In this document: one piece after another, positions 1 to 64,000 of the stretch
How positions within the stretch are numbered: position 1 is the first letter of the stretch
How the letters are laid out: every line of letters begins with the position of its first letter
Source of the DNA: an uncultured Candidatus Saccharibacteria bacterium
GTDB lineage: Bacteria; Patescibacteriota; Minisyncoccia; Phycocordibacterales; PALSA-1337
Length of the DNA stretch: 64,000 bases
Direction: 5' to 3'
Assembly: GCA_964412585.1 (NCBI GenBank)
Contig: CAYPPJ010000004.1
Coordinates: 9,825-73,824 of the forward strand
Notes under the pieces: generated by a model
Database searches by the model: none
What the model saw: only the letters and a program-made list of their open reading frames with translations
Told to the model about the DNA's origin: nothing
Position numbers and translations under genes: made by a program

Positions 1-400
1 CAGGAACATTGATAGTCACGGAAATGCGAGCTTTGTGTCCGTGAGGAATATCGATGCTCGTCGTCGATATGCGGAGTGAATCGCGGAGTGAATACGGACC
101 GCGATCATTACCAAGCAACATGACTGGACGCTGCAAGTCGCGAGACCCTTTGAAGTCTTCTTCGACTAACGTGAATGTCTTGTCAAAGCCGAGACGGTTT
201 GAAACACTCAATTGAAACGTCCTCGATTCTCCTGGACTCATCTCAACGTCGATCTTTCCTGGACCAACAACGAAGTCTTTGTATGCCACGTTGTCAGGCA
301 ATGCCTCCATGGATACTTGCGCATGCGCAGGAATACTGACGGCACAGATCATCGCAATCGTGAACAGAGCTATCTGAATGTATCTTGAAGTTAGGGACAT
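1..400 (-). CDS. Secreted hypothetical protein, partial (C-terminus lies beyond the window start); N-terminal signal peptide MSLTSRYIQIALFTIAMICAVSIPAHA
   Basis: Minus-strand ATG at 398-400 followed by an open frame running to position 1. Signal-peptide-like N-terminus. Co-directional and only 1 nt from the upstream gene, so operon-like. Absent from the ORF track because there is no in-window stop. Confidence 0.5.
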   Translation of the reverse strand, partial: MSLTSRYIQIALFTIAMICAVSIPAHAQVSMEALPDNVAYKDFVVGPGKIDVEMSPGESRTFQLSVSNRLGFDKTFTLVEEDFKGSRDLQRPVMLLGNDRGPYSLRDSLRISTTSIDIPHGHKARISVTINVP

Positions 401-401
401 G

Positions 402-1088
402 TTAGTTAACTGTTGCCGTCAGTGTAGTCGTGGCGACATAAGTATCATCCGGAATCACAGGACTTGGGTTCGGCATAATCTTCACGCGGAACTTGAGCGT
501 GGTTGTCGCACCCGAGGCTGGAGTCTGGTAGTTACGGTTGATAATCGTAAGCGGAGTTGAGGTTGCACCAACCCAGCAGGCATTCGCGGTATCGTTTGAA
601 CCAGTACCACACGCACCCGCGTTGTTATCCTTGAAGAGAGCTGGCAGATCTGATGTAGTCGACGCCTCCACGGTATAGCCAAAGTACGCCCTATTTGTTG
701 GGACGTTGAAGTTATAGTCCGCCGCGAATGATGACGATGTCGCGTAGGCTGGAATGTAGTTCGTTGAACTCGCGTTTCCAATCATGCCGAGCGATGAGCT
801 CGCGGTCAGCGTCATGGTGTAGCCGAGGTGATCGTTCGTCTGAACAATGACCTGGGTGCCGCCATCAGATGTACCTCCAGTAATACCTCCCAACGATGGG
901 CTCAGTATCACGTTCGAGGCCGGTGTGCTGAATGAGACCTCTGAGGTAATCGTTTGAGAGATAGTGAACTGGCTTGTGGCCGTCGTAGCACTCAAACTGA
1001 TTGCCGGTTCAGCAAGCAAGAAAAGAACAGCTACAATGAGGAGCGCTGTGAATCCTTGGCGAACTGAACTGTTTATAAGCTTAATCAT
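402..1088 (-). CDS. Secreted Ser/Thr-rich surface protein (signal peptide, low-complexity T/S/G-rich body)
   Basis: ORF 402..1295 trimmed to the internal ATG at 1086-1088 (MIKLINSSVRQGFTALLIVAVLFLLAEPAISLSA looks like a signal peptide). The upstream extension would overlap the neighbouring gene. The composition is Thr/Ser-rich and lacks the Glu at +5 expected of a type IV pilin. Confidence 0.55.
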   Translation of the reverse strand: MIKLINSSVRQGFTALLIVAVLFLLAEPAISLSATTATSQFTISQTITSEVSFSTPASNVILSPSLGGITGGTSDGGTQVIVQTNDHLGYTMTLTASSSLGMIGNASSTNYIPAYATSSSFAADYNFNVPTNRAYFGYTVEASTTSDLPALFKDNNAGACGTGSNDTANACWVGATSTPLTIINRNYQTPASGATTTLKFRVKIMPNPSPVIPDDTYVATTTLTATVN

Positions 1089-1120
1089 ATATTTTTTATG
1101 TGTTAATAATTTTCGACCAA

Positions 1121-1140
1121 ACTGAAACTTTCGTTTCAGT
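1121..1140. promoter_or_regulatory. Perfect palindrome ACTGAAAC-TTTC-GTTTCAGT, about 50 nt upstream of the secreted-protein gene start; candidate operator or 5-prime-UTR hairpin
   Basis: 8-bp perfect inverted arms with a 4-nt spacer, read directly from the sequence. It is not followed by a T-run on the minus strand, so it is unlikely to be a terminator. Confidence 0.35.
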
Positions 1141-1182
1141 GGACTGAACCCTTCGAATAAGGTCCAACCCACCAGCACGAAA

Positions 1183-2235
1183 TCACGGCGAACTGCCGTT
1201 TGTTTTGTCGCCAGATTTGATTGGAACAAGAACGTACATGAAGTCTTTGCCGCTCGACTTGCGGAAGACTGGAGTAATAACACCTGCGGTTCCACTCTGA
1301 TCAGGATGGACCGCTACGTCATCAGAAAATGTATTGCGAAGCTGTTCTGTGCGCGCAGCATCCTGTGCCGCATCTCCTGTCGAAGGAGCAACAACCATGC
1401 CGTACTCTGTGCCGTGGACAGAAATAGGATCAACCGTACGAACAGTAAGATCGCGGCTCTTGATGATGCGCGCAACAACAGCCTCGTATTGCTGTTCAAA
1501 AAAAGCAACGATGGCTTGTGCTGTCGAATAGACACCGGCCACTGATGAGTTGTTGACCGCAACATTTCCCGCACCACCAATGTATGAGATCGTCATTGAT
1601 GCGACAAAAATGAAAACGACTATAAAAGCCAGCGTCAAAACTGAAGTTCGAATCGGGTGAGAAATTTTTTCACCCTGAGCAGCAGCGCGTAATGTCGAAC
1701 GCGAGACCGTCGGATATGGTGAGAGAACAGCTTTAGAAGATTTTGTACTTACTGGTGACTGGCGAGAAAGTTTTCGGAACTCAGCCTCACGCTGTTCCTG
1801 TTCAATCTTGCGCATATGAGCAAAGACCGACTGCTCAGTCACGAACCAAGTATGACCGATCATCTTTGCATCGAGTTTGCCTGAACGACAGAGCTGCCCT
1901 ATGTAGTCAGCGGAATATCCGGACATCTCTGCAGCACGTCGTGCTGAGATCCTACCAACTTCGTCAGATGAAGTATCCTCATCTACACCCGTTTTGCTCG
2001 AGGATAATTTCTTGAAGTTTAATGCCCTGTTTTTGAAGGATTCAGCAGAGGCTGAAATGGCCTGGTGAGCAACTAAAGACTCCTCAGTTATGAACCAGGT
2101 GTGACCAAACATTTTTCCGTCCAATTTTCCTGCTCGACAAAGCTGTCCGATGTAGTCAGAAGAATAATCCGAGACTTTGGAAGCTCGTTTAGACGAGATG
2201 TATTTTTTACCTTGAAAAATAACGGTATGTTTCAT
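1183..2235 (-). CDS. Membrane-anchored protein with two tandem N-terminal MerR/excisionase-type HTH domains, one transmembrane helix and an extracytoplasmic C-terminal domain (ToxR-like topology)
   Basis: An internal duplicated block of about 45 aa (SDYSSDYIGQLCRAGKLDGKMFGHTWFITEESL and SGYSADYIGQLCRSGKLDAKMIGHTWFVTEQSV) matches the HTH_17/MerR pattern. A hydrophobic segment VLTLAFIVVFIFVASMTISYIGG follows it. Confidence 0.6.
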   Translation of the reverse strand: MKHTVIFQGKKYISSKRASKVSDYSSDYIGQLCRAGKLDGKMFGHTWFITEESLVAHQAISASAESFKNRALNFKKLSSSKTGVDEDTSSDEVGRISARRAAEMSGYSADYIGQLCRSGKLDAKMIGHTWFVTEQSVFAHMRKIEQEQREAEFRKLSRQSPVSTKSSKAVLSPYPTVSRSTLRAAAQGEKISHPIRTSVLTLAFIVVFIFVASMTISYIGGAGNVAVNNSSVAGVYSTAQAIVAFFEQQYEAVVARIIKSRDLTVRTVDPISVHGTEYGMVVAPSTGDAAQDAARTEQLRNTFSDDVAVHPDQSGTAGVITPVFRKSSGKDFMYVLVPIKSGDKTNGSSP

Positions 2236-2590
2236 GTGTCTCGTTTATAATTATAACTGACTTTCGCTCAAAAAAATCCGCAGAAATTCTGTGGACAACT
2301 GATACATGGATCTCAAAAAAATGGTATTATATTTTCAGTTCGAAAGGAGCGAAAAATGACCTCAATTTCAGTTTAGAACGACCTAAGTACCATCTTTTTT
2401 GAGAAAAATGAATTTTTTTCTAAAAAATCACCAAAAAACGAAATCCATTTTGAGCCATTTTAAAACTTTTTATTTAGGCTTTAAATTAATTATTAAATAA
2501 CATTATAAACCTTATAAATATTGATATTTATTGCTATATAATACTATTTAATTTATAATGTATAGTAAGGTTTAATAATCTTTAAAATAT

Positions 2591-2839
2591 ATGGACATCA
2601 CCAACATAAAACTTATAACCATCCAGCAGGCAGCCAAGATTTTAGGTGTTACGCCACTGACTCTTCGCAACTGGGACAATAGTGGCAAGTTCGAGGCCTC
2701 AAGACACCCTATCAATAACTATCGGGTCTACAAGCTTGCTGACATAGAGAAGCTCCTTATGGAGATCGAGGCAAGCAAAGGTAAGCGTCCTAACAAGAAG
2801 CAGGTCCGTAAGCTGGTAGTACAGCACCTGGAGGCATAG
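2591..2839 (+). CDS. Small MerR/excisionase-family HTH DNA-binding protein
   Basis: 82 aa. The motif IQQAAKILGVTPLTLRNWDNSGKF...YRVYKLADIEKL is typical of a MerR-type HTH. It is preceded by a 190-nt stretch that is extremely AT-rich. Confidence 0.6.
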   Translation: MDITNIKLITIQQAAKILGVTPLTLRNWDNSGKFEASRHPINNYRVYKLADIEKLLMEIEASKGKRPNKKQVRKLVVQHLEA

Positions 2840-2936
2840 GTTACTAGAATATTTTTAGGCAATAAAAATAAGGGTTTGGTGAGATTGTCGAAGCGGAGAA
2901 ATACCTGTAAACTTGAGTAATTACTGAAGCACTAGT

Positions 2937-4406
2937 ATGGACCAAAAATATATTCCCACAATTGGTTTAGAAATTCATGCAGAGCTCAAGACAGCTTCCA
3001 AGATGTTTTGTGCCTGCAAGAATGATCCTGATGAGGAAAAGCCAAATGCAAATGTCTGTCCGATTTGTTTGGGCAACCCCGGCACACTCCCTGTTCTCAA
3101 CATGAAGACTATCGAGCACGTGCTCAAGGTTGGCGTCGCTGTAAACGGCAAGCTCGCTGATTTTACTGAGTGGGATCGTAAAAATTATTTTTATCCCGAT
3201 ATTCCAAAGGGCTACCAAATCAGTCAGTACAAGTACCCCCTCGTCTCCGACGGTGAGCTCGCTGGTGTCGCGCTCGAACGTATTCATTTGGAAGAAGACA
3301 CGGCACAGTCGACTCACGACACGCATCACAAAAGTTTGGTGAACTTCAATCGAGCAGGTGTACCGTTGATGGAGCTCGTGACGAAGCCCGTCATTCATGA
3401 TGCCGCAACTGCAGTTCGTTTTGCAAAAGAACTTCAGTTGCTCCTCCGTTACCTCGGTGCCGGTGAAGCCAACATGGAAAAGGGCGAGATGCGAGTTGAG
3501 GCAAACATTTCTGTCGCCTCCCCTGCTGATACTGCTGCAAGTAAGTTTGGTACAAAAACAGAAGTTAAAAATCTAAACTCATTCCGTGCTGTCGAACGTG
3601 CGATTGAGTTCGAGATCGAGCGTCAGACCGCAATGCTTGAGTCTGGTGAAAAGGTCGCGCAAGAGACGCGTGGTTGGGATGATGGTGCCAACGAGACGTA
3701 CTCACAGCGAAGCAAGGAGAGTTCACACGACTACCGCTACTTCCCCGATCCTGATATACCAAAACTCAAACTTTCTGAGGTTGCTGCATTTTCAGTTGAT
3801 ACGTTGAAAAAAGAGCTCCCAGAACTTCCATGGGCAAAACGTGAGAGATACAAGAATGATTATGCGATGACGGACAAGGAGGTTGCGGTGTTTGTGGAGA
3901 CACCTGAGCTCGCAATTTACTTTGAGTCGATCATTTCTGTGTTCAAGGGTGACTCAAAAGCTATAAAGTTGGCTACAAATTATCTTCTCACAGACTATCT
4001 GAAGCTCGTAAAGGATGTTGTTGATGCTTCTGCGGGCACCAAAACGGACTATTCATCTATCTTGAATACTGTTAGCCCCGCTCAATTTGCTGAACTTATC
4101 GGTATGATTGCAGCTGGAGATATCAATTCCCGTGGTGCAAAAGATATTTTGGGCATGATGTTCAAAGAAAAAGACGCCTCAGCTAAGCAACTCGCAGAGA
4201 AACATAACCTTATCCAGAAGAGTAACGCCGATGATCTTATTCCTATTATTGAGAAAATACTTGTGGATAATCAAAAGGCCGTTACCGAGTACAAGGCCGG
4301 CAAGCTCGCTTCCCTACAGTTCCTCACTGGTCAGGCCATGAAGGCCACAAAGGGTGCGGGCAATCCGGAGGTGGTGAAGAAAATACTGTTGGAAAGACTT
4401 GGGTAA
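2937..4406 (+). CDS. gatB: Aspartyl/glutamyl-tRNA(Asn/Gln) amidotransferase subunit B
   Basis: The N-terminus IPTIGLEIHAELKTASKMFCACKN, the CPICLG motif and the overall 489-aa length are a canonical GatB signature. Confidence 0.9.
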   Translation: MDQKYIPTIGLEIHAELKTASKMFCACKNDPDEEKPNANVCPICLGNPGTLPVLNMKTIEHVLKVGVAVNGKLADFTEWDRKNYFYPDIPKGYQISQYKYPLVSDGELAGVALERIHLEEDTAQSTHDTHHKSLVNFNRAGVPLMELVTKPVIHDAATAVRFAKELQLLLRYLGAGEANMEKGEMRVEANISVASPADTAASKFGTKTEVKNLNSFRAVERAIEFEIERQTAMLESGEKVAQETRGWDDGANETYSQRSKESSHDYRYFPDPDIPKLKLSEVAAFSVDTLKKELPELPWAKRERYKNDYAMTDKEVAVFVETPELAIYFESIISVFKGDSKAIKLATNYLLTDYLKLVKDVVDASAGTKTDYSSILNTVSPAQFAELIGMIAAGDINSRGAKDILGMMFKEKDASAKQLAEKHNLIQKSNADDLIPIIEKILVDNQKAVTEYKAGKLASLQFLTGQAMKATKGAGNPEVVKKILLERLG

Positions 4407-4417
4407 TCGACGCTTGT

Positions 4418-4858
4418 ATGCTTATTACAGAACAAAAACTTGTCGTACGATCTCGAGGCATCATTATACATGACGAAAAATTATTGACTGTAAAACACGC
4501 CCCCAATAGCGCATTCTACGCTTTACCAGGAGGACATATTGAACATGGTGAAGACCCGAGAGAATGCATGGCACGTGAGCTAGAGGAGGAACTGGGAATT
4601 CGGGGACAGGTTGGTAGACTACTTTATGTAAATACTTTTATGGATAGTGGTATCCACTCTGTAGAATTCTTCTTTGAAATTATCAATTCTGCTGCATATG
4701 CTGGTATGGAACGAGCCACAGGCCTTCTCGGCAAAGAGATCCACGAGGTACGATGGATTGGTCCAACGGAAAACGTACGTATTCTGCCTTCTAAAATTGA
4801 TACGGACCTACGAGATGCCACGCTACTTTCTGACTCGGTCAGGTTCATCAAGGGTTAG
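4418..4858 (+). CDS. NUDIX hydrolase
   Basis: Nudix box GGHIEHGEDPRECMARELEEELGI. Confidence 0.75.
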   Translation: MLITEQKLVVRSRGIIIHDEKLLTVKHAPNSAFYALPGGHIEHGEDPRECMARELEEELGIRGQVGRLLYVNTFMDSGIHSVEFFFEIINSAAYAGMERATGLLGKEIHEVRWIGPTENVRILPSKIDTDLRDATLLSDSVRFIKG

Positions 4859-5826
4859 CCCTTCAACCTCTTCACCAACTCCTCACCAAGCTTCTTGATC
4901 GAAGCATCATCGAGCACAGTCACTTCGAGCATATCCTCGCCGTACTTTTTAAGCGTCTTTCGTGCTGCCTTTATTTTCTTTTCATCTACCATATCAGTTT
5001 TCGTCAGAATAATAACTTCCTGTTTATCTGGGAGCCCTTCGCCATATTTTTCCAGTTCACGGCGCACTGTGAGATATGCCTCCTTCACGTCTTCATTTTC
5101 CAATGAAACAAGGTGCAGCAACACCTTCGTGCGCTTCACGTGACGCAGGAATTTGTGCCCGAGACCCTTCCCTTCGGAAGCGCCCTCAATAAGTCCTGGA
5201 ATGTCAGCGAGGATATAGCCTCCACGGAGAGCGCCGAGGTTTGGATCGAGTGTCGTAAAAGCGTAGCTGCCCACCTTTGCATGAGCAGACGTGAGTGCAT
5301 TCAACAGGCTAGATTTGCCAGCATTCGGCAGTCCTATAAGGCCCGCGTCAGCAATCAAGTTCAAGTCCACCTTAAAATCTGCCTCTTCACCTGCCATACC
5401 ATCGGTTGATTGCTCCGGCTTTACATTGGTAGAAGCTTTGAAATGTTCATTACCCAAACCCCCACGGCCACCATGAAGAATCTTGGAGACCTGACCATCC
5501 TCCACCAATTCAACAACTCGGCTTGATGAGAGATTCGTCACGATAGAGCCTATAGGCAGATCGACGTACTTATCTTCACCCGCCTTTCCCTGCATACTCC
5601 AATTTGCACCATCAACACCATCAGTCGCCTTAAACTGTTTGACCGATTTGTGGCGTGCGAGAATATTGATATCGCGGACGGCACGAACGTAGACATCCCC
5701 GCCTGGTCCGCCATTGCCTCCAGCAGCACCCGCAAATTCTTTGCCCTTTTCATGGCGCCATCGAACAACGCCGGTGCCACCGTCGCCAGCTTTCGCATGG
5801 AACTGTAATTCGTCTATAAATGCCAT
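4855..5826 (-). CDS. obg: GTPase Obg/CgtA (short form lacking a C-terminal extension)
   Basis: Obg fold N-terminus MAFIDELQFHAKAGDGGTGVVRWRHEKGKEF with its glycine-rich repeats, followed by the G-domain motifs GLPNAGKSSL and DIPGLIEGA. Confidence 0.9.
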   Translation of the reverse strand: MAFIDELQFHAKAGDGGTGVVRWRHEKGKEFAGAAGGNGGPGGDVYVRAVRDINILARHKSVKQFKATDGVDGANWSMQGKAGEDKYVDLPIGSIVTNLSSSRVVELVEDGQVSKILHGGRGGLGNEHFKASTNVKPEQSTDGMAGEEADFKVDLNLIADAGLIGLPNAGKSSLLNALTSAHAKVGSYAFTTLDPNLGALRGGYILADIPGLIEGASEGKGLGHKFLRHVKRTKVLLHLVSLENEDVKEAYLTVRRELEKYGEGLPDKQEVIILTKTDMVDEKKIKAARKTLKKYGEDMLEVTVLDDASIKKLGEELVKRLKG

Positions 5827-5827
5827 A

Positions 5828-6916
5828 TTAGTGAATTACCGAGTCGTTATTAGTTTTTTGCTCTGTTCGTATATCAGTAAATGATGTGCGGTAAAGCTCA
5901 AGCAAGGTAAACAATACGACGAGAATGACTGGGCCCAGGACAAGGCCTACGATGCCAAAGGTGATCAAACCTCCCAATACTGAAAGCAGAACGAGGAATG
6001 GGTGGATATGGATGCCGCGATTCATAAGTACCGGGCCGAGCATATGATCGATGAGGGTAACTGCGGCATAGCCCCAGATGAGCATGCCAACTGCATACAT
6101 TGGTGTACCAGATATATAGAGATACGCAGCTGCGGGTAGCACCACGAGACTGGTACCAAATCCAGGGATCAATGCTGTAATAGCCGCGAGCGTTCCCCAC
6201 AATGCGGGAGCCGGTATGCCAAATGTGTAAAACGCCAATCCAAGAACGACTCCCTCAAGCAAACTCACCACCATTGTGCCAGCAAACACTGAGCGGACCG
6301 CGCGTTTGAACACTCGAGTGATGTATTCGTCATTACTATCCAAAAGTGGACTCCAGGAAATAAACATCTTTTTGAGGATGGAGCCGTCACGCAAGAAGTA
6401 ATAGAAGGACAAAAGAAACACCAAGGCATATCCAGCTACTTTCGTCATGCTTGAAAAGATACTATCGAGGTTGTCGAAGACCCATTCCAAAGCGGTCTTG
6501 AGGTATTCAGTGATGTTGAATGAGTCAAAAGAATATGCAGGCAGAGCTCCGAAGACCGCTTGCGACATTGACTGTGAAAAGGCATTGAGACTCGTCACTA
6601 CATGCGAACGATTTGTCTCGTCGATAAGCATGCCGTAGAGCAACTGGACTTCAGCGTATACGCTCGCCACAAGGAAAAATAGAGGTACAAGAATGACGAT
6701 GGCGACAATGACTACTGTGGCTATTGCCGCTAGTGACGGTCCAAATCTGCCATGACCGAATACGCGGAGCATCAGACGGAATAGTGGGCGAAGCACGATT
6801 GCTCCAGCCAAAGCGAGAACCAGTGGTGTCAGGAATGGTAAAAAGATGAGCACCGTGGCGACCACTGCCCCCAAGAGAAGTATGAAGAAAAAGTAAGCGG
6901 ATATACGAGGATTCAT
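5828..6916 (-). CDS. AI-2E family (UPF0118/PerM-like) transporter
   Basis: 362-aa polytopic membrane protein whose N-terminal helices and overall pattern fit AI-2E family members. Confidence 0.7.
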   Translation of the reverse strand: MNPRISAYFFFILLLGAVVATVLIFLPFLTPLVLALAGAIVLRPLFRLMLRVFGHGRFGPSLAAIATVVIVAIVILVPLFFLVASVYAEVQLLYGMLIDETNRSHVVTSLNAFSQSMSQAVFGALPAYSFDSFNITEYLKTALEWVFDNLDSIFSSMTKVAGYALVFLLSFYYFLRDGSILKKMFISWSPLLDSNDEYITRVFKRAVRSVFAGTMVVSLLEGVVLGLAFYTFGIPAPALWGTLAAITALIPGFGTSLVVLPAAAYLYISGTPMYAVGMLIWGYAAVTLIDHMLGPVLMNRGIHIHPFLVLLSVLGGLITFGIVGLVLGPVILVVLFTLLELYRTSFTDIRTEQKTNNDSVIH

Positions 6917-6964
6917 TAATACTACATTACCACAACTTTAGAGATATGTGAACTTTCGAGAAGT

Positions 6965-7462
6965 TTATCCAAGCGTATTCACCTCGACAAGCTCTTGTTT
7001 CAGTATTTTTGCAGAATATTCAGCGGTAGAAGGCTTGTCAAAAAGAAAGGTCCCTTTAAATCGCTTACCTTGGAGAAAGAGTGGTATCCAATGAATATCA
7101 TCAGACCACATCTGTTCAAAAGGTATCTTATCTGTCGTGAACCACTGCGGACGCATTTCTTCGCTCTCAGTAGGTTTGCCGCTGAATTGAGTGACGCTAA
7201 AAATGTGTACTTCCAATATTTTTGGGTCATTCTCAAACTCAAAGTTGAGCACGCCACGTTCTTCTAGATCAAGCGGCGTGATACCAACCTCTTCTTTCAT
7301 CTCTCGTATAGCCGCCTGTTCAATAGTCTCTCCGTCGCCCAGTTTACCGCCAAATCCATTCCATCTTCCCTCTCCAAAGCCACGTTTCTTCATGCCAAGA
7401 AGAAGCTTATTATCTTGGTGAACCATGCACAGGGTCAAAGGTTTTATTTTCTTTGGTTCCAT
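6965..7462 (-). CDS. NUDIX hydrolase (MutT-like)
   Basis: Nudix box GGKLGDGETIEQAAIREMKEEVGI. Confidence 0.75.
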   Translation of the reverse strand: MEPKKIKPLTLCMVHQDNKLLLGMKKRGFGEGRWNGFGGKLGDGETIEQAAIREMKEEVGITPLDLEERGVLNFEFENDPKILEVHIFSVTQFSGKPTESEEMRPQWFTTDKIPFEQMWSDDIHWIPLFLQGKRFKGTFLFDKPSTAEYSAKILKQELVEVNTLG

Positions 7463-7473
7463 AGAAAGTGAGG

Positions 7474-8568
7474 CTATTTAGTAAATACACCTTTTGGTAG
7501 CTCTCCATTCAGTATAGGACCTATAATAACTTTGGCAGTCCGCAGTCCGACATCATTGAACGTAATCTCTCCACTGGCACCAGAAGTGTTTGTGTTCTGG
7601 ATATTCTCAAGCCATTTCTTTGCGTCTGAGTCGTACGCTTCCATGAGAGTATTAAATGAATCGTATCCGGTAGATGCTCCAATGCCAGGGTCACTTCCAT
7701 ATTTATTTTTATATGCAGTCACAAATTCGGAAGTATCCTTATCTCCCCCAGTAACCATAGCAATCGACCCATCAAGGACACCAAAGCTCCCAAGCACATC
7801 TTTTATCTCCTTCTCGCCTGTCTGTATATCTTGATCAAATACAAATACAAGAGGCGATTTTGACTGTTTCTGTGCTTCTTTGACTATAAGAGCAGCATGC
7901 TGTGGAACAGTATATAAAACAATAGCGTCAGGTTTATTGGCAAGAATTTTTAACACGTCTGTCCTGACATCCTTGCTCGCCGAGTCGACTGGGAAAGTCA
8001 CCACCTTTCCTTCATATCCCTTCATAAAAGAGTTGGCAAAATTGCTCCATGTCTCAATATTTTGAGCAATAATTACGGCTACATTTTTGTAACCTTTATC
8101 TTTCACATATGCACCAAGCTGGGCTTCTGTAGGGATGCCGCTTGGCCACAATTGAAAAATATTATCTTTTTCTGCAGCCTTGCTTTGCTCAAAGCCTTGA
8201 ATAAAAGGCTTTCCTGACTGGTGTATAAGATCGTACGCAACATCAACAGTGATAGTAGTCATACTAATGAAAGCGTCGACCTTGTCGACCGATGCAAGTT
8301 TCTGGTATGCAGAAAGGCCCCTTTTCGCGTTGAACTCATCATTCTCGACAATAAGATTTACTGAAGGGTTTGGATGTGCTACAACCCATTGTTCTTTGGC
8401 CAATTCAACCCCTTTATTGTAATTCTCACCAACGATCGCATAATCACCTGTCGTCCCTGAAATTACTCCGATTTCAATGATAGATACATTAGTTCTGTTT
8501 CGTACAAAATAGATTCCAACAATTATTATTACAACTCCAATAACTACTAATGCTATTTTTTTATTCAT
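7474..8568 (-). CDS. Membrane-anchored type-I periplasmic-binding-fold protein (branched-chain amino acid ABC substrate-binding-protein-like); no permease or ATPase partner is nearby
   Basis: N-terminal TM anchor MNKKIALVVIGVVIIIVGIYFV followed by a Leu/Ile/Val-binding-protein-like domain of about 340 aa. None of the adjacent genes is an ABC component. Confidence 0.6.
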   Translation of the reverse strand: MNKKIALVVIGVVIIIVGIYFVRNRTNVSIIEIGVISGTTGDYAIVGENYNKGVELAKEQWVVAHPNPSVNLIVENDEFNAKRGLSAYQKLASVDKVDAFISMTTITVDVAYDLIHQSGKPFIQGFEQSKAAEKDNIFQLWPSGIPTEAQLGAYVKDKGYKNVAVIIAQNIETWSNFANSFMKGYEGKVVTFPVDSASKDVRTDVLKILANKPDAIVLYTVPQHAALIVKEAQKQSKSPLVFVFDQDIQTGEKEIKDVLGSFGVLDGSIAMVTGGDKDTSEFVTAYKNKYGSDPGIGASTGYDSFNTLMEAYDSDAKKWLENIQNTNTSGASGEITFNDVGLRTAKVIIGPILNGELPKGVFTK

Positions 8569-8577
8569 AAGGAAAGT

Positions 8578-9018
8578 CTACCTCTTGCTCACATATTCCT
8601 CAACCCCCTTCAACCACCCGCCAGTGAAGTAATCAGCTGGCTTGAATGTCTTCAACTCAACCCATTCATGCTTCTCATGATTTTTCCCTAATGCAATAGC
8701 TCCACCCTTATATTGAGCAGAATATCCAATAGCAAAAATACGCCTCTTCTGTTTATCCCCTGTAGAAAGAATTTCGTCACGTTCATGCCTCATAAAAACT
8801 ACTGGTTTGCCTAGAGCATACTTCACATCTGGACCAAGCTCTTCTGCCATCTTACGCGCAACAACCTGTTCGAGAGGCACATCAAAATCATTCTCACGTA
8901 ATCGCCCGCCAGGGATATCCCAGTCGCCAAAACGATCCTTAGTTATGAGCAAATTGCCTTTATTATCTTCAAGGAATACTTTTACCGCTACGAAATAAAC
9001 GTCTTTTGATTGATTCAT
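8578..9018 (-). CDS. NUDIX hydrolase
   Basis: Nudix-like box GGRLRENDFDVPLEQVVARKMAEELG. Confidence 0.7.
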   Translation of the reverse strand: MNQSKDVYFVAVKVFLEDNKGNLLITKDRFGDWDIPGGRLRENDFDVPLEQVVARKMAEELGPDVKYALGKPVVFMRHERDEILSTGDKQKRRIFAIGYSAQYKGGAIALGKNHEKHEWVELKTFKPADYFTGGWLKGVEEYVSKR

Positions 9019-9031
9019 GCTAAGTACTTAA

Positions 9032-9190
9032 TTATGTAAACCTATTCCCCTTCCCACACCACGGACACCACCACTGTTTCTTTTTTGCTGGAGCATCACC
9101 TACTGACCACCACTTATCACAGTGGACACAGCGGAAATGACTGAGTTGTTCGATGGATCTCGTACCCTGTTTTTTACTTTTTTTCACCAT
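9032..9190 (-). CDS. Small zinc-ribbon protein (CxxC...CxxC)
   Basis: ORF 9032..9235 carries CVHCDK and CPWCGK motifs. The start was trimmed to an internal Met to reduce overlap with the upstream epimerase gene, but a 17-nt overlap remains. Confidence 0.35.
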   Translation of the reverse strand: MVKKSKKQGTRSIEQLSHFRCVHCDKWWSVGDAPAKKKQWWCPWCGKGNRFT

Positions 9191-10133
9191 GACAGATCTT
9201 GTATGCCACATCACTTCCACAGGGACATGGGCCATTCTTCAATTCTGCCATACCCTGCTCAATAGTGACCATCGGTTTCCAACCAAGTAGTTTCTTGGCT
9301 AGTGAATTATCAGCAAGCGTATCGCGAGGTTCAAGCCGCGCTGGAATATGAGCAACCGGACCACCGATAAGCTCAGCAATGCGTTTGATAGATTGGTTTT
9401 TACCTGCCCCGATATTTATTGCCTCTCCTGCACCGACCTTTGTGCTTTTCATAGCCAACATATTCGCACGGACAACATCATGGACACTGGTGAAATCGCG
9501 AGTCTGCTTACCATCACCGGTGATAGTCATCGGCTTGCCCTGTGAACGAAGCTTCATAAAACGGGCAATAACCAAGGCATACGCACCTTCACTGCTCTGT
9601 CGAGGGCCGTAGACGTTAAAGTAACGCAGAGAAACGGTCTCAATGCCATATATATCGCTCCAAACCTTGCAATAGAGTTCGCCGATATATTTCTGAAGAC
9701 CATAGGGACTCTTTGGATTGGCAGGGGCTGTTTCCTGAAGCGGCATGTGTTTTTGGTCACCATAAGCCGAACTGGATGCTGAATAGATCACACGCTTGAC
9801 CCCTGCCGCCTGAGCAGCAACCAAGACGTTGAGAATACCATTGACGTTTGCCGCATGGGCCTCGAGTGGATGCTCGATTGAAAACTGGACGCGAGGCAGT
9901 GCGGCCAGATGAAAGACAAAAGTTGCCCCACGAAAAATAGGCTTAATAGAAGGCAGGTTGGTAATATCCTTCACATGCAAAGTTGCACGAGGATGAACAT
10001 TGGACTTCTTGCCAGCCGAAAGATTGTCAATAACATGCACGTCAAAACCGTCCTCAATCAATCGACTAGTTAGATGTGAGCCGATGAATCCTGCACCCCC
10101 TGTAACTATGACTTTTATTTTCTTTCTCGACAT
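9174..10133 (-). CDS. NAD-dependent sugar epimerase/dehydratase (GalE-like SDR) carrying a C-terminal SEC-C zinc-binding motif
   Basis: Rossmann motif VTGGAGFIGSHL, catalytic YxxxK (YGLQKYIGELYCK) and a C-terminal GPCPCGSDVAYKICHGEKK tail. Confidence 0.8.
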   Translation of the reverse strand: MSRKKIKVIVTGGAGFIGSHLTSRLIEDGFDVHVIDNLSAGKKSNVHPRATLHVKDITNLPSIKPIFRGATFVFHLAALPRVQFSIEHPLEAHAANVNGILNVLVAAQAAGVKRVIYSASSSAYGDQKHMPLQETAPANPKSPYGLQKYIGELYCKVWSDIYGIETVSLRYFNVYGPRQSSEGAYALVIARFMKLRSQGKPMTITGDGKQTRDFTSVHDVVRANMLAMKSTKVGAGEAINIGAGKNQSIKRIAELIGGPVAHIPARLEPRDTLADNSLAKKLLGWKPMVTIEQGMAELKNGPCPCGSDVAYKICHGEKK

Positions 10134-10144
10134 TGTGTAAAAGA

Positions 10145-12778
10145 TTACTTACCAACACCATGACACTTCTTGTATTTTTTACCACTTCCGCATGGGCAGG
10201 GGTCATTTCTACCAACTTCAGGCTCTTTTGAGATACTTGACGAGGCCTTGGCGGAACCATCCCCCGCACCAATGATCTGAGCATTTTCTTTTACTTCTTT
10301 GAGATTTTTTGGCTGATTGTCTGTCGGTATGCCATTTACCATCGGTACAATGTGAGGCCAAACTTTCATGACCTGTGCCTGCATAGCTGTATTCATTTCT
10401 TTGAAAAGACGGAGACCCTCCTTTTTGTATTCAACCAATGGATCTCGTTGACCATAGGCACGCAGGTTGACGCTCGAACGCGTATAATCCATGACCTCGA
10501 GATGCTCGACCCAATACATATCGATAGCTTGCAAAAGTACAACACGAACAGCATTGAAAAAGTTATCGCGGCCAAATTTATCAACTTTTTCTTGTATAGG
10601 TGCGCTAAAATCAACAGGGGCAAATTCAATCGCCGGCCTCGCATGTGCCAATCTTACAGATTCGAATGCATCATTACGCTGTGAGGAAGGCGACCCACTT
10701 AATATAGCTTTAAGCTCATGTTCAACATCATCAATGTTCCCGAGCAACAGTTTCCTGCGACGTGCGTAGACACTCTTTCTCTGTGTATTGATAACATCGT
10801 CAAACTCCAGAACGTGTTTGCGTGAATCGAAGTTGAATCCCTCAATCTTTTCCTGCGCACTTTCGAGAGAGCGGGAAATGAGTTTGTGTTCGATCGGCTC
10901 GTCTTCAGCCACACCGAGTTTGCCCATCATAGACTTCATCATGTCCGAAGCGAAGACACGCATCAGAGTATCCTCCATAGATACGAAGAACTGCGTCTCA
11001 CCTGGATCTCCTTGGCGGCCAGAACGACCACGGAGCTGGTTGTCGATACGGCGTGCTTCGTGGCGTTCAGTTCCGAGGACGAATAAACCACCAACCGACT
11101 TTATTTCTTCGTAAAGTTCTGGGGTATTCGGGTTGCCACCGAGCTTGATATCGACACCGCGACCCGCCATGTTGGTAGCTATAGTGACAGCTCCCTTTTT
11201 TCCTGCTTGGGCGATAATCTCACCTTCACGCTCGTGGTTCTTGGCATTGAGCATCTGGTGAGGTACACCTTCTGCCTTCAAAAATTGTGAGAGTAACTCG
11301 TTTTTTTCAATCGAGACAGTGCCAATAAGAACAGGTTGCCCTTTTGCATGCAGCTCTTTTACTTTACGCGAGAGAGCCTTGAATTTACCCAACTCCGTTT
11401 GGAAAATTTGGTCATTACGGTCGAGACGGACTGGCTGTCGATTGGTAGGCACCACGCAGACTTCAAGACCATAGACTTTGAAAAACTCCTCTGCTGAAGT
11501 AGCAGCTGTACCTGTCATACCAGAAATCTTTGGGTACATACGGAAAAAGTTCTGGAACGTGATAGAGGCGTAGGTGCGAGACTCTTGCTGGACACTGACT
11601 CCTTCCTTTGCCTCAATAGCCTGGTGCAGACCATCGGACCAGCGGCGGCCTGGCTGCATACGACCGGTAAATTCATCGACAATAACAATCTGATTGTCCT
11701 TCACGACATATTCCTTGTCCCTCTGATAAATGGCCTGCGCCTTGATGGCAGTCTCCAAATGATGAACAGACTTGATGCCCTTGTCAGTATAAATATTATC
11801 AACACCAAGCATTTTTTCTGCCTTGGTGATACCGTCTGAGGTAAGTGAGATCGATTTGAACTTTTCATCGACGGTATAATCCTGGTCTTTAACAAAAGAA
11901 AGGACCATTGATGCAAACTGCTTGTAGGTCGTTTCAGCATCCCTCGTCGGAGCAGAAATAATAAGTGGTGTACGCGCCTCATCGATAAGAATAGAGTCTA
12001 TCTCGTCGACGATGGCATAGTTTGGCTCGCGTTGGCGCAAGCGATCTGGCGTGTATTCGAGGTTGTCGCGAAGATAATCGAAACCAAACTCATTGTTTGT
12101 GCCATAGGTAATATCTGCATTGTATGCTTCCTTGCGTGTTACAGGACGAAGAAACTCATGGACCACCTTGAAAGCGCCTGTCTCATCGCGTTCTTTATCA
12201 GTCGCATCTGCGGAAATACCTTCGGGAGCCTTTTCTTTGTGAGTTGAATCATACAAATAACTCGCCTCGTTATTGAGCACGCCAACAGTAAGTCCAAGAA
12301 ATGAATAAATCTGACCCATCCATGCCGCATCACGACGTGACAAGTAATCGTTGACTGTGACCACGTGCACACCTTTTCCAGTCAGTGCATTGAGATACGC
12401 AGGAAGGGTCGCCACGAGAGTCTTTCCTTCACCAGTCCTCATCTCGGCAATAGCACCAGAATTGAGCGCCATACCACCAAGAAGCTGTACGTCAAAGTGG
12501 CGCTGACCGAGAGTTCGACGAGATGCTTCGCGAACAACCGCGAATGCCTCAGGAAGAATCTCCTGTAACTTCTCATCCATTTTCTTTCGTGCATCTTCAC
12601 CAGGTCTCAAATCTCCAACCTCTAGTTTCTTTTTAAATTCATCAGTTTTTGCACGCAGTTCGACATCCGACAATGATTTGATTGCCGGCTCAAAAGCGTT
12701 TATCTTGGCCACGAAAGGCTCAAATTCTTTGACGCTTTTGGTGTTGGAGCGATTGAAAAGCTTGGATAAAAATGCCAT
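10145..12778 (-). CDS. secA: Preprotein translocase ATPase SecA
   Basis: 878 aa with SecA DEAD-motor motifs and a C-terminal [14 protein letters not shown] zinc finger. The start was trimmed to [11 protein letters not shown], the canonical SecA N-terminus. Confidence 0.92.
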
Positions 12779-12810
12779 ACGTAGAGGGCACTTTATCACA
12801 GTTTAGGACA

Positions 12811-12856
12811 ATAAAAAAGTGGCCGGACGCGGTGGTTGGTACTCACCGCGCCGGCC
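12811..12856 (-). terminator. Rho-independent terminator: GC-rich 13/14-bp stem (GGCCGGACGCGGTG / CACCGCGCCGGCC) followed by TTTTTT on the minus strand, 33 nt upstream of the secA start codon
   Basis: Inverted repeat and T-tract read directly from the sequence. Confidence 0.7.
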
Positions 12857-13022
12857 GACGCTAACACTACCGCACTTCAGTCGAACAACAATTCAATGAA
12901 GCGCAAAGCTCGAGTGAAGCTACATCCTCTAGGAAAGCCTTGAAGGAAACAAGGTGCGGGGTGCGAGATAAGCTATGGCTCACGCTTTGAGGAAAAACGT
13001 TTTGCCGCAATCAGCTTACGCC
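12857..13022 (-). ncRNA. Candidate structured leader or small RNA between murB and secA, about 210 nt counting the terminator, bounded by a sigma70-like promoter and the intrinsic terminator
   Basis: No credible ORF. Promoter-like TTGTCA-17-TAGTAT lies upstream and the terminator downstream. Family unassigned. Confidence 0.3.
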
Positions 13023-13029
13023 GTGGGAT

Positions 13030-13058
13030 ATACTAGCGCATCAAAGACAAACTGACAA
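13030..13058 (-). promoter_or_regulatory. Candidate sigma70-type promoter (-35 TTGTCA, 17-nt spacer, -10 TAGTAT) just downstream of the murB stop
   Basis: Sequence motif only. Confidence 0.35.
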
Positions 13059-13065
13059 TGCAGAA

Positions 13066-14094
13066 TTAATTCACCCATTCAACTTCACCTTCAATCACAA
13101 TCCCTGTTTTTTCTTTGACCAACCTCATGAGCTCATGTGCAAGTTCAACAACTTCTTCTGATGTTGAACCTGGTTTCGTCACAAGAACAAGTGCCTGCTT
13201 TTCATACACACAAGCATTACCTTTACACAGTCCTTTTACATTGCACACCTTATCCAGAATCCAGCCAAGTGAAACTTTGACGCGACCATCGGGTTCTGGA
13301 AAACCCGGTAATGCAGGATACGTATTCTTAAGTCTCATAAAGTCATCCGATGAAATGATCGGGTTTTTGAAAAATGAACCAGCAGTCCCCCACAACTTCC
13401 AATCTGGCAGTTTGCCCCAACGTATCGAAATCACAGCCTCTCGCACATCCCTGAGCGTTGGTTGGGCAATGTTCTTTTGCATAAAATAGTCAGCCACATC
13501 CTTGTATGACATGTTGAGCACGCCATGAGGGTCGAGAGCAAAAAATACGCGAGTGATGATATATCTGCCTTTTTCTTTTTTAAACACACTGTCTCGATAT
13601 GAAAATGCGCAATCAGCATTGACCAAATCAACAAACTGTTTTGTCTTAGTATCAAACGCTCGCACATTACTGACTACGGACCCCACCTCAGCGCCATATG
13701 CTCCGATATTCTGAACTGGCGCGGCACCGACAGTTCCAGGGATAGCCGACAGATTTTCTATACCATACAAACCACGCTCGACCGCATAGTCGACAAAATC
13801 ATCCCACTGTTCACCAGCACCTGCAGAAATAATGCGTTTGCCAACACTCCCTTCTTCAATTTTCTCCTCGATACCCATGAGTTCCATCTTGATGACAAGC
13901 CCACCAAATCCTTCGTCACCGATGAGAAGATTTGATCCTCCCCCGAGTATGAACAGTGGTAGGTCTTTGTCACGTGCAAAGTGTACCGCCTCTACGATAT
14001 CAGCCTCAGTTGTCGCACTACAAAAAAAGCGGGCCGGTCCGCCAATTTTGAATGTCGTGTAAGCAGCCAAGGAAATATTCTCTTGTATCGTCAT
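13066..14094 (-). CDS. murB: UDP-N-acetylenolpyruvoylglucosamine reductase
   Basis: FAD-binding N-terminus YTTFKIGGPARFF...ILGGGSNLLI and 342 aa, as expected for MurB. Confidence 0.88.
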   Translation of the reverse strand: MTIQENISLAAYTTFKIGGPARFFCSATTEADIVEAVHFARDKDLPLFILGGGSNLLIGDEGFGGLVIKMELMGIEEKIEEGSVGKRIISAGAGEQWDDFVDYAVERGLYGIENLSAIPGTVGAAPVQNIGAYGAEVGSVVSNVRAFDTKTKQFVDLVNADCAFSYRDSVFKKEKGRYIITRVFFALDPHGVLNMSYKDVADYFMQKNIAQPTLRDVREAVISIRWGKLPDWKLWGTAGSFFKNPIISSDDFMRLKNTYPALPGFPEPDGRVKVSLGWILDKVCNVKGLCKGNACVYEKQALVLVTKPGSTSEEVVELAHELMRLVKEKTGIVIEGEVEWVN

Positions 14095-14269
14095 GGGTGT
14101 GAATGAAAGTTCGGAAAAGTATATAGTTGTTTGCGCCGAATGATGGCGACGGGTGCGAGCTCCAAAATAAAATGTTTAAATTTAATGTGAGTACAGCCGT
14201 CGCCGTCATTTGGTACAATTCTGCCTTTTAGTATAACTTGACAAGAGCGTGCCATGCAAGTGGTGGTGA

Positions 14270-14378
14270 ACCCAAGAGCACGGCACAGGTGTGTCAAAGC
14301 GGAAATAGTAGCTACCACTCGAACCGCATACCACATCGTTTATTGTAGCGGCGACACACCTGTGCCGTGCTCTTGGGT
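14270..14378. repeat. Long hairpin element A: perfect 26-bp inverted arms (ACCCAAGAGCACGGCACAGGTGTGTC / GACACACCTGTGCCGTGCTCTTGGGT) around a 57-nt centre that contains the core ACTCG...GCATACCACATCGTTTA
   Basis: Read directly from the sequence. The centre shares a 16/17-nt core with element B at 56093-56204. Confidence 0.6.
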
Positions 14379-14430
14379 CAGATCTCGCGTCGGAAATTTC
14401 TACCGGCTTGCGCCGTCAGAAATCTTTCGA

Positions 14431-14478
14431 CGTGAATTTTGCAATACAAAATTCACGCAAAAGCCCGCCGAGGGCGGG
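14431..14478 (-). terminator. Two adjacent hairpins: the palindrome CGTGAATTTTG-CAATA-CAAAATTCACG, and a GC stem CCCGCC-GAG-GGCGGG followed by UUUUG on the minus strand (candidate intrinsic terminator)
   Basis: Read directly from the sequence within the 549-nt non-coding gap between the TPR membrane-protein gene and murB. Confidence 0.4.
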
Positions 14479-14577
14479 ACTTTGCGAAACATTTATTTTC
14501 TGGAGAGTGCCCACACGGGTACTCACGTCAGTATACTACCATATTTAGAGCATAGAATCAAGGCATCTCTGACCAAG

Positions 14578-14633
14578 TTATCCCCATAGAGGGGATTGCT
14601 CCGCTCGGCAGCCTCGCCGGGTTATCCCCATAG
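14578..14633. repeat. Direct repeat GTTATCCCCATAG at 14578-14590 and 14621-14633; the first copy is part of the palindrome ATCCCC-ATAGA-GGGGAT. TTATCCCCA resembles a DnaA box (TTATCCACA) with one mismatch
   Basis: Read directly from the sequence. Confidence 0.3.
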
Positions 14634-14643
14634 GGAAATAGTC

Positions 14644-17052
14644 TTATTGGGTAACTTTCACCTCCTGAATCTGCTTTATGACCGCATCTACCTGATCTTT
14701 GTATTCAGGATGATCTTTTGCAATCTTGCGGACCAATTCTATTGCTTCCCATTTCCTATTGGCAAGAGTATATACCTCAACAAGTTGCATGCTCAACGGA
14801 ACACTCGTCGGATCGCGCTCGAGAAGTATCTTAAACAGGGCGATTGATTTATCGTATTGCTTGATTACCGCATATGCGTGTGCAGTACGATCATTTTCGA
14901 AGAGATTCATAGTCGATGACGCGACCGCCCGTGCTTCTGTATCACGTTTTGCAACCACGAGACCGAGTATGTATGCCTGCTTTGCATCTTGGAATGTCGG
15001 ATCAGCTTCGTACGCCTCTTTGAGAAGTTTGAGAGCGTCATCAATACGATTTATGCCGAGATAGACATTGGCCAACTGAATAGCAACCGTCTGTTTGTTC
15101 GGCGTAAGCTCATGAGCTTTTTCGAGTATAGGGAGTGCTTCGGCTGCCTGATTGAGGTTGCTCAAGAATGAACCCGCCAGCACGTATCCGCGCGCATCGC
15201 GAGGGGCGTATTCCATCTGCGCCTTTATCTGTTGAAGTGCGAGATCATAAAATGCCTGCTTGGTAGGACCTGGGTACTGTCGCGCGACAATGCCACCTGC
15301 GCATGACAAAATCTGTTCTCTAACCTCTTGGTCAGCTGTTGCTGACAGCGATAACGATTTGGTAAATAATTCCGGATCAGGAAGTGAGTTGCGTGAGCCA
15401 CATGATATCAGGGCATCGATCAGACGTGTATTGGCCTGAATCATGCGGACATTGAGGAAATACATACCACCCACAAAGATGATAATGGCAACCGGTAAGA
15501 CAATGTATTCGACCGCTTCAAGACTGAACGATTTTGATGATGCGCTTTGATCTGCACGCTTCGACGAAGCAGAGCCAGCGAAACCAAGAAGTGCAAAGAA
15601 GAATATGTAGCTTGCCAAGTTATCGAAGACAAAGAAGTTGTGTATACCATATCCTATCACCAACCCCGTAAGTACACTCTTTTGTGATACTGATAATGAC
15701 GATCTCCATACTGCAAGAATGATGAGAACATACAATGCAAGATACACAATAAGACCGACAGCACCTGAGGCAACCAGCCAATCAAGATACACATTGTGTG
15801 CTCGATCGAACCATTGCTCCTGATTCCACATCTTTGGATTGTAATTTGCGTTAAAGATGTAGTTGAAGTTTTCCTGACCCCATCCGAGGATTGGTCGCTC
15901 AGTAAAACCTTTGAGAGCCATGGGCCAAATATAGGCGCGAGCCTGCGTCTTCGTATCGGTAAGAGAAATTGAGGCAATACGATCGAGTGATGGGCTGTTT
16001 TTGACAAACGAAGCATCCTTTACCAAGTAGAATACTCCGCCAAGAATAAAGAACAATGCAATAATGCCGATACTGATCCAGCGACCACTACGTGCTGCTG
16101 GATACGGAACACTGCCTCGATTTTTGATCACATATACAATAAGAGCTATGAAATATATGAGTGCGAGAAGCGCCAACCACCATACCGAAAGTGCAAACAA
16201 TCCGAGGGCTAGCACGAACAACGCATACAGGGCGACGAGGAAAGGAAAACTCAAGATAATCAAAACCTTTTTGTAGTTCACCCCATTTACAAACAAGGCA
16301 TATGACGCACATGTCGCCACCAATCCTATTGCGAGTCCGATCAGCGTACCGCGAGTCTGTGTGAGAAGAATAATAATCGCAAAAATAATAGACAGTATCG
16401 GATATGCCCACTGAAGGAAACTGGCATTGGCAATCCCTTTTGCGCGAGCAACAAAAAACAAATACATTGAAACACCGATATGCATGAGCAAATACACAGC
16501 CAGGTATGCCGCGTTACCGAGTGAAGCATCCAAACGGGTACTACCCTGATGAATCTCTGCCCAACCGAACTGTTGGCACAGAGCATAGATAGTCACAATC
16601 GAAGCAATAACCAACGAGGTATTGAACCAACGGTGCCACAAACGCTTGCCCTCTTCGCCTGCTCCAAAGATACCTGATGCTGACATGAAGAAAGCCCACA
16701 AGTGCGCGATGACCAACCAACCTTCCATACGCTCAAAGTTCGACATGAGACTGCGGACAATGTTCACACCGAGAAGATCAGCCACCAAAGCTACGACCGC
16801 AAACAAGGTGATCCCTATGGTGAGCGCATTGAAACGAGGACGATAACGCGCATCGAGAAACGCAAGAACAGCCCAACAGACCAAGGCTATTTCAACCAAG
16901 ATGCGGAAATAAAAGGCTTTGCCTGTAATAAAGGGGAAAAACATCCCGTCAGGAAAATTGAGCGGCCATACGGGTGTTGGAAATAAGGCAAATATCGGAA
17001 TGAGAAACAGTGCTGACAGGCCAATAGCTCGAAGTATTTTCTGGAGATTCAT
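14644..17052 (-). CDS. Large polytopic membrane protein with C-terminal TPR repeats (O-antigen ligase / Wzy_C-like; candidate glycan polymerase, ligase or O-oligosaccharyltransferase)
   Basis: 802 aa with more than 10 predicted TM helices in the first 500 aa or so, then TPR-like repeats (AYEADPTFQDAKQAYILG..., ALKLLKEAY...). The family assignment is inferred from architecture. Confidence 0.5.
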   Translation of the reverse strand: MNLQKILRAIGLSALFLIPIFALFPTPVWPLNFPDGMFFPFITGKAFYFRILVEIALVCWAVLAFLDARYRPRFNALTIGITLFAVVALVADLLGVNIVRSLMSNFERMEGWLVIAHLWAFFMSASGIFGAGEEGKRLWHRWFNTSLVIASIVTIYALCQQFGWAEIHQGSTRLDASLGNAAYLAVYLLMHIGVSMYLFFVARAKGIANASFLQWAYPILSIIFAIIILLTQTRGTLIGLAIGLVATCASYALFVNGVNYKKVLIILSFPFLVALYALFVLALGLFALSVWWLALLALIYFIALIVYVIKNRGSVPYPAARSGRWISIGIIALFFILGGVFYLVKDASFVKNSPSLDRIASISLTDTKTQARAYIWPMALKGFTERPILGWGQENFNYIFNANYNPKMWNQEQWFDRAHNVYLDWLVASGAVGLIVYLALYVLIILAVWRSSLSVSQKSVLTGLVIGYGIHNFFVFDNLASYIFFFALLGFAGSASSKRADQSASSKSFSLEAVEYIVLPVAIIIFVGGMYFLNVRMIQANTRLIDALISCGSRNSLPDPELFTKSLSLSATADQEVREQILSCAGGIVARQYPGPTKQAFYDLALQQIKAQMEYAPRDARGYVLAGSFLSNLNQAAEALPILEKAHELTPNKQTVAIQLANVYLGINRIDDALKLLKEAYEADPTFQDAKQAYILGLVVAKRDTEARAVASSTMNLFENDRTAHAYAVIKQYDKSIALFKILLERDPTSVPLSMQLVEVYTLANRKWEAIELVRKIAKDHPEYKDQVDAVIKQIQEVKVTQ

Positions 17053-17117
17053 GGTTGTTATAAATTAATACGAGTAGCTTACACTATATTCTACAGAATG
17101 GAAATGTGTGCTCCTAC

Positions 17118-17831
17118 CTACCAGGTGCAGCCCTTCTTACGTAATTCGTTAAGCATGTATTCCGCTTTGATCCAGTCAAATGGCGTATCAATGTCTATTG
17201 AGCGGTCTTCAGAAACGACATGACCGACGATAGTATCACCAAACAGCCGATTGTCTTTCATAATAAGGTCGCGTCTCATAGCATAGACGGCTGAACTACG
17301 GCGATATGCTGGGGCAAGCCCTTGTCTACCTACACCTTCGGGCTCAGGCATGCAATACGGAATCACTTTGTTTCCTTCCAATTTTTTCATCTTGATCGGA
17401 TGCTCATGCGAATCAGCTCTTACGAGACTCACTCCGCTATCGGCACCCGATTCAATGAGAACTTTGAGAGTTTCATCAATATCCTCAGTGAGTCGAAATG
17501 GTGAAGTTGGTTGGAAAATGACGGTGTAATCAAAAACAATTCCCAATTTCTTTTCCATAAAATCGATGGCATGCTGCATAACGGGTAAATGTGGCGTCGT
17601 ATCTCCAGCCAATTCCTTTGGGCGCATAAAGGGCACGTCTGCACCATATTTTTGCGCAACCGCTGCAATCTCAGGATCATCAGTAGAGAGGATTGTATGA
17701 GTTATCAACTTGCTTTTCGAAGCAGCAATAACGCTATAGGCGATGAGCGGCTTATCACCAAGCATTTTTATGTTCTTACCAGGGATACCTTTCGATCCTC
17801 CACGAGCCGTAATTACACATAATATATTCAT
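17118..17831 (-). CDS. CMP-nonulosonate (N-acylneuraminate / pseudaminate / legionaminate) cytidylyltransferase
   Basis: CTP_transf_3 signature ITARGGSKGIPGKNIKMLGDKPLIAYSV; about 237 aa. Confidence 0.8.
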   Translation of the reverse strand: MNILCVITARGGSKGIPGKNIKMLGDKPLIAYSVIAASKSKLITHTILSTDDPEIAAVAQKYGADVPFMRPKELAGDTTPHLPVMQHAIDFMEKKLGIVFDYTVIFQPTSPFRLTEDIDETLKVLIESGADSGVSLVRADSHEHPIKMKKLEGNKVIPYCMPEPEGVGRQGLAPAYRRSSAVYAMRRDLIMKDNRLFGDTIVGHVVSEDRSIDIDTPFDWIKAEYMLNELRKKGCTW

Positions 17832-17870
17832 GAGCTCATTATGTCTGATGTCTGTCCAAAAGCAAACATA

Positions 17871-17899
17871 TTGACAAATTAACTTATTTTAGTTACAAT
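17871..17899 (+). promoter_or_regulatory. Candidate sigma70 promoter (perfect -35 TTGACA, 17-nt spacer, -10 TACAAT) for the downstream plus-strand transporter gene
   Basis: Motif lies in the divergent intergenic region. Confidence 0.4.
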
Positions 17900-17925
17900 T
17901 TATTTAAACTTTGAAAGATACACAT

Positions 17926-18834
17926 ATGATAGGTCAAACATGGATGAAATGGGCAGTCCTTGAAGCGGGCACAAAAACCGCTTCCAAGATGCTCCAAAAA
18001 GTAGTCGGCACCGTCAGTTCGACGTGGTCAGACACATTTCTTGCCGCAGCCGTCATCGGCTTTGTGCAGACGATTTTTGGTGGATTGATGATATGGAGGA
18101 ATCATATTCCCCTGTTTTCTCACCCTACCCAGATAATCGGCTGCTGCCTGTTCGGTCTGCTTGCGGTTGGCTCGACAGCTCTATCGTTCGGTGTGTTTCT
18201 GAATGGCGGTGAGATCGGAGTTAACACCTTCATCATCACTCTGTCCATTGTTCCGGAAGCATTCATCGATGCGATATTCTTCAAACACAAACTTACCGTG
18301 CGCGAACTCGTCGGCATCAGTGTTGCAATCATAGGCGGATACGTGATCCTGGGATCACCATCTCTCGCCGAACTCGCGCATATGCCTCTGTGGGTCTGGA
18401 TATCGTTTGCCACGACATTAACGATAGCGATCGGTCAAGGAGTCACCCGGCAACTCAAAGACGTCAGCCCCTTTGTCAAAAACTTCTGGGGCGGATTGAC
18501 TGGGCTGGTACTCTGCGGGTGTATCGTGATGGTAACTGGCGGATTTGATATGCACGGCCAGCTCCCACTGAAACTGTTGGTAACCTCCGCTGTGATCGGT
18601 CTCATCGTCGTCGGTATGTGGTCATTCAGTTTGATGAGCTACAAGGGCGGCGCCAGCATTGCACTCAAGAAATTGGTGACAAATGGTGTCTACCTAACAG
18701 CGGCCACCTGTGCAGGCGCCCTGTTCTTTGGTGAAAAACTAACCACTGGCACATGGATTGGCATCATGCTGTACTTCGTCGCTTTTGCACTTGTTGATGG
18801 AAGCACGTGGAAGGCGCTCACGCGAAAAAAGTAA
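17926..18834 (+). CDS. Polytopic membrane protein (DMT/EamA-like transporter, tentative)
   Basis: About 300 aa with roughly 10 hydrophobic helices. The ORF track used a TTG start at 17911; the ATG at 17926 is preferred. Confidence 0.45.
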   Translation: MIGQTWMKWAVLEAGTKTASKMLQKVVGTVSSTWSDTFLAAAVIGFVQTIFGGLMIWRNHIPLFSHPTQIIGCCLFGLLAVGSTALSFGVFLNGGEIGVNTFIITLSIVPEAFIDAIFFKHKLTVRELVGISVAIIGGYVILGSPSLAELAHMPLWVWISFATTLTIAIGQGVTRQLKDVSPFVKNFWGGLTGLVLCGCIVMVTGGFDMHGQLPLKLLVTSAVIGLIVVGMWSFSLMSYKGGASIALKKLVTNGVYLTAATCAGALFFGEKLTTGTWIGIMLYFVAFALVDGSTWKALTRKK

Positions 18835-18848
18835 TGTCTCTCGACAGC

Positions 18849-18880
18849 ACGCACCCTTGGAAACGAGGGTGCGTTTTTAT
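18849..18880 (+). terminator. Intrinsic terminator ACGCACCC-loop-GGGTGCGT followed by TTTTTAT
   Basis: 8-bp perfect stem plus a T-run directly after the transporter stop. Confidence 0.6.
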
Positions 18881-18882
18881 TT

Positions 18883-20094
18883 CTATTGTGTATCACCACT
18901 CACTTTCTCGTGATATTTCTTTTGTACGTAGAGCGGAACCGTCGCCACCGTCTCGGCAATATTCTTGGCGGTATCCTTTGCAAAATAAATGTCCGATGAC
19001 TCAAATCGCCCCTGAGCTATCTGCACTGTGATTGCATCCTTTATGGCAGACGTATGATATTGAACATCAAGAACATTTGCGCCACGCAAACGATTTTTTT
19101 GGCGGGAACCGATATTGACGACAGGGACGCCGAGATACGAGCATTCCTTGATGCCCGCTGACGAATTGCCCACCAAGCACTTTGATTTATTGAGAAGTGA
19201 AAGAAACTTCTTTGGTGGCAAATAGCGCATAAAGCGGATCTTATGATCCTTTACTTCATTATTGAAAATACGGAGTTCGTGCGAAATCTCCTCAGCACCA
19301 ATATCAACATTCGGCCAAAACCAAATAGTTGGGACCCCTAGTTCGTAAATCGCCTTGAGGACTTTCTTCGTCTGCTCCGGAAGTTTGGCATATTCGGTCG
19401 TCACTGGATGATAGAGAACGACGATAAATTCTTTGTCCACGTCAAATGGAGCTCCACTGCCTGTGTCATTCAAATCTATCGAATCACCATTTTTACCTAT
19501 TTTGTGGACGACTTCGATATCTGGACTGCCGAAATTGAAAACGTATTTTTTATTTTCACCCATGGCAATAATCCTCTGCTTTGCAGGGTCATTGGTCGCA
19601 AAATGTATGTGTGAAAGCTTGGTGATCGCATGCCGGACGCTCTCATCAAGAGTTCCTGAGACATCGCCACCTTCAATATGCGCAACGCTAATATTCATGT
19701 ATGCGGCAGCGGCAGCGGCAGCAAGAACCTCAAAACGATCGCCACGCACAATGACCACGTCAGGTCGGATCTCACCAAAAAGATTGGCGAACTCGACAAT
19801 GCCAAGACCCGCAGTCTTGGCTTTGACAACAGCACTATCCCCTTCAAGATTAAAAAAAACTTCGTGTATATTCTTGATACCATCTGCCTGAAGTAGTGAC
19901 CGTACTTGAGCAAATTTTGACGCATATTTGGAGAGAAGCGCACTGCCGCCAACAACAACATGGAGCTCCACGTCCTTTCTTTTTTTGAGTTCAGCCAGAA
20001 TAAGCATATTTCTGCTGTAATGAATGAAATTCGTTATGACAAAACAAATTTTTCTTTTTGGTTTTGGAGTAATCTTCTTTTTCGTGGTTTTCAT
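18883..20094 (-). CDS. UDP-N-acetylglucosamine 2-epimerase family, NeuC-like (hydrolysing type)
   Basis: Epimerase_2 fold with HIEGGDVSG in place of the HVEAGLR motif of non-hydrolysing enzymes. The start was trimmed to MKTTKKK to remove overlap with the neighbouring gene. Confidence 0.75.
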   Translation of the reverse strand: MKTTKKKITPKPKRKICFVITNFIHYSRNMLILAELKKRKDVELHVVVGGSALLSKYASKFAQVRSLLQADGIKNIHEVFFNLEGDSAVVKAKTAGLGIVEFANLFGEIRPDVVIVRGDRFEVLAAAAAAAYMNISVAHIEGGDVSGTLDESVRHAITKLSHIHFATNDPAKQRIIAMGENKKYVFNFGSPDIEVVHKIGKNGDSIDLNDTGSGAPFDVDKEFIVVLYHPVTTEYAKLPEQTKKVLKAIYELGVPTIWFWPNVDIGAEEISHELRIFNNEVKDHKIRFMRYLPPKKFLSLLNKSKCLVGNSSAGIKECSYLGVPVVNIGSRQKNRLRGANVLDVQYHTSAIKDAITVQIAQGRFESSDIYFAKDTAKNIAETVATVPLYVQKKYHEKVSGDTQ

Positions 20095-20104
20095 ATATGT
20101 CTGA

Positions 20105-20950
20105 TTAGCTGTTTTTGCCAAGTCTACCAGTATATTTTGCACGCGTCAGCTTTTCTTCAGGCAACAAATCGAGACTGCCGGTACCCAGTGCCGTCACATA
20201 TCGATCTCTCCACTCCACCAACTCTTTGAATACATGAGGCTCATCGGCAATACTGTGTGTCGTGATCGGCTTGAGACCTTTGCCGACGGTGTGTCCGATC
20301 TGGGGCGTATCGCGATCAAGCGTAAAATGCTTCTCAATATACTTTACACCCATGCCAAGAGAGAGCATGGCCGCAGATGCGCCCAGCACATGGTCAGAAT
20401 ATCCCACATGAGGTGTCTGCTCTTTGAGCCATGCAAGTTTACCGAGATTCGCCTTTTCCAACGGACACGGGTACACGGACACGCAATGCATGATCGTAAA
20501 TTCGCCTTTTTTAAGTATGTTGAGCGCTTTCTTTATTTCATCCTCAGTCGTCATGCCGGTCGAAGCAATAACCTCATCAAAATTATCGCGAAGTTGTTTC
20601 AAAAATGTGAAATGTTTGAGATCTGTACTCGCGACCTTGATTGATGTGAGTCCAAGCTTCTTGAGAAATGGGATGCGCGCAGCATCATAACACGTGGTCA
20701 TGAATTTGACGCCAGCTTTTTCACATTCTTTTTTGAGAATTATATGAGCTTCGTCTGAAAGTTCGAGAGAAGCGTAACGCTTTTTATCAGGATCTGAATC
20801 ATCGACATTTTTGCTCTGCCATGACTGAAACTTCACAATATCAACACCTGCATCCTTTGCAGCCCAAATCATCTTTTTCGCCAGCTCAATATCACCGTTA
20901 TGTGACGAGGCGATTTCAGCGATGATTTTCGGGGTATATCGTGCACTCAT
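20105..20950 (-). CDS. NeuB-family nonulosonate (sialic-acid-like) synthase, short form without the C-terminal SAF domain
   Basis: IIAEIASSHNGDIELAKKMIWAAKDAGVDIVKFQ TIM-barrel signature; 281 aa. Confidence 0.7.
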   Translation of the reverse strand: MSARYTPKIIAEIASSHNGDIELAKKMIWAAKDAGVDIVKFQSWQSKNVDDSDPDKKRYASLELSDEAHIILKKECEKAGVKFMTTCYDAARIPFLKKLGLTSIKVASTDLKHFTFLKQLRDNFDEVIASTGMTTEDEIKKALNILKKGEFTIMHCVSVYPCPLEKANLGKLAWLKEQTPHVGYSDHVLGASAAMLSLGMGVKYIEKHFTLDRDTPQIGHTVGKGLKPITTHSIADEPHVFKELVEWRDRYVTALGTGSLDLLPEEKLTRAKYTGRLGKNS

Positions 20951-21001
20951 AAGAAAACCTACTCTACCACACTTATGTGGTAGTCGTAAAGACCTGCCTG
21001 A

Positions 21002-21877
21002 CTATTTCTTTCCCTTCCCTTCTGCGAACAAATACACTCCCTTATCAACGGGCCGGTCATCTACAGAATGGAATGTTACCTGCCCGAAGTAAGGTGTGAG
21101 CAACCACTCCAAACTTTCCTTGCTAAAATAATTCTTGTGGTCAGGAGCATTCCAACGAGAACGTTTTGCGTCAGTATAAAACTGATCAGGATATCGGTTT
21201 GGCACACTCATGAAAAAAGTACCCGCCGGCGAAAGGAGCCGGAGCATATTCTTCATGGCATTGTGAAAATCAGAAATCGTTAGGTGTTCGAGCACTTCAA
21301 AAGCACAGACGCTGTCGTAGTATCCATCAGTTGTTTTCAGGTCTTCGATAGCAGATACCTCAAAACGAACTTTAGCGGCATCGCTGGTAGAAATTTTTCC
21401 CTGAGTACGCAAGGTGTTTAGCAATCCATCTGCGGTAGCAATAGCATCTGGCCGGAGATCAATACCAGCGACTTCACTAACCTGTGGAAGTTTGGCAATC
21501 TCAATAGTGACAGTTCCTGAAGAACAGCCCGTTTCCAATACTTTCGCACCAAAAGGAAGTGCCAAGGTGGTCTTGAGGCGCGCCGTATCATCGAGCCTCC
21601 AGGTTGCCAGCATCGGGTGTGTTGAGTCATTTTCTGGAGAATAGATATACTCGATCCTGTCGCGGAATTGTTGTGCACGCTTGATTTGCTCTTCACGCGT
21701 CCATTCATATTCATCGACAACTACAGGAAATATGTTCGTGGCAGTGTCTCGAGTCACGCCATTTTTTGACGCAAGTACAGACACTTCATTACCAGTACGA
21801 TCAACACCGACAACGATATCGGTATTGGTTGTTTCAATAATCCCCTGATAGTCCATGTGTTTGATTTCCAATTTCAT
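21002..21877 (-). CDS. Class I SAM-dependent methyltransferase
   Basis: Motif I VLETGCSSG and the post-I/II motifs; 291 aa. Confidence 0.7.
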   Translation of the reverse strand: MKLEIKHMDYQGIIETTNTDIVVGVDRTGNEVSVLASKNGVTRDTATNIFPVVVDEYEWTREEQIKRAQQFRDRIEYIYSPENDSTHPMLATWRLDDTARLKTTLALPFGAKVLETGCSSGTVTIEIAKLPQVSEVAGIDLRPDAIATADGLLNTLRTQGKISTSDAAKVRFEVSAIEDLKTTDGYYDSVCAFEVLEHLTISDFHNAMKNMLRLLSPAGTFFMSVPNRYPDQFYTDAKRSRWNAPDHKNYFSKESLEWLLTPYFGQVTFHSVDDRPVDKGVYLFAEGKGKK

Positions 21878-22417
21878 ATGACTAATACTATACTATACCC
21901 CATGAAAGAGTGCACTAAAATCAATCTCGGAGGAGGTAGGAACAAACAAGCAGGGTTCACCACTATCGATATCATTGCCTATCCAGAGGTTGATATTGTC
22001 GCTGATGTGACTAAAGGCATTCCCCTGCCCGACAATTCCGTCGAAGAAGTCCTCGCTCTAAGCATTATTGAGCATCTTGATGATACAGTCTTCATTATGG
22101 AAGAAATATACCGAGTCTGCAAAAATGAAGCCAAAATCATCATCACTGTACCGTATGTAAAATCAACCGCCGCATTCAAAGATCCGACGCACAAAAAATT
22201 CTTTACCGAGCGCACCTTTGAGTATTTTGACAAAAGTCTTCTCAATGCGGGCCGCCTCCCTGACTACCATATGAAATGTGATTTCCAAGTGAAAAACATT
22301 TCCTATAAATATTACACACCATGGTTCCGCCACGTCCCAGGTATCAATCGTATTTTTGCCCGCTTCTTTTGGGATATTATAAAAACACTCACGTTTGAGC
22401 TTCGGGTACGCAAATAG
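21878..22417 (+). CDS. SAM-dependent methyltransferase (Methyltransf_11/23-like)
   Basis: INLGGG... and LSIIEHLDD motifs. The start was moved to the internal Met to avoid overlapping the divergent neighbour. Confidence 0.6.
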   Translation: MTNTILYPMKECTKINLGGGRNKQAGFTTIDIIAYPEVDIVADVTKGIPLPDNSVEEVLALSIIEHLDDTVFIMEEIYRVCKNEAKIIITVPYVKSTAAFKDPTHKKFFTERTFEYFDKSLLNAGRLPDYHMKCDFQVKNISYKYYTPWFRHVPGINRIFARFFWDIIKTLTFELRVRK

Positions 22418-22454
22418 ATGAGCTGAAATAACATCCAAGGCGTACTTATACGCT

Positions 22455-23810
22455 TTAGAGATGTGAGACAATAAACGTCGAAATCCTGTCCACTGACTTT
22501 CCATCAAGAAACTGACACTGTGCTACGGCCAACTTTTTGCGTCCTTCAGTGTCTAGAGTTGGATCTTTGAGATACTTATTGACCCACGTTACCAATTCAT
22601 CGGTATTTCGAGCCATTCGTACTCCTCCATAACTGAGCGCTTTTGCATAATGCGTCATGCCATAAAATACTGTCGGGGATTTCGACAATTTACCATTGTC
22701 CTTGATCTCGAAATCAATATTGATGACTGGCTTATTAACGACAGCCGCATCGACTGAAATACTCGAGGCATAACACAGGATAAGCGACATGTGGTGCAAG
22801 GTATTACGCAATTCTTCAAGTTCGCGACCATTCATGTCCCAATCAGTTGAGCGTACAGATGAAAAACGGGTTCCCGGGATCTGGTAGTGCAAATACGGAC
22901 GCTTCTTGAGATCAGCATCCTTAATAAAGTCATTGGGAGAAAAACGCACGAGAATCTCGACATCATTGCCGAATTTCCCTGCCATATGCAACTCATGCAA
23001 GTGATCCATAATATCCCAATCCGAATTACTAAACATGCCGCCGATTGGCGAATAGACCACTAATTTCTTTTGTGGATCAATACCGATACTCTTGAAGAAT
23101 TCGTCGCGAGTCACACTTGGCGGTGAAAAATAATCATCATATTGAGGAATACCTGAAACAAAGAAATCCGAACGTGGGATGTGACTGTGCGTGGCCATCT
23201 GATCAAGGAGTGTGTCATTAAAGACGATAGTTTTGTCCGGGATCACCCGCAAAATACAGCGAGCCGTGGCGCGATCCCAACTATTGGTAAGCCCAATAGA
23301 TTTGACGCCATGCCGCTTGGCTGATTTGAGAAAATCGACTTCAAAATCCTCAAACAGATTGGCGAGTAAAATGAGATCGGGTTTGTACGTGCGGAAATAC
23401 TGATCAAAGACCGGATTTCTCGACAATAGGCGATCTAATGCACGAAATAACGCCACAAAGGGTCGATGCGCCAACATGCGATGTATGACACGCGAATAAT
23501 ACCAATACCACGCGCCACGGTCTTCTGAAACCATCTTGGCGCGCAGATCAGTAGTGCCTGTTTGTAGAAAAAGAAACTTCCACGAGCTAAAGAGTTTATG
23601 AATACCTACCTGATCATATGGTGCAACAATTTCATATGTTATACGAGGATCCGAAAATTCACGAGCATAATAGTCGGCGCGCTCCTTATTTTTTACAAAA
23701 AGCACTACGCGAGTACCGGAACTTTTTTTGAGAAGAGCATCGACAATACCGGTACGCAAAATATTCTTTGCCTCCACTCCTTCAAATACAGTAATAAAAA
23801 TCGTTTTCAT
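22455..23810 (-). CDS. Hypothetical GT-B-fold-like protein (TagF / KpsC-type capsule-transferase-like; candidate CMP-sugar-dependent transferase)
   Basis: 451 aa with a two-domain alpha/beta pattern and a KKLVVYSPIGG segment reminiscent of glycerophosphotransferase or capsule-transferase families. No definitive motif. Confidence 0.35.
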   Translation of the reverse strand: MKTIFITVFEGVEAKNILRTGIVDALLKKSSGTRVVLFVKNKERADYYAREFSDPRITYEIVAPYDQVGIHKLFSSWKFLFLQTGTTDLRAKMVSEDRGAWYWYYSRVIHRMLAHRPFVALFRALDRLLSRNPVFDQYFRTYKPDLILLANLFEDFEVDFLKSAKRHGVKSIGLTNSWDRATARCILRVIPDKTIVFNDTLLDQMATHSHIPRSDFFVSGIPQYDDYFSPPSVTRDEFFKSIGIDPQKKLVVYSPIGGMFSNSDWDIMDHLHELHMAGKFGNDVEILVRFSPNDFIKDADLKKRPYLHYQIPGTRFSSVRSTDWDMNGRELEELRNTLHHMSLILCYASSISVDAAVVNKPVINIDFEIKDNGKLSKSPTVFYGMTHYAKALSYGGVRMARNTDELVTWVNKYLKDPTLDTEGRKKLAVAQCQFLDGKSVDRISTFIVSHL

Positions 23811-24838
23811 GGCATCCTATTCTCGCATACTTTGAAAATTTCTAGAAGTCCAGGGATTTCGGACGAATGATCAGTTGTTTTTCCATCACGACGTGCACCT
23901 TGGAGATGAAATCCGAACGGCCGCTCCTTCCACATAAACTCATCCCATCCCTTGGAAAAAACGTCAGTTATGCCAGAGTGACCAAATCCTTTATTCGTAA
24001 AATAATTTTTTCTTTTTGGAATATACGAGAGGCGTTCTGGCAGCAGTTTTTCGACAAGCCAATTGAACACGGAAACAAGGTATCGCGGATTGATATCACT
24101 CGTGCAATAGTCGAATACTGGCTGGACACATTCAACCTTGAATTCAGGGCGCGCACCAAACACTTCATACACACCATACCCCGTATCCCGTGATGAACCA
24201 ATGATTGCACCTCTTCGAAGCCACATTTTTAGAAAACGTCTGATGGCTGGTATTATGCGCGCTGATTTTTGCAATGCGTTTTTTTGCGCGGAAGCTGTAG
24301 CCACTTTTGCGCGACCTACAAGCAGTCGTTCCTGTTCGTATCGTGGCGAGAAATCGAGCTGATCCTTTCTTGTTTTTTCGAGGTCAATGAACATACAATG
24401 AATACAGGGAAAGTAGCGGTACTTCATGTATCTCCTTGGATTATACGGCACCCCGAAAAAGGTGAGGTCTTTTTTATTCATATGTTCAAGAACTTCTGCC
24501 GCCCACCCTTTTCGAATAATGTAAAAATCAGGATCAAGAATCAGGGCAAAGCGAGTCGAGACTTCTTTGATTGCCCTATTTAGTCCAGAAGCATGATGAT
24601 AACTTGCCGGAGCTACTCCAGTAAATTCATTTTTGATACCTTGAATAACTATGCCTTCTGCAAAATTTCCAATAGGAAAGCGGCCATTCATAGCCTCTGT
24701 ACCATTCTCTACAATAATCCAGCGAATGGTGGAAGTGGGATTAAATCTCTTGGTAAGAGCGATATTTGCCTCAACAATATCTCGCTGACCAAAAGATACG
24801 GTGCAGATAGTGAGTTCAGTTGTAGTCGTGGTTGTCAT
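23807..24838 (-). CDS. Glycosyltransferase, GT-A fold (family 2-like)
   Basis: The N-terminal TICTVSFG... and a DPD (DxD-like) motif; 343 aa. Confidence 0.55.
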   Translation of the reverse strand: MTTTTTTELTICTVSFGQRDIVEANIALTKRFNPTSTIRWIIVENGTEAMNGRFPIGNFAEGIVIQGIKNEFTGVAPASYHHASGLNRAIKEVSTRFALILDPDFYIIRKGWAAEVLEHMNKKDLTFFGVPYNPRRYMKYRYFPCIHCMFIDLEKTRKDQLDFSPRYEQERLLVGRAKVATASAQKNALQKSARIIPAIRRFLKMWLRRGAIIGSSRDTGYGVYEVFGARPEFKVECVQPVFDYCTSDINPRYLVSVFNWLVEKLLPERLSYIPKRKNYFTNKGFGHSGITDVFSKGWDEFMWKERPFGFHLQGARRDGKTTDHSSEIPGLLEIFKVCENRMP

Positions 24839-24845
24839 ATGTGTA

Positions 24846-26165
24846 TCATCCTACCCACGCCACCGTTTTACTCAATGAGTCCTTTGTGAAAATGCGCGTA
24901 TCTGGATTGTATTGAAGTTCAAGACGACCATCAGCATACGCCGCGACAAGCGCACGAAATTCATCCTTATTCCTAATATATTTCTTGATACCAAAGTACT
25001 CACGCGATGCCTCGATGAGCGGTAACTGTAGAAAATTAACAAAAAGAGCGTGTTTGTTCATTAGGACAGGAACAAAATTGACGGTCGTACTATCGGCAAC
25101 ATACAGATCGGAAAAATAGATAAGTTCGGCATTGTCCGTAAATTTGTCATATATCTTTATTCCCTGTTTTTTGAGGGGTTCGTACAGTGATATATTCTCG
25201 ATCGGATGAATCTTGAGTGAAATAGCGTATTGTTCCGCCGGGCATGACTCGCGAATCATCTCAACAATATTTTCATAAAATGAAAGCTGGCCAGCATCAT
25301 CAAGCACATGCACAACATTGGAATTGTAAGCCGAACTGAAAATAACAATATTCTTTTTTGTCTGGTCAATCCCCAATCGGCCTGCGACTTCGGCCCGCGC
25401 AGACTCATTAGTATCAAGCCGCTGTTTGAGCGCCGTAGCCGCATGGAAATCAAGATACCCCACAACGGTCATTTTTCCACGGGGCACTCCTTGGGATGCA
25501 AAATAATCAAAAGCCTGTTGGTTGATAACACCAAATTTATCTGACAAATTTGAACCGAGCACTGATTTTACATTGCTCGCACCGCGTCCCGCGACACATT
25601 TCAACAGGAGCGCTTTCGATGCATTCTCAATATTCTTTCTCACCGAATGTACCGCGAGACGCCACGCAGGCACAACTTTTTTCGCTGCACCATTGGCTTG
25701 TACATCATATGTTACCGCCCACTGGAGAACGTACGCATCTATGCCACGTTTTTTTGCCTCACTGAAGATCGTACCAAAATAAAATCCCGCATCATTGATG
25801 GCGATAAGCTTTCGTATGCGTGCATCAGAAAAGACACGGTTCACTTCGCGCGCATAGGTTCGCGCTGAGACAAGAAATTGTACGAAAGGAAATCTACTCA
25901 ATACGCGTGATGGTGCAGGCTGGCGAATAGTATAAAAATCGAGACCTTTTTGTGTGCAGTGAGAGACCATCTCATCAAAATTGTAATGAGAAGCAGTGTA
26001 TTGTTTACCACCAAGTCGTGGCAATTGAATCAAGAGAAAAGAAACATCGTAGTGGTCCTTGAGATACTCGCCAAGCCTCTCATAATACCTGAGGCTGCCA
26101 GTATAGTGAGGGACGAGCACTATCCTCGGTTTTCGCACGGGAGAGGTGACATTCATGAATGCCAT
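24846..26165 (-). CDS. Hypothetical protein, possible glycosyltransferase or capsule-biosynthesis-like enzyme
   Basis: ORF 24846..26258 trimmed to MAFMNVTSPVRKPRIVLVPHYTG. No recognisable catalytic motif. Confidence 0.4.
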   Translation of the reverse strand: MAFMNVTSPVRKPRIVLVPHYTGSLRYYERLGEYLKDHYDVSFLLIQLPRLGGKQYTASHYNFDEMVSHCTQKGLDFYTIRQPAPSRVLSRFPFVQFLVSARTYAREVNRVFSDARIRKLIAINDAGFYFGTIFSEAKKRGIDAYVLQWAVTYDVQANGAAKKVVPAWRLAVHSVRKNIENASKALLLKCVAGRGASNVKSVLGSNLSDKFGVINQQAFDYFASQGVPRGKMTVVGYLDFHAATALKQRLDTNESARAEVAGRLGIDQTKKNIVIFSSAYNSNVVHVLDDAGQLSFYENIVEMIRESCPAEQYAISLKIHPIENISLYEPLKKQGIKIYDKFTDNAELIYFSDLYVADSTTVNFVPVLMNKHALFVNFLQLPLIEASREYFGIKKYIRNKDEFRALVAAYADGRLELQYNPDTRIFTKDSLSKTVAWVG

Positions 26166-26184
26166 GATACAATAGCGCACACCT

Positions 26185-26886
26185 ATGCATACTGTCAAAA
26201 AATGGATTCGCTCACTACTTAATAGCTTTGTACCGACCGAAAACCTCGTAGATAGCAAAAAAAAGTGGAATACGCTGGCAGAAAAAAATGCCGCGTATTT
26301 TGTGATGACTGACTACGGCGAAGGTATTACCGAGGAACAATTTAGGACTTCAGGCATGAAGGACTACGATCAACTGATAGGTGGTGACACATTACTCAAG
26401 ACTCGACTTTCTCCATTCAATACAAAGGACGTTATGGAAATTGGATGTGGTATTGGGCGCATAACAGAGTTTCTCTCAAAAAATTTCAAAACCGTTTCAG
26501 CTGTTGATATTTCCGAAGAGATGGTACGCAAAGGCGGACAGAGACTTTCATCGGCAAAAAATATAACTTTCAGGGCAACTGATGGGACGAGCTTCCCTTT
26601 TGCCAACGCTTCATTTGACTTCGTCTTTTCGTTTATAGTATTTCAGCATATGCCAGACAAACAGACTATTGAAAAAAATATAGCTGAAGTATCGCGCGTA
26701 CTCCGACCAGGTGGTATTGCAAAAATACAGCTTCGCGGATTGCCGACAAGTAAGAAAAATTGGTTCTATGGTCCCTCATTTTCGGTAGCCGATGCGCGCA
26801 AGCTACTCACAGATCTTCCACTCGCCATGATCGCCTCTGAAGGTGAAGGCCAGCGCTATTTCTGGATCTGGCTGGAAAAAAAGTAA
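26185..26886 (+). CDS. Class I SAM-dependent methyltransferase
   Basis: VMEIGCGIGRITEFL (motif I) and FDFVFSFIVFQHMPD. Confidence 0.65.
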   Translation: MHTVKKWIRSLLNSFVPTENLVDSKKKWNTLAEKNAAYFVMTDYGEGITEEQFRTSGMKDYDQLIGGDTLLKTRLSPFNTKDVMEIGCGIGRITEFLSKNFKTVSAVDISEEMVRKGGQRLSSAKNITFRATDGTSFPFANASFDFVFSFIVFQHMPDKQTIEKNIAEVSRVLRPGGIAKIQLRGLPTSKKNWFYGPSFSVADARKLLTDLPLAMIASEGEGQRYFWIWLEKK

Positions 26887-26929
26887 AATAAGTATTTTGG
26901 TGTGTCAATAGTGTCATGGACTAGCACCC

Positions 26930-27988
26930 ATGCTAGCTTTAGGACAGACTCACTCCTTGAGTCACGATTTCACCCACAACCCAAGGAAACACATGAAGAT
27001 CATTAACATCGCCGGCCGAGCTGTCGGCCCTGGTTATCCCTGCTTCATCATTGCAGAGATTGGCATCAACCATAACGGCGACCTCAACGTTGCCAAAAAG
27101 CTCATTGACGCGGCCGCAGAGGCCGGCGCCGATGCAGTCAAGTTCCAGACTCGCACGGTTGAGGTTGTGTACACGCCAGAAGAACTGGCAAAGGCACGCG
27201 CAGTCCCTCGTAGCGTACTCGAAAATGGAATTCGCCGGGGGGTTCTCCCTCCAAGCGCAGTCGGGCGACTCACCGAGTCCAACTTCGAAGCCTCGACAAA
27301 CGGCGACCTCAAGCGGATTCTCGAGTTCACAGTTGACGAGTACCACGAGATCAGTCGCCACTGCAAACTGCGGGGGGTAATCTGGTTGACCTCGTGCTGG
27401 GACACCCAAGCACTCGAACGGATGCTCCCCTTCAACCTTCCCTGTCACAAGATCGCCTCGGCCTGTAACGAAGATGACGCACTGCTCATCGCTGCGCGTC
27501 AGACTGACAAGCCGGTCATCCTCTCGACAGGGATGACGGACCTCGACGGTGTAAGTGCGGCGGCTAATTTCCTCGACCTCGAGAAGCTCATCATCCTGCA
27601 CTGCACCAGTGTGTACCCCAAAGGTACGGAGCACGGGGACGAGTTGCTCTCGATGGTCAATCTCAATGGCATCGAGACCTTGGCCCGCATATTCGATGTG
27701 CCCATCGGCTTCTCCAGCCACTTCAGCGGCATCATGCCGGTGTATGCGGCGGTCGCCATGGGTGCATGCATGATCGAAGTCCACGTCACGCTCGAACGCG
27801 GGATGTACGGATCAGATCAGGCAAGCTCATTGGAACCGGCAGAGTTTGGCCGCCTCTTCAAGGCGACCAAAGAGCTTCACACCGCCAAGGGTAACGGTCG
27901 GATTGTCATCTACCCCGGCGAAGAAGAAGTCGCAAAGAAACTGCGGCGCGTGCGTCGGAAACAAAAGTCTGACGCTAGCCCGGCATAA
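26930..27988 (+). CDS. NeuB-family nonulosonate synthase, full length with a SAF-like C-terminal domain; markedly GC-rich compared with its surroundings
   Basis: PCFIIAEIGINHNGDLNVAKKLIDAAAEAGADAVKFQTR; 352 aa. Local GC is visibly near 60%. Confidence 0.75.
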   Translation: MLALGQTHSLSHDFTHNPRKHMKIINIAGRAVGPGYPCFIIAEIGINHNGDLNVAKKLIDAAAEAGADAVKFQTRTVEVVYTPEELAKARAVPRSVLENGIRRGVLPPSAVGRLTESNFEASTNGDLKRILEFTVDEYHEISRHCKLRGVIWLTSCWDTQALERMLPFNLPCHKIASACNEDDALLIAARQTDKPVILSTGMTDLDGVSAAANFLDLEKLIILHCTSVYPKGTEHGDELLSMVNLNGIETLARIFDVPIGFSSHFSGIMPVYAAVAMGACMIEVHVTLERGMYGSDQASSLEPAEFGRLFKATKELHTAKGNGRIVIYPGEEEVAKKLRRVRRKQKSDASPA

Positions 27989-28027
27989 GTCGGCACGTAG
28001 AAGAGCGTACTCGTGAGAAGAAAGTCA

Positions 28028-28060
28028 CCGGCAGGGTCCCAACCCCTGCCGGATTTTTTA
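28028..28060 (+). terminator. Intrinsic terminator CCGGCAGGG-TCCCAAC-CCCTGCCGG followed by ATTTTTTAT
   Basis: Perfect 9-bp stem plus a T-run. Confidence 0.7.
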
Positions 28061-28061
28061 T

Positions 28062-28095
28062 ACAAAAAAACCCGCGCGGTGTACCCGCGCGGGTT
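28062..28095 (-). terminator. Intrinsic terminator AACCCGCGCGG-TGTAC-CCGCGCGGGTT followed by TTTTTTT on the minus strand
   Basis: Perfect 11-bp stem. It sits back-to-back with the previous terminator between convergent genes. Confidence 0.7.
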
Positions 28096-28111
28096 GTGAA
28101 AAAAGATCGAA

Positions 28112-29155
28112 TCAGTGCGAAATAACCGGCTCAGTGAAATGCATGAGGGCCTTGTAGGCAACCTCCACATCATAGGGTTTTAACTTTGCCGTGTTCTCAG
28201 GCGTCGGAGGCGTGAGCCCTGAAAGGTCAACGGGCTCCGTGAGCGAGTGGCAGCACCCCAATTCGACAACAGGCACCTGGTCAAGCCCTGTCAGTTCCTT
28301 GAGCTCATCACGCGCCGAAGGCACCCAGAGCGACCCAGTGACCTTCCCTGCCTGGGCCGAAGTGGTAAGTAGAGTGCTCCAGCTCGAGAAGGTCGCATCA
28401 CTCGCGATAACAACCGGATCTGACTTGCCAACGGTGGGCAGGTACACGACACGAGAGCCGAGAGGTGCCAACATTTCCGTCCAAACTTCCCCATACGTGC
28501 GGCCACCTGCCTCAAGGGCACGTCCCTCCTCAAGACATGCACGTTTGGCATGTTTTGGATGGAAACGCGGGATGAGACACCAGTTGCCAGTAGTCAGCTT
28601 GAGGCAAGCGATTAAAAACTCGATCTCGTCCGCCGTCCATTCGCCGCCACCGACGTAGGTGTACACCTTCGTAAACTCCGTGCGAAGATCGGCGACCTCG
28701 GGAGCCGGGATGATTGACCCTGGTTGAGGAACACCGGGATTGCCGACGATGAGTTTCCCCGCCGCAGGATGCAGTTGGTGCGTAAGCATCGCGTCGTACT
28801 CATCCAACACCAGAACCCCATAAGGATTCGCGGTAGAACGGTTGACGCCACGCCAGAAGTCAATGCATTCGATGAGCTTGATGCCCAGCTCGTTTGCGAC
28901 AAGGCCGAACTGCTGTTCAAGATTGATCGGACTACCGAGCCCGGTCACGACAGCATCCGGTTTGATTTTCCGCAATACGGCATGAGCGTCAATAGTGAAC
29001 GGCTCATCAATGAAGTTCACCGTGCCTTTGAAGTACAAGGTGAAGCCGGCTTTTTCAAATATGCCGGCCGCCAAGCCTTCGGCAATCACGACAACTTCAT
29101 GACCCTTGTCGCGGCAGATTACCGCGAGCGAGCACGTGACGTTTGCTCCTCCCAT
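28112..29155 (-). CDS. Hypothetical GC-rich protein, possibly a MurG/PseG-like GT-B fold (candidate UDP-sugar hydrolase or glycosyltransferase)
   Basis: 347 aa. The N-terminus GGANVTCSLAVICRDKGHEVVVI loosely resembles the MurG/PseG G-loop. Assignment is weak. Confidence 0.3.
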   Translation of the reverse strand: MGGANVTCSLAVICRDKGHEVVVIAEGLAAGIFEKAGFTLYFKGTVNFIDEPFTIDAHAVLRKIKPDAVVTGLGSPINLEQQFGLVANELGIKLIECIDFWRGVNRSTANPYGVLVLDEYDAMLTHQLHPAAGKLIVGNPGVPQPGSIIPAPEVADLRTEFTKVYTYVGGGEWTADEIEFLIACLKLTTGNWCLIPRFHPKHAKRACLEEGRALEAGGRTYGEVWTEMLAPLGSRVVYLPTVGKSDPVVIASDATFSSWSTLLTTSAQAGKVTGSLWVPSARDELKELTGLDQVPVVELGCCHSLTEPVDLSGLTPPTPENTAKLKPYDVEVAYKALMHFTEPVISH

Positions 29156-29324
29156 GTCTTTTGCTACGAATAGAAGTTTCAGAACTACCTCCGATAGTTT
29201 ACTAGTTAATATGAAGAGGCACTACGCCCCGAATTTCAACGAAGACAGGACTATTCCTGCTTTCAATTCAAGTCAAACCCTAACATAATAATTGAATGAA
29301 GTCAACTATCCTTGATTTGTATAG

Positions 29325-29354
29325 AAAATAAAAAAGACCAACCACCACGGTTGG
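29325..29354 (-). terminator. Weak intrinsic terminator (CCAACC-ACCAC-GGTTGG, then a U-run on the minus strand)
   Basis: 6-bp stem preceded by an A-run on the plus strand. Confidence 0.4.
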
Positions 29355-29375
29355 CCCCGTCACACTTCGAACAGA

Positions 29376-29891
29376 TTAGGCTTTGACCTCCTCCATTCCA
29401 TCTTCCAATGGAAGTCCGAGCAATTGATTGACTCGCCGAATCCTCGCCGGCAGCCGCTGCCGCGCGTGCATTTTGGCTTGAGCATCTTGGAACACAGCTT
29501 CGTCGATTTCCATGAGCCCATCAACTCCACCGTAATAATGCAGTCCAGTGTTTGCCCACTGCCATTCTTGTTCCATCTGCTTTTTTTCTTGTCTGAAGAA
29601 ACCATGACCGATTTCAGTCAAAGAAAAAATACGGGCGGAGATCGTGAAGATTTTAACTTCAGTCCCATATTCCTCAGGGATATCAAAGCAAATAAATGTG
29701 GCGTTCCGCGCCGCCACCTGCTTCAGGCAGTCCTCACGCGCAGCTCCAATTAATTGTGCTGCGAGCGCAGAAGGGTGCGCTGCGGGACCTTCCTGAGCAA
29801 CCCCGGTAACTTTCCCAAGGTCAGACAGATATCGACCGAGAGATATTACCTCATATGCAGTAATTTCCAGGACAGTTGTTGTCACACTCAT
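29376..29891 (-). CDS. Hypothetical protein
   Basis: 171-aa ORF with no recognisable motif. A terminator follows it. Confidence 0.4.
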   Translation of the reverse strand: MSVTTTVLEITAYEVISLGRYLSDLGKVTGVAQEGPAAHPSALAAQLIGAAREDCLKQVAARNATFICFDIPEEYGTEVKIFTISARIFSLTEIGHGFFRQEKKQMEQEWQWANTGLHYYGGVDGLMEIDEAVFQDAQAKMHARQRLPARIRRVNQLLGLPLEDGMEEVKA

Positions 29892-30059
29892 ATTGATTAT
29901 ATGCCCCCTTTCTGTGGGCGCCGCTGTTTAAAAAAACTTCAAATTTATATTAACAGACAAAATAGTGAGTGTCAATACTACTTGATGCAAAACGCAACTA
30001 AAGCAAGGCCCTATCATGGACTTTGTAATTCCCTCCCACACCAGCTATAATCCCTCACT

Positions 30060-30824
30060 ATGAAAGCAAGGCGCCCAGTAAAGCATAAAGTTATCGCTCT
30101 CATCCCTGCTCGTGGCGGTTCAAAAGGGGTACCAAAAAAGAATATCCATCCATTGGCAGGCTATCCATTGCTGGCTTACTCCATTGCAGCCGCAAAGCTC
30201 GCAAAAGGTGTCGAACGTATCATTGTTAGTACTGACAATGAAGAGATTGCTGAGGTTGCAAAAAAATATGGAGCTGAAGTTCCCTTTCTCCGACCGGCCG
30301 AGTTTGCTACTGACAAATCAAAGGATATAGATGTCGTCAAGCATGTACTTGATTGGCTCAAGACACATGAGAATCACCACCCTGATTTTTTGATATACTT
30401 GCGCCCGACAACCCCTCTTCGAGATCCACGACATATCGAAGAAGCAATCAAGCTCATACGCGCATCAAAAACGTCCACATCATTGCGCTCAGGTCACGAG
30501 ATCCGCGAGTCGCCCTACAAACTATTTGGCATCAATGACGGACACTTCGCTGGACTATTTCCGGATGATCCTCGCCCTGAATATTACGACCTACCCCGAC
30601 AAACATTTCCTCCTGTCTATCAGCCAGATGGCTATGTCGACATTCTCGTCACCAGGCACATCACGAGCTCTTCGAGCCTCCACGGTCCACGTATTCGCGC
30701 CTACGCTAGCCCGAATACCGGCGAAATAGATTCAAAAGATGATTTTAGATTCACTGAATACACCCTCGAAAAAAATATCTGGGCGATCTACGAATATCTC
30801 AAGAAACATTTTCCTATCCAGTAA
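30060..30824 (+). CDS. CMP-nonulosonate cytidylyltransferase (second copy)
   Basis: IALIPARGGSKGVPKKNIHPLAGYPLLAYSI; 254 aa. Confidence 0.8.
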   Translation: MKARRPVKHKVIALIPARGGSKGVPKKNIHPLAGYPLLAYSIAAAKLAKGVERIIVSTDNEEIAEVAKKYGAEVPFLRPAEFATDKSKDIDVVKHVLDWLKTHENHHPDFLIYLRPTTPLRDPRHIEEAIKLIRASKTSTSLRSGHEIRESPYKLFGINDGHFAGLFPDDPRPEYYDLPRQTFPPVYQPDGYVDILVTRHITSSSSLHGPRIRAYASPNTGEIDSKDDFRFTEYTLEKNIWAIYEYLKKHFPIQ

Positions 30825-32070
30825 TACCGAGAGCGTCACGGATGACTCCTGACGCCTCGCGTATAGCTGCGGCAGTAATAGTAAGTGGCGGAGCAATCTT
30901 TATAGAATTTCTGTTGGTGCATACAGGTAATACCCCTTTCATGATGCACTCTTTGACGACACGCGTCGCATCTTCGGTCTTTTCAAAAATAAGGGCCGCG
31001 ATCATGCCTCTGACATTGACCTGACGAACCATCGGCGACTTCTCAAATGACTTCATTTCCTGTTCGAATACCTTCATGGCTTTTTTCTGAGCAGCAACTT
31101 GTTTTGCGCTTGAAAGGAATTCAAGGTTTGCGAGAGCGGAGGCACACGAAACAGCATTACCTGAGTGCGTGCCATGCAAATCAGCTTTTGGATCAATGTT
31201 CATAATCTTTTTGTTGCCCAGAAGCGCCGAGATCGGCAACGATGAAGAAATGCCTTTACCGACAGCGACCAAATCAGGCACGATATCTTTTCCGTAGGTC
31301 ATATAACCATATATCGGTCCGAGGCGATAAAAACCAGACTGTAGTTCATCAAAGCATACGAGTGCGCCATGTTTCTTGGCAAACTTCGAAAGATCATTGA
31401 GGAAACCGTCCGGAAAGAACCATGCACCCCATCCTTGAAATGTTTCTATGACGAACCCTGCAATCTCATTATGCGGAGGCAGAATGCTTGGATCAAACTT
31501 TGCCGTAGGATCATAGGGAAAATCCAAGAAACAGACCGCCTCATCAGTCATACCTGACCATGCAGCCTTCTGTTTGCTCCCGGCGATCAGATCATTACTC
31601 AAACCACGACCATGATATCCACCACCAAAAGTGACGATGTATTTTTTATGTGTCTTGGTGCCATGTAATTTGATCAACTTGTATGCGATATCCACGGCCT
31701 CTGACCCGGAATTGAGTAAGGTGGCACAATCAAAATGTCGCGATGCCGCCAAAAGCTTTTTGAGAAATTGATATTTAATCTTCGTCGGATAGTTGTACGC
31801 AAACAACACGTCAGCATCAACTTGGTCTTTGATGGCCTTTTTTATTTTCGGATTCGAATGTCCCGCGTTTGCCACGAATATACCGGAGGTGAGATCGATG
31901 AACTTATTGCCCTTGTCATCCCACACAGAAAAGTCTACAGCCTTTGCCCAGGTGAGAGGAATGGTGTTGGCAACCGAAACTGGCTCCATATCGGCAATTT
32001 GCTTGTAAAGCTCATTATTTTTCAGTGAAAAATCATCCCGAATCTGTCTGTAAGTAGTTTTTATTTTCAT
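30814..32070 (-). CDS. Class-III (PLP-dependent) aminotransferase
   Basis: Aminotran_3-like pattern: GSEAVDIAYKLIK, DELQSGFYRLG and the lysine region LVAVGKGISS. The start was trimmed to MKIKTTYRQI. Confidence 0.7.
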   Translation of the reverse strand: MKIKTTYRQIRDDFSLKNNELYKQIADMEPVSVANTIPLTWAKAVDFSVWDDKGNKFIDLTSGIFVANAGHSNPKIKKAIKDQVDADVLFAYNYPTKIKYQFLKKLLAASRHFDCATLLNSGSEAVDIAYKLIKLHGTKTHKKYIVTFGGGYHGRGLSNDLIAGSKQKAAWSGMTDEAVCFLDFPYDPTAKFDPSILPPHNEIAGFVIETFQGWGAWFFPDGFLNDLSKFAKKHGALVCFDELQSGFYRLGPIYGYMTYGKDIVPDLVAVGKGISSSLPISALLGNKKIMNIDPKADLHGTHSGNAVSCASALANLEFLSSAKQVAAQKKAMKVFEQEMKSFEKSPMVRQVNVRGMIAALIFEKTEDATRVVKECIMKGVLPVCTNRNSIKIAPPLTITAAAIREASGVIRDALGITG

Positions 32071-32150
32071 GCAAAAGTAAGCATACATGAGAACGAAACC
32101 CCTCGCAAGGATTCATTTACACCCCTCTCGATATACTATAGTATATCGAC

Positions 32151-33095
32151 ATGAATATGACCTACACCACGCTTGGCCGGACAGGACTCAAGGTTTCCCG
32201 CATCGGACTGGGGACCGCTGAAATAGGTTTCTCGTATGGTATTGGTGAGAGGCCACTTCCCTCTGAAGCTGAAGCGATCGATCTTCTCAAGAAATCGGTT
32301 GATCTCGGTATTACTTTTTTTGATACAGCAAGCTATTACGGTGTGGCAGAAGAACGCATCGGCAAGTCAGGAATCCTGAAAAATCCCGATATTATTGTCG
32401 AAACAAAATGCGCACAGTTCCTTGAAAAAGGCGAAAAATACGCACTGCCCGAGCTTACAGAAAAAATAACAGTGCAAGTAGATGAAAGCTTGAAAAAACT
32501 GCGAATTGATTCCCTACCTATCCTCATGTTGCACGGGCCAAGTGTTGAAGATATTAACCGTGGCGAACTTACGGGAATATTAAAAGACCTCAAACAAGCA
32601 GGTAAAATCCGCTTCACAGGAGTTTCAACTCGCGGTGAAGAGTCGCCGCTTGCAGCTATTAATTCAGGCTTCTTCGATGTTATACAAGTAGCCTACAATA
32701 TTCCTGACCAACGCATGGAACCAAAAGTATTTCCGACGGCACAAAAAGCTGGTGTTGGCATCATAAATAGATCAGTACTCCTCAAAGGGTCACTGACTGC
32801 ACTCAGAACAAAATTACCAGCCGGCCTCGAAGGCTTGCAACAGACTGTTGATGAAATTGAAGCGATTGCTCGTGAAATCGGCACCGACCTGCCTACACTA
32901 GCGATTCGTTTTGCGCTCAATAATCCATGTATTTCATCATCATTGATTGGCACCAATAAACTTGGTAATGTTGAAAAAGCGATTCGTGCCCTCGAAGCAG
33001 GCCCGTTACCACCAGAGATCGCTGCCAGACTACACAAAGTTGCCCTTAATACACCTAACCAAGTCGATCCTGCCCAATGGCCAAAACTACAATGA
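32151..33095 (+). CDS. Aldo/keto reductase
   Basis: The N-terminus LGRTGLKVSRIGLGTAEIG and the FFDTASYYG segment are AKR signatures. Confidence 0.8.
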   Translation: MNMTYTTLGRTGLKVSRIGLGTAEIGFSYGIGERPLPSEAEAIDLLKKSVDLGITFFDTASYYGVAEERIGKSGILKNPDIIVETKCAQFLEKGEKYALPELTEKITVQVDESLKKLRIDSLPILMLHGPSVEDINRGELTGILKDLKQAGKIRFTGVSTRGEESPLAAINSGFFDVIQVAYNIPDQRMEPKVFPTAQKAGVGIINRSVLLKGSLTALRTKLPAGLEGLQQTVDEIEAIAREIGTDLPTLAIRFALNNPCISSSLIGTNKLGNVEKAIRALEAGPLPPEIAARLHKVALNTPNQVDPAQWPKLQ

Positions 33096-34036
33096 ACTGC
33101 CCCATCTGCAACAAACCATCACCAAAAGTGATAGCTGACACTCTGCGAACTGGAGAAAAAAGAAAAGTCTTTTTGTGTACACGCTGTGATGTGGGCATTC
33201 TCGATGCCCACATCAGTGCCGCTGATCTCAAGAAATATTACGCCAGCGAGTACAGAAAAATCGGCAGGCCCAAGCTCGCGGCCACATCTGAGACTGATGA
33301 ACTTTTTTCAATTTATTCACGATTTCAGGATGACCGGCTTCGCCTACTCAAACCATACCTCACCAAGAACACAAAACTCCTTGAAGTCGGCTGCTCAGCT
33401 GGCATGTTTCTCTATCATGTAAAACCTCTGGTCAAAGAAATAGTCGGTATCGATTTTGACCTTGCTTCAGCAGCGTATGCGGCAAAAAAATGCCACTGCA
33501 AAGTCTATACCACCGACATCAAAGAAACTCCTCTTAAGAAGAAATATTTTGACGTGATTGTTGCCTTTCAGACACTGGAACATGTGAGTGATCCAAAAGC
33601 ATTTATCGCTGGTCTTGAAGAATATCTCGCTCCAGGAGGTGTCATCGCCATCGAAGTGCCAAACCTCAATGATGCCTTGGCACACGTGTACAACCTACCT
33701 CGTCATTATCAATTTTTCTATCACAAATCCCATCTCTGGTATTTTACCGAGAAGAGCCTTGAAAAAGTCATGGCTTCGTCCGGTTTCAAAGGAAAGACAT
33801 TTCATACGCAGGACTACAACATCATGAACCACATGAACTGGATTGTGAATGATGCGCCACAAGGCACGCCACTTGCCGGACTATCGGCACCTGTTCTGCC
33901 TATTCGAACAAATGCATCACCACAAATCACAAAGACGCTTGATACATTCATCAAGCGCATGGATATTGAATACAAAAAAACACTTGCCGATCTGAAGATT
34001 ACCTCAAATATTATCTTCATTGGAAAAAAGAAATAA
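33077..34036 (+). CDS. SAM-dependent methyltransferase with an N-terminal zinc ribbon
   Basis: CPICNK...CTRCDVG followed by the MTase motif I LLEVGCSAGMF. Confidence 0.65.
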   Translation: MAKTTMNCPICNKPSPKVIADTLRTGEKRKVFLCTRCDVGILDAHISAADLKKYYASEYRKIGRPKLAATSETDELFSIYSRFQDDRLRLLKPYLTKNTKLLEVGCSAGMFLYHVKPLVKEIVGIDFDLASAAYAAKKCHCKVYTTDIKETPLKKKYFDVIVAFQTLEHVSDPKAFIAGLEEYLAPGGVIAIEVPNLNDALAHVYNLPRHYQFFYHKSHLWYFTEKSLEKVMASSGFKGKTFHTQDYNIMNHMNWIVNDAPQGTPLAGLSAPVLPIRTNASPQITKTLDTFIKRMDIEYKKTLADLKITSNIIFIGKKK

Positions 34037-34112
34037 TTTGACACTTCCAAATTTTACTGTTAGATTGTGACCAGTTTTACAACGCAATAATTGCACAAAA
34101 ACCTAACTGAAT

Positions 34113-34655
34113 ATGAGCGCAACGTTACAACCGACGGTCATCATACCGATGCTCGAGCGGAGACTCAAGCTGATCAAACTCTTTGCCACAGACTTTGACG
34201 GGATCCACACAGATGGCACCGTCCTCGTTGATGAGCATGGAACCGAGAGCGTCCGCTGCAGCCGCAAGGATGGCCTCGGGTATGCCATGCTAGCCAAAGC
34301 AGGTATCCACGCCTGTGTCATCTCCAAGGAGAAAAATCAGGTGGTGTTGAGGCGCTGTGAAAAACTCGGTATTCCCTGCTTCAACATGGTCCATGACGGC
34401 CAGGGCAAGCGAGAAATCCTCAAGCGTGTCTCAGAAGATCTGGGGCTCCGGCCAGAACATGTCCTCTACATGGGCGATGACCTCAACGACCTCGAGGCTC
34501 TCAAATTTGCTGGGGTATCTGTCAGCGTACGTGATGGGCACCCGTCCATCTTGGAGACAGTGGATATTATCACGCACCGAGCAGGAGGTGACCATGCCGT
34601 TCGAGAGGTCTGCGAACTCCTCATGGTCGCACGGGGCCGGTCGCTCAAATTCTGA
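34113..34655 (+). CDS. KdsC-family HAD phosphatase (3-deoxy-ulosonate phosphate or N-acylneuraminate-9-phosphate phosphatase)
   Basis: FATDFDGIHTDG (DxD HAD motif I) and YMGDDLNDLEAL (motif IV); 180 aa, typical of the YrbI/KdsC family. Confidence 0.8.
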   Translation: MSATLQPTVIIPMLERRLKLIKLFATDFDGIHTDGTVLVDEHGTESVRCSRKDGLGYAMLAKAGIHACVISKEKNQVVLRRCEKLGIPCFNMVHDGQGKREILKRVSEDLGLRPEHVLYMGDDLNDLEALKFAGVSVSVRDGHPSILETVDIITHRAGGDHAVREVCELLMVARGRSLKF

Positions 34656-34670
34656 TTCGGCTTCTGCCGC

Positions 34671-34703
34671 CAAAACGCCAAGGCTGTCCTTGGCGTTTTT
34701 TAT
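34671..34703. terminator. Bidirectional intrinsic terminator AAAACGCCAAGG-CTGT-CCTTGGCGTTTTTT between convergent genes
   Basis: Perfect 9-bp stem flanked by an A-run and a T-run. Confidence 0.7.
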
Positions 34704-34711
34704 ATTTAGTA

Positions 34712-35539
34712 TTACCAGGCAGTCTTTCCTCCATCAACCACAAGATTGTGCCCTGTCATGAACCGTGAAGCGTCCGAGCTCAAAAAGATGATAGGACCGA
34801 TATAATCCTCCGGCGTTGCCATACGGCCAAACATGGTCATGTCGCCATAACGTTTTACAAAAGCTTTGTCCTGAGCGGGTGTTTGAACTCCTGTTGGAGA
34901 AAATGTATTAATGCGTACATTGTACATGCCGAGGCGGGCCGCCCACTGTCTCGTAAAGCCAAGCAGAGCGGATTTGGTTGTTGAATATGCTATTGATTTG
35001 AAACGTTTTCCTGCTGGGTCATTATACACACGATGGTCATGGGCAATAACAGATACGTCTGAGCCGATATTGATGACCGAACCCGATCGTTGTTTGATCA
35101 TGTGTTTGGCAACAGATTTCGTGCACAACATTGTTCCGGTAAGATTTACGCGTAGTTCCTTCTCCCACAAATCAATCGGATATTCTTCGTAGGGAGCAAA
35201 TTGAGAAGCTGAATCAGCACTGCCGACTGCCGGATTGAGAGCGGCGTTGTTGATAAGCACATCTATTTTTTTGTGTTTTTTGATGATAGCTCGCACAGCA
35301 TGCTGAACGCTTTTTTCATCAGTAATATCAACCTTCTCGACCTCAGCCTTGACGCCGTTCTTTTTTAATATGTTTCGAGCCTGCTCCATACCGTGCTCAT
35401 CTTTTGCATCCCATAGGACTGGATACGCTCCAGCTTTACCCAACGCAATAGCATACGTCAGCCCCAAAAAACCCGCGCCACCGGTAATGATGATGACCTT
35501 ACCTTGTACTGAAAAAACATCTTCGTTGGTCTTTTTCAT
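34712..35539 (-). CDS. Short-chain dehydrogenase/reductase (SDR)
   Basis: TGGAGFLG and YSTTKSAL (YxxxK). Start trimmed to MKKTNEDV, which makes an ATGA overlap with the upstream gene. Confidence 0.75.
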   Translation of the reverse strand: MKKTNEDVFSVQGKVIIITGGAGFLGLTYAIALGKAGAYPVLWDAKDEHGMEQARNILKKNGVKAEVEKVDITDEKSVQHAVRAIIKKHKKIDVLINNAALNPAVGSADSASQFAPYEEYPIDLWEKELRVNLTGTMLCTKSVAKHMIKQRSGSVINIGSDVSVIAHDHRVYNDPAGKRFKSIAYSTTKSALLGFTRQWAARLGMYNVRINTFSPTGVQTPAQDKAFVKRYGDMTMFGRMATPEDYIGPIIFLSSDASRFMTGHNLVVDGGKTAW

Positions 35540-36351
35540 AGTGATGAAAGGGTTGAAATAATAAACTGTAATTGATTCTGGGCATCTCGAAGATAGTCCT
35601 CCCCGCGCCATGCTTGAATAGTCAAGACACCTTTGTATCCTATAGCTTTCAATGCCGTAAAACAACCCTTGAAATCGGCATCGCCGGTACCAAGAAGCAT
35701 CGACTGAGTTTTGCCGATCTTGCGATCCTTCACGTGAACTTCAAAAATACGTGCACCAAGAGTCTTGATATCGTTGGGACAATCGAATCCGTACGATGTA
35801 CAGTTTCCGATATCATAAGAAACACCGATATTTTTTTCAGCACATGAATCAATGTATGCAGCGAGTTCACCTGCAGGCATCTCTGTCTCCAATGCAATTT
35901 TCAAACCATGCTCTTTGGCAACAGCGGCAATCGTTGAAATCGATTGGTGCGCCTCAGTTTTTTCATCTGAGGTCGCTGGCGCCTGGTCTTCCAGCAAAGG
36001 TACGGAGAGTGTCTTGGTCGATAGATGAGGTGTCACCAATGGTATAAATGTCTTGAAAGCCTGTATCGAAGCCACTGCCTCCAGACCAAACAATTTGTAC
36101 CTGCCACAATCAACTGAACTAACTGGTACTTGCTGAGAAGCTATCTCAATCCGTGACACCGCCTCAGGTCGACCCCACACATCTCTGATCGGATCAAATC
36201 CCTTGATGTCGCGGTCAAGAAACCATTCGATAGCATTGAATCCAAGTTTTTTGGCGAGGGCAAATTCAGCTTCCCACTGTTCAGGAAAAAACTGAAGCCG
36301 ACCACCTTGCGGCGCAGAAAGTCGCCCCTGCATTATCGCGATATGGTTCAT
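35536..36351 (-). CDS. Sugar-phosphate isomerase/epimerase, xylose-isomerase-like TIM barrel
   Basis: 271 aa. The pattern GFNAIEWFLD...EVHVKD fits the AP_endonuc_2 / TIM-barrel family. Confidence 0.6.
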   Translation of the reverse strand: MNHIAIMQGRLSAPQGGRLQFFPEQWEAEFALAKKLGFNAIEWFLDRDIKGFDPIRDVWGRPEAVSRIEIASQQVPVSSVDCGRYKLFGLEAVASIQAFKTFIPLVTPHLSTKTLSVPLLEDQAPATSDEKTEAHQSISTIAAVAKEHGLKIALETEMPAGELAAYIDSCAEKNIGVSYDIGNCTSYGFDCPNDIKTLGARIFEVHVKDRKIGKTQSMLLGTGDADFKGCFTALKAIGYKGVLTIQAWRGEDYLRDAQNQLQFIISTLSSL

Positions 36352-37763
36352 GGTGTATGAGTCGAACGCTTTGGCATAAATCTCCCGAGAGCCTTTCTCA
36401 CATCAGAAAAGAAATTCCTCAGAAACTCTTTATCCACATCATCATAACTGGTCAGGTACTTCCAGTTCAAGCTCACATCGAGCTTTGACCGCACCATGTA
36501 TATATAGATGATGGTAAATAAAATCAAAGACAGAAGGATAGCCTGTGCAACAAGTCCCCACAGTCCAAATACGGGAATAAGCAGTGCGTACAAGACTATG
36601 CCGATGAGGCCTTTCATCAGCTTTTGGAACAACAAAAATCCTTGTCGACGGTATACCACCAAGAACACTCCCGCGACAGCGGATGCGGCGGTGATTGGCA
36701 AGGTCAATAATAGAACGTCAAAATACGGGAGTGACGCGATATATTTCGGAAAGAATATGTGGACAAAAGGTTGTGCGGCAACAAGACCGATAATACCAAC
36801 AGCAATCGAAAACAATATCAGATACTTTGTGCCGACATTGTAAATTTTCTGTAATTTTTCTTTTTCGGCGATATGAAGCGGTATAAGTACTGACAATGTA
36901 TTGACTGGCATAAAGTTTGCCAGTGTTCCCAACATCGTCTGAGCTACCGAGAAGATTGCCACCGCCTCGGTACTGATCAAGAACTTCGTCATCCATACTT
37001 GGACAAAATCAACAATTTTTGCAGCCACCGGACGCAAGAGTTCCCACTTTCCGTATGAGGAAAGAAGTTTCCATATCATCAAGTCTCCCGAAACAGGATG
37101 CGCACGCCAGAGCTTGTAGTAACTCCTCATGACCGGAACAAGCATGAATACAATCGACACATATGACGAAACGACGAGCGAGAGAATAACTTCCTTGAGG
37201 CCGACTGTCGCAAAAAAGTAGAACCACGCTATGATGGCCAACTGAATAAAGCGACTTATTGAAGACCTACTTGCTATCAAACTAAACTTTTTCTCCGCCT
37301 CTAATGCCAAGCGCAATGACGGCAACAGAGCGTCATGAAGGAACAAAAATGAAATAATTTTGATGTAGGCGATAAACTCAGAGTTATATGCCGAAAAGAA
37401 GTAAGGGGCTCCAAAAAATATAGCCGCCCATAAGATAATACCGATACCTATACGCACAAGTGTTGATTCATAAAAAAGTCGCTTGGCATGAGGTATGTCC
37501 TGCTCGCCAACGTAGCGTAAGATATCGTTCCTCATCGTCTCCCCTCCAAGTCCCATAAAAACCGCAATACCTGAGAATGACGACAAGATCAGTTGAAACA
37601 CACCATACTGATACACGGTAAGTTTCGACAACACAATCAGAGTATTGAAGAAACCGACGCCACGAGAAATGATGTTCCAAAAGCCAAAAAAGAACTCTCC
37701 TTTGAGGTACGTCTTGTAAAACGGCTTGGGAGTTATAGGCTTTGCGGGCGTTGGTGTTTCCAT
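36348..37763 (-). CDS. Wzx-type oligosaccharide flippase (polysaccharide biosynthesis protein, MOP superfamily)
   Basis: 471 aa, about 12-14 TM helices, length and hydropathy typical of Wzx. Confidence 0.7.
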   Translation of the reverse strand: METPTPAKPITPKPFYKTYLKGEFFFGFWNIISRGVGFFNTLIVLSKLTVYQYGVFQLILSSFSGIAVFMGLGGETMRNDILRYVGEQDIPHAKRLFYESTLVRIGIGIILWAAIFFGAPYFFSAYNSEFIAYIKIISFLFLHDALLPSLRLALEAEKKFSLIASRSSISRFIQLAIIAWFYFFATVGLKEVILSLVVSSYVSIVFMLVPVMRSYYKLWRAHPVSGDLMIWKLLSSYGKWELLRPVAAKIVDFVQVWMTKFLISTEAVAIFSVAQTMLGTLANFMPVNTLSVLIPLHIAEKEKLQKIYNVGTKYLILFSIAVGIIGLVAAQPFVHIFFPKYIASLPYFDVLLLTLPITAASAVAGVFLVVYRRQGFLLFQKLMKGLIGIVLYALLIPVFGLWGLVAQAILLSLILFTIIYIYMVRSKLDVSLNWKYLTSYDDVDKEFLRNFFSDVRKALGRFMPKRSTHTP

Positions 37764-37868
37764 CGAGGTTACGGGGCCTGTAAGATATGACTGTACCTCA
37801 TTTTTAATGAAATTTCTAGTGCCCTATTTCATTGCAAAAAAGACCCAATGAACTAGAATAAGGACATT

Positions 37869-38750
37869 ATGGCAACCACATTAACCATCGTTACACCTGT
37901 ATATAACGGCGCAAAGTTCATGCGTCAGACCATTGAGAGTATCCTCTCGCAAAAAGGCAATTTTTATATTGATTACATCATTATCGACGATGGATCTACG
38001 GACAACAGTCTTGAAATTATGAAAGAATATGCGAACCTAGTCCAAACCAAACAATGGAAAACCGAGTGTCTCGGTATTGAGATGCGCTACGAAACAGGCC
38101 CAAATAGAGGCCAGAGTCGCGCGTACAACAGAGGCTTCAGTATAGCCAAGGGACAAGTGTGCGCATGGATGAACGCCGACGACTATTATATGCCTGACAT
38201 ATTCGAACAGGTCGCGCAGCTCTATGAAAAAGACCCCTCTATCGATTTCATCTACGGTGATTGTTTGAAAGTATATGAAGATGGCACCAAAAAATCTTCC
38301 ACTGAGCCAAGACCTCGGCCCGATGAGACTTTTGAGAGCCTCCGTACTCGTGGCAATTCATTTGATTTGTGCTTCTTTTCAAAACGAATATACGATATGG
38401 TCGGGCCCCTCGATGAAACACTGAAATACTGCATGGATCTTGATTTCTGGTTCAAGGTCATGGCCGCAGGAAAAGTCGCCTACCTGCCGCAAACCATCGC
38501 AGCATTTCGACTGTGGAGCGGATCAAATACTGTGACAAAACAAGCCGGCTTTGATCGAGAACGCAAGATTATCGCGCGACGCTACGGTGGCACTATTATA
38601 CCGGCAAAAAAGATCTATGCGCTCCGTGGAAATCTGAAGTTCCTAAACACAATAAAAAGACAGTTTCCCGCCCCATACGAAAAAACTAAGAAGTTGTTCT
38701 ACAAAATTGTCGGAAAATTTAGCTACGGCAAGTCGCGTCATACAAAATAA
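37869..38750 (+). CDS. Glycosyltransferase family 2
   Basis: LTIVTPVYNGAKFMRQTIESIL...IIIDDGSTD is a classic GT2 N-terminus. Confidence 0.8.
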   Translation: MATTLTIVTPVYNGAKFMRQTIESILSQKGNFYIDYIIIDDGSTDNSLEIMKEYANLVQTKQWKTECLGIEMRYETGPNRGQSRAYNRGFSIAKGQVCAWMNADDYYMPDIFEQVAQLYEKDPSIDFIYGDCLKVYEDGTKKSSTEPRPRPDETFESLRTRGNSFDLCFFSKRIYDMVGPLDETLKYCMDLDFWFKVMAAGKVAYLPQTIAAFRLWSGSNTVTKQAGFDRERKIIARRYGGTIIPAKKIYALRGNLKFLNTIKRQFPAPYEKTKKLFYKIVGKFSYGKSRHTK

Positions 38751-38777
38751 AACACGCCGCTCACGAGGGTGAGCGGC
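38741..38777 (-). terminator. Intrinsic terminator GCCGCTCAC-GAGG-GTGAGCGGC followed by a U-run on the minus strand
   Basis: Perfect 9-bp stem downstream of the minus-strand NUDIX gene. Confidence 0.6.
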
Positions 38778-38797
38778 GCCGTACCAGGTCCAGACCT

Positions 38798-39295
38798 TCA
38801 GCGATGATTGATTGCGAACAGGAGGACGAGCAGCCGTGTCGCATCGTCGTACCAGCGGGAATCGCTGATTCCTGTCACCGCCTCGGCGACAGGTAGCTTC
38901 ACCAGTTCGCATGTCCCTTGGTGAGTACTCTTCCACTTACCAGGGCCGCACAGATACAGCTTGATGGGCACCTTGACGACGTCACCATAGCCATAGGTCT
39001 TACTGACTTGGACGAACTCCGTCGCTGCCACACCAGCCTTTGCGGCCAAGTTCCGAGCAATGCATTGCTCATGAGTTTCATCTTCACGGAGGTAGCCTCC
39101 AATGCTTATCAAAAACTCCGACCCTCCCGTGTCCTCGCGCGACTGTCTGATGAGGTACACATTGTTACATTCATCATACAAGAGAACGCAAGCGGCGGGT
39201 GCAGTAGCCATTGTCAGGTACTCTGCAGCACCAACGGTTTTCTTGATCACGGTAGCCCATTTACTCTGGGCCAACGTCTCATTTCTTTCGCTCAT
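38798..39295 (-). CDS. NUDIX-like hydrolase, GC-rich
   Basis: Degenerate Nudix box GGYLREDETHEQCIARNLAAKAGV. Local GC is clearly higher than the flanks. Confidence 0.5.
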   Translation of the reverse strand: MSERNETLAQSKWATVIKKTVGAAEYLTMATAPAACVLLYDECNNVYLIRQSREDTGGSEFLISIGGYLREDETHEQCIARNLAAKAGVAATEFVQVSKTYGYGDVVKVPIKLYLCGPGKWKSTHQGTCELVKLPVAEAVTGISDSRWYDDATRLLVLLFAINHR

Positions 39296-39388
39296 AATTT
39301 GCTTTTCCTTGTCTATAATTTGGTTTTTCTACACACTAAATCAGACCATACTATAGCACCAAGTATGAATACTGTCAATACCAGTAAC

Positions 39389-40483
39389 CTAGATTAGATC
39401 AAGCTCTGCAAAAATACGTTCGCTCACCTTATCATTCCAGAGAGGAATATGGCGGTTTTTGAAATCTGTCCTTTCGAGGTGAAGGATGAGCTCCGCAATG
39501 TCCTCCGGATTGAGGCTATCAATAGGAAACAGTTTATTCGAGCCGAGCACCAATGTTATTGGGCGTTCAGTGTTATCGCGCAATGTTGCACACGGAATAC
39601 CAAGATGACTTGTCTCCTCCTGTATACCTCCCGAATCAGTCACGATGCCACTACTTTCGAGGATGAGCTTCATAAATTCAAAATACCCTAGTGGTTCGAC
39701 CACCCGAACAGAGTCGAGTAAATGGTCAAGACCAAATTCATGTATCTTTTTCTTTGTACCTGGATGTACAGGAAACACGATCGTCTGCTTCTTTGACAAT
39801 GAATGTAATACCGAGAGTAGCTTGCTCAGTATTTCAGGGTTATCAGTATTTTCGACCCGATGAATGGTCGAAACAATGTACGACTTTTCCTTCAGTCCCA
39901 GAGTTGAAAGAATATCTGATGTCTGAATATGATCAAAATACTTTTCAATACTTTCAATCATTATATTACCGACATATTTTATTTTTTCTTCCGCTATTCC
40001 CTCCTGCAGAAGATTGGCATTTGCCGCCGGCTCGGTCGTAAATAGAAAATCTGAAAGATGGTCGACAATCGCCCGATTGATCTCCTCAGGCATGCGACGA
40101 TCATGACTGCGAAGCCCCGACTCGACATGGATAAGCTTCGTGGTTTTTACCGCAGCAACCGCCCCTGCCAAAGTTGAGTTGATATCCCCGAAGACAATGA
40201 CTCCATCGTATTTCTTTTTTGAAAAAATATCTTTGAGCGCACTGAACATCTTCCCTATTTTTTCCGTATGGAACTGGCCGCGGATATCGAGCTGTATATC
40301 CGGGCGAGGTATCGACATGGCGTCAAAAAAAACTTTCGACATCGAATCATCAAAATGTTGCCCCGTATGAATCAAGGTAAATTCATATTCAGGATGCTTT
40401 TTTGCCTCCTTGAAAAAGGGTGCTGCCTTTACGAAATTTGGCCGAGCCCCAAGTACGACTGCGTATTTTTTCTTATTTGCCAT
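39389..40483 (-). CDS. wecB: UDP-N-acetylglucosamine 2-epimerase, non-hydrolysing (WecB/MnaA-like)
   Basis: HVESGLRSHDRRMPEEINR signature; 364 aa. Confidence 0.85.
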   Translation of the reverse strand: MANKKKYAVVLGARPNFVKAAPFFKEAKKHPEYEFTLIHTGQHFDDSMSKVFFDAMSIPRPDIQLDIRGQFHTEKIGKMFSALKDIFSKKKYDGVIVFGDINSTLAGAVAAVKTTKLIHVESGLRSHDRRMPEEINRAIVDHLSDFLFTTEPAANANLLQEGIAEEKIKYVGNIMIESIEKYFDHIQTSDILSTLGLKEKSYIVSTIHRVENTDNPEILSKLLSVLHSLSKKQTIVFPVHPGTKKKIHEFGLDHLLDSVRVVEPLGYFEFMKLILESSGIVTDSGGIQEETSHLGIPCATLRDNTERPITLVLGSNKLFPIDSLNPEDIAELILHLERTDFKNRHIPLWNDKVSERIFAELDLI

Positions 40484-41426
40484 AATACGACCTCATCCAG
40501 TCAATCGTTTTCTTGACTCCATCTTCGAGCGATACCGACATCGTATGCTTGAGATGGTCGACCGCTTTCGAAATATCAACCTTCTTTGATTTTGTGGTCA
40601 GCACTTCAGAATCTTTGTATTCGATGAGTTTCTTGTCGGCTCCGGTATAGTCCCAAATAATTTTGGCCAACGTCTCAATATCATGATATTCATTGCCACC
40701 GATATTGTAGACCTCACCTGGTTTGAAATTATCAACAATATTCGTAAGCGTTCGGCAGGTATCCTCGAGATAGGTAGAGGTGCGATAGTGCCCTTTGTAC
40801 ACCGTAATCGGTATACCATGAAGCGCGTGGTAGCAGAACTTGGCATTGACACTACGATATGGGTGATACCATTCGCCGGGACCATACGTATTGAAGAGGC
40901 GAACAATGACTGATTTGGTGCCATTCTTTATGGCAGAGTTCCTGATCTGCATCTCATTGACCCATTTTGACATGGCATAATCATTCATCTGCTTGATCTC
41001 AACCTTGTCCATCACCGACTCGATCATTACTCCTTCATAGTCACCATAGACCTCTGATGATGAAAAATGAATCAGGCCAAAGCCCAACTTCTCTTGAAGG
41101 CGAATAATGTGTTTGGTTCCAATCGCGTTTGAGCGCCAGACTTGTTCATAATAATCTTCGCCATTCCATCTACCAAACTCGGCTGCAGTGTGATACACAA
41201 AATCAAACGGTCCAGCTTCCTCAAAGACACGCTCAAGTTGGCGGAAGTCACCTACGTCACAACGAGAGTAATAAAAATCACTCTTTGACATCTGATGCTC
41301 CCAGCCAATCTCTCCAACTGCGTGAGTTAGGTCGATACCAAATACTGAATGACCTTTCTTGGTGAGCATTGGTACCAAGTATGAACCAACGACCCCCCTG
41401 CTTCCTGTGACTAGAATTCTCGCCAT
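40473..41426 (-). CDS. NAD-dependent epimerase/dehydratase
   Basis: VTGSRGVVGSYL Rossmann motif; 317 aa. Confidence 0.75.
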   Translation of the reverse strand: MARILVTGSRGVVGSYLVPMLTKKGHSVFGIDLTHAVGEIGWEHQMSKSDFYYSRCDVGDFRQLERVFEEAGPFDFVYHTAAEFGRWNGEDYYEQVWRSNAIGTKHIIRLQEKLGFGLIHFSSSEVYGDYEGVMIESVMDKVEIKQMNDYAMSKWVNEMQIRNSAIKNGTKSVIVRLFNTYGPGEWYHPYRSVNAKFCYHALHGIPITVYKGHYRTSTYLEDTCRTLTNIVDNFKPGEVYNIGGNEYHDIETLAKIIWDYTGADKKLIEYKDSEVLTTKSKKVDISKAVDHLKHTMSVSLEDGVKKTIDWMRSYYGK

Positions 41427-41427
41427 A

Positions 41428-42036
41428 TTATAAAAACTTTATAGCGTCTATTAATTGAATAGCTGGATCGACATCTATCTTGTCATGTCTCTTTGCATTG
41501 CTCATCATATAATCACGCACAACTACTTTGTACCCGAGTTTTTCCAACTCTTCAGGCTCCCAACCGCATCGATGAGTTTGGTATGTATGGCCACCGTGTC
41601 CCTGTATATCCAAATTTTGTGGAATATATCCTTTTGGCGTTTCCAAAATGACCCCCTTGCGAGCAATCTTTTCACACTGAGCGATCATGTCGAGCGACTC
41701 CTGTTTTTCCAGGTGCTCAATAATATCCAACGCAATGACGAGGTCGAAGCTCTTTGGTACAAATATCTCATTGAGCTTACGTACGTCATACTTGATAACT
41801 GCATAAGGGACCTCGGCTTCTATGTGATCAAAATATTTGTCATAAATGTCAACACCGACACGAATCTGTGCCGGAATAAATTTTGATTTGAGAGAAAGAC
41901 CACAGGCGACATCTAAAATCGAGATAATTTCACCATTTTTCCATGGCCACAGACCAGCTTTACCAAAAATAGTCGGTAATGTGTTTGCAATCCAATCTGC
42001 TTTAGGCATAGTGATATCAATGCTATCATAATCCAA
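41428..42036 (-). CDS. SAM-dependent methyltransferase
   Basis: ILDVACGLS motif I and LDIIEHLEK. Confidence 0.65.
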   Translation of the reverse strand: MDYDSIDITMPKADWIANTLPTIFGKAGLWPWKNGEIISILDVACGLSLKSKFIPAQIRVGVDIYDKYFDHIEAEVPYAVIKYDVRKLNEIFVPKSFDLVIALDIIEHLEKQESLDMIAQCEKIARKGVILETPKGYIPQNLDIQGHGGHTYQTHRCGWEPEELEKLGYKVVVRDYMMSNAKRHDKIDVDPAIQLIDAIKFL

Positions 42037-42078
42037 AATAATTGGAAATGGCTTTTAAGTATATACAGGAGCTACGAA

Positions 42079-43239
42079 TCATGCCTTAATCACTTGGCCA
42101 CGTAAACCACTAAATGCCCTGAACACGTCCTCCACACTCGTACTATCAAGAGCTTCCCGAGAAAGAGTGGCGGCCCCAGCTTTTTCAAAGGCAAATATTG
42201 TCGGGGCAACACTTCCCTTTGGCTTTACAATAATACTCATACCATCCCGTGGGGCCTGTTCATCTGGATGCACGGGGCCAATAATATCGATAAGTGGCAC
42301 ACCCAATGCATGTGCCATGTGCATAGGTCCAGTGTCCCCGCTTATAAAGAAACTAAAACGCTTGATGAGCGATGGAAGATCCTCTAAAGAAAAATCAGTC
42401 GCCTGAATACAGGATGGCCTGTAGCTTTCATTGAAACCTGCTATCAGGCGTGATATTCGAGCACTATCTCGCGACGATCCAATAAACACAATCTTCGCTT
42501 TATATTCATCAATAATCCGTGAAGCTAGCTCTGAAAATTTATCATCACCCCATTCTTTTATTGCATTTCCTGCGGTAACGCTGATGCCTACGATAGTGTC
42601 AGTGGAAGAAAGGGCCTGCGAGCTCATGAACATTTCCGCCTTTCGTTCGCCATCAGGACTGGTAAATACCTCTTTTGCTGTGTCGGATGAAGTGATGCCT
42701 GCATACTTCAACATATTCAAATACACCTGTGGTAGATATGAGTGGTCTTTATACACAAGCTGATTAGCGACCATCCAGTCGGTCAGCGACTCAGTCAGTG
42801 GTCGATCAGGGCGAGTGATTTTCACACGACGCGGTATCATTCCCCACACGGCAATCAATGTACTCAATGACGTCCCTGAAAAACTAACGCACCAATCAAA
42901 CCGTTCCGTGCGTATTTTCTTGGCCAATTGAAAAAAACTATAATCTTCAAACTGAATAATTTCATCCACGTACGGATTGTGCGCCATGAGTGATGACGTC
43001 ATAACTGAGACGAATACTGCGATGTGACTGTTCGGATAAGCCTTTTTTATCGCCCGAAATACAGGCGTCGTACAAATAACATCACCAATACGAGTCAGCT
43101 GAGGAATTAACAAAAAACGAGGCGCATCTCCTGCTCGACTCTTATTCAATATTCGCATCAAAAATAAAATGGGCACCGCCACATATGACAGCACTATCAT
43201 GGCGATTATAAAGAATCTCTTCTGTAGTTTCTTATTCAT
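42079..43239 (-). CDS. Glycosyltransferase family 9 (heptosyltransferase-like)
   Basis: RFLLIPQLTRIGDVICTTPVFRAIKKAYP and the C-terminal GDTGPMHMAHALGVPLIDIIGP. Confidence 0.7.
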   Translation of the reverse strand: MNKKLQKRFFIIAMIVLSYVAVPILFLMRILNKSRAGDAPRFLLIPQLTRIGDVICTTPVFRAIKKAYPNSHIAVFVSVMTSSLMAHNPYVDEIIQFEDYSFFQLAKKIRTERFDWCVSFSGTSLSTLIAVWGMIPRRVKITRPDRPLTESLTDWMVANQLVYKDHSYLPQVYLNMLKYAGITSSDTAKEVFTSPDGERKAEMFMSSQALSSTDTIVGISVTAGNAIKEWGDDKFSELASRIIDEYKAKIVFIGSSRDSARISRLIAGFNESYRPSCIQATDFSLEDLPSLIKRFSFFISGDTGPMHMAHALGVPLIDIIGPVHPDEQAPRDGMSIIVKPKGSVAPTIFAFEKAGAATLSREALDSTSVEDVFRAFSGLRGQVIKA

Positions 43240-44395
43240 TGAACAGTGTGATTATCTTGCGCGCACGCTCTCCCCACGTATACTGTTGAACATCCTTCCG
43301 CGCCTGTTCTGCCAACACATCACCATCAATACGCTTGTGCACAATATTCTCAATACCCACAGCCATATCTCGTGGGTCATCAGGTGTTACTAGAACCGAG
43401 TTTGTATCATTCAAAATCTCCTGTATCGATGGTATTCGTGATGCCACGATTGGTCTGCCTGCGGCCATGTATTCAAATAACTTCATAGGTGAGGTGTAAT
43501 AGAGAGAAACCTTCTGCTTTCCCGTGTTTGGCAATACGAGAACATCGGCAGCCTTGAGCCATGTGACCACTTCATCGTGGGGACGCGGACCAATAAATGT
43601 AATCCGTGAGTCGCCCGCTTGAGTAACCTCCGATTTCATTCGTTCCACATCATGAGTCGCTCCGCCAACAATATACAAAGACATATCCTCGCTCATATAC
43701 TCGACTGAGCGTACGAGTGTATCGACCCCTTTCCAGCCAAAAAGTTGACCCGTATAGACCACCATATGTCCCGGCAAGGTGAGACCAAGCGTGGCACGTG
43801 CTTGTGACTTTGAAATATCCTGACTGAATTTCTGTACATCCGTACCATTCGGCCAATATACGATTTTGTTAGAGCCAATACGGTACGTCTTTCCCAGCTC
43901 TGCAATCTTCCATTTTGTCTGTACCGCAAAACCAAAACATTTTTTCATCAGTCGCTGATACATAAAATTGTTTCCTGGGAAATGATGAACATCGTAAAAA
44001 ATGCGCGAGCCGACAAAACTGGAGGCATACAGGGGCATGTAGTCATGCGAAATAAATATTGCCGAGGCTCGCTCTGTCTTGGTATATGTTTTTAGTACAA
44101 AAAAGTATGATAGAAATGAAAATGAAAAAATCTGTATCAAGAAGGTCAATCGTTCAATCTGCGGAATAAAAAATAGGCCAAGGAAATCTATGCACGGCAC
44201 CGTCCGAACTGTAAAATTCTTCTTAATACCGTAGTAAGAAAATAAGTCTTTTCCAGGCCTCCTCCACAAACGTGGAATGACGAGATCAACTTGGTATCCC
44301 TCATCGGCAAAAGCTTCACACAGTTTTACCGTCGACAGACCGTGAGCCTTTTCGGTTGGAAAACGCGTATTGCAGATGTATATGATTTTTTTCAT
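43232..44395 (-). CDS. Glycosyltransferase family 4 (GT-B)
   Basis: C-terminal Glycos_transf_1 pattern; 387 aa. Confidence 0.7.
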   Translation of the reverse strand: MKKIIYICNTRFPTEKAHGLSTVKLCEAFADEGYQVDLVIPRLWRRPGKDLFSYYGIKKNFTVRTVPCIDFLGLFFIPQIERLTFLIQIFSFSFLSYFFVLKTYTKTERASAIFISHDYMPLYASSFVGSRIFYDVHHFPGNNFMYQRLMKKCFGFAVQTKWKIAELGKTYRIGSNKIVYWPNGTDVQKFSQDISKSQARATLGLTLPGHMVVYTGQLFGWKGVDTLVRSVEYMSEDMSLYIVGGATHDVERMKSEVTQAGDSRITFIGPRPHDEVVTWLKAADVLVLPNTGKQKVSLYYTSPMKLFEYMAAGRPIVASRIPSIQEILNDTNSVLVTPDDPRDMAVGIENIVHKRIDGDVLAEQARKDVQQYTWGERARKIITLFNE

Positions 44396-44396
44396 C

Positions 44397-44993
44397 CTAT
44401 TTCACCGCGTACAGATAATACCCTGAAGTTGTCACGCGAGCCTCGGTCTTGAGCACCTTATCCAAAAATCCAGCTACGGGGTCAATAATCCATCGGAGCT
44501 TGTGTTGGAATGGGAAAAAGAATAATAATGCCTTGAAGTAGCCTCCGCGCTTTACCAATTCGACATTATGCATACCTTTACACAAAAGGAGTAAGGTATC
44601 ATCGAAAAATCTCCAGTAATCAGGATATGAGCCTTTACGGGCATGATAGGGATAGATCGAAGGAACATAGATAAACAACTTCCCACCCGGCTTCAGAATC
44701 CTGCGAAGTTCAGCCATGGCTTTCCAGGGATTTTCAATATGTTCGAGTACTGAATGGCAAATGATGCCATCAATACTACTATCGGCAAGTGGTATTGCAT
44801 GAATGTCGCCGACAACATCAGCCCCCGTCGAAGCATCATAATCCATGGTCTTGTAGTTACACTGTGCGAACAAATGTTTGTACGGGGCCAGCCACTTCTG
44901 GAATCTTTCGCCACCGCCAATATCAAGCACCGTATGACAACGGCTGATATCCTTGACTTTGTCCTCGATGAATTTTTCGTATGATGCCGTCAT
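44397..44993 (-). CDS. SAM-dependent methyltransferase
   Basis: VLDIGGGE motif I and SVLEHIENP. Confidence 0.7.
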   Translation of the reverse strand: MTASYEKFIEDKVKDISRCHTVLDIGGGERFQKWLAPYKHLFAQCNYKTMDYDASTGADVVGDIHAIPLADSSIDGIICHSVLEHIENPWKAMAELRRILKPGGKLFIYVPSIYPYHARKGSYPDYWRFFDDTLLLLCKGMHNVELVKRGGYFKALLFFFPFQHKLRWIIDPVAGFLDKVLKTEARVTTSGYYLYAVK

Positions 44994-45015
44994 GATTGTA
45001 GATTATAGTACCATA

Positions 45016-46068
45016 TTATTTTCTAGTGACGACTGCTTCGCGTATGACGGTCATAAGTCGCGATACGAGCACAGTGAGACTATGATTGTTCATAACATAT
45101 GAACGGAGATACGTGCCGACTGACTTTTTTTCTTCAACACTCATATTCATCACTTTTTTTAATGCCTTTGCCAAGCTTGCACCGTCGGTAAATGTATATG
45201 CACCCTCTGACACATCATTCACCATACTCTTATTGCGGACAGCAACAAGAGTCCCGCATGCCATCGCCTCAAATATTGTCTTATCTGCACTACCCTCCGG
45301 CGTCGCATTTGCATATACTTCATGGGACTGATAATACGCAGGAACCTCGTCATGCCTGACGGCAGGCTCAAAACTGACACTCGAAGAAATGCCCGCGTCA
45401 TTAACCAAACGTTTGAGACGCTCATGATATCCGTAGGCATCGGGAGTCGGATCGCCCACGATCGTCACCTGAACTTCAGCATCTCCCTTTGAAAGGGCTG
45501 CGACACCCACAATGATATCCTCAATCTTTTTCACGGGAGAAATTCGTCCGAGGCACACTATGCTATTCTCTTGTTTCTTTAGAGATGGGTTTGGTGAGAA
45601 TAATTCCGTATCAATACCCACTGGCATGAGCGATGTCTTTGCAAACTTCGCCGTAAATGACTGCGGTGAGGTACAAAATACCCTGCGTGAAAGGGCTACA
45701 GCTATTCGGGTAAGCATATTTCCACGGGCATGATTGCGCCACATAAATACCGGTTTTCCGAGCAATTTCCAGAGGATCCCACCAAGTAACACATACTCCT
45801 GGTTCATGTGGACAAAGACTACATCATAGTTTTTTCGTTCGGACCAAATAGATGCATACAACCGAGTAATATACTGTGCTCGCGATATACGCTCTTCCTT
45901 ACCGAGTGAAATCACTTTTACATTGGCGGGCAGTTCGTAAGCACCTTTTTCAAGACACAGAGCTACGATAGACTCTGCATGTTTTGCGAATTCAACAATC
46001 CATCCATGAAAGAAGCCGAGAACTGGGTCGTTCTTGTCCACCTTCTGGGTGATGATGAGTAATCTCAT
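45016..46068 (-). CDS. Glycosyltransferase family 4 (GT-B)
   Basis: The EAMACG segment and the GT1 C-terminal domain. Confidence 0.7.
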   Translation of the reverse strand: MRLLIITQKVDKNDPVLGFFHGWIVEFAKHAESIVALCLEKGAYELPANVKVISLGKEERISRAQYITRLYASIWSERKNYDVVFVHMNQEYVLLGGILWKLLGKPVFMWRNHARGNMLTRIAVALSRRVFCTSPQSFTAKFAKTSLMPVGIDTELFSPNPSLKKQENSIVCLGRISPVKKIEDIIVGVAALSKGDAEVQVTIVGDPTPDAYGYHERLKRLVNDAGISSSVSFEPAVRHDEVPAYYQSHEVYANATPEGSADKTIFEAMACGTLVAVRNKSMVNDVSEGAYTFTDGASLAKALKKVMNMSVEEKKSVGTYLRSYVMNNHSLTVLVSRLMTVIREAVVTRK

Positions 46069-46070
46069 AC

Positions 46071-46931
46071 TTATTTTTTCCGTGCGGTCACTGCCGTGCC
46101 ATACACACCTTCCAAGAGATCAAGATCTTTACCTGATGCGAGGAGCAATTCAACATTCTTGTTTCGAATCGCTTCAAGAACTGCCAGGGCTGAAGGATCC
46201 GGGACAGATGCGCGGAACATTTCTATAAACGCCTCGAAATCTTTGATGAAACAATGACCTCCTGCCCCACGGCCTTTTTTGTCGACAGGTTTGAGATATC
46301 GATGCGACATATATGGATCAGCCTTGAATGCGTCACTCAAGACTTCCCACTTCATCTTGAAAGCAGCGGAAATATCGTACAGCATATTAGACTGAACGAC
46401 CTGAACATATCCATTGATATTATGCGCGTATTTTATCAACTCGGCTTCATCAGAAGAACACGTGAGATTATACGGTGCGGCCGGCAATACGCTCAAGATA
46501 CGTGTGGCAGCTTTTTTGTATACTGGAGTCATCTGCGGTAATCCAATAATATTTCTTGGCGGATTCGCCGCATCAAACGCGGCCGTCGCCTCACTCAAAA
46601 ACTCGGGAGAATGAACAATCAGGCGATCGGGAAAAGCCTTTTGCAATAAGCGTGTCCTCCCTACTGGCAATGTTGATTTGATGACCGCAATCTTTTTTTT
46701 ACCAACAAGCGGTAGAACCGCACGTAAAATACTGTCGTCATATCCTTGTGGAGTGGTTGGTGTCGGTACTGCAATAAAAACCAGGTCACACGCTGCAATA
46801 CGTGCCTTATTCTTATTGTATGGAGCCTCAAGGCCGTATCTGACCACCGCATGACCGCGATTTTCAAAATCATCGGCATAATGCTTGCCAATCCAACCCT
46901 GTCCAATAAATCCAATGAGTGGTTTCTTCAT
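46071..46931 (-). CDS. Nucleotide-sugar dehydrogenase family protein (UDP-glucose/GDP-mannose dehydrogenase-like), unusually short
   Basis: N-terminal GFIGQGWIG dinucleotide fold and a catalytic-Cys-like motif GAGGHCFIKD (compare GGSCFPKD). 286 aa is shorter than canonical members. Confidence 0.5.
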   Translation of the reverse strand: MKKPLIGFIGQGWIGKHYADDFENRGHAVVRYGLEAPYNKNKARIAACDLVFIAVPTPTTPQGYDDSILRAVLPLVGKKKIAVIKSTLPVGRTRLLQKAFPDRLIVHSPEFLSEATAAFDAANPPRNIIGLPQMTPVYKKAATRILSVLPAAPYNLTCSSDEAELIKYAHNINGYVQVVQSNMLYDISAAFKMKWEVLSDAFKADPYMSHRYLKPVDKKGRGAGGHCFIKDFEAFIEMFRASVPDPSALAVLEAIRNKNVELLLASGKDLDLLEGVYGTAVTARKK

Positions 46932-46962
46932 AGAGGGACATTATAGCGACAAGTGAGGAACT

Positions 46963-46980
46963 ATGAAAGCTTGCTTTCAT
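46963..46980. promoter_or_regulatory. Palindrome ATGAAAGC-TT-GCTTTCAT upstream of the dehydrogenase-like gene; candidate operator
   Basis: Perfect 8-bp arms. Confidence 0.25.
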
Positions 46981-47064
46981 AAGGTCCAAACGCAGTCGAT
47001 ATATGAGCAAAGCGATTATAGCCAATCTACGCCTTTTTTCAATGCGATTTTACCGAGAACAGAA

Positions 47065-48189
47065 CTAGTGAAATGCGTCAAATAACGAACCCCCTGAACT
47101 GACGAGGAACAGCAGGATATTCACGATGATAGGAATGGAGATCAAAGACGCACGAGCCACACGTTGGTAGGTACTCGATTTTGAGGAAATATGATCCCGA
47201 ATCTGTGTATATGCATATAACGCCAATGGTATAACCCATATAAACTGGATAAATTGGATGCGCGAAATAAATACAGGCCACAAAAGTACCGGCAGTGTCG
47301 CGATGAATGCGGCAATAACTGCATCAAGGTTTTTCATACCGCGACGCGATCGTATCATGCGAACAATTGCATACAGCACCCCGAGCCAATAGAGTCCGAA
47401 TGTTGAGCCTTCAACAATAAGTGATGTAAACAAAGAATGTGTCGGGGCTCCGCCATACTGTGCGTTGTTTGCGCTGAACCAATCAAGGAATGAGGGTGCA
47501 TGACCGGCGATAGTGGCAAGTAAAACACCATAGAGAACGAGTGCGGGTAGTCCGACAGAAAGTATGTTGGTAATCATCGCCTTGGTTCCCTTTTTTCGAG
47601 AACGCCATACAACAAGCAGACACAACGCGATCAACCCCAGTACGCCAGTCTCCTTGGCTGTAGCTCCAAGGAAACCGATGATAGAGGCCAGGCACAACAA
47701 AAAACGAGAATCTTTTCGAAAGGCAACAAGACCGACGAGGATAGTGACCGCCGACAGGCACCACCCTGAAATATCAGTACCCAGTGCCAAGCCATATTTT
47801 AGAAGCGGATATGCCGTCGCGATCCACGCCGCACCGACAACGGAGTCTGAACTCGAATATTCTAATTCCCTAAAGATACGATATACCGCACCAACAAGAA
47901 CAATGTAGAAAATAACGTTGAGCGCAAAAATCAATCCATAGGGATGAGACGTGTGCAGTATGGTGCCGCCGACAATCGCGTAAAACGGCTTGAACAGACG
48001 CTGCATGATGGTGACATCACCTACAAACGGAGCACCTTGAGTAAATGAGGTAATTTGTGCCGCATATATCGGTGCATCAATACGCGTGTCAAAAAATCCA
48101 TTGACTGAAAAGACCAGCGCCATTACACCAAGACATACCGCGCATAGTATGAACCAGTGTTTATTATTTTTTAAAAAACTGATGTCCAT
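47065..48189 (-). CDS. Polytopic membrane protein (candidate GT-C-type glycosyltransferase or glycan polymerase)
   Basis: 374 aa with about 10 TM helices. Function is inferred only from its context. Confidence 0.45.
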   Translation of the reverse strand: MDISFLKNNKHWFILCAVCLGVMALVFSVNGFFDTRIDAPIYAAQITSFTQGAPFVGDVTIMQRLFKPFYAIVGGTILHTSHPYGLIFALNVIFYIVLVGAVYRIFRELEYSSSDSVVGAAWIATAYPLLKYGLALGTDISGWCLSAVTILVGLVAFRKDSRFLLCLASIIGFLGATAKETGVLGLIALCLLVVWRSRKKGTKAMITNILSVGLPALVLYGVLLATIAGHAPSFLDWFSANNAQYGGAPTHSLFTSLIVEGSTFGLYWLGVLYAIVRMIRSRRGMKNLDAVIAAFIATLPVLLWPVFISRIQFIQFIWVIPLALYAYTQIRDHISSKSSTYQRVARASLISIPIIVNILLFLVSSGGSLFDAFH

Positions 48190-48198
48190 AGAGCATGA

Positions 48199-49677
48199 TT
48201 ATTTTTTGCTGGTATGCAATGTGCCTGACTCAAAATAGCTCTTCTCTGTGCCGATAGACTCAATGTCATACTGCTTCCCATCGATAATACTTCGGGCCGC
48301 CAATATGCCCATTTCGAGCGAATGGTCTTGGTTGTTGTATCGGAATCTTCCTGGACGTCCAATGTAGTAGAAATCTGTGAATGTATCGAGGTATTTTTTT
48401 ATGACCGCAAGATATTCTTGATAATGGGTATCATACACTGGATATACGTCTTCCTGCACAATGCGATAACACCTGCGAACTTCATCCTTTGAAATAAACT
48501 GATGGTCGGCCAAATACGCAATCGTTCGATCGAAAAGCTCTTGTTCCGACATGTTCCAGACCTCATCCCCTTTGGTACAAAAGAACTCAATAAAGAGAGA
48601 GGTTTTGCCCTCTGGAGACATCTGCGCGCTAAAGTTCCTCATTTCGCTCATACGGCCGATCGGATTGGTAAATTCAGGAAAATAAATCCACTGATCATCA
48701 GTCACCGTCTTTCTGTTGAGTGTCATGAAGACGTAGACTTGACTGCGATACGTGAGCAGTTTCTGCGCCTCGATAATCGCCTTCGGAGGACGTGGTTCAA
48801 GCAAGTTGATGAACGACTTGAGCGGAACTGACTCGACTAGATTGTTACATACAAACTCAATATCTCCTTCAGGACTACTGCACACTATCGAAGAGACTCG
48901 GCCATTGGTGTGAATAATCTTTTTTGGTTCAGTGGAACACATGATGCGATATCCTTGAGATTCCAGCTTGGCGCGAATAGTTTCGTAGATAAGCCCCGTG
49001 CCTGATTCTGGGTAATAAAATGTATCGACAAGCGTTTTCGGTTTCTTTGAATTTTTGATGCGCGTAAGTGATAGCAACATATCCTTGATGAGCGCCGTGA
49101 CATTGAGCCCCTTGATACGCTGGCCAGCCCAATCTACGTGTATATCCTTTGCTGAAATACCCCAGATTTTTTCGGTGTAGTTGATCATGTTGAACTGGCC
49201 AAGTGACTTGCCGAAATTGGCATAGACATAATCAGCAAAATTCTCTATCGGATGTTTGAAAAGACCGTAGCGAATCTTCGCCATAACATAATCAATTCCC
49301 ATACGGATAGCGCGAAAAAATCCGACGTTCTTGAGCGCCTGAAGCGCGTTGACTGGGTAGTCATAAAATTTTCCTTCAATGTATTGACGCGTCTGGCGCT
49401 TTACCTGGATCCATCGCTCCTGCAAAAGCTCCTGGATGAAATCATACAAATACTGATTTTTTGAGAAGAAACGATGAGGACCATTATCAGTTCGAAATAC
49501 CAATCCATCTTCGTGAAATTCATACGTCTTTGAAAGACCGCCAACCATCGCTTGTTTTTCAATAACAATAAACTCTTTCCCTTTCTTTGAGAGTTCCATG
49601 GCCGTGGCCAAGCCCGCTGGTCCTGCGCCAATAATCAATGTGTCTATGATGATTTTTTTCATAACGTAGAGTTTCAC
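48199..49677 (-). CDS. FAD/NAD(P)-binding oxidoreductase, UDP-galactopyranose-mutase-like
   Basis: The IGAGPAGLATAMEL dinucleotide motif and a GPHRFF...YDYPVN segment resembling Glf. At 492 aa it is longer than bacterial Glf. Confidence 0.5.
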   Translation of the reverse strand: MKLYVMKKIIIDTLIIGAGPAGLATAMELSKKGKEFIVIEKQAMVGGLSKTYEFHEDGLVFRTDNGPHRFFSKNQYLYDFIQELLQERWIQVKRQTRQYIEGKFYDYPVNALQALKNVGFFRAIRMGIDYVMAKIRYGLFKHPIENFADYVYANFGKSLGQFNMINYTEKIWGISAKDIHVDWAGQRIKGLNVTALIKDMLLSLTRIKNSKKPKTLVDTFYYPESGTGLIYETIRAKLESQGYRIMCSTEPKKIIHTNGRVSSIVCSSPEGDIEFVCNNLVESVPLKSFINLLEPRPPKAIIEAQKLLTYRSQVYVFMTLNRKTVTDDQWIYFPEFTNPIGRMSEMRNFSAQMSPEGKTSLFIEFFCTKGDEVWNMSEQELFDRTIAYLADHQFISKDEVRRCYRIVQEDVYPVYDTHYQEYLAVIKKYLDTFTDFYYIGRPGRFRYNNQDHSLEMGILAARSIIDGKQYDIESIGTEKSYFESGTLHTSKK

Positions 49678-49707
49678 CAGTATATCGCACTCATTCGGAT
49701 TAGGATA

Positions 49708-50139
49708 TCAGGAGGTTTTCCGGTTAAAAATCACCCGGTATACAAAATAGCTTTCAAGAGCAATAAGCAGGCTGGCGATTATCTGACCGATAATGTAATG
49801 CAATCCGAGTCCGTCCACACATACGTACATCAAGAGAGTGTTCAGACCGAGGTTGACCAGTGCCAAGAGCCCAAACCAACTTGCCTGCACATGAATACCC
49901 TCTCTTTCCTTATCCTGAAACGTCCAATATTTCTGCATGATAAAACTTACGCAGACAGCAATAACAAACGCGACAATTGATGAAAACAAATACCAGACAT
50001 GCGCCACATGAGTAAGAATGAACAACACTCCCACATTGACGGCGGCACCAGTTCCTCCAGAAATAAAAAAACGCACCCACTTCATCAGCTGAGGGTATCG
50101 TTGTTCAGTAGTTATATACCAATCGATGATGCGCTGTTT
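49708..50139 (-). CDS. GtrA-family membrane protein
   Basis: FISGGTGAAVNVGVLFIL... with 4 TM helices. Start trimmed to MKQRIIDW. Confidence 0.7.
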   Translation of the reverse strand, partial: KQRIIDWYITTEQRYPQLMKWVRFFISGGTGAAVNVGVLFILTHVAHVWYLFSSIVAFVIAVCVSFIMQKYWTFQDKEREGIHVQASWFGLLALVNLGLNTLLMYVCVDGLGLHYIIGQIIASLLIALESYFVYRVIFNRKTS

Positions 50140-50155
50140 CATAGGGTAGACGAGA

Positions 50156-51208
50156 TTATGATGCGAGTGCTTCAATAATTCCACGAGCAACTTCAGACGC
50201 TTCCCATCCGACAATCTGTGCACCAACTTCTCTGGCCACTCCAACATCCGTCGAAACAATCTTGCACCCTGCTGCACGCGCCTCGACAAGCGTCATGCCA
50301 TATCCTTCAAATAAAGAAGTGACGAGAAATGCGTCACAGGTTTTATAATAGGAGAACAGTGTTGTCTGATTGGCCCATTGCTCAAATATAACGTTCGTAG
50401 TCACACCAAACGCTCCGACCTGGTTTTTGAGCGAAGATTCTTGACCACCACTACCAACGATAATCAGGCCAGCTTTTGGCATGCCATTCATCACCTGTTT
50501 CCAAGCATCAATGGCAAGCCCAACATTTTTTTCCTTTTCCAGACGAGCGGCAACCAAGACAATCTTTTCAAACTGCGGATATTTCTTGTGCAGGTCTGCA
50601 CCTTCAATAATCGGTGCATTTTTGATGTGTGTCGTATCGACCGCAACCGGACGTACCTCAATCTTTTCCGCGTCAATCTGTACTGTGTTGACCAAATAAT
50701 CCTTTATCTTGTTGGACACCACGCGAATATGATCGGCCCGAGGCAAGTATGAGAGCGCAAGAGTCTTACGGATCTTCCTCATGAGACTCGTAACGTAATA
50801 GGCGCTGCCAATGTCTTCATGAACCTGAATTTCCAACGGAATAGTGAACTTCTTTTTCAGTGATATACCAGCCATGGCGGTGAGTGATGAATCTTGGCAA
50901 GTAATCTCGGTAATGCCTCTTTTTTCAATCAAAAAAGACCCCAACGAAATAGCGTCAAATGGGTACATGAACTTGGCTCGCGAATCTGTCGAGTATGCCC
51001 AACAGTTTGGTGCAATGACAGTTTCTAATTTGGCATTTGAAATTTGTGACTTGTTTGAATATTGAAGTTTGGAATTTGCTTTTTTGAATACTATGATATG
51101 CACTTCATCCCACTGTTTCGCATATTCAACCTGGCGCGCCCGGACCGCGCTCCCTTCTTCGAAGATCTTCCTATCTGTCCCAATCATCAATAACCTTCGT
51201 GGCTGCAT
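50156..51208 (-). CDS. Glycosyltransferase family 4
   Basis: C-terminal GT1 motif SLFEGYGMTLVEARAAG. Confidence 0.7.
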   Translation of the reverse strand: MQPRRLLMIGTDRKIFEEGSAVRARQVEYAKQWDEVHIIVFKKANSKLQYSNKSQISNAKLETVIAPNCWAYSTDSRAKFMYPFDAISLGSFLIEKRGITEITCQDSSLTAMAGISLKKKFTIPLEIQVHEDIGSAYYVTSLMRKIRKTLALSYLPRADHIRVVSNKIKDYLVNTVQIDAEKIEVRPVAVDTTHIKNAPIIEGADLHKKYPQFEKIVLVAARLEKEKNVGLAIDAWKQVMNGMPKAGLIIVGSGGQESSLKNQVGAFGVTTNVIFEQWANQTTLFSYYKTCDAFLVTSLFEGYGMTLVEARAAGCKIVSTDVGVAREVGAQIVGWEASEVARGIIEALAS

Positions 51209-51209
51209 G

Positions 51210-52229
51210 CTATTTTTCCAGGTGAATCTTCATAATCTCACCAGCGATTTGTTCCCACGAATGAGCGAACGAAAGTGCTTGAACTTTGCGGGCCTGCTCG
51301 GCACGATGGTTCGGATCTGCAAGCCATACAATCTTCTCGACAATGTCTTTTTTACTTTTCGGATCAACAAATACAGCAGCATCCTTGATGAGATGAGTAA
51401 TACCATTTTCTTTGGTGACAATAAATGGGGTGCCAACTCGAACGGCATCGAGAATCATGTTCGGACTGATGTCTCCCAACGATGCCAAAATAACCGCATA
51501 CGATCGGTGTATCTTCTCAACAAAGCTGTCATACACCGCCTTACCACAGTCAAGCTCAATATCGGGCAACCCCAGTCGTTTGACCTCCATTCGCGCTTCC
51601 TCAAAAGCTTCTTTGACCAACTCTGTGTTTTTCCATTTGAGCGGACGCGCTCCAGCAACAAATGTGCGATTTTCAGGTTCAATAAATGCTTCACGCTTTC
51701 CGCAATAGTTTTCCACCAGACGACTTTTTTTCGTATCAAGTTTGTATGCGGGCTCAAAGATGCCCTTCTGCCAGTTAGTACTAAAAATAAGTCGGTGTGC
51801 ATTTCGCAGAGACGCTCCACCAAGTTTGAAAACTAACTTTTCTTTGCGGGATAATTTGTCCATCGATACGGCGTAAAAGTCCTTGAGGAACACCAAGTCC
51901 CCCGTACGTTCGACATATGACTCCCACAAAAAATCACCACCAGTCCTTAATGAGTATTTTTTGTGCATCAGCTTGCAGGCATACATGGCTGGCACAGCGG
52001 CTGACCAAGTATCGAGTACCAAGATAAGATCGGCATTCCAGCCTTTGCGTATAATCTTAAGAAAATAAAAAATGTGGCGGACCAATGGAGGAAAGGCGCG
52101 TTCCCAGCGGTAGGCAGCAACTTTGACGTCATGACCTTGCTTTTTCCAGGTCTCGTAGAGATTGCGGGCGTATTGGGCGGGACCACCGATATCGGGCGGA
52201 TATATACCTGAAGCAATGAGGATTTTCAT
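51210..52229 (-). CDS. Glycosyltransferase family 4
   Basis: GT-B pattern. Start trimmed to MKILIASGIYPPDIGG. Confidence 0.7.
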   Translation of the reverse strand: MKILIASGIYPPDIGGPAQYARNLYETWKKQGHDVKVAAYRWERAFPPLVRHIFYFLKIIRKGWNADLILVLDTWSAAVPAMYACKLMHKKYSLRTGGDFLWESYVERTGDLVFLKDFYAVSMDKLSRKEKLVFKLGGASLRNAHRLIFSTNWQKGIFEPAYKLDTKKSRLVENYCGKREAFIEPENRTFVAGARPLKWKNTELVKEAFEEARMEVKRLGLPDIELDCGKAVYDSFVEKIHRSYAVILASLGDISPNMILDAVRVGTPFIVTKENGITHLIKDAAVFVDPKSKKDIVEKIVWLADPNHRAEQARKVQALSFAHSWEQIAGEIMKIHLEK

Positions 52230-52254
52230 AGGATTAAGTCTAGCACATCCCGCT

Positions 52255-53454
52255 TTAGACCACGTCCTTGAAAAGAGCCAGCATCTGGGATGAAATATTT
52301 TTCCAATCATAACGCGCCACAACCATTTCCTGTGCATTTTTGACGATATAATCGCGTGACTCCTTATCCTTGATTAATTTTTCAACCTTTTGCGCGACCG
52401 ATTGTGGGTTGTTCACTTCACAAAAAAGTCCCGTTTGGCCATCTACAAGAAAATCAGGAATACCACCAACGGGTGTGGCTATTACTGGAATACCTGCTGC
52501 CATTGCTTCCAGAAATGAATTGCCCAACCCTTCGGATAATGAAGGACGCACAAAGATGTCAGCAACATGAAGATATGGAGGCAATTCTTTTTGAGGTATA
52601 TAGCCGATGAATGTCACGCGATCTTCAATCTTCAATTGTGCGACCAGCGCCTTGAGCTCGTTCTCCAGGTGGCCACTTCCGATACTGACAAACTTCACGT
52701 TCTTTGGAAGAAGGGTCAAAGACTTCAGGATATCAGCCACGGCATTTTTCAGTACCAGTCGGCCGGTGGTTATCAACAAAATATCTCCCTCTTGTTTATT
52801 GAGTGAACGTTTCAACTCAGATGCCTCTGCGACTGAAATTTCTTCGGCAAAAAATCGAACATCAACACCATTTGGCGTGACCACAATCGGACACGTTGCA
52901 CCCAAGCTTTTGGCCCAATCAGCAAGATACGTCGAAATAGTTTGAATATAGTCAGAAACCTTAAACAATTTTTTGAAAAATGGATAAGTAATCCCAACAC
53001 GCTTCCGAATATGAGCGAACGGATCCCCTTCCTGCAGTGTCAAAATAAGTTTCACCTCGCGATGCATGAGTTTGAAAAATAACGCCGGGCCACTCGCATA
53101 ATTTGCCATGATACACCACGTCGCATGATACTTTCTTGTGGCATGAAGCTGCAATGCTTTGAGTAAAGCAAGCGGCATAAAAAGATATTTGAGTGCATAC
53201 AACAGTGGCGAACGCGTACTGCCCTTCCAACGCGGACCAACTCGATATACGTTGATATTGCCAACGCGCTCGAATTTCAAGGCCTCGGTACGCATCGTAA
53301 TCATGTCAAAATCCACTTCTTCAGGAGAAATGCGCCTGGTGATTTCTTCAACCGCAACCTCGGCACCACCGACAAAACGGTGGTAATACATGAGTGAAAA
53401 GATGAGGATGCGACGCGGCTTTTCCGGAGTGGTCATACCTTCATACTTCCACAT
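52255..53454 (-). CDS. Glycosyltransferase family 4
   Basis: SLSEGLGNSFLEAMAAGIPVIAT GT1 signature. Confidence 0.75.
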   Translation of the reverse strand: MWKYEGMTTPEKPRRILIFSLMYYHRFVGGAEVAVEEITRRISPEEVDFDMITMRTEALKFERVGNINVYRVGPRWKGSTRSPLLYALKYLFMPLALLKALQLHATRKYHATWCIMANYASGPALFFKLMHREVKLILTLQEGDPFAHIRKRVGITYPFFKKLFKVSDYIQTISTYLADWAKSLGATCPIVVTPNGVDVRFFAEEISVAEASELKRSLNKQEGDILLITTGRLVLKNAVADILKSLTLLPKNVKFVSIGSGHLENELKALVAQLKIEDRVTFIGYIPQKELPPYLHVADIFVRPSLSEGLGNSFLEAMAAGIPVIATPVGGIPDFLVDGQTGLFCEVNNPQSVAQKVEKLIKDKESRDYIVKNAQEMVVARYDWKNISSQMLALFKDVV

Positions 53455-53456
53455 AT

Positions 53457-55430
53457 TTACTCGACTTTCAACACCTGTTTGAGGACGTCCTCAGGAACTT
53501 CTGCAGGCTTTTGTTGTGATGGTTGATTTGGTTGTTGAGCCGGCTGAGAAGCTGGTACGTGTGGTTTTGGTTGAAGTGGAGGTGGCGCCGTCGGCTTAAC
53601 CTGAACTGGATCTACTTTCGCAATCGGTTTTAAATTCTTAAGCGAAGAAAGGGACTGGAAACCATCATCTGGCGGCAAATTCGCAGCCGCAGGAGCTACA
53701 GGCGTTTTCGCTGGCGTAGAAGGTGTAGAAGTTGCCTTTGGTGCCACGGCACTCGCCTGGGCTTTAGATTTACCCAGCGCAGCGGCCAGAGCATTCTTGA
53801 GATCATTTACATTCTGCGGCGAGGGAATCTTCGGATCTTGCTTTGTTGCCAGTGGCTTTGGGGCCAAGGTCGAAAGTGAAACAGGTTTTACCGGTTGTGG
53901 AGCAGGAGCAGATGCAGGAAGAATAGGCGCAGAAACAACTGGTGCAGGTTTCGCAATCAAGGCGGGCGCAGGTCTTGGATTTGCGGGAGCTGGCTGTGGT
54001 GTCGAACTGGATACAGGAGGTACAGCTGGCGCGGGTTTTGCCGAGCTCGCTGCCACCATATCAGATGCCGAAAGACGTGGCGGCGTTGCGGGTGCAGGGG
54101 GCGCCACGGCCGTCTTCTTTGCAGGCACGGACGGTTCATGGAATTTGACGATCTCAATCTCGACCTGTTCACGCGGTCGCGCAAACTGGGCTCGCGAAGA
54201 GTCGATAATCTCTTTGACATACGATGTATCTGGATGCGGAATCGGGCCAAGCGTACGCGCAGAAAATGGCGCCGATCCGAGTCCATCAATCATGAGTTTG
54301 AGGTAAATCTGCGCAAACCCGAGATTGACCAGATCTTCCATGGTGAATGTTGGCGCAAACTCTTTTTCCAACAACTCCGCATCAGTAGCTCCCACGCGGA
54401 ACGTGATCATTGTGCCAACGTTACCGAAAACAGCCGGACGCACCACTTCGTCCATTTGCTCTACATATTGGTGTGCAATCGTAAGGTTCAATTTGTATTT
54501 ACGAGCCTCCGAGAGAATATCGGCAAACGATGCATTAGCAAAGTTTTGGAATTCATCCACAAAGAGATAAAAGTTCGGCAACATCTGCATGACGCGATCA
54601 GAGACATCAGCACGAGACATGGCAGCTAGATACATCTTAGTCACCAAGAGACCGCCAAGCAATTTCATATTCTCATCACCAATCCTTCCCTTTGAAAGGT
54701 TTATGATGATAATTTTTCGGCTATCCATAGCTTCACGGAAATCAAAAGATGATACCGGCTGACCAATCATGTTGCGGATCAGTGGATTTGCAGTAAATTG
54801 ACCAACCTTGTTTTGAATAGACGGCACAGCTTCAGCCGCCATACGCTCAGTATAGTTCGCAAATTCTTTTACCCAAAATGATTTGACCGACGGATCGGTG
54901 ATATGCGAAACAATCTCTTTACGATACTCCTTGTCTGACAACATGCGATTCACCCCCAGCAGTGTAGTATTCGGAGCTTCGAGCAATGCCAACAGTGTGT
55001 TGGTCAAAATATATTCCATGCGCGCTGACCAGGCATCCACCCATATCTTTTTGAAGGTGCTCATCAATCCAGAGACGACAAGGTGGCGCTTGGTCGGATC
55101 AACACTTTCAAGGACGTTAAATGAAATAGGAAAATCCACATCGAATGGCGCAATGTGAATAACGTCTTTGATGCGTTCTTGTGGAACGTATTCGAGCAGA
55201 AGATCGGCCGTTTTGCCGTGAGGATCGATGAAGGCCATACCTTCACCATTTTGAATATCTTGCACAGCCATATTCTCAAGCAGAGTCGACTTTCCCATAC
55301 CCGTCTTTCCGATAACGTAGACGTGTTTGGTGCGGTCCTTGGCCTTGATGCCGAACTTCATCCGCTTGTTGCGGGCATCAGTTTCGGCAAAATATGTTAT
55401 GCGATTCTCATCGTTGGGAACGGGGATCAT
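53457..55430 (-). CDS. TraD/VirD4/DUF87-type (FtsK-HerA superfamily) P-loop ATPase, apparently cytoplasmic, with a long Pro/Ala-rich low-complexity C-terminal tail
   Basis: Walker A VIGKTGMGKST, Walker B LFVDEFQNFA and a TraG-D_C-like segment (EARKYKLNLTIAHQY...MITFRVGATDAE). No N-terminal TM helix. The C-terminal roughly 250 aa are P/A/S/T-rich. Confidence 0.65.
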   Translation of the reverse strand: MIPVPNDENRITYFAETDARNKRMKFGIKAKDRTKHVYVIGKTGMGKSTLLENMAVQDIQNGEGMAFIDPHGKTADLLLEYVPQERIKDVIHIAPFDVDFPISFNVLESVDPTKRHLVVSGLMSTFKKIWVDAWSARMEYILTNTLLALLEAPNTTLLGVNRMLSDKEYRKEIVSHITDPSVKSFWVKEFANYTERMAAEAVPSIQNKVGQFTANPLIRNMIGQPVSSFDFREAMDSRKIIIINLSKGRIGDENMKLLGGLLVTKMYLAAMSRADVSDRVMQMLPNFYLFVDEFQNFANASFADILSEARKYKLNLTIAHQYVEQMDEVVRPAVFGNVGTMITFRVGATDAELLEKEFAPTFTMEDLVNLGFAQIYLKLMIDGLGSAPFSARTLGPIPHPDTSYVKEIIDSSRAQFARPREQVEIEIVKFHEPSVPAKKTAVAPPAPATPPRLSASDMVAASSAKPAPAVPPVSSSTPQPAPANPRPAPALIAKPAPVVSAPILPASAPAPQPVKPVSLSTLAPKPLATKQDPKIPSPQNVNDLKNALAAALGKSKAQASAVAPKATSTPSTPAKTPVAPAAANLPPDDGFQSLSSLKNLKPIAKVDPVQVKPTAPPPLQPKPHVPASQPAQQPNQPSQQKPAEVPEDVLKQVLKVE

Positions 55431-55438
55431 ACCCCACG

Positions 55439-55470
55439 ATTATATCATGCCTACAGATGATTTTAATAGA
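55439..55470 (-). promoter_or_regulatory. Extended -10 promoter (TGATATAAT) 8 nt upstream of the ATPase start codon, giving a leaderless or near-leaderless transcript; a TTAAAA -35-like hexamer lies 16 nt upstream
   Basis: Motif read directly from the sequence. Confidence 0.3.
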
Positions 55471-55505
55471 TAAAAAGAACACCTCCTGCCTTGCGGCCGG
55501 AGGTG
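55469..55505 (-). terminator. Candidate intrinsic terminator CACCTCC-(12-nt loop)-GGAGGTG followed by a U-rich tract on the minus strand
   Basis: 7-bp stem; follows the stop of the 55536..55988 gene. Confidence 0.4.
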
Positions 55506-55535
55506 GTGGGAGCCCAAAGAATGGGCCCAGACTGA

Positions 55536-55988
55536 TTATTTCGTGTGCGGCTTGGTCCGTTCTGGGTCGAGCCGAAGGTTCATCGCGGCATCGTGATCGG
55601 CGCCGAACGAATGGGTCAAGGTCCGAGTGGCGTTCGTGCGCTGTTCACCCAGACTTTCACGGAGCTTCTTCTCATCATCCGTCAGGAAGTTCAAGGGAAC
55701 TGCCATCAGTTCGTCCGGATGAGCCTTGAAGAGCTTGAACCGACGCTCGAGGGTGGCGTCATCCAAGCCCGTCCACCGACGGTTGAACAGTTCGTGACGT
55801 TTTTCTTGTTCAACTTGCCACGCCGGCTTTCCATTTTTCATTCCGAGGATGGCCGCCAGATTTGACGCACCATGAACTCGTCCCGCTGCCTGTGCTTGTA
55901 CCATTTTTCTTGTGTGTGTTGACCGAGTTTGCAACACGACCTCGAAAACTTTTTTATTTGAGGTATCGTGCTGGGACACTGCACTCAA
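55536..55988 (-). CDS. Hypothetical protein, GC-rich (compositionally foreign)
   Basis: 150-aa ORF with no recognisable motif. GC is clearly above the flanking DNA. Confidence 0.45.
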   Translation of the reverse strand: MSAVSQHDTSNKKVFEVVLQTRSTHTRKMVQAQAAGRVHGASNLAAILGMKNGKPAWQVEQEKRHELFNRRWTGLDDATLERRFKLFKAHPDELMAVPLNFLTDDEKKLRESLGEQRTNATRTLTHSFGADHDAAMNLRLDPERTKPHTK

Positions 55989-56092
55989 GGAGGAAAATCA
56001 GCAACACGAGTCGCTGACGAGAGCTATGTCCGGTATAAAATACTACCACTTATACCAAAAAGCGCAAGTAGTATCAATAACTGTAAACAGCT

Positions 56093-56204
56093 AGCACACA
56101 GGGGCGCACACCTCCTCTTTCTTGAAGTGTAGAATGGTTTCACGTACTCGGCACACCACATCGTTTACACGCAAAGAAAGAAGAGGTGTGCGCCCCTGTG
56201 TGCT
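56093..56204. repeat. Long hairpin element B: 31-bp inverted arms with one mismatch (AGCACACAGGGGCGCACACCTCCTCTTTCTT / AAGAAAGAAGAGGTGTGCGCCCCTGTGTGCT) around a 51-nt centre containing ACTCG-GCACACCACATCGTTTA
   Basis: Read directly from the sequence; begins 6 nt after the stop of the glycoside-hydrolase-like gene. Confidence 0.6.
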
Positions 56205-56209
56205 TTGTT

Positions 56210-57499
56210 TTATTTCTTCAACAATGCATTCTTGTCATACACACTCGCTGCATTCCACAGCATCCAGCTCGTTAGTCCAACATCATATGTTGCCTGAATC
56301 TGTTTGCGGACCATTTCTGGCGTATATATCGCGCCCAGGTCAAACGCCTGCAACCATGGTCTCAACTTATTTTTGTCATACGTCTTTTTTGTATACAGCT
56401 GAGGACTTGTTGACGCGATCGGTTCTTCTGCGAGCAACAAAGATTTTGTCGTTGTTGAAAGTGCTTTTTTAACCGCACTCGACATCGACGAATAAATAAT
56501 CTCGTACGGATGCTGGGCAGGTTTTGCATAGCCATCAAAGCCTGGACCAAAATGAGATGGATAGACCATTGGTGCCACATAATCAAATGAATCAAGTGCG
56601 TACTCGAGTATCTGTCCGATACCCAAGTCGCCTTCCGCACTAGTCGTCAGGCCGAATAGGTCAGCTGATATTGGGATGCCAGAGCCAACAAACTCATGGT
56701 GCATAAATGCGTAAAAATCTTTGATGATCTCCGTTCGTTGACGCCCTTCGGCCCAGCTGTATGAAATGTCCTCCAAATTTCCATCTGATGGAAAACGAAT
56801 GTAATCGAAGTTAAGCTCATCAAATCCGGCAGCATACGCTTCACGACCAATACGCGCAGCATATTCCCACACCGGCTTGGCTCCCGCATCAAGCCATTTG
56901 ACTCCTTTGAAATCTTTCCAAACCCCCCCTTCTTTTGTTTTGACTGCCCACTCAGGATGCACATTCATCATGTATGAATCTTGAAATACTGAGATACGCC
57001 CGATAACATAGACGTTCTTTTTGTGGAGCTTATCAATAAACTCTTTGATATCCGGAATACGATTTTCTGATGCTCCAATCTTCGCTAGTTCTGGATCCTC
57101 AACGTTGAAACTGATGCGTCCTGTGTAATCTTTGACATCTATCACCACAGCATTTACCTCGGTAGTATCGACAAGATCAAACAAGTGAGGACGAAACTTT
57201 GAACTTCCCGCCGCCCAGCTCGACATGTAGATACCTTTGAGCGGTTCAGGCGTATTGACATGAGTAACCACAAACGCTGGCGGCGTTGTCGAAGCAGTCG
57301 CCAAAGTCGAAGAGGCGTTGAGGACAGTTGCCGTTGTTGATGTGGCAGCCAACGACCCATTGAGTCCGATTGAGGAGTATGAAATAGAGCCCATTGGCAA
57401 AAACCATGCAACAAAGAAGCCTGCAACTACTATGACAAAAGCGGCGAAAATAATCGTCGTCGCCCGAGTCGCGCCGATCTCACGCCACAACTCTCTCAT
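56210..57499 (-). CDS. Signal-anchored putative glycoside hydrolase (DUF4015 / GH-like TIM barrel)
   Basis: N-terminal TM anchor followed by GIYMSSWAAGSSKFRPHLFDLVDTTEVNAVVIDVKDYTGRISFNV, which resembles the putative-glycosyl-hydrolase DUF4015 family. Confidence 0.5.
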   Translation of the reverse strand: MRELWREIGATRATTIIFAAFVIVVAGFFVAWFLPMGSISYSSIGLNGSLAATSTTATVLNASSTLATASTTPPAFVVTHVNTPEPLKGIYMSSWAAGSSKFRPHLFDLVDTTEVNAVVIDVKDYTGRISFNVEDPELAKIGASENRIPDIKEFIDKLHKKNVYVIGRISVFQDSYMMNVHPEWAVKTKEGGVWKDFKGVKWLDAGAKPVWEYAARIGREAYAAGFDELNFDYIRFPSDGNLEDISYSWAEGRQRTEIIKDFYAFMHHEFVGSGIPISADLFGLTTSAEGDLGIGQILEYALDSFDYVAPMVYPSHFGPGFDGYAKPAQHPYEIIYSSMSSAVKKALSTTTKSLLLAEEPIASTSPQLYTKKTYDKNKLRPWLQAFDLGAIYTPEMVRKQIQATYDVGLTSWMLWNAASVYDKNALLKK

Positions 57500-57810
57500 G
57501 AGGACATTGAATCAGAGCTGCTAATCGTGCTTGTCGTTCCTGATGACGTCAAAGCTGGAGCAGTATCGGCGGTATTCATCGATTCGGACGTTGAAACCTT
57601 CTGTCCCGAAGGTTTTGGTGATTTGTGTTCAGTGTACGTCACCCGTTCCGATGCAACCGGTTTTGCTGGTGGTTTAAATTTGAATGCAATGATAATAATC
57701 AGCACACCAACGACCAACCCAAAAATTTTATCCCACTCTGGCGGAAATCCAAGAAACAAAAATACCATAACCCAGACACCCAGTATGATAAGAAATTGGC
57801 GTTTTGACAT
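57496..57810 (-). CDS. Small membrane protein with a Ser/Thr-rich C-terminal tail
   Basis: ORF 57496..58044 trimmed to MSKRQFLIILGVWVMVFLFLGF. It makes an ATGA overlap with the downstream hydrolase gene. Confidence 0.45.
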   Translation of the reverse strand: MSKRQFLIILGVWVMVFLFLGFPPEWDKIFGLVVGVLIIIIAFKFKPPAKPVASERVTYTEHKSPKPSGQKVSTSESMNTADTAPALTSSGTTSTISSSDSMSS

Positions 57811-58302
57811 GTGGCTAGTATAGCGCAAAGTGCTATGATTGTGCCAGAAGTCACATCTGCCATGAAAACATCGAGCTCCCTTCTCATTGAGCCTGATGTC
57901 ATCCCCTTCTATAGAACGGAGGCGGTAGTCAGGCTGTACAAACGGCAAATCTGGTACGCTGGATTTTGCTGGAAAATACGCTTTGGCGAAAAATCGATTC
58001 GACTCTGGATCGACCCGTACATCAAATTCGGACTCGGCCATCAAGCTATTCCAGGCTATCCGGACACCTGTCTATTCAGTGAAAAAGATTGGGTCCTTCC
58101 AGATAGTCTGAGAACCAACGAGCGTCCTTTTGAACTAGCACACTGCGTTCCTGTTCACACGGAGCATCAGGACCCCAGAGTGCTCATCTGCTCATTCACC
58201 GACGGAACACTGATCATATCCCAGCGATACGATGATATGCGTATGGCTCGTGATCAATTCCACATTCACCCGATCGACGTCTTTGATCGTCACACACGTT
58301 AG
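57811..58302 (+). CDS. Hypothetical protein (start uncertain; internal Mets at 57835 and 57862)
   Basis: 163-aa ORF convergent with rsmI. The ATG abuts the divergent gene's start, so a later Met is more likely. Confidence 0.3.
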   Translation: MASIAQSAMIVPEVTSAMKTSSSLLIEPDVIPFYRTEAVVRLYKRQIWYAGFCWKIRFGEKSIRLWIDPYIKFGLGHQAIPGYPDTCLFSEKDWVLPDSLRTNERPFELAHCVPVHTEHQDPRVLICSFTDGTLIISQRYDDMRMARDQFHIHPIDVFDRHTR

Positions 58303-58351
58303 CCGCGGCATCGTCTGGCGAGCGCGGCCATTTTATATAGCTCTCAACAAT

Positions 58352-59065
58352 CTATTTCGATACCATAACAACAAACTCTCCTTTTATTTTTTCGGGATGT
58401 TCTTCAAAATAATCAGCAACTTCCTTTGCAGTTCCCTGCACAACCTCTTCAAATATTTTGGTCAGTTCGCGACAAATAGTAACTTGCTTTGGCGCCGAGT
58501 TATCCGAATTGCCACTCAGATGTTCCTGGAGACTGACCAGTGTTTTCATAATACGGTGTGGCGATTCGTAAAATACCATTGTCCGTTCTGCAGCAGCAAT
58601 CTCTTTGAATAATGTCTCGCGTCCCTTTTTATGTGGTAAAAAACCAAGAAACGTAAAGTCGGCACAGGATACGCCCGCGATCGAAAGTGCCGAAGTAAGC
58701 GCTGATGGACCAGGAATAGCTTCAATCTTAATTTCTTTATTCCTAATCTCATTTGCCAATTCATGACGGACCCTCTTCACGAGCTCCGAACCAGGATCGG
58801 AAATTCCGGGTGTGCCAGCATCGGAAACCAGTGCTAGATTTTTTCCTTCTTTCAAAGAGACAATAATTTCATCGACACGCGACAGTGTGCTGTGTGCATG
58901 ATATGAAATGGTCTTTTTGTTGAGTGAATGATGATCCAAAAGTTTTTTTGTGACGCGTGTATCCTCACAGAGAATGATGTCAGCAGCAGCAAGTACGTTC
59001 AATGCGCGCAGTGTGATATCTTCGAGGTTACCTATAGGCGTCGCAATAATGGAGAGAGTAGACAT
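58352..59065 (-). CDS. rsmI: 16S rRNA (cytidine1402-2-prime-O)-methyltransferase RsmI
   Basis: LSIIATPIGNLEDITLRALNVLAAADIILCEDTR tetrapyrrole-methylase-fold signature. Start trimmed to MSTLSII. Confidence 0.85.
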   Translation of the reverse strand: MSTLSIIATPIGNLEDITLRALNVLAAADIILCEDTRVTKKLLDHHSLNKKTISYHAHSTLSRVDEIIVSLKEGKNLALVSDAGTPGISDPGSELVKRVRHELANEIRNKEIKIEAIPGPSALTSALSIAGVSCADFTFLGFLPHKKGRETLFKEIAAAERTMVFYESPHRIMKTLVSLQEHLSGNSDNSAPKQVTICRELTKIFEEVVQGTAKEVADYFEEHPEKIKGEFVVMVSK

Positions 59066-59190
59066 GACTGCAGTGTATACGGAGATGAGAAAAATGCAAG
59101 AATCTACTCCGCATGACGTCCACAATTTCGTAATATCTCAAGCGTTCGGTCAATTAGAATAATCTTGTTTTATCTGCTACATTAAACCTC

Positions 59191-60408
59191 ATGAAACTCC
59201 CTAAACCCATTACCTATATTACGAGAGACCTTGAGCGAGCTATTGGTATGGATCCGTCAGCAGATTACACCATCGTCGCCAACAAGACTCCCTACGCCGA
59301 AAAGTATGCCTCACGATTCCCTGAAGGTAGTGTAATCCTCGTAAACGGCACCACTGAAGATGGCGTCCTCGGGACTCGCGAACTGATGGACCATCCTCTT
59401 GTCAAAGACAAGCTCGCCGCACGGCCAAACGATATTTTGGTGTTCAAAAATACCGCACGTGTTGAAGAGGCTGCCACAAAAAACGGTCTGCGTCTCCTGA
59501 ATCCAAAGGCTCTCCTTTCAGAAACCGTCGAAAACAAAATGTCTCAGATTGAATGGCTCGGTGAGCTCGGCAAAAAGTATTTGCCTCACCACATTATTAT
59601 GCCTGCAAAAAATCTCGCATGGATGGGCGAACCATTTATCGTACAGTGGGCGCATGGTCACACCGGTGGCGGTACCCTTCTTATCAATTCCGAAGCCCAG
59701 CTCAAAGAGATTCAGCAAAAGTTTCCGTACCGTGTCACCCGTCGTACCACCTATATCCACGGTCCTTCATTTACCGTCAATGCGATCGTTGCGGCAGACA
59801 AGATTCTTGTAGGAAATATTAGTTATCAAATCACCGGCATCGCACCATTCACCGACAATCAGTTCAGCACGGTGGGCAACGACTGGGGGGCAACTCATAG
59901 TCTTCTCAACGCAGTTGAAGTTGAGTTTATCGAAACAATGGCGAGCGACATCGGCAAGAAGCTCAACATTGCCGGCTGGCGCGGCCTCTATGGTGTCGAT
60001 ATTATTCGTGATGATACAACAGGCACTATTCATCTGATCGAGATAAATGCCCGCCAACCCGCATCAACTAGTTTCGAATCATATTTGCAAAATGAAAATA
60101 GATTGGCCGGTGTCAAAGGCATCACCACTTTTGAAGCGCACCTCAAAGCTCTTCTTGGCGAAAAGATAGACGAGCCACTCATACCAATAAATGACGGTGC
60201 ACAGATTGTTCAGCGTGTTACCAAGAATGTAAAAGCCGTTTCGACAGAAAAAATTACCGCACTCGAATCACTCGGCTACAATATTGCCATCTATCCAAAT
60301 ACTGACATGAATGAGGATTTGGTCCGCATTCAAGGTGCACGCGGTATCATCGAGACTCATGGGGTTTTCAATGCTCGAGGCAAAGAGATCGTTGAGAAGA
60401 TTTCGTAA
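59191..60408 (+). CDS. ATP-grasp domain protein
   Basis: GWRGLYGVDIIRDDTTGTIHLIEINARQPAST matches the ATP-grasp C-terminal subdomain; 405 aa. Confidence 0.65.
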   Translation: MKLPKPITYITRDLERAIGMDPSADYTIVANKTPYAEKYASRFPEGSVILVNGTTEDGVLGTRELMDHPLVKDKLAARPNDILVFKNTARVEEAATKNGLRLLNPKALLSETVENKMSQIEWLGELGKKYLPHHIIMPAKNLAWMGEPFIVQWAHGHTGGGTLLINSEAQLKEIQQKFPYRVTRRTTYIHGPSFTVNAIVAADKILVGNISYQITGIAPFTDNQFSTVGNDWGATHSLLNAVEVEFIETMASDIGKKLNIAGWRGLYGVDIIRDDTTGTIHLIEINARQPASTSFESYLQNENRLAGVKGITTFEAHLKALLGEKIDEPLIPINDGAQIVQRVTKNVKAVSTEKITALESLGYNIAIYPNTDMNEDLVRIQGARGIIETHGVFNARGKEIVEKIS

Positions 60409-60436
60409 ATTACTCACTGCACGCTAAAATAGGCTC

Positions 60437-61213
60437 ATGAATACCAAAATCCTCTCCAACCGAGCCCTTTCTGTTATCGATCAGTACCTCAATTTCAAGG
60501 TAGGACCTGCAGTGTGCTCGGTTCCTTATTTCAACAATAAAACTGCCAAACTTCGTGGCGCACTCGCGGTACATGCAGGCAAAGGAAGTCCGAAAGAAAT
60601 ATGTGAGGAAGTCCAATCCATTTTGCTCAAAGCACATACGACAGAAGACTCTCTTACTTCTGAATCACTCAAAAAAATTCTTGCTGATAATACTATTGGC
60701 ATCGATTGTTCTGGCTTTGCCTACTATGTTCTCAACGCGGAAAGTGAGGAGGCTGGAAAAGGACCGCTCGACAAGCACATCTCTTTTGTTCAAGCGACCG
60801 GATTATTTAGAAAATTGATTGCCTCATGGCGTCCTGTCGGAAATGTTGGAGTATCGACACTGGCTCACAACAACAATAGCCACATCATCAATCTTAAGGA
60901 CATCCAGCCTGGATCTCTCATCACGATGATCAACGACGCCGAAGAAAGCGAGCGTGACCACATTCTCGTCATCCATCAAGTTGAATACCAAAACTTCATT
61001 CCCTACAAACTCCACTATTCACATGCTGTCGCCTATCCCGAAGATGGCATTTACGGCACCGGCATCAAGCAAGGAACTATTGAGATAACCGATATAAACA
61101 AACCAGTCACCGAACAAGTCTGGACCGAAAATGGTCGACAAGGCGAGGCCAATCGTATTTTTCAAAGGGCCCTCAAATCAAAAACCGAGATTCGCAAACT
61201 CAACTGGTGGTAA
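60437..61213 (+). CDS. Hypothetical protein
   Basis: 258 aa with no recognisable motif. Confidence 0.45.
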   Translation: MNTKILSNRALSVIDQYLNFKVGPAVCSVPYFNNKTAKLRGALAVHAGKGSPKEICEEVQSILLKAHTTEDSLTSESLKKILADNTIGIDCSGFAYYVLNAESEEAGKGPLDKHISFVQATGLFRKLIASWRPVGNVGVSTLAHNNNSHIINLKDIQPGSLITMINDAEESERDHILVIHQVEYQNFIPYKLHYSHAVAYPEDGIYGTGIKQGTIEITDINKPVTEQVWTENGRQGEANRIFQRALKSKTEIRKLNWW

Positions 61214-61305
61214 GCGCGTAACAACACCTATTTTAATTGCCGAGGACTGTCTGAGCGAAGCGAGTTCCGCAGGCAGATTAAAATAGGTGTTGTGGAGCGC
61301 GTAAC
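61214..61305. mobile_element. MITE-like element C: 17-21-bp inverted arms (ACAACACCTATTTTAAT / ATTAAAATAGGTGTTGT) around a 39-nt centre, flanked by 9-bp direct repeats GCGCGTAAC (61214-61222 and 61297-61305)
   Basis: Read directly from the sequence. The direct repeats look like a target-site duplication. The element sits between a stop codon and the mraY start. Confidence 0.45.
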
Positions 61306-61353
61306 CTCCAATTACATTAGGCGAATTGCTGTTTTTGTGGTACTTTATATCGC

Positions 61354-62484
61354 ATGATAAGCATCCTAGAGGGCACAGCCGACCTCTCATACATCATCAG
61401 TTTTGCCCTTGCCGGCGCTGTAGTAGCCTACCTTTTAGCGCCTTTACTGACGCGTATTTTGTTTCGTTTCCATATTATCAAAGGCACCAAGACCGAGCTC
61501 GCCCATCTCGGCTCCCACGCGTACAAAGCGACCACCCCTGTTATGGGCGGCCTGCTTGTTGTCGTGACCGTAGCTCTCATTACCTATTTCTTCAACTGGA
61601 ATCGTTCCTTCACCTACGTTCCTATAGGTGTCATGATCATTTCTGCAGCTCTCGGTGCGATCGACGACCTTCTCAATATCTACGGTTCAGAACGTCGTTC
61701 ACGCAAGCTCGGTCACATCATCAATCTTATTCGAGTCCATAGCGACTGGAAGATGCGCGTCTGGTACGTTATTACTTTTCCCTGGAGTGCGTTCAAACGT
61801 CTCTCTGTGTGGTTTGGATCACGTACAAGCAAAGGCGTTTTTGTCCATGAAAAACTGATCCTGCAATTCATCGCAGGAGCTATTGCAGCCTGGTGGATTT
61901 ATTCCAAGCTCGGCCCGGCGTGGCACTATATTTACATACCATTTATTCCGACCGGATTTGATTTGGGCTGGATTGTCATCCCCGTCATCATCTTCGTGGT
62001 CATGTTCACGGCAAATGCGGTCAATATTGCAGACGGTATGGATGGATTGGCTGGCGGCATGCTCATCACCACATTCATGGCACTCTGTATTCTTTCATGG
62101 ATTAACGGTTTTGGTGAAATCGCAATCCTGAATGCAACTGTAGCAGGAGCACTTGTCGCCTATACGTATTTTAATATCAAACCCGCGCGATTCATGATGG
62201 GTGACGTAGGCAGTCTCGGCCTTGGTGCACTTCTTGCGGTAAATGCCTTGGCAATTGGTGAACTTATTCCTCTTTTGTTTATTGGTTCAATGTTCTATAT
62301 CGAGGCACTCTCCGTGGTCATTCAGGTAATCTCCCGATATACACTCGGCCGCAAGGTTTTCAAAATGGCACCAATACATCACCACTTCGAACTCCTTGGC
62401 TGGACCGAAGAAAAAACAGTCATGCGCTTCTGGGTAGTACATTTTATCTTCGTCGTATTCGGATTCTGGCTTGCGCTTCACTAA
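61354..62484 (+). CDS. mraY: Phospho-N-acetylmuramoyl-pentapeptide transferase
   Basis: KATTPVMGGLLVV (the KxxTPTMGG motif) and NAVNIADGMDGLAGG; 376 aa and polytopic. Confidence 0.85.
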   Translation: MISILEGTADLSYIISFALAGAVVAYLLAPLLTRILFRFHIIKGTKTELAHLGSHAYKATTPVMGGLLVVVTVALITYFFNWNRSFTYVPIGVMIISAALGAIDDLLNIYGSERRSRKLGHIINLIRVHSDWKMRVWYVITFPWSAFKRLSVWFGSRTSKGVFVHEKLILQFIAGAIAAWWIYSKLGPAWHYIYIPFIPTGFDLGWIVIPVIIFVVMFTANAVNIADGMDGLAGGMLITTFMALCILSWINGFGEIAILNATVAGALVAYTYFNIKPARFMMGDVGSLGLGALLAVNALAIGELIPLLFIGSMFYIEALSVVIQVISRYTLGRKVFKMAPIHHHFELLGWTEEKTVMRFWVVHFIFVVFGFWLALH

Positions 62485-63146
62485 TGAACTACCTCCACTG
62501 GCAAGAAAAAACCATCACCGATTTTTCCGACAAGAATGTCTCGGCGCTCTATGATAGTGGCTACGTCTTTACCCGTATAGGCAAAGGCGTTATGCACCAA
62601 ACCAGAAGCGTCCGTATTGATTTGTCAAAATTCAAGCTCTCAAGTGAAAATAGGCGCATTCTTAGGAAGACTGGCAGCGCAGAATTGATTCCTGCACAAT
62701 TACCTGTTAAACGTTACTTTCCTTCATTGGGAAAGCTTGCCAAAGATTTCTATGACACCAAATTCGGTCCCGGTATCATGAGCGCACAAAAAATCAAAGA
62801 AATGCTGACCGATCCGCTTAAAAGCAATTTCAATCTCAATCTCATATATCCTTTTAATAGTGTCCCTTGTGGTTATACAATCTGTTATGCGAACCAGGAG
62901 ATGATCCATTACTCGTACCCATTCTATGATCTCGGTACGGCGCCCAAAGATATGGGTCTCGGCATGATGATTCGCGCCATCGAGTACGCCAAGAATGCCA
63001 GCATGAAATATATTTACCTCGGATCACTCCAGCGCCCTGGTGATACCTACAAACTCCAGTTCACCGGTCTCCAATGGTTTGACGGAACAGAGTGGTCTAC
63101 TGATGAGAAGAAGGTACGCGAATTACTTGCCGAGAATCGAAGCTAA
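62484..63146 (+). CDS. Aminoacyl-tRNA--protein transferase family protein (Bpt/ATE1-like GNAT fold), tentative
   Basis: Pattern SGYVFTRIG...QTRSVRIDLSKFKLSSENRRILRK and C-terminal KYIYLGSL...YKLQF resemble the ATE_N/ATE_C motifs of bacterial Bpt. The usual N-terminal Cys cluster is absent. Confidence 0.4.
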   Translation: MNYLHWQEKTITDFSDKNVSALYDSGYVFTRIGKGVMHQTRSVRIDLSKFKLSSENRRILRKTGSAELIPAQLPVKRYFPSLGKLAKDFYDTKFGPGIMSAQKIKEMLTDPLKSNFNLNLIYPFNSVPCGYTICYANQEMIHYSYPFYDLGTAPKDMGLGMMIRAIEYAKNASMKYIYLGSLQRPGDTYKLQFTGLQWFDGTEWSTDEKKVRELLAENRS

Positions 63147-63623
63147 TACATCTTGCCAGCTGTTGACTACAGTCACTTGTGGTAAGAATTCCTTGAACTC
63201 TTCAACCTCTTTATGATCCGGCTGAAATAAAAATAGATGCGGTGTTGATGTGATCATATGACTCAACACCTCGAGTCGATCATCGATGAAATGTGTAATG
63301 TGCAACTTTCGACAGACTGCATCTTTTTCATGCCGCTCTCGTACAAAGAATACGTTACCTGGGTTAATCCCTGTTTGTTCATAGAAATGGTTGTCGGTAA
63401 GCCATGAGAGAATTTTCTGTTGGGCCCATTCTGTACATTTTGAAATAAGATATACCTGCCCATCAAAATGGCCAGTGAGTTTTTTGAGGGCCTCAAACGC
63501 ACCTTCAGTTGCAGGTATGGTTGAATACCGTTCTTCGTGAAGTGTAGTATCTTTTGGATCAGATAGACGGTGGTTAATTATGACGTTACCTATATCAACA
63601 CCAAGTGCCTGAGGGGATTTCAT
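63123..63623 (-). CDS. HAD-superfamily 5-prime(3-prime)-deoxyribonucleotidase-like (NT5C-type) protein
   Basis: N-terminal LGVDIGNVII (a DxD-like motif I) and IDDRLEVL; 166 aa. Confidence 0.55.
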   Translation of the reverse strand: MKSPQALGVDIGNVIINHRLSDPKDTTLHEERYSTIPATEGAFEALKKLTGHFDGQVYLISKCTEWAQQKILSWLTDNHFYEQTGINPGNVFFVRERHEKDAVCRKLHITHFIDDRLEVLSHMITSTPHLFLFQPDHKEVEEFKEFLPQVTVVNSWQDVLASILGK

Positions 63624-63640
63624 CGCGCAATAGTATCATG

Positions 63641-63676
63641 ATTTATTTGATAAAAAAATGCCCGGCACGACTCTTC
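63641..63676 (-). terminator. Intrinsic terminator GCCCGGCACGA-loop-TCGTGCGCGGGC followed by a U-run on the minus strand
   Basis: GC-rich stem preceded by an A-run on the plus strand. Confidence 0.55.
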
Positions 63677-63685
63677 GTGCGCGGG

Positions 63686-64000
63686 CTAACAAATACAACT
63701 ACTTTCAATTTCTTCCCAAGTCTGTACCGTGCGGACGTATGCAAGCGCGCCAGTATATTTGAATTGCTCAACCTCACGCAACTGAGGACGAAACAAAAAC
63801 AAATACGGGACGACGCCGACAAAATGACTCAATACCTCAAGACGATCATCCACGACCACTGTGGTGCCATAGCGCAGTGTTGTACGCTGCTCGATGTGCG
63901 GAGTCTTATCGCGACCATTCAAGGTGCGACACACTCTATTCTCTGGGATTCCGGTGTGTTCGGAAAACCGTGTATGGCGAAGCCAACCAGTTATTTTTTC
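63686..64000 (-). CDS. NT5C-like HAD protein, tandem paralog of 63123..63623, partial (N-terminus beyond the window end)
   Basis: VVDDRLEVLSHFVGVVPYLFLFRPQLREVEQFK aligns with IDDRLEVLSHMITSTPHLFLFQPDHKEVEEFK of the neighbouring gene. The frame stays open to the window end. Confidence 0.5.
   Translation of the reverse strand, partial: EKITGWLRHTRFSEHTGIPENRVCRTLNGRDKTPHIEQRTTLRYGTTVVVDDRLEVLSHFVGVVPYLFLFRPQLREVEQFKYTGALAYVRTVQTWEEIESSCIC

Follow-up and report, generated by a model that had tools for sequence, protein, structure and literature searches.

The window analysed here, a stretch of 64,000 nucleotides, carries 38 glycan genes in near-continuous order from 14644 to 53454 (39 kb), with MurB and SecA on one side and a VirD4-like gene on the other. 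We recognised them by Pfam and NCBIfam profile scans of every open reading frame of at least 100 amino acids; strands are given as + or − after the coordinates. We read the span as a surface-glycan island in the chromosome of a CPR (Patescibacteria) bacterium of Paceibacteria type with a tiny genome. A first-pass annotation had proposed, for a CPR-like genome, a surface-glycan cluster of about 40 kb that includes genes of nonulosonate type, and the scans bear this out together with most of its inventory: a NeuC-like epimerase, two CMP-sugar cytidylyltransferases (both CTP_transf_3), a KdsC-type phosphatase, WecB, an SDR, a GtrA protein, a weakly matching Wzx flippase, a nucleotide-sugar-dehydrogenase-like protein, eight glycosyltransferases (GT2, GT9, five GT4 and one very weak GT2-like), three GT-B-like proteins, six SAM methyltransferases and a TPR-bearing polytopic protein resembling an O-antigen ligase. 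Five genes were absent from its list, encoding a class-III aminotransferase, an aldo-keto reductase, a TIM barrel, a NUDIX hydrolase and an EamA transporter, and of the two NAD epimerases that it counted one (40473-41426) lies inside the span and the other (9174-10133) outside.

Judged by family membership and gene linkage, one module, NeuC-NeuB1-NeuA1 (the last called CT1 here), is the classical free-sugar route. NeuC (18883-20142, −), a hydrolysing 2-epimerase of UDP-GlcNAc or an NDP-diNAc-hexose, passes TIGR03568 (351.7 bits, cutoff 235.9) and reaches only 58 bits with the wecB model. The linked synthase NeuB1 (20105-20950, −; 281 aa; PF03102, 180 bits) stays below the equivalog cutoffs of NeuB_NnaB (193 vs 400) and PseI (138 vs 340), and its best PDB match is the SAF-less Leptospira protein 6ncs. 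CT1 (17118-17831, −; PF02348, 82 bits) is a CMP-ulosonate synthetase of NeuA type, scoring 164 bits with the PseF model (cutoff 205.7) vs at most 43 with KdsB models, and matching CMP-Neu5Ac synthetases best in the PDB (104-108 bits, KdsB 25). Between CT1 and NeuC lies an EamA/DMT-family transporter (17911-18834, +; PF00892, 32.5 bits) with about seven TM segments, which has a 40% homologue within the NulO module of locus L013. In this module NeuC would act on a UDP-linked precursor to free a sugar of the 2-acetamido-mannose type, NeuB1, which lacks SAF, would join that sugar to PEP, and CT1 would turn the product into a CMP-sugar.

A second synthase, NeuB2 (26930-27988, +; PF03102, 203 bits), probably starts at 26993, giving 331 aa rather than the 352 aa of the longest reading frame, and it too scores below NeuB_NnaB (214 vs 400) and PseI (174 vs 340). 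NeuB1 and NeuB2 are 29% identical, and their cytidylyltransferases CT1 and CT2 33%. In a neighbour-joining tree, built without bootstrap support, the synthases occupy separate branches: NeuB1 among NeuC-linked sequences and outside the phosphatase-linked clade, NeuB2 in one clade to which every HAD-adjacent synthase belongs. Both retain the two metal-binding His residues, Glu25, Lys53, Lys129 and Glu234. Glu134, which is catalytic in N. meningitidis NeuB, is Asp in NeuB1 and Ser or Cys in the NeuB2 clade; Asp247 is replaced by Thr in NeuB1, and Phe112 by Trp in the NeuB2 clade. The first-pass annotation correctly counted two NeuB-family synthases and credited one with a SAF domain, which is absent from both (no PF08666 match, the NeuB domain reaching almost to the C terminus), as is Arg314. 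Since both NeuBs, CT1 and CT2 all fall below every NCBIfam equivalog cutoff, family fixes neither the chain length nor the stereochemistry of the products. The nonulosonate gene types stand; the sialic-acid-like identity given to the product is putative, the synthases having neither SAF nor Arg314 and scoring below the NeuB and PseI cutoffs. We infer that CMP-activated 3-deoxy-2-ulosonic (sialic-acid-family) sugars are reached by two distinct routes, with substrates and products predicted from sequence; the single pathway described earlier is joined by a phosphatase-coupled one of Kdn/Kdo-like logic, some of whose enzymes had been overlooked.

The coupling of NeuB2 to a phosphatase is seen across genomes. 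Of 50 loci with a NeuB sharing 42% identity or more with NeuB2, 33 contain a KdsC-type HAD gene, which in 26 of these is no more than 61 bp away; among 27 loci under that threshold there is none (Fisher p = 2.8e-9, a value that overstates independence because many of the loci come from related Acidobacteriaceae). The TIM barrel shows a similar partition (18/50 vs 0/27), as does the SDR (24/50 vs 3/27), and the loci span Acidobacteriota, Omnitrophota, Chloroflexota, Nitrospirota, Bacteroidota and CPR. In the island, the KdsC/YrbI-family HAD phosphatase (34113-34655, +), of the ulosonate-omega-phosphate phosphatase type, passes TIGR01670 narrowly (109.3 vs 106.95) and falls below the equivalogs for KdsC (113.7 vs 208) and KDN-9-P phosphatase (89.4 vs 180). 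Its PDB scores are 101 bits for KdsC and 69 for 3e81, which we take to be BT1713, so that by both models and structures it is nearer KdsC than KDN-9-P phosphatase. The SDR oxidoreductase (34712-35665, −; adh_short_C2, 149 bits) probably starts at 35539, giving the 275 aa also called in locus L001. Beside it lies a xylose-isomerase-like TIM barrel (35536-36351, −; PF01261, 75 bits) of the sugar-phosphate epimerase/isomerase-like kind, with weak similarity to the L-ribulose-5-P 3-epimerase UlaE. In the Parcubacteria MAG L091 such a domain is part of a NeuB-SAF-AP_endonuc_2 fusion, an architecture also known from L. interrogans and read there as a phospho-route (PMC3438082).

Based on the coupling of the NeuB2 clade to phosphatase, TIM barrel and SDR, and on Ser/Cys at position 134, the second module indicates an uncharacterised route, present in many other phyla as well, that would run through a phosphorylated intermediate with a logic like that of Kdn, animal and Leptospira synthesis. 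The substrate of NeuB2 would be a sugar phosphate in whose making the TIM barrel and the SDR probably take part; the synthase would condense it with PEP to an ulosonate omega-phosphate; the HAD enzyme would strip the phosphate and CT2 would activate the resulting ulosonate. CT2 (30060-30824, +; PF02348, 78 bits) is of NeuA type, with 135 bits for PseF vs at most 50 for KdsB models, and 122 bits for a CMP-Neu5Ac synthetase in the PDB (KdsB 37). No sugar kinase for making a phosphorylated hexosamine is present.

Around CT2 lies a class-III (omega) aminotransferase (30814-32088, −; PF00202, 224.6 bits), ArgD/OAT/GabT-like and passing no equivalog, which immediately adjoins CT2 homologues in CPR loci L011-L014, L030 and L031. 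Next come an aldo-keto reductase (32151-33095, +; PF00248, 133 bits; 56-88% identical in L011-L014) and a SAM methyltransferase (33077-34036, +; Methyltransf_23, 85.5 bits; 91% identical in L011 and 60% in L013). This set is kept with CT2 in the same six CPR loci, and we regard aminotransferase, reductase and methyltransferase as a putative CPR addition to the NeuB2 route that probably adds an amino and/or methyl modification.

Three TagF/polysialyltransferase-like GT-B proteins are candidate CMP-ulosonate transferases. One (22455-23810, −), TagB/TagF-like by PF04464 (27.5 bits), partially matches NF046086 (41.5 bits vs a cutoff of 200), the BFO_1060 family, characterised by knock-outs as a Pse/Leg transferase of T. 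forsythia (PMC5420450); its homologues adjoin NeuB/NeuC/NeuA in L057, L029, L018 and L023. Another (24846-26258, −), placed in the TagF/polysialyltransferase superfamily of GT-B 'HP-motif' proteins by profile and structure, probably starts near 26156; across 119 representatives, homologue alignments begin at residue 35-43. Among 72 members of its family, in which K-x-H-P is nearly invariant, there are matches to Glyphos_transf (20), Epimerase_2 (10), A-2_8-polyST (4), GT52 (1) and Capsule_synth (1). The last (28112-29155, −; 347 aa) is an uncharacterised, CPR-restricted protein with a confident GT-B structure model and an invariant His with a nearly invariant Pro after it, and hhalign relates it to the 24846 family with a probability of 98%. 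Proteins of this type occur together with NeuB and a Wzy_C+TPR protein in L091 and L092. Between 28112 and CT2 sits a variable gene for a hypothetical protein of 171 aa (29376-29891, −), with no family match and a homologue in none of the compared loci.

The remaining chain would be made and decorated by GT2, GT4 and GT9 enzymes, WecB (supplying UDP-ManNAc) and the six methyltransferases. The glycosyltransferases comprise a GT2 enzyme (37869-38750, +; PF00535, 96 bits), a very weak GT2-like protein of 343 aa (23807-24838, −; PF00535 at E = 0.01 only; 74% identical in L011), a GT9 enzyme of the heptosyltransferase family (42079-43239, −; PF01075, 64 bits; every heptosyltransferase equivalog below cutoff) and GT4 enzymes at 43232-44395 (−; Glyco_trans_1_4, 83 bits), 45016-46068 (−; Glyco_trans_1_4, 50 bits), 50156-51208 (−; PF00534, 89 bits), 52255-53454 (−; PF00534, 145 bits) and, weakly, 51210-52337 (−; both PF00534 and PF13439 slightly under cutoff, at about 25 bits). 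Sugar supply is represented by WecB, the non-hydrolysing UDP-GlcNAc 2-epimerase (39389-40483, −; TIGR00236, 282 bits vs 210), an NAD-dependent sugar-nucleotide epimerase/dehydratase (40473-41426, −; PF01370, 126 bits; no equivalog passed, LegB 71 vs 475) and a truncated NDP-sugar dehydrogenase-like frame (46071-46931, −) covering profile positions 71-296 of 413 and lacking the C-terminal domain; a NUDIX hydrolase (38798-39295, −; PF00293, 29.5 bits) lies nearby. The other SAM methyltransferases are at 21002-21877 (−; Methyltransf_23/31/25/11; 83% identical in L011), 26185-26886 (+; Methyltransf_25/11, 81 bits; 87% identical in L011 and L012), 41428-42036 (−; weak, Methyltransf_25 25 bits and Methyltransf_11 23 bits) and, as paralogues, 21857-22417 (+; 186 aa; Methyltransf_11, 29.5 bits; 93% identical in L011) and 44397-44993 (−; Methyltransf_11, 58 bits).

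For export, a probable MOP/Wzx-type flippase (36348-37763, −; PF01943, 25 bits, under the cutoff of 28.2; about nine TM segments; 86% identical in L011) and a Wzy_C polytopic protein of the O-antigen ligase/polymerase/O-OTase family (14644-17052, −; PF04932, 62.8 bits vs 31.7) would carry the chain outward and polymerise it or ligate it onto a predicted surface acceptor, for which the first-pass annotation had suggested pili, an S-layer or a lipoglycan as candidates. The latter has 802 aa, about 13 TM segments and a C-terminal TPR region matched by several TPR families, and such proteins adjoin NeuB genes and 28112-type GT-B genes in L091 and L092, the L092 copy being 31-37% identical. A GtrA-family membrane protein (49708-50289, −; PF04138, 87 bits), a polytopic GT-C-like protein (47065-48189, −; PMT_2, PF13231, 24 bits vs 26.1; about eight TM segments) and an FAD-dependent oxidoreductase with a UGM-like fold (48199-49677, −) probably attach a further sugar outside the membrane. 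The oxidoreductase had been called a UGM-like flavoprotein; it belongs to the PRK07208 family (NF005548, 407.8 bits vs 389) and matches the UGM equivalog weakly (53 vs 304).

Taken together, we consider it reasonably likely that the island combines two ulosonate routes with a set of proteins for assembling, methylating, flipping and attaching an ulosonate-bearing oligo- or polysaccharide. Both strands carry its genes, and the orientation switches several times, so that the span comprises several transcription units and may hold more than one functional system. The genes speak against an LPS-core (Kdo) cluster: the cytidylyltransferases are of NeuA type (104-122 bits vs 25-37 for KdsB) and profile scans find no KdsA in the island. 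Nor do the Pfam and NCBIfam scans find Pse/Leg-specific enzymes there. The gene at 61354-62484, considered as an initiating phosphoglycosyl transferase, is MraY, so the window contains no such transferase.

A CPR origin of the window is supported by sequence. Nineteen syntenic genes share 74-93% identity with those of the Ca. Paceibacterota MAG L011, and other genes about 80-87% with those of the Ca. Taylorbacteria MAG L012. A protein 100% identical to NeuB2 over 331 aa (P0001) is encoded on contigs measuring up to 85.7 kb. SecA and MurB share 63% and 54% identity with their counterparts on contig L092, where a NulO island of smaller size occupies the equivalent position next to MurB/SecA. A literature search yielded no paper connecting nonulosonic acids to Patescibacteria or CPR, so "poorly described", as the trait had been called for this lineage, is fair. 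Synthases of the NeuB2 type are common in this lineage: over 120 clusters from Patescibacteria reach at least 49% identity, which makes the ulosonate trait unexceptional there.

Profile scans of every open reading frame of at least 100 aa in the window against Pfam and NCBIfam place 38 consecutive genes at 14644-53454, at least 33 of which were assigned to a glycan-related family. On the left the island is bordered by MurB (13066-14094), followed by SecA, GatB and Obg, and on the right by a VirD4/TraD-like ATPase (53457-55430), followed by a DUF4015 protein, an RsmI-like protein, an ATP-grasp protein and MraY. The inventory of the first-pass annotation was essentially right: the scans recovered NeuC, WecB (282 against an NCBIfam cutoff of 210), two NeuB-family synthases, two CTP_transf_3 proteins and a KdsC/YrbI-type HAD phosphatase, together with GT2, GT9 and five GT4 glycosyltransferases, six methyltransferases, GtrA, a UGM-like FAD protein, a weak Wzx, a truncated NDP-sugar dehydrogenase-like open reading frame and an 802-aa Wzy_C+TPR protein with about 13 TM segments. 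Two details changed. Only one of the two NAD epimerases it counted lies inside the island, and the absence of a SAF domain, noted for one NeuB, holds for that protein and extends to the other. Five genes had been overlooked: a class-III aminotransferase (30814-32088), an aldo-keto reductase (AKR; 32151-33095), a xylose-isomerase-like TIM barrel (35536-36351), a NUDIX protein (38798-39295) and an EamA transporter (17911-18834).

Module 1 (17118-20950) comprises the cytidylyltransferase CT1 (17118-17831, -), the EamA transporter, NeuC (18883-20142, -) and the synthase NeuB1 (20105-20950, -), which is the classical free-sugar arrangement. NeuC passes its equivalog model TIGR03568 (351.7 against 235.9) and reaches just 58 bits with the wecB model. 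NeuB1 and NeuB2 (26930-27988, +), the synthase of module 2, carry the NeuB domain PF03102 at 180 and 203 bits (gathering cutoff 22.1); neither has a SAF match in Pfam, and neither protein is long enough to hold SAF/Arg314. The best solved match of both is the SAF-less Leptospira NeuB (6ncs). Both miss the NeuB/NnaB equivalog TIGR03569 (193 and 214 against 399.65) and PseI TIGR03586 (138 and 174 against 340.25). CT1 and its module 2 counterpart CT2 (30060-30824, +) match CTP_transf_3 PF02348 at 82 and 78 bits and miss PseF TIGR03584 (164 and 135 against 205.7), and KdsB models give 50 at most. Among PDB sequences the two match CMP-Neu5Ac synthetases at 104-122 bits and KdsB at 25-37, which places both with the NeuA-type rather than the KdsB-type enzymes. 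Because both NeuBs and both cytidylyltransferases fall under every equivalog cutoff, sequence alone cannot name the sugar.

The two synthases are only 29% identical and the two cytidylyltransferases 33%, and the synthases differ at the active site. Measured against N. meningitidis NeuB, for which the reference was a partial sequence taken from an alignment printout, NeuB1 and NeuB2 both retain the metal-binding His pair, Glu25 and Glu234; the Glu134 site is occupied by Asp in NeuB1 and by Cys179 in NeuB2, and NeuB1 has Thr at the Asp247 site. Across the clade of NeuB2, the Glu134 site holds Ser in 77 of 119 members and Cys in the other 42, Phe112 is replaced by Trp in all members and Asn184 mostly by Ser, while Glu25, Lys53, Gln55, Lys129, Ser132, Tyr186, Glu234, His236 and Asp247 are retained. 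A neighbour-joining tree, built without bootstrap, gathers NeuB2 and all HAD-adjacent synthases into one clade and sets NeuB1 elsewhere, among NeuC-linked sequences; the partial N. meningitidis NeuB sequence joins NeuC-linked synthases from two other loci. Module 1 shares with the classical NeuC-NeuB-NeuA systems of N. meningitidis and E. coli K1 the same three activities in one cluster. NeuB1 differs from the classical enzyme in lacking SAF and the substrate-contacting Arg314, in carrying Asp for Glu134 and Thr for Asp247, and in scoring about half the equivalog cutoff.

Module 2 (26930-36351) comprises NeuB2, two variable genes, CT2, the class-III aminotransferase, the AKR, a methyltransferase, the HAD phosphatase (34113-34655, +), an SDR (34712-35665, -) and the TIM barrel. 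We compared 80 loci encoding relatives of NeuB2, from Acidobacteriota, Omnitrophota, Chloroflexota, Nitrospirota, Bacteroidota, Proteobacteria and CPR, and split them for co-occurrence at 42% identity to NeuB2 (50 loci at or above, 27 below). A KdsC-type HAD gene is present in 33 of the 50 closer loci and in 0/27 of the others (Fisher p = 2.8e-9, a value that overstates independence, as many loci come from related Acidobacteriaceae), and lies within 61 bp of the synthase in 26 loci. The TIM barrel follows the same division (18/50 and 0/27), as does the SDR (24/50 and 3/27).

The window HAD passes the KdsC/YrbI subfamily model TIGR01670 at the borderline (109.3 against 106.95) and stays under the specific equivalogs for KdsC (113.7 against 208) and KDN-9-P phosphatase (89.4 against 180). 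Its best PDB matches are solved KdsC proteins, at 101 bits; 3e81, which we take to be the B. thetaiotaomicron KDN-9-P phosphatase BT1713, scores lower, at 69 bits. These genes point to a module that would mirror the logic of Kdo, Kdn and animal Neu5Ac synthesis, with PEP and a sugar phosphate as starting compounds, then dephosphorylation and CMP activation. The B. thetaiotaomicron Kdn pathway uses a KDN-9-P synthase and a KDN-9-P phosphatase. Like that pathway and vertebrate NANS/NANP, the latter belonging to the animal phospho-route described in PMC8208679, module 2 combines a NeuB-family enzyme, which would join a sugar 6-phosphate to PEP, with a KdsC/YrbI HAD and CMP activation. It departs from them in that its HAD is nearer KdsC than KDN-9-P phosphatase, its NeuB2 clade lacks Glu134, and its TIM barrel, SDR, aminotransferase, AKR and methyltransferase are without counterpart there.

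A link between NeuB and TIM barrel is also seen in a Parcubacteria MAG, where a 637-aa fusion (L091, 805-2718, +) joins NeuB, SAF and AP_endonuc_2, a xylose-isomerase-like TIM domain. The fused TIM domain has no BLAST similarity to the window TIM barrel, and the 120 top homologues of the latter are all stand-alone with no NeuB fusion among them, so the fusion backs the link at the level of the Pfam family only. Around it lie a 28112-type GT-B gene, PIG-L, Epimerase_2, Bac_transf and Wzy_C+TPR. The L. interrogans synthase has the same NeuB/AP_endonuc_2 architecture and was read as belonging to a phosphorylated route (PMC3438082). The window resembles the Leptospira NulO cluster in this linkage of synthase and xylose-isomerase-like domain; in contrast, Leptospira has a full Leg set (LegB/C/H), of which the window has none, and the window keeps its TIM barrel as a separate gene, has a bona fide KdsC-type HAD, has an aminotransferase of class III rather than DegT, and belongs to a CPR bacterium. 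Module 2 varies elsewhere: a GFO/IDH/MocA oxidoreductase sits between the TIM barrel or cytidylyltransferase and the SDR in Omnitrophota and Chloroflexia (L019 12890-13954; L057 11718-12758), and a SIS-domain isomerase adjoins the synthase in Wildermuthbacteria (L030 10869-11441).

Part of module 2 appears confined to CPR. The class-III aminotransferase directly adjoins CT2 homologues in the compared loci L011-L014, L030 and L031, and the AKR and methyltransferase lie near CT2 homologues in L011-L014; none of the three occurs in the non-CPR modules compared. The aminotransferase, ArgD/OAT/GabT-like, stays below every equivalog cutoff. Class-III enzymes of this kind usually have terminal aldehyde or amine groups as their targets, and late amination of the ulosonate or its precursor would be a reasonable inference.

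Candidate TRANSFERASES lie at 22455-23810, 24846-26258 and 28112-29155. The first is TagB/TagF-like (PF04464), and its homologues adjoin NeuB/NeuC/NeuA in Chloroflexia and other loci. It matches NF046086, the BFO_1060 family, only in part (residues 136-254, 41.5 bits against a cutoff of 200); BFO_1060 is the family of the T. forsythia Pse/Leg transferase, assigned by knock-outs (PMC5420450). The second has no Pfam match of its own, and among 72 members of its family 20 match Glyphos_transf, 10 Epimerase_2, 4 a polysialyltransferase model, 1 GT52 and 1 Capsule_synth; a K-x-H-P motif is nearly invariant in this family. The third belongs to a family of 46 proteins, in which a taxon is given for only a few, all Parcubacteria, and an AlphaFold model from a 32-sequence alignment predicts a GT-B fold (pLDDT 94.4). 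His199 is invariant in this family and Pro200 nearly so, and an hhalign comparison with the 24846 family gives 98.1% probability and brings the two HP motifs into register. Neither 22455 nor 24846 contains the D/E-D/E-G motif, and the 28112 family does not conserve it; 22455 also lacks the HP motif. The 28112 protein could be a glycosyltransferase or an epimerase/hydrolase; it or a gene of its type stands beside or near NeuB in L012, L091 and L092.

The Wzx-like flippase, Wzy_C+TPR protein, WecB, GT2/GT4/GT9 enzymes, GtrA, GT-C-like and FAD proteins fit lipid-linked assembly, which would be followed by decoration outside the membrane. The Wzy_C domain scores 62.8 against a cutoff of 31.7, and Wzx stays under its cutoff (25 against 28.2). 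A tblastn search of the window with a CPR Bac_transf protein gave no match to an initiating phosphoglycosyl transferase, and Pfam and NCBIfam revealed no LCP ligase or ABC exporter in the window. The Glycos_transf_4 gene at 61354-62484 was considered as initiating transferase and rejected, since it is MraY. Among PDB sequences the Wzy_C+TPR protein matches TPR proteins only. Its recurrence together with NeuB and a 28112-type GT-B in L091 and L092 suggests a role on the ulosonate glycan, whether as ligase, polymerase or O-oligosaccharyltransferase. The S-layer O-glycan of Tannerella forsythia, with terminal Pse/Leg (PMC5420450), likewise pairs a TagB/GT-B-type protein with a NulO pathway; there the sugars are Pse/Leg derivatives. 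The window protein 22455 is far below the family cutoff and lacks both HP and D/E-D/E-G.

We tentatively read module 2 as an uncharacterised, widespread route in which a SAF-less NeuB clade with a KdsC-type phosphatase, TIM barrel and SDR would produce a new ulosonic acid by way of an omega-phosphorylated intermediate. CPR bacteria would add an omega-aminotransferase, AKR and methyltransferase to give a new amino/methyl nonulosonate, which the CPR-only 28112-type GT-B would install and the Wzy_C+TPR protein attach to pili or S-layer for host attachment. Taken jointly these steps form a possible reading, doubtful as a whole. For this uncultured organism we infer the substrates and products of all the enzymes discussed here.

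A wall polymer of teichulosonic or teichoic-acid type, made by TagF-like polymerases on a monoderm envelope in place of a Wzx/Wzy oligosaccharide or protein glycan, is a serious alternative, if an unlikely one. CPR bacteria are generally regarded as monoderm, and TagF-like enzymes presumably occur within the Streptomyces cluster SCO4873-SCO4882. That dedicated cluster makes a Kdn-containing teichulosonic acid (PMC13011467), and Streptomyces has SAF-less NeuBs (PMC8208679); the monoderm envelope, the synthase type and a ulosonate surface polymer are probably shared with the window. Three TagB/TagF-superfamily GT-B proteins adjoin the NeuB genes, and the window has no initiating PGT of WbaP/PglC type. 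Against a wall polymer, the Pfam and NCBIfam scans of the window gave no LCP (LytR-CpsA-Psr) ligase, no TagO/TagA/TagGH-type gene and no ABC exporter, and the window has a Wzx-like flippase and a Wzy_C protein, of which Wzy_C+TPR recurs with NeuB in L091 and L092; TagB-like enzymes can moreover be single-addition NulO transferases, as in T. forsythia (PMC5420450). Beside the Streptomyces cluster, the Wzx/Wzy_C-type assembly genes and the many methyltransferases of the window would be points of difference. It is also conceivable, and rather improbable, that the island makes one sugar only, Neu5Ac or a single NulO, by an animal- or Leptospira-like phospho-route: NeuC would yield ManNAc, an unlinked kinase ManNAc-6-P, and NeuB2 with the HAD Neu5Ac, leaving NeuB1 and CT1 as redundant or strain-specific duplicates. 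L. interrogans, whose NeuB is fused to an 'endonuclease-like' domain, contains Neu5Ac and has been proposed to use a phospho-route (PMC3438082); both window NeuBs match the Leptospira enzyme best, and NeuC is the sole precursor-forming enzyme to pass an equivalog cutoff. Against this, the two synthases are only 29% identical and hold distinct positions in the tree, the two cytidylyltransferases are 33% identical, and each module has its own cytidylyltransferase. Moreover, the related island in L092 has NeuB-NeuC-CT1 without module 2, NeuC is missing from most HAD-coupled loci of other phyla, and Pfam and NCBIfam find no kinase in the window.

Legionaminic or pseudaminic acid, both 5,7-diamino NulOs, would make NeuC a LegG, NeuB1 a LegI/PseI and CT1 a LegF/PseF. 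PseF is indeed the best NCBIfam model of the cytidylyltransferases (164 and 135 bits), NeuC-type enzymes include LegG (a structural neighbour is PDB 5zlr, 'GDP/UDP-N,N'-diacetylbacillosamine 2-epimerase (hydrolyzing)'), and two SDR-type epimerase/dehydratases match LegB weakly. Yet these LegB scores are 149 and 71 against 475, PseB reaches 38 against 408, the PseF and PseI cutoffs are missed, and the window contains no PseG or PseH, no DegT/DnrJ/EryC1 aminotransferase and no N-acetyltransferase, its sole aminotransferase being class III. With no pathway-specific enzymes within the window we rejected this assignment, which we consider very unlikely. An LPS-core cluster making Kdo, which the first-pass annotation had named as the finding that would overturn it, is essentially refuted. 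The HAD's best score, 101 bits against solved KdsC, and a GT9 'heptosyltransferase-family' gene would suit it; every heptosyltransferase equivalog is nevertheless below cutoff, the synthases are NeuB-family, and the window open reading frames of at least 100 aa include no KdsA (DAHP_synth_1), KdsD, WaaA or lipid A gene. The cytidylyltransferases, too, score three to four times higher to NeuA than to KdsB. Since the proteins are not of Kdo/KdsB type, the interpretation of the first-pass annotation, a nonulosonate-type surface glycan, survives.

Several lines of evidence place the island in CPR. NeuB2 is 100% identical to a database protein, and among its best 120 relatives (at least 49% identity) those named are Patescibacteria (Kaiserbacteria, Taylorbacteria, Yanofskybacteria). 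Scanning one genome per species identified close loci in a Ca. Paceibacterota MAG (L011; 19 syntenic genes at 74-93% amino-acid identity to the window) and a Ca. Taylorbacteria MAG (L012; genes about 80-87% identical). On the L092 contig, whose SecA and MurB are 63% and 54% identical to those of the window, a smaller island occupies the same MurB/SecA-adjacent position and encodes a methyltransferase, NeuB, NeuC, a cytidylyltransferase, a 2-hydroxyacid dehydrogenase, Wzy_C+TPR, an uncharacterised protein and a 28112-type protein. Given these matches the CPR attribution is sound, and the window island is an enlarged form of a recurrent island.

In L011 the window aminotransferase, SDR and TIM barrel give way to counterparts that share just 35-40% identity with them, against 84-93% for the neighbouring genes, and the HAD, 28112-29155 and the variable gene at 29376-29891 are absent. 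L012 carries the window-type HAD, SDR, TIM barrel and 28112 with an L011-type aminotransferase. GC content is 0.51 at 26-30 kb compared with about 0.45 elsewhere in the window. The gene swaps look like cassette-like turnover, typical for surface-antigen loci, and such turnover among close relatives fits selection by host or phage.

CPR/Patescibacteria are believed to spend their lives attached to host cells, and their surface chemistry is scarcely described. At about 39 kb, the island would make up a few percent of a genome of about 1 Mb; investing such a share in a methylated glycan that bears ulosonates suggests a major determinant of the cell surface. Nothing here is categorically new: earlier work has described NulO clusters, phospho-route synthases, TagB-like NulO transferases and SAF-less 'environmental' NeuBs (PMC8208679). 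In the searchable literature we found nothing relevant on nonulosonic acids or NulO-type pathways in CPR/Patescibacteria, and no description of the NeuB2 clade signature (coupling to a KdsC-type HAD, TIM barrel and SDR, with Ser/Cys at Glu134), of the CPR addition of class-III aminotransferase, AKR and methyltransferase, or of the CPR-only GT-B family. A NeuB clade with Ser or Cys at Glu134, coupled to a KdsC-type phosphatase, TIM barrel and SDR in at least six phyla, is a concrete lead to an undescribed ulosonic-acid pathway. A large phylogenetic survey recorded SAF-less 'environmental' NeuBs without explanation (PMC8208679), and the phosphatase-coupled clade offers one.

Additional features were observed within and around the island. 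The NDP-sugar dehydrogenase-like open reading frame (46071-46931, -) is missing the first ~70 profile positions, the start of the Rossmann nucleotide-binding region, as well as the C-terminal domain; it is the remnant of a gene or else an unusually short variant. The GT9 gene, of the LPS heptosyltransferase family, lies at 42079-43239 (-); to our knowledge, the lineage of this bacterium is generally regarded as lacking LPS. NUDIX hydrolases number four in 64 kb, at 4418-4858 (+), 6965-7462 (-), 8578-9018 (-) and 38798-39295 (-), the last inside the island. A GalE-like NAD epimerase (9174-10133, -) has a SEC-C zinc-binding motif at its C terminus (PF02810, 24 bits) and lies directly downstream of SecA (10145-12799), which has a SEC-C motif of its own. 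Across all 64 kb of the window, neither a tRNA gene nor an Rfam family at gathering threshold is present.

The EamA/DMT-superfamily transporter (17911-18834, +) sits between the NeuA-type and NeuC genes, and a 40% identical homologue lies within the NulO module of a Vogelbacteria MAG (L013 14219-15136). This superfamily also includes the CMP-sialic acid transporters of eukaryotes. At the right border, the VirD4/TraD-like coupling ATPase (53457-55430, -; TrwB_AAD_bind, TraG-D_C) shares its strand with the last GT4 gene, from which just 2 nt separate it, and the two are possibly co-transcribed. Further right, 59191-63146 (+) encodes an ATP-grasp protein, a 258-aa protein that matches NlpC/P60 weakly, MraY (191.5 bits against an NCBIfam cutoff of 192.05) and an arginyltransferase/Fem-like protein, a set that looks like peptidoglycan stem or bridge genes separate from the glycan island.

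Follow-up and report, generated by a model that had tools for sequence, protein, structure and literature searches.

A GC-rich NeuB/GT-B gene pair and a putative second ulosonic acid branch in a Patescibacteria surface-glycan locus

Two convergent, GC-rich genes in a 64-kb stretch of DNA (the window) encode NeuB2, a NeuB-family PEP-condensing synthase, and GTB347, an unannotated GT-B-fold enzyme that we propose is a CMP-ulosonate glycosyltransferase. We favor, with modest confidence, the view that the pair is a long-standing part of a Patescibacteria (Taylorbacteria-like) surface-glycan locus that has two ulosonic acid branches and uses GTB347 as a transferase. This view draws on the observed composition of the pair, its terminators, synteny, protein folds, family relationships, and gene co-occurrence.

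Composition and boundaries of the gene pair

NeuB2 is encoded on the plus strand (26993..27988) and GTB347 on the minus strand (28112..29182), and the region from 26993 to 29182 is the compositional extreme of the window. The GC content of 1-kb segments is 0.580 (27001–28000) and 0.562 (28001–29000) compared to ~0.45 elsewhere in the window, and all 1-kb windows with a GC of at least 0.54 fall within 26.7–29.2 kb. Scanning in 200-nt steps places the rise in GC at ~27000 and the fall at ~29100–29200, which are the two CDS borders. The tetranucleotide distance in 2.19-kb windows has its maximum of 0.432 at 27001 (median, 0.201). Individual genes were compared to 55 window genes with a GC of 0.456 (sd 0.030) and a GC3 of 0.457 (sd 0.060). 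The NeuB2 gene has a GC of 0.576 (z 3.9) and a GC3 of 0.699 (z 4.0), and the GTB347 gene has a GC of 0.558 (z 3.3) and a GC3 of 0.625 (z 2.8). These z values of 2.8–4.0 bear out the claim of an earlier note on this DNA that both convergent genes have a far higher GC than the rest of the locus. GC1 and GC2 of the pair are also modestly elevated (z 1.2–1.9). GC at fourfold-degenerate sites is 0.688 for NeuB2 (z 2.8) and 0.622 for GTB347 (z 2.0) against a background of 0.46. Combining their own amino acids with background codon usage predicts a GC of only 0.488 for NeuB2 and 0.500 for GTB347; thus, most of the excess (~60%) is synonymous. The gene for a KdsC-family phosphatase (34149..34655, plus strand) is likewise GC-rich (GC 0.558, GC3 0.651, z 3.2), and in composition it groups with NeuB2 and GTB347 as a trio.

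Both proteins most probably differ in length from their earlier descriptions. The NeuB2 ORF is open from 26930, and it had been read as a 352-residue protein. Both public gene calls and alignments of homologues support ATG 26993 as the most likely start, which gives 331 residues, and an identical (100%) 331-residue gene call is found on 11 public contigs. GTB347 is annotated as a 347-residue protein starting at ATG 29155, the length also given in the earlier note. Its true start is likely CTG 29182, which yields 356 residues. A GGAGG Shine-Dalgarno sequence lies at 29188–29192, 5 nt upstream of this CTG, and the resulting N-terminal strand, xK(L/F)LF(V/I)AKD, is kept in relatives that have CTG, ATC, or TTG starts.

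Each gene has its own intrinsic terminator in the interval between the two genes. The plus strand terminator of NeuB2 (28028..28059; stem CCGGCAGGG/CCCTGCCGG, then a T-run) consists of a 9-bp perfect stem with eight GC pairs at 28028–28052 followed by ATTTTTT. The minus strand terminator of the GTB347 gene (28062..28095; stem AACCCGCGCGG/CCGCGCGGGTT, then a T-run) consists of an 11-bp perfect stem with nine GC pairs, read from 28095 to 28069, followed by TTTTTG. The two perfect GC-rich terminators reported earlier are therefore present, but they do not bracket the pair because both are intergenic rather than flanking. A SAM-dependent methyltransferase, MT233 (26185..26886, plus strand; Methyltransf_25/11, ~1e-22), immediately precedes NeuB2 in the same orientation. 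MT233 has a normal GC (0.43) and is a probable operon partner of NeuB2, and the plus strand terminator probably ends the MT233–NeuB2 operon as well.

Conservation of the pair and origin of the GC offset

The pair occupies the same site in the related loci L010, L013, L007/L020, and L024. The NeuB2-side hairpin is conserved in L010 and L013, where it carries compensatory changes, and has a positional equivalent in L007, and the minus strand terminator has positional equivalents in L010, L013, and L007. A single bidirectional hairpin replaces the two terminators in L024. The adjacency of MT233 and NeuB2 is kept in L010, L013, and L007. The GC offset is conserved along with the gene order: the pair has GC values of 0.557/0.582 against a background of 0.456 in L010, 0.54/0.57 against 0.479 in L013, and 0.47/0.476 against 0.381 in L007. 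Among deeper relatives, the offset is +0.10 in L017/L021, L024, and L025, +0.12 in L027, and +0.06 in L016 and L019, and it is small or absent in three lineages (L029, L037, and L018). The relatives in which the pair is GC-rich also have a GC-rich phosphatase gene, and the GC richness of the trio is seen in at least five independent lineages. Protein identity to L013 is 81–85% for the pair and 82–87% for the flanks, and identity to L007 is 63–67% for the pair and 57–79% for the flanks. The trio is 70–80% identical to L010, which is below the 83–94% of its flanks, and L013 carries a different aminotransferase gene (37% identity). A trio that is less similar than its flanks in L010 but equally similar in L013 shows some recombination or mosaicism, meaning that inheritance was not purely vertical. 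The close homologues all come from Patescibacteria metagenomes or metagenome-assembled genomes, with Candidatus Taylorbacteria as the nearest named genome.

These data are best read as showing an old, conserved component of the locus without recent foreign import, in which the GC richness of NeuB2, GTB347, and the phosphatase is specific to these genes and stable in many lineages. The earlier note had suggested that a two-gene cassette was acquired from a high-GC donor, or that a replacement is in progress. GC and GC3 values 3–4 sd above those of the window genes, sharp steps at the CDS borders, the mostly synonymous excess, and the mosaicism seen in L010 and in the L013 aminotransferase would all fit such an event. 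However, relatives down to 63–67% identity with backgrounds of 0.38–0.48 share the position, the terminators, and an offset of ~+0.10. A foreign signal should decay and not hold constant as host GC shifts, which argues against recent transfer. The pair has also diverged about as far as its flanks, and its best hits are all Patescibacteria. There are no tRNAs within the window, no mobility genes or integrases at the borders, where the neighbors are biosynthetic genes, and only short, chance-level repeats flank the pair. We found no homologous locus whose background GC was correspondingly high. The pair resembles classical genomic islands in its sharp compositional break at the gene borders; it differs in lacking mobility genes, tRNA, and direct repeats, in keeping its position and offset, and in having homologues from the same lineage. 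We consider recent acquisition from a high-GC donor, or a replacement in progress, improbable, and for a recent event this view is largely refuted. The earlier note had held that background-like codon usage together with best hits to the lineage of the flanking genes would speak against import; the best hits do share that lineage, but the codon usage does deviate from the background. Even less probable is that the GC excess arose purely from protein composition or by chance and is biologically meaningless. The somewhat raised GC1 and GC2 and the expected GC of 0.49–0.50 from amino acids alone lend it some weight, but the synonymous majority of the excess, the fourfold-site values, the recurrence of the trio's GC richness in independent lineages, and the position of the pair as the most extreme region of the whole window all stand against it.

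For the preferred reading of an old locus component, the parallel movement of the offset with host GC points to either a persistent bias or a very old cassette origin. Such a bias may stem from selection on the trio or from GC-biased gene conversion during recombination of the glycan locus; otherwise, an old cassette would be responsible. A sharp GC island alone is not evidence of recent transfer. An offset that is conserved across lineages differing by 10 GC points indicates that composition-based calls of horizontal transfer in genomes of this kind need a comparative check.

NeuB2 and the two ulosonic acid branches

NeuB2 matches PF03102 (5.3e-60, 203.3 bits, cut-off 22.1) as its sole Pfam match. 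Its scores fall below the equivalog cut-offs of TIGR03569 (213.7 bits, cut-off 399.65) and TIGR03586 (174.2 bits, cut-off 340.25), reaching about half of these NeuB/PseI thresholds. NeuB2 is ~26–29% identical to the solved enzymes. The AF2 model (pLDDT 93.2) returns NeuB, PseI, and SpsE as the top Foldseek matches. NeuB2 shares the TIM-barrel PEP-condensing domain of NeuB, LegI, and PseI (1XUZ, 8H2C, and 6NCS; TM 0.7–0.84), with the best structural matches to Neisseria meningitidis NeuB (TM 0.75–0.76) and the SAF-less Leptospira NeuB 6NCS (TMt 0.84). It also shares the equivalents of E25 and E234 (E22 and E262), K50, K153, and the metal-binding histidines (GFSSH and IEVH). Residues E22, K50, K153, S241-H of GFSSH, and E262/H264 are invariant in the NeuB2 subfamily alignment and in the alignments to 2WQP and 6NCS. 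The N. meningitidis reference residues were E25, K53, K129, H215, E234, and H236; the E134 position is unaligned. The differences from the known synthases are a 26-residue helical insertion and the missing C-terminal SAF (antifreeze-like) domain. The insertion sits in a confidently modeled helical segment (residues 56–109), and the NeuB2 subfamily also has extra sequence after β2 that is absent from NeuB1, the other synthase of the locus. NeuB2 has no match to the SAF domain (PF08666), and the chain stops ~25 residues past the barrel; thus, there is no equivalent of R314. SAF-less NeuBs are common in environmental bacteria and have been described as a class (PMC8208679). Some NeuB homologues of other loci in our comparison do carry SAF.

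Like the known synthases, NeuB2 resides in a locus with a CMP-synthetase. The locus contains two NeuB-family and two NeuA-family (CTP_transf_3) genes as the earlier note had stated, and the members of each family are only ~27–32% identical to each other. Branch 1 (17118..23810, minus strand), which includes methyltransferases, contains cytidylyltransferase A (CTP_transf_3; 17118–17831), NeuC (18883–20094; TIGR03568, 351.8 bits, above the 235.9 cut-off), NeuB1 (20105–20950), a 281-residue protein that is also SAF-less, and a TagF/BFO_1060-like glycosyltransferase (22455–23810; Glyphos_transf, 1.9e-6). NeuB1 is likewise below the two synthase equivalogs, TIGR03569 and TIGR03586 (193.4 and 138.2 bits), and the TagF-like protein matches NF046086 below its cut-off (8.7e-11). 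The locus further encodes a Wzx flippase, a Wzy_C-TPR ligase or oligosaccharyltransferase-like protein, and GT2, GT4, and GT9 enzymes.

Branch 2 groups a set of companion genes with the pair. Cytidylyltransferase B (30060..30824, plus strand; PF02348, 8.9e-22) is the branch-2 NeuA-family enzyme. It scores 135.1 bits against TIGR03584 PseF, under the 205.7 cut-off, and its gene adjoins the GT-B gene in L010, L013, L019, L024, and L025. Next are a class-III aminotransferase (30814–32088, minus strand), an aldo-keto reductase (AKR; 32151–33095, plus strand), a methyltransferase (33077–34036, plus strand), the GC-rich phosphatase, an SDR (34712–35539, minus strand), and an AP_endonuc_2 sugar-phosphate isomerase/epimerase-like protein (35536–36351, minus strand). 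The phosphatase, a KdsC-family HAD protein of the ulosonate-phosphate type, scores above the TIGR01670 cut-off (109.7 bits, 106.95); its score against the Kdn-9-P phosphatase model is 89.7 bits, and it is under the specific equivalog cut-offs. The companion set of 30814..36351 accompanies the pair in L010, L013, L019, and L024. Gene fusions tie the branch-2 functions together: CTP_transf_3+Aminotran_3 in L007, NeuB+SAF+AP_endonuc_2 in L018 and L037, and NeuB+Cupin_2 in L025.

A second, distinct ulosonic acid branch comprising NeuB2, the KdsC-like phosphatase, the CMP-synthetase, and GTB347 is the best reading of this gene content, as had been suspected. The accompanying example of Pse versus Leg/Neu does not capture the difference between the branches. 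The NeuC of branch 1 is bona fide, the locus showed no PseB/C/H/G-type genes, and branch 2, with its KdsC-type phosphatase, resembles a route through a sugar phosphate. The Kdn-9-phosphate and Neu5Ac-9-phosphate pathways use a Kdn-9-P synthase, a Kdn-9-P phosphatase, and a CMP-Kdn synthetase in Bacteroides thetaiotaomicron and NANS, NANP, and CMAS in animals. Branch 2 likewise combines a NeuB-family synthase, a KdsC-family HAD phosphatase, and a PF02348 cytidylyltransferase. It differs by the addition of the class-III aminotransferase, SDR, AKR, AP_endonuc_2-like gene, and several methyltransferases, and these extra conserved genes imply a modified (amino or methylated) product.

GTB347 and its proposed role

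Searches of Pfam and NCBIfam with GTB347 gave no match. The AF2 model (pLDDT 95.7, pTM 0.90) has two Rossmann-like domains with the expected order of secondary structures, and all of the best 50 Foldseek matches are GT-B enzymes. The earlier description of an unassigned, GT-B-like protein was accurate. The GTB347 family contains 216 clusters at E<1e-30. Its conserved motifs are KDxGG, AEGL, SPINLE, EDxWG..RS, GNPG, RFHPK, and SxxSTLL. In Tannerella forsythia, the nonulosonate transferases are of the TagB/GT-B type and carry D/E-D/E-G and HP motifs (PMC5420450). Our comparison set from this organism was Tanf_01245, TFUB4_00887, and BFO_1060 (NF046086), together with the TagF/TarL family PF04464. 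GTB347 shares with the TagB/TagF-like transferases a GT-B-type fold, acidic residues after N-domain strands, an HP motif after the second C-domain strand, and a setting within a NeuB/CMP-synthetase locus, and it is a remote homologue of the TagF-like protein of its own locus. It is ~100 residues shorter, ~14% identical, and has its own motif set. The HP motif directly follows strand C-β2, with H208 invariant and P209 nearly so, and the (E)-D108-x-W-G sequence after N-β5 is similar, though not identical, to D/E-D/E-G. Because an HP-type motif also occurs in epimerases ('FPVHPR'), it is not specific and does not prove a CMP donor.

Profile comparisons by hhalign relate the GTB347 family to the TagF-like family of the same loci (97.0%, E 1e-10, 281 columns) ahead of Epimerase_2 (77.7%, E 1.9e-5). 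The GTB347 of the window does not match PF04464 or NF046086, even at E<=1. Weak Pfam matches of family members are to Glyco_transf_4 (12/45) and, among 47 distant relatives, to Glyphos_transf (PF04464; 2/47, best 1.2e-7). None of these 45+47 members matches Epimerase_2 (PF02350).

Two other activities were weighed against a transferase. GTB347 might act on NDP-sugars as a divergent hydrolase or 2-epimerase of the NeuC/PseG type, providing NeuB2 with a free aldose. The best overall superpositions of GTB347 are on UDP-GlcNAc 2-epimerases of the WecB/MnaA and NeuC type (PF02350; TM 0.56–0.61), the strand-end motif layout is similar, including 'GN' and 'HP(R/K)', and a PDB profile search ranks a weak epimerase match (E 8e-4), in which 'HVEAG'-like and 'HP(R/K)' segments align, above TarL (E 0.04). 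The gene adjoins NeuB, and neither branch 2 of the window nor L019 has an Epimerase_2 gene of its own. The catalytic residues of UDP-GlcNAc 2-epimerases are D95, E117, E131, and H213 in the Escherichia coli WecB numbering. In an alignment to 8SXW, the 'GDT' Asp lies opposite Gly/Ser and the 'HRxE' (in the epimerases, 'HRRE') His opposite Gly/Gln of the GTB347 family; thus, the D95 and H213 equivalents are not conserved, and only the 'HVEAG' Glu region pairs, with E107/D108 of GTB347. The profile comparisons also favor the TagF-like transferases, and a bona fide Epimerase_2 gene co-occurs in L016, L017, L018, L027, and L037. Finally, NeuB is fused to isomerase domains in some loci, and together with the KdsC-type phosphatase these fusions speak for a sugar phosphate, not an NDP-sugar, as the precursor. 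We judge an epimerase or hydrolase unlikely. A TagF-type phosphotransferase that uses a CDP-activated donor to add alditol-phosphate or sugar-phosphate units to a teichoic-acid-like polymer is more doubtful still. It would accommodate the remote homology to the TagF-like family, the TarL match (E 0.043), and the two Glyphos_transf matches, but no TagD/TarI-type glycerol-3-P or ribitol-5-P cytidylyltransferase turned up in the locus, its sole cytidylyltransferases are of the CMP-ulosonate type (PF02348), and the gene consistently adjoins NeuB genes.

With GTB347 as a ulosonate transferase, the locus would operate as follows. Branch 1 would use NeuC, NeuB1, and cytidylyltransferase A together with its TagF/TagB-like protein, a putative nonulosonate transferase. 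Branch 2 would begin with the condensation of PEP and an aldose by NeuB2. The aldose is probably a sugar phosphate, which the adjacent isomerase-like, SDR, class-III aminotransferase, and AKR enzymes would make or tailor. The KdsC-type phosphatase would remove the phosphate, cytidylyltransferase B would form the CMP-sugar, and GTB347, as a distant TagF/TagB-like relative, would transfer the sugar onto the growing glycan. The conserved cleft residues that may carry out this chemistry are D9 (after N-β1), E35, D108-x-W110, R115, D127, H208-P209, and S269-T270 at a helix N terminus. The NeuB2 and GTB347 genes are transcribed convergently, each ending at its own terminator.

A bolder reading, which we regard as possible but less than probable, is that GTB347 founds a new family of transferases that use a CMP-ulosonate donor and are paired with a SAF-less, insertion-bearing NeuB, and that the GC-rich codons of the trio are actively maintained. 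The family comprises ~200+ clusters at 50% identity from Patescibacteria/CPR genomes and uncultured metagenome contigs, and it lies outside CAZy and Pfam. If so, an isomerase-generated sugar phosphate would lead to a new amino- and/or methyl-modified Kdn/Kdo-like surface sugar of ultra-small bacteria, and the trio would be a cassette whose codon usage is upheld, for example, by biased gene conversion as the glycan locus recombines. Transferases for sialic acid-like sugars are few and hard to spot from sequence (PMC5420450). The GTB347 family is compact, unnamed in databases, and tightly linked to NeuB, which makes it a concrete candidate for testing. Full-text literature searches found no paper naming Patescibacteria together with nonulosonic acids. 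Patescibacteria live attached to host cells, and the family would give a first handle on their surface sugars.

The linkage to NeuB is seen across the related loci. In 10 of 13 loci, a GTB347-type gene adjoins a NeuB-family gene, and in all 13 it lies within a NeuB/CTP_transf_3 locus. The arrangement is operon-like in L029, which has contiguous HAD, NeuB, and GTB genes, and in L025, which has CTP_transf_3, NeuB+Cupin_2, and GTB. Both a TagF-like protein and GTB347 are encoded in some single-NeuB loci (L017/L021, L029, and L037), which indicates that GTB347 does not simply reflect one transferase per ulosonate.

Organization of the glycan locus

The locus was mapped from gene calls with precomputed Pfam hits on window-identical contigs from several metagenomes, together with family-model scans. 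Branch 1 consists of cytidylyltransferase A (17118–17831), NeuC (18883–20094; 351.8 bits with TIGR03568, whose cut-off is 235.9), and NeuB1 (20105–20950, minus strand), a 281-residue synthase without SAF; a Wzy_C-TPR protein is encoded at 14644–17052. Methyltransferases lie between NeuB1 and a TagF/BFO_1060-like glycosyltransferase (22455–23810), and two unknown proteins separate the latter from MT233 (26185–26886), a SAM-dependent methyltransferase. MT233 is followed by the GC-rich convergent pair, the NeuB-family gene NeuB2 on the plus strand and the GT-B-fold gene GTB347 on the minus strand. The remainder of branch 2 is made up of cytidylyltransferase B (30060–30824), a class-III aminotransferase, an aldo-keto reductase, a methyltransferase, a KdsC-family phosphatase (34149–34655, plus strand; 109.7 bits with TIGR01670, whose cut-off is 106.95), an SDR, and an AP_endonuc_2-type protein. 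A Wzx flippase is found downstream, followed by GT2, WecB-like epimerase, GT9, and GT4 enzymes. This map agrees with the earlier note, which counted two NeuB-family and two NeuA-family genes, and the second ulosonate branch that the note proposed is the best reading. The window is chromosomal because SecA and GatB are encoded elsewhere in it. Our full-text literature searches found no papers that join Patescibacteria/CPR with nonulosonic or sialic acid. The locus offers an initial look at the ulosonic-acid glycans of Patescibacteria.

A 171-residue ORF with its own terminator (29358–29334) lies between GTB347 and cytidylyltransferase B (29376–29891, minus strand). It has no Pfam or NCBIfam match. 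It is present in all contigs of the same population and missing from two related loci, L013 and L010, the latter having an orthologous 230-nt divergent spacer, and is thus an insertion specific to this lineage. A 657-residue protein encoded beyond the glycan locus on its downstream side (53457–55430, minus strand) has weak matches to TrwB/TraG-type coupling proteins and HerA-like ATPase domains, and it could belong to a type IV secretion or DNA-uptake-like system.

Boundaries of the convergent pair

The two convergent ORFs occupy 26930/26993–27988 (plus strand) and 28112–29155/29182 (minus strand). Between their stop codons, each strand carries a perfect GC-rich hairpin with a T-run behind it, at 28028–28052 (plus strand) and 28095–28069 (minus strand). 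The back-to-back terminators described earlier as bracketing the island are therefore real, but they sit between the two genes and not around them. Public gene calls and homologue alignment place the NeuB2 start at ATG 26993, giving a protein of 331 residues.

The annotated GTB347 start, ATG 29155, removes the first β-strand of the fold. Homologues start approximately 9–14 residues earlier with the motif MK(L/V)LFV(A/S)KD, and in the window LKLLFVAKD is encoded in frame upstream of this ATG, behind a GGAGG with a 5-nt spacer (29155–29192, minus strand). An apparent non-ATG start behind a conserved GGAGG is also found in the related loci: CTG in L010 (~9974), ATC in L013 (~9998), and TTG in L007 (10001). 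This conservation indicates that GTB347 likely starts at CTG 29182 and has 356 residues. Public annotations of the gene begin nine codons late, at an internal ATG.

A compositional island shared with relatives

The background GC of the window is approximately 0.456, and the adjacent 1-kb bins spanning 27001–29000 reach 0.580 and 0.562. At 200-nt resolution, GC climbs from ~27000 and drops at ~29100–29200, and all 1-kb windows with GC ≥ 0.54 fall within 26.7–29.2 kb. By tetranucleotide composition, the 2.19-kb stretch beginning at 27001 is the most distant from the remaining sequence, at 0.432 compared to a median of 0.201. NeuB2 has a GC of 0.576 (z 3.9) and a GC3 of 0.699 (z 4.0), and GTB347 has a GC of 0.558 (z 3.3) and a GC3 of 0.625 (z 2.8), compared to 0.456 ± 0.030 and 0.457 ± 0.060, respectively, in 55 background genes. 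GC at fourfold sites is 0.688 for NeuB2 and 0.622 for GTB347 compared to 0.461 ± 0.082. The excess is mostly synonymous because amino acid composition combined with background codon usage predicts a GC of only 0.488 for NeuB2 and 0.500 for GTB347. These data show that the GC-rich island is real, as the earlier note had observed.

The note interpreted this composition as acquisition from a high-GC donor or replacement in progress, and comparison with relatives argues against both. Nearly all homologues of the two proteins belong to Patescibacteria metagenomes or MAGs. Among species-representative genomes, a Candidatus Taylorbacteria MAG (L013) is the nearest, and its GT-B protein is 85% identical. 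The pair occupies the same site in the same convergent orientation in three relatives, L010, L013, and L007 in order of decreasing similarity, where it sits between an MT233 orthologue and branch 2 genes and has equivalent terminators. It is similarly GC-shifted in these loci, with values of 0.557 and 0.582 over a background of 0.456 in L010, 0.54 and 0.57 over 0.479 in L013, and 0.470 and 0.476 over 0.381 in L007 (the same locus as L020). Elsewhere, the GT-B gene exceeds its own locus by 0.10 in L017/L021, L024, and L025, by 0.12 in L027, and by 0.06 in L016 and L019; only L029, L037, and L018 show little or no offset. Protein identities of the pair are in the range of its flanks for L013 (81–85% compared to 82–87%) and L007 (63–67% compared to 57–79%). 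In L010 the pair is 70–80% identical, below the flanks at 83–94%, which indicates some mosaicism. We did not detect a tRNA, a mobility gene, or a meaningful direct or inverted repeat at the borders of the pair. Thus, the second ulosonate branch, the unassigned GT-B protein, and the atypical composition stand, and recent import or replacement does not. The pair is a conserved compositional island that mimics horizontal gene transfer.

Synonymous sites must be saturated at such divergence, and the offset of about +0.10 is constant across hosts with GC of 0.38–0.48. On these grounds the offset resembles a stationary bias specific to these genes more than an import that is still ameliorating. Its cause could be selection acting on them, biased gene conversion toward GC as the glycan locus recombines, or an old cassette that exchange among relatives has kept distinct. 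The class-III aminotransferase (30814–32088, minus strand) shows cassette-like replacement inside the locus: it shares 90.6% identity with its L010 counterpart but only 37% with the aminotransferase at the same site in L013 (7684–9057, 457 residues, GC3 0.55).

The KdsC-family phosphatase, located 5 kb from the pair, is equally GC-rich, with a GC of 0.558, a GC3 of 0.651 (z 3.2), and a fourfold-site GC of 0.698. Its enrichment coincides with that of the pair in the window, L010, L013, L024, and L019. In L029 the phosphatase is not GC-rich, and it directly adjoins the NeuB and GT-B genes, with all three in the same orientation. This adjacency suggests that the three genes are a functional and compositional unit.

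Other genes in the window with raised GC3 (0.58–0.61) are a NUDIX hydrolase (38798–39295, minus strand), a 150-residue ORF without a Pfam match (55536–55988, minus strand), and an EamA-like membrane ORF (17944–18834, plus strand) that is missing from the orthologous site in L010. Related glycan loci carry a markedly GC-rich B12-binding radical-SAM protein of approximately 570–600 residues (L024 2027–3727, L025 2949–4766, L029 4690–6465, and L037 6139–7896), with GC of 0.51–0.58 compared to 0.40–0.47 in its neighbors. A counterpart was not seen in the window.

Predicted functions of NeuB2 and GTB347

NeuB2 contains only a NeuB domain (PF03102, 5.3e-60) and scores about half of the curated NeuB and PseI cut-offs. 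The PEP- and metal-binding residues are retained (E22, K50, K153, the His of GFSSH, and E262/H264). AlphaFold2 models the protein confidently (pLDDT 93.2), with residues 56–109 forming a helical segment that carries a 26-residue insertion in most of the subfamily; a subset of ~295 residues lacks it. The closest structures are N. meningitidis NeuB, the SAF-less 290-residue Leptospira NeuB (6NCS), PseI, and SpsE. Placement among NeuB, PseI, and LegI was judged from model scores and PDB bit scores as a proxy for phylogeny. NeuB1, which is paired with a genuine NeuC, scores 193.4 compared to the NeuB equivalog cut-off of 399.65. Because NeuB1 also lacks SAF and falls below this cut-off, both synthases of the organism are non-canonical. 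They are 27% identical, and their mutual distance equals their distance to characterized enzymes. SAF-less NeuB homologues are common in environmental bacteria (PMC8208679), so NeuB2 is a new member of an already described class. A Pse pathway was rejected, as PseB/C/H/G were not found and NeuC is present.

The KdsC type of the phosphatase and several gene fusions suggest that the NeuB2 aldose would derive not from an NDP-sugar but from a sugar phosphate that is made by isomerization and subsequently tailored. NeuB is fused to SAF and AP_endonuc_2 in L018 (805–2718) and L037 (8004–9929), giving proteins of 637–641 residues, and to a lyxose/mannose-isomerase-like Cupin_2 domain in L025 (8362–9894, 510 residues). 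In L007, CTP_transf_3 is fused to Aminotran_3 (6412–8535, 707 residues). The NeuB fusions pair the synthase with sugar-isomerase-like domains, and the CTP_transf_3 fusion pairs CMP activation with transamination.

GTB347 has no match in Pfam or NCBIfam scans, in accord with its earlier description as a GT-B-like protein without a family. Its AlphaFold2 model, built with 45 homologues, is a classic two-Rossmann GT-B fold (pLDDT 95.7, pTM 0.90). The top 50 Foldseek matches were all GT-B enzymes; ranked by E-value, GT1 antibiotic glycosyltransferases and MurG came first, and ranked by TM-score, UDP-GlcNAc 2-epimerases did (0.56–0.61). Representative clusters recovered by an exhaustive profile search number 216 at E<1e-30, rising to 2119 when the limit is relaxed to E<1e-3; a word-indexed homology search had under-counted the family, with 46 matches. 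Lengths range from 205 to 430 residues, mostly ~330–380, among the 150 best matches listed. The conserved residues are D9, E35, P85, D108 (invariant), W110, R115, D127, G147, H208-P209, P304, and G309. Mapped from secondary-structure positions only, they would occupy C-terminal strand ends in each of the two domains, at the cleft between them.

These comparisons favor GTB347 as a candidate CMP-ulosonate transferase over an epimerase. In an alignment with a UDP-sugar 2-epimerase, the catalytic Asp of 'GDT' and His of 'HRxE' have no conserved counterpart, and Pfam Epimerase_2 matched none of the 45 and 47 family members scanned. Weak matches were to Glyco_transf_4, the GT4 N-domain (12 of 45), and Glyphos_transf (2 of 47). 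Profile-profile comparison with TagF/BFO_1060-like proteins of the same loci gave 97% (E 1e-10, 281 columns) compared to 77.7% (E 1.9e-5) with their Epimerase_2 proteins. Among nonulosonate transferases of the TagB/GT-B type, the enzymes of T. forsythia are the only ones with genetic support, and they carry HP and D/E-D/E-G motifs (PMC5420450). The GT-B gene lies inside a NeuB and cytidylyltransferase locus in all 13 loci and adjoins a NeuB-family gene in 10; in L025, for example, cytidylyltransferase, NeuB-cupin, and GT-B genes follow one another. GTB347 and its homologues offer a testable candidate family of ulosonate transferases. A CDP-glycerol teichoic acid function was rejected, as a TagD-type gene was not seen in the locus. 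PDB sequence-profile searches gave marginal matches only; one at 2e-6, to a Rossmann segment with 'HPK' in a succinate-semialdehyde dehydrogenase, looked spurious and was disregarded. In L026, tblastn located a GT-B homologue with 40% identity at 10001–11047, where ORF calling yields only fragments, and this copy may be a pseudogene or reflect a frameshift in the contig.

Follow-up and report, generated by a model that had tools for sequence, protein, structure and literature searches.

The gene of interest lies on the minus strand of the window, by which we mean the whole 64-kb stretch of DNA that was analysed, from a Patescibacteria (CPR) bacterium close to Taylorbacteria, and encodes a soluble protein of 657 aa with an ATG start codon (Table 1). 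Its N-terminus is fixed and allows no extension, because an in-frame TAA stands 12 nt upstream of the ATG. No membrane segment was found in the 657 aa (the best 19-aa Kyte-Doolittle window reached 1.26, cut-off 1.6), in agreement with the initial annotation, which had seen no membrane anchor. The same annotation had proposed a near-leaderless extended -10 promoter and, by consensus match, such a site is indeed present: its -10 element ends 8 nt before the ATG, predicting a near-leaderless transcript. Further upstream, a terminator-like hairpin with a U-tract (-31.3 kcal/mol, z = -4.3; none of 200 shuffles was as good) would close the preceding unit and, because this hairpin and the promoter sit there, a new transcription unit begins at the ATPase. 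The gene had also been described as the first of a minus-strand run: it does have its own terminator-flanked promoter, but minus-strand genes continue upstream (55536-59125). On the other side, the reported 2-nt junction between the stop codon and a GT4 glycosyltransferase gene was confirmed, no terminator was found between the ATPase stop and the GT4 start, and the GT4 gene is probably co-transcribed with the ATPase. Searches of the window for Rfam families and for tRNA genes gave no matches.

Table 1. Features of the ATPase gene and its flanks, in window positions.
Feature	Position	Strand	Basis
Whole gene, solo T4CP-like ATPase with tail	53457..55430	-	ORF, Pfam, homologs
Motor core, aa 1-440, RecA-like nucleotide-binding domain with inserted all-alpha domain	54111..55430	-	
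Walker A GKTGMGKST, aa 41-49	55284..55310	-	sequence; aligns with TrwB P-loop
All-alpha insertion, ~aa 112-236	54723..55097	-	AF2 helices with pLDDT >90; TrwB_AAD_bind and Foldseek coverage
Walker B YLFVDE, aa 288-293	54552..54569	-	aligns with TrwB LFIDE
RKYKLNLTIAHQ, aa 310-321, candidate arginine finger and sensor glutamine	54468..54503	-	TrwB alignment
Disordered Pro/Ala-rich tail, aa 441-657	53460..54110	-	composition, pLDDT
Conserved mid-tail helix PQNVNDLKNALAAALGKSKA, aa 538-557	53760..53819	-	alignment, AF2
Conserved C-terminal peptide EVPEDVLKQVLKVE, aa 644-657, candidate docking motif	53460..53501	-	
Promoter-like TTAAAA-16-TG-TATAAT	55439..55466	-	consensus match only
Intrinsic-terminator-like hairpin and U-tract, closes upstream unit	55471..55505	-	fold
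GT4 glycosyltransferase, 2 nt downstream	52255..53454	-	Pfam Glycos_transf_1 1.9e-42

The motor keeps an intact catalytic set. Residues G41, G44, G46 and K47 of Walker A, D292 and E293 of Walker B, and R310, K311, Y312 and Q321 were invariant across 127 homologs, and the stretch from R310 to Q321 aligned with GRKAGLRVVAGLQ of TrwB; R310 and Q321 are presumably the arginine finger and the sensor glutamine, roles assigned from the TrwB literature. Pfam gathering cut-offs were passed for TrwB_AAD_bind (29.3 bits vs 20.5, aa 30-346), TraG-D_C (23.6 bits vs 22, aa 287-345) and, just, DUF87, bearing out the Walker motifs and the coupling-protein-like signature first read from the sequence. FtsK_SpoIIIE remained under its cut-off (12.9 bits vs 24), with the P-loop alone covered, and the Pfam scan gave no match to PF02534 (T4SS-DNA_transf). 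Among NCBIfam models, SXT_TraD scored 44.9 (cut-off 366) and the CD1115 VirD4-like model 34.9 (cut-off 250). A sequence-profile search of the PDB returned only TrwB (9e-6) and DotL (4.5e-4) as significant matches; the best HerA entry, a HerA-NurA helicase chain, stood at 0.17.

The structural comparison used an AF2 model built from the 127-sequence alignment, with pLDDT mostly >90 for aa 10-435 (a first model, from 40 near-identical sequences, had a pLDDT of 60 and its Foldseek ranking was replaced). In Foldseek, the modelled fold, TrwB-like and with the all-alpha insertion, superposes best on the coupling protein TrwB (TM 0.60-0.67, rmsd 4-6 A over 410-450 columns), with DotL at TM 0.57 and Cagbeta at 0.53; these alignments are full-length, at 14-15% identity to the coupling proteins. 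HerA comes second (TM 0.40-0.49, E = 1.6e-13; defence HerA complexes at ~1e-10) and no FtsK chain was among the 50 PDB matches listed. Two identities were rejected on these grounds: an FtsK/SpoIIIE translocase, given the subthreshold Pfam score, the lack of FtsK among the listed matches and the missing TM segment, and a HerA helicase working with a nuclease or other effector, given a TM-score below that of TrwB, a non-significant profile match and no partner in synteny. A role as FtsK replacement was also dropped, FtsK being reported in the Saccharibacteria TM7x.

Behind the core, the protein continues into a 217-aa tail (P 22.6%, A 18.9%). The tail had been announced as some 250 aa of PAPA-type low-complexity sequence; its Pro/Ala-rich character is real, but it is shorter and holds two conserved predicted helices, outside which the pLDDT is <50. 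Relatives share only ~14% identity over the tail, and no DNA tandem repeats were detected in this region. The mid-tail element stands out as a conserved island in the alignment, with a predicted helix at pLDDT ~90, and the terminal peptide is amphipathic (muH 0.53) with a net charge of -1.

Among the homologs compared by architecture, 204 are short and 160 are fused forms. The N-extension of the fused forms consists of a TM helix and DUF8128 (PF26449), and N-extension and long tail are almost mutually exclusive (median tail 212 aa in short vs 27 aa in fused forms). Most CPR classes have the fused arrangement, many Parcubacteria have adjacent but separate DUF8128 and motor genes, and in the clade of the window the motor stands alone, without a membrane segment. 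Split pairs, in which a stand-alone DUF8128 gene precedes the motor, were found at eight loci and unlinked DUF8128 genes at three. The split motors have tails of 207-253 aa, which end in a terminal motif of their own. The strict EVPEDVLKQVLKVE-type motif closes 119 of the 204 short forms (110 of the 120 closest) and none of the 160 fused forms, and it is still present down to ~52% core identity. From this correlation and conservation we infer that the tail may act in docking.

Over the full core, the window motor is 35-56% identical to fused and 55-64% to split forms, and a neighbour-joining tree, which carries no support values, nests its clade in the group that holds the split forms. A six-frame search with a DUF8128 HMM built from 152 sequences (positive controls 1e-93 to 1e-184) detected nothing (E >1), neither in the 64-kb window nor up to 10 kb from the motor at 80 related loci, and DUF8128 may have been lost in this clade. 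Such loss does not follow from the tail itself, because the split motors beside DUF8128 have the same tail type. Placement of the unlinked DUF8128 subgroup in the window lineage was considered and rejected (one of its loci has no orthologs in common with that lineage and a GC of 36% vs 46%), and a small ORF at 55536-55988, between DUF4015 and the ATPase, was discarded as partner or DUF8128 remnant, the spacer ORFs being non-homologous between loci and devoid of DUF8128 signal. A metagenome scan returned 8 loci, none of which overlapped window-lineage genes informatively. DUF8128 had no match by sequence in the PDB, and a full-text literature search for 'DUF8128' found no paper.

More than 8000 homologs were collected, the best from Parcubacteria/Taylorbacteria, and close relatives occur in at least 580 species-representative genomes; the 74 close relatives analysed for context all lie in chromosomal housekeeping settings, and synteny with RsmI-like, DUF4015 and MraY/WecA-like genes is stable. 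Core identity has a median of 85.6% across 73 related loci, six syntenic neighbours range from 48.5 to 75.3%, and each paired comparison put the core above the neighbour; by this measure the motor is under very strong purifying selection. The ATPase belongs to the near-universal orphan T4CP family of CPR reported by Quinonero-Coronel et al. 2025 (PMC12102498). There, homologs, counted by HMM alone, were present in 2,918 of 3,035 CPR genomes at about two copies per genome, and the authors raise exaptation as a possibility (PMC12102498). Within the accessible part of this paper we found no description of DUF8128, of fused, split or solo layouts, of tails with terminal peptides or of the level of conservation; these layouts, and separate motors with long disordered tails that end in a conserved peptide, are new. 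In Southlakia the t4cp homolog is non-essential, whereas the T4SS is essential (PMC12102498). Its dispensability fits poorly with the very strong conservation seen here, although fitness in nature and in co-culture differ. A t4cp homolog is present in the genetically tractable Saccharibacteria.

No close relatives were found on 2.9 million viral contigs. At family level these contigs yielded 10 loci, all solo motors and mostly from high-GC non-CPR organisms; the best, 64% identical, is a cellular fragment abutting a recombinase/methylase/RT island. Plasmids of Streptomyces, Bacillus, haloarchaea and Sulfolobus encode distant relatives (<=40% identity), as do Bacillus phages. The PHROGs family phrog_5156 matches the motor core (1.5e-57), and the phage members are distant (23-28% identity): the gene for CampHawk_129, a DUF8128-motor fusion, overlaps one for a Replic_Relax protein, and in phage G a P-loop_TraG ATPase precedes gp156. 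A BFVD Foldseek search returned the same phage family only, plasmid regions of Sulfitobacter and Rhodococcus held mobile-element clutter with no informative partner, and PADLOC and PHROGs matches were confined to generic P-loop or unknown-function families.

These plasmid and phage relatives, with the copy beside the recombinase island, would speak for a degenerating leftover from a plasmid or integrative conjugative element, a reading that the present data already contradict and to which we give next to no credence. The ORF is intact and its catalytic residues are invariant, its housekeeping synteny is stable, neither an integrase nor a relaxase or MPF gene is present in the window, and the viral contigs gave no close relative. 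The ATPase is not a mobile-element remnant because related genomes share 86% identity over the core vs 48-75% for every syntenic neighbour, so that the earlier doubt about a simple remnant stands. An anti-phage defence ATPase, HerA-type or MADS mad8-like, is highly improbable: PADLOC did return mad8 (2.3e-15) and weak HerA models, and defence HerA complexes appear in the Foldseek results, but these matches are confined to the generic P-loop core, no SIR2, DUF4297, nuclease or methylase effector lies in conserved synteny, and a nearly universal gene that keeps a fixed place on the chromosome and evolves very slowly is the opposite of what defence genes typically look like. The placement of the ATPase at the head of a glycan operon had been read as a hint of a role in assembly or delivery tied to surface-glycan synthesis. 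The window is a large glycan island whose ORFs encode glycan synthesis and housekeeping functions, the GT4 gene follows on the same strand in ~44 of the 74 close relatives, and 54 of them have a glycosidase-like DUF4015 gene on the upstream side. Yet in ~20 of the 74 the genes downstream are unrelated and mostly encoded on the other strand, a hypervariable spacer with a terminator separates DUF4015 from the ATPase, and the ATPase evolves far slower than these neighbours. No glycosyltransferase cluster adjoins the motor in split and fused relatives, whose context is SecDF, sigma70_r4-HARE-HTH and EF-P or IleRS, SecG, L9, RuvX and PGK. We also know of no glycan pathway that uses a T4CP-type motor. 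The proposed functional tie thus did not hold up and is very unlikely; on gene order, the glycosyltransferase link looks like lineage-specific synteny and the placement incidental.

A true coupling protein, recruited by its tail rather than TM-anchored to a chromosomal T4SS (VirB4, VirB6, VirB3, TrsD, VirB2 pilins), is unlikely but has more in its favour, T4CPs being the closest solved relatives by sequence profile and fold. No T4SS, pilus, relaxase or integrase domain was found in the 51 window ORFs scanned and no mating-pair-formation gene or relaxase among the recurrent neighbours of the 74 loci, so that the original description, a coupling-protein-family ATPase of unknown function outside any T4SS gene cluster, is upheld; the absence of other T4SS or conjugation genes applies to the window, however, as Taylorbacteria genomes are VirB4-positive (Table S1 of PMC12102498). 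A t4cp gene far from virB4 is known in other systems (PMC12102498), and the Southlakia T4SS cluster has no recognisable coupling protein (PMC10633639), the coupling role therefore being vacant, which we count for this reading. Against it, T4CP homologs are found in 96% of CPR genomes vs 80% for VirB4, only 148 of 5,713 lie near virB4, and CPR encode hardly any relaxases (109 in 3,035 genomes; PMC12102498); the Southlakia homolog is dispensable where the T4SS is not, and the conserved genetic partner, fused or adjacent, is DUF8128 and no T4SS gene. It is also quite improbable that DUF8128 was lost and that the protein is now a free cytoplasmic HerA-like motor for DNA processing or repair, its tail recruiting soluble partners like the acidic tip of SSB. 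The failure to find DUF8128 in the window and 80 related loci, the HerA Foldseek E-value, the DUF87 match and a terminal peptide whose acidic, amphipathic character sets it apart from typical membrane-targeting helices agree with this, but TM-scores prefer TrwB to HerA and conserved synteny offers no NurA-type or other nuclease partner.

The reading that we prefer, with about even confidence, is that the ATPase is the stand-alone motor half of a chromosomal two-module CPR system, a polymer-moving ring translocase held by its tail and only incidentally next to glycosyltransferases. One module would be DUF8128, usually preceded by a membrane helix, and the other the coupling-protein-like P-loop motor of the HerA/FtsK superfamily. 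Like TrwB and HerA, the motor would assemble into a ring, and it would use ATP to move a polymer, most likely DNA, because phage members adjoin either a relaxase-like nickase or an ATPase of the VirB4 type. As a flexible tether, the tail would dock the motor through its terminal peptide on a partner encoded elsewhere in the genome, either the membrane-anchored DUF8128 protein, the T4SS of the lineage, or both, and the downstream glycosyltransferases would share the transcript through genome compaction and not function. More tentatively, the system may be a T4SS-independent housekeeping translocase in two parts, a membrane DUF8128 module and a coupling-like motor that is free and tail-held in the Taylorbacteria type, derived from conjugation or phage DNA-handling machinery. 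If so, CPR cells would have a means of moving DNA or some other polymer at the membrane or across it, for instance in nucleotide scavenging or DNA exchange with the host, and a tail-tethered free motor would be an unreported build of a coupling-type ATPase.

CPR account for a large share of bacterial diversity, and their uptake of material from hosts is a standing question. In the one species tested, the T4SS is essential and has no recognised coupling protein, and a coupling-type ATPase is carried by 96% of their genomes; this orphan family now has a defined anatomy, namely a DUF8128 partner module (fused, adjacent or unlinked), a tail with its peptide as candidate tether of the separated motors, stronger conservation than in neighbouring essential-type genes and phage relatives beside nicking or VirB4-type proteins. 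What was possibly exapted thereby becomes testable hypotheses, on the binder of the terminal peptide and on the movement of DNA by the motor. In compact CPR genomes, gene order beside glycosyltransferases should not be taken for functional linkage.

Compared with known systems, the protein shares with TrwB, VirD4, TraD, DotL and Cagbeta the P-loop domain with its inserted all-alpha domain and aligned Walker A, Walker B and Arg/Gln residues. The similarity to the VirD4/TraD families is remote, far under the NCBIfam cut-offs; the N-terminal transmembrane domain of the TrwB/VirD4 type is missing (Walker A begins already at aa 41) and, unlike VirD4-type coupling proteins, the gene has no linked T4SS or relaxase genes in the window or at related loci. 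The CPR T4CP homologues described in PMC12102498 are of the same family, chromosomal and not beside virB4 or relaxase genes. The DUF8128-fused motors (phrog_5156; phage G gp156, CampHawk gp129) have a homologous motor core and the reverse build, with an N-terminal DUF8128 (plus a TM helix in CPR) and almost no tail. HerA (DUF87) is of the same superfamily but superposes less well, and no NurA or other effector lies nearby here. SSB joins a folded core to a conserved acidic tip by a disordered linker, and FtsK has a Pro/Gln linker; both resemble our protein in design only, a long biased linker with a short interaction element, and not by homology. In TraD of the F plasmid, the C-terminal extension is flexible and its last residues form an acidic docking peptide that binds TraM. 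TraD differs in having a membrane domain and a relaxosome protein, TraM, as partner, neither TraM nor a relaxase having been found in the window; both proteins, however, join a motor to a flexible extension with an acidic terminal peptide.

The ATPase gene starts with ATG and encodes 657 aa; the in-frame TAA found 12 nt before the ATG rules out an N-terminal extension. As the initial annotation had proposed, the protein carries Walker motifs and a coupling-protein signature, with Pfam matches above cut-off (TrwB_AAD_bind, 29.3 bits vs 20.5; DUF87, 24.2 vs 23.2; TraG-D_C, 23.6 vs 22); NCBIfam TraD/VirD4 models matched only far under their cut-offs. The other features noted at that stage were recovered as well. 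There is no membrane anchor, since no 19-residue window showed membrane-like hydropathy (maximum 1.26), and a Pfam scan of 51 window ORFs yielded no type IV secretion system (T4SS), pilus, relaxase or integrase domain, in line with the claimed lack of T4SS or conjugation genes. The promoter-like site (TTAAAA-16-TG-TATAAT) is near-leaderless, ending 8 nt 5' of the ATG directly after a terminator-like hairpin and U-tract (z = -4.3), and a GT4 glycosyltransferase gene starts 2 nt past the stop codon; the two genes are likely co-transcribed in this genome. The ATPase gene is first in its transcription unit, but not in the minus-strand run as had been stated, because minus-strand genes go on upstream.

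Features of the window, the ATPase and related loci (L, loci of relatives; P, proteins of relatives)
Feature	Location	Description
ATPase gene	53457..55430 (-)
Walker A	ATPase aa 41-49	GKTGMGKST
Walker B	ATPase aa 288-293	YLFVDE
RKY...HQ stretch	ATPase aa 310-321	aligned with TrwB GRKAG...LQ
Mid-tail helix	ATPase aa 538-557	PQNVNDLKNALAAALGKSKA; pLDDT about 90
C-terminal island	predicted helix, ATPase aa 647-654	EVPEDVLKQVLKVE
DUF4015-ATPase spacer	55431-56209	779 nt, terminator at its end
Spacer ORF	55536-55988 (-)	150 aa
Promoter-like site in spacer	about 56045-56075	TTGATA-17-TG-TATAAG, read by eye
Hairpin	56085-56212 (-)	128 nt, stem about 31 bp
Large surface-glycan island	14644-52337	Pfam scan
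Two NeuB-family nonulosonic-acid synthases	20105-20950; 26930-27988	in glycan island
NAD-dependent epimerase/dehydratase	9174-10133 (-)	C-terminal SEC-C zinc motif (3e-05)
SecA	10145-12799	SEC-C at terminus
Phage DUF8128-motor regions	L090 (Bacillus phage CampHawk) 4747-8284; L091 (phage G) 2196-6338
Second terminal-peptide class	L110 1912-3840; L111 11296-13362; P0168, P0198, P0204, P0239
Sigma70 region 4/HARE-HTH protein	L088 5584-6678; L089 6857-7981; L092-L096; L107-L111

To place the motor structurally, we used AF2. An initial model, based on a shallow alignment, was poor; its successor, built from 127 sequences (35-95% identity), had pLDDT mostly >90 over residues 10-435. In Foldseek searches against the PDB, TrwB was matched at E about 1e-12 with the best TM scores (target-normalised, 0.60-0.67; rmsd 4-6 Å), along with DotL (TM 0.57) and Cagbeta (TM 0.53). 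HerA was found at E 1.6e-13, yet with a TM of just 0.40-0.49, and defence-type HerA complexes at about 1e-10; FtsK was not among the 50 PDB matches listed. Against solved structures, the family sequence profile recovered TrwB (9e-6) and DotL (4.5e-4) only. The VirD4/TraD, HerA and FtsK types can therefore be told apart, and the ATPase is a member of the coupling-protein-like branch of the HerA/FtsK superfamily.

Its best homologs reside in Parcubacteria/Taylorbacteria MAGs under the database name 'type IV secretion system DNA-binding domain-containing protein'. Scanning one genome per GTDB species gave at least 580 relatives (the best, from a Taylorbacteria MAG, 97% identical), and an exhaustive search of 1.84 billion cluster representatives gave 22,033, with 5,951 below 1e-30. 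Quinonero-Coronel et al., 2025 (PMC12102498) report homologs of VirD4-type coupling proteins (T4CPs) in 2,918 of 3,035 Patescibacteria (CPR) genomes (5,713 genes, only 148 near virB4), describe the Southlakia homolog as non-essential and raise exaptation as a possibility. Taylorbacteria genomes are VirB4-positive in that dataset, so a T4SS occurs elsewhere in genomes of the window's lineage. The ATPase thus belongs to the Patescibacteria 'orphan T4CP' family, already recorded and functionally uncharacterised, and as a family assignment this is ordinary.

In most homologs below about 56% identity, the core begins at residues 300-460, preceded by a membrane helix and DUF8128 (PF26449). The 367 complete-core proteins fetched included 160 such fused forms and 204 short forms, with median C-tails of 27 aa vs 212 aa, respectively. 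In Portnoybacteria-type and other Parcubacteria, a stand-alone DUF8128 gene (390-445 aa) lies directly upstream of a short motor (split pairs L088, L092, L093, L094, L095, L109, L110 and L111), and the 120 best matches to one split-type DUF8128 protein were all stand-alone. Split pairs and fused forms thus mark DUF8128 and motor as a two-part unit. Their linkage proved labile even inside a single DUF8128 subgroup (84-88% identical), where the motor is adjacent in three loci and not in three others (L096, L107 and L108). Six-frame translation of the window and 80 related loci showed no detectable DUF8128 (positive controls, 1e-93 to 1e-184). In an NJ tree of motor cores, computed without support values, the window clade is tight, short-branched and nested in the split-containing group, with the fused forms as sister group. 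The solo motor appears to descend from DUF8128-motor systems of the fused and split types. With its disordered tail and candidate terminal docking peptide, it is a variant that we did not find described. A ~355-aa sigma70 region 4 and HARE-HTH protein is encoded immediately before DUF8128, be it fused, split or unlinked, and is a steadier DUF8128 neighbour than the motor; it has no homolog in the window and 80 solo-motor loci.

The tail (residues 441-657; 22.6% Pro, 18.9% Ala) measures 217 aa, not the ~250 aa first estimated. Tandem DNA repeats encoding it were not found, its identity between relatives is ~14%, and its length and composition vary, from Pro/Ala-rich near the window to Lys/Glu-rich in remoter relatives. 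It had been described as low-complexity, but AF2 predicts disorder apart from two helices, which coincide with two conserved islands. In its strict form the terminal motif marks 119 of the 204 short forms, 110 of them among the 120 closest, and none of the 160 fused forms; variants are recognisable down to about 52% core identity. Because the terminal peptide is amphipathic but net acidic, a role in protein docking would suit it better than one as a helix that binds membranes. Split motors adjoining DUF8128 are also tailed (207-253 aa: Zn ribbon, disordered stretch, terminal ...EGE[VI][VI]KF), so tail and terminal peptide track the separation of motor and DUF8128 into two polypeptides and not DUF8128 loss. 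The tail may tether the motor to a partner. Conservation was also seen in another class of C-terminal peptide, which reads '...QPGQxIKL' / '...EGE[VI][VI]KF' and, in split motors, comes after a CxxC...CxxC zinc ribbon (PF23477); the existence of two terminal motifs suggests that there may be two receptor types.

We then compared 74 related loci, with our own ORF calling and clustering. Upstream of the ATPase, a conserved, co-directional block comprises genes for an RsmI-like methylase, a small protein with two TM segments and a DUF4015 glycosidase-like protein, plus a variable spacer. Motor cores are a median 85.6% identical to that of the window protein, and in every paired comparison the core was more conserved than its neighbour (medians in the same genomes: DUF4015 48.5%, ATP-grasp protein 52.2%, 258-aa protein 58.3%, 220-aa protein 62.8%, RsmI-like methylase 67.0%, MraY/WecA-like enzyme 75.3%). 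Close relatives were absent from 2.9 million viral contigs. A mobile-element relic was accordingly rejected, and consistent embedding of homologs in integrative conjugative elements, which we looked for, was not found, in agreement with the initial annotation. The ATPase is a real, intact and strongly constrained coupling-protein-like protein. One contig filed as viral (L097, IMG/VR UViG_3300009666_001272) carries a 64%-identical solo motor between a class II tRNA synthetase and Na/Pi transporter on one flank and a serine recombinase, DNA methylase, ResIII helicase and reverse transcriptase on the other; rather than a virus, this contig is probably a piece of a cellular genome into which an island has inserted.

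The proposed functional tie to a glycan operon or glycan assembly was not supported by the neighbourhood survey. Same-strand GT4 genes follow the ATPase in about 44 of 74 loci, and about 20 others have two unrelated gene families there, mostly on the opposite strand. Among distant members, a recurrent adjacent glycosyltransferase cluster was found in neither context (IleRS, holin-like protein, SecG, SBP, L9, RuvX, [gene], PGK; or SecD, SecF, sigma70_r4/HARE-HTH, [gene(s)], EF-P). The window's island also encodes two CMP-sugar cytidylyltransferases, two UDP-GlcNAc 2-epimerases, several methyltransferases, GT2 and GT4 enzymes, a flippase-like protein, GtrA, a GLF-like flavoprotein and an 802-aa Wzy_C/TPR protein, a sialic-acid-like sugar chemistry that is extensive for a reduced CPR genome. 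Housekeeping products include GatB, Obg, SecA, MurB, the MraY/WecA-like enzyme and the RsmI-like methylase; the epimerase/dehydratase adjacent to SecA is an unusual site for the SEC-C motif.

The DUF4015-ATPase spacer is 11 nt at its shortest and several kb at its longest (mostly 400-800 nt), with no homology found between spacer ORFs of different loci, and may act as a hotspot of small fast-evolving genes or of non-coding RNA. The window's spacer ORF has one homolog only (L043), and a separate promoter-like site lies within the spacer. Directly past the DUF4015 stop codon, a hairpin far exceeding normal terminator length (MFE -75.9 kcal/mol, z = -10.2, 0/200 shuffles as good) could be a MITE/REP-like element or a structured RNA.

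DUF8128-motor proteins also occur in phages, where phrog_5156 (unknown function) covers both parts. In the SPO1-like phage CampHawk, the 906-aa protein (own DUF8128 HMM, 5.6e-20) is encoded by a gene overlapping the start of a Replic_Relax (PF13814) gene annotated 'replication initiation by nicking', with a ParM-like gene five genes upstream; in phage G, gp155, a P-loop_TraG (VirB4-type) ATPase, precedes gp156 (DUF8128 2.9e-37 plus motor). These phage proteins are soluble, and the conjugation-like gene pair lies in large lytic phages. Other distant relatives are plasmid-borne in Streptomyces, Bacillus, haloarchaea and Sulfolobus. Such contexts, from relatives of 23-40% identity, are only suggestive of DNA handling, and both the partner and the substrate are ones that we infer for the solo motor. 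Altogether, these results open this near-universal but functionally unassigned CPR protein to concrete tests. The ATPase very probably works like a coupling protein, as an ATP-driven ring motor. It shares with coupling proteins the all-alpha insertion (aa 112-236) but not their membrane domain, and because it has neither this domain nor linkage to a T4SS or relaxase, it stands outside the canonical T4CP family.
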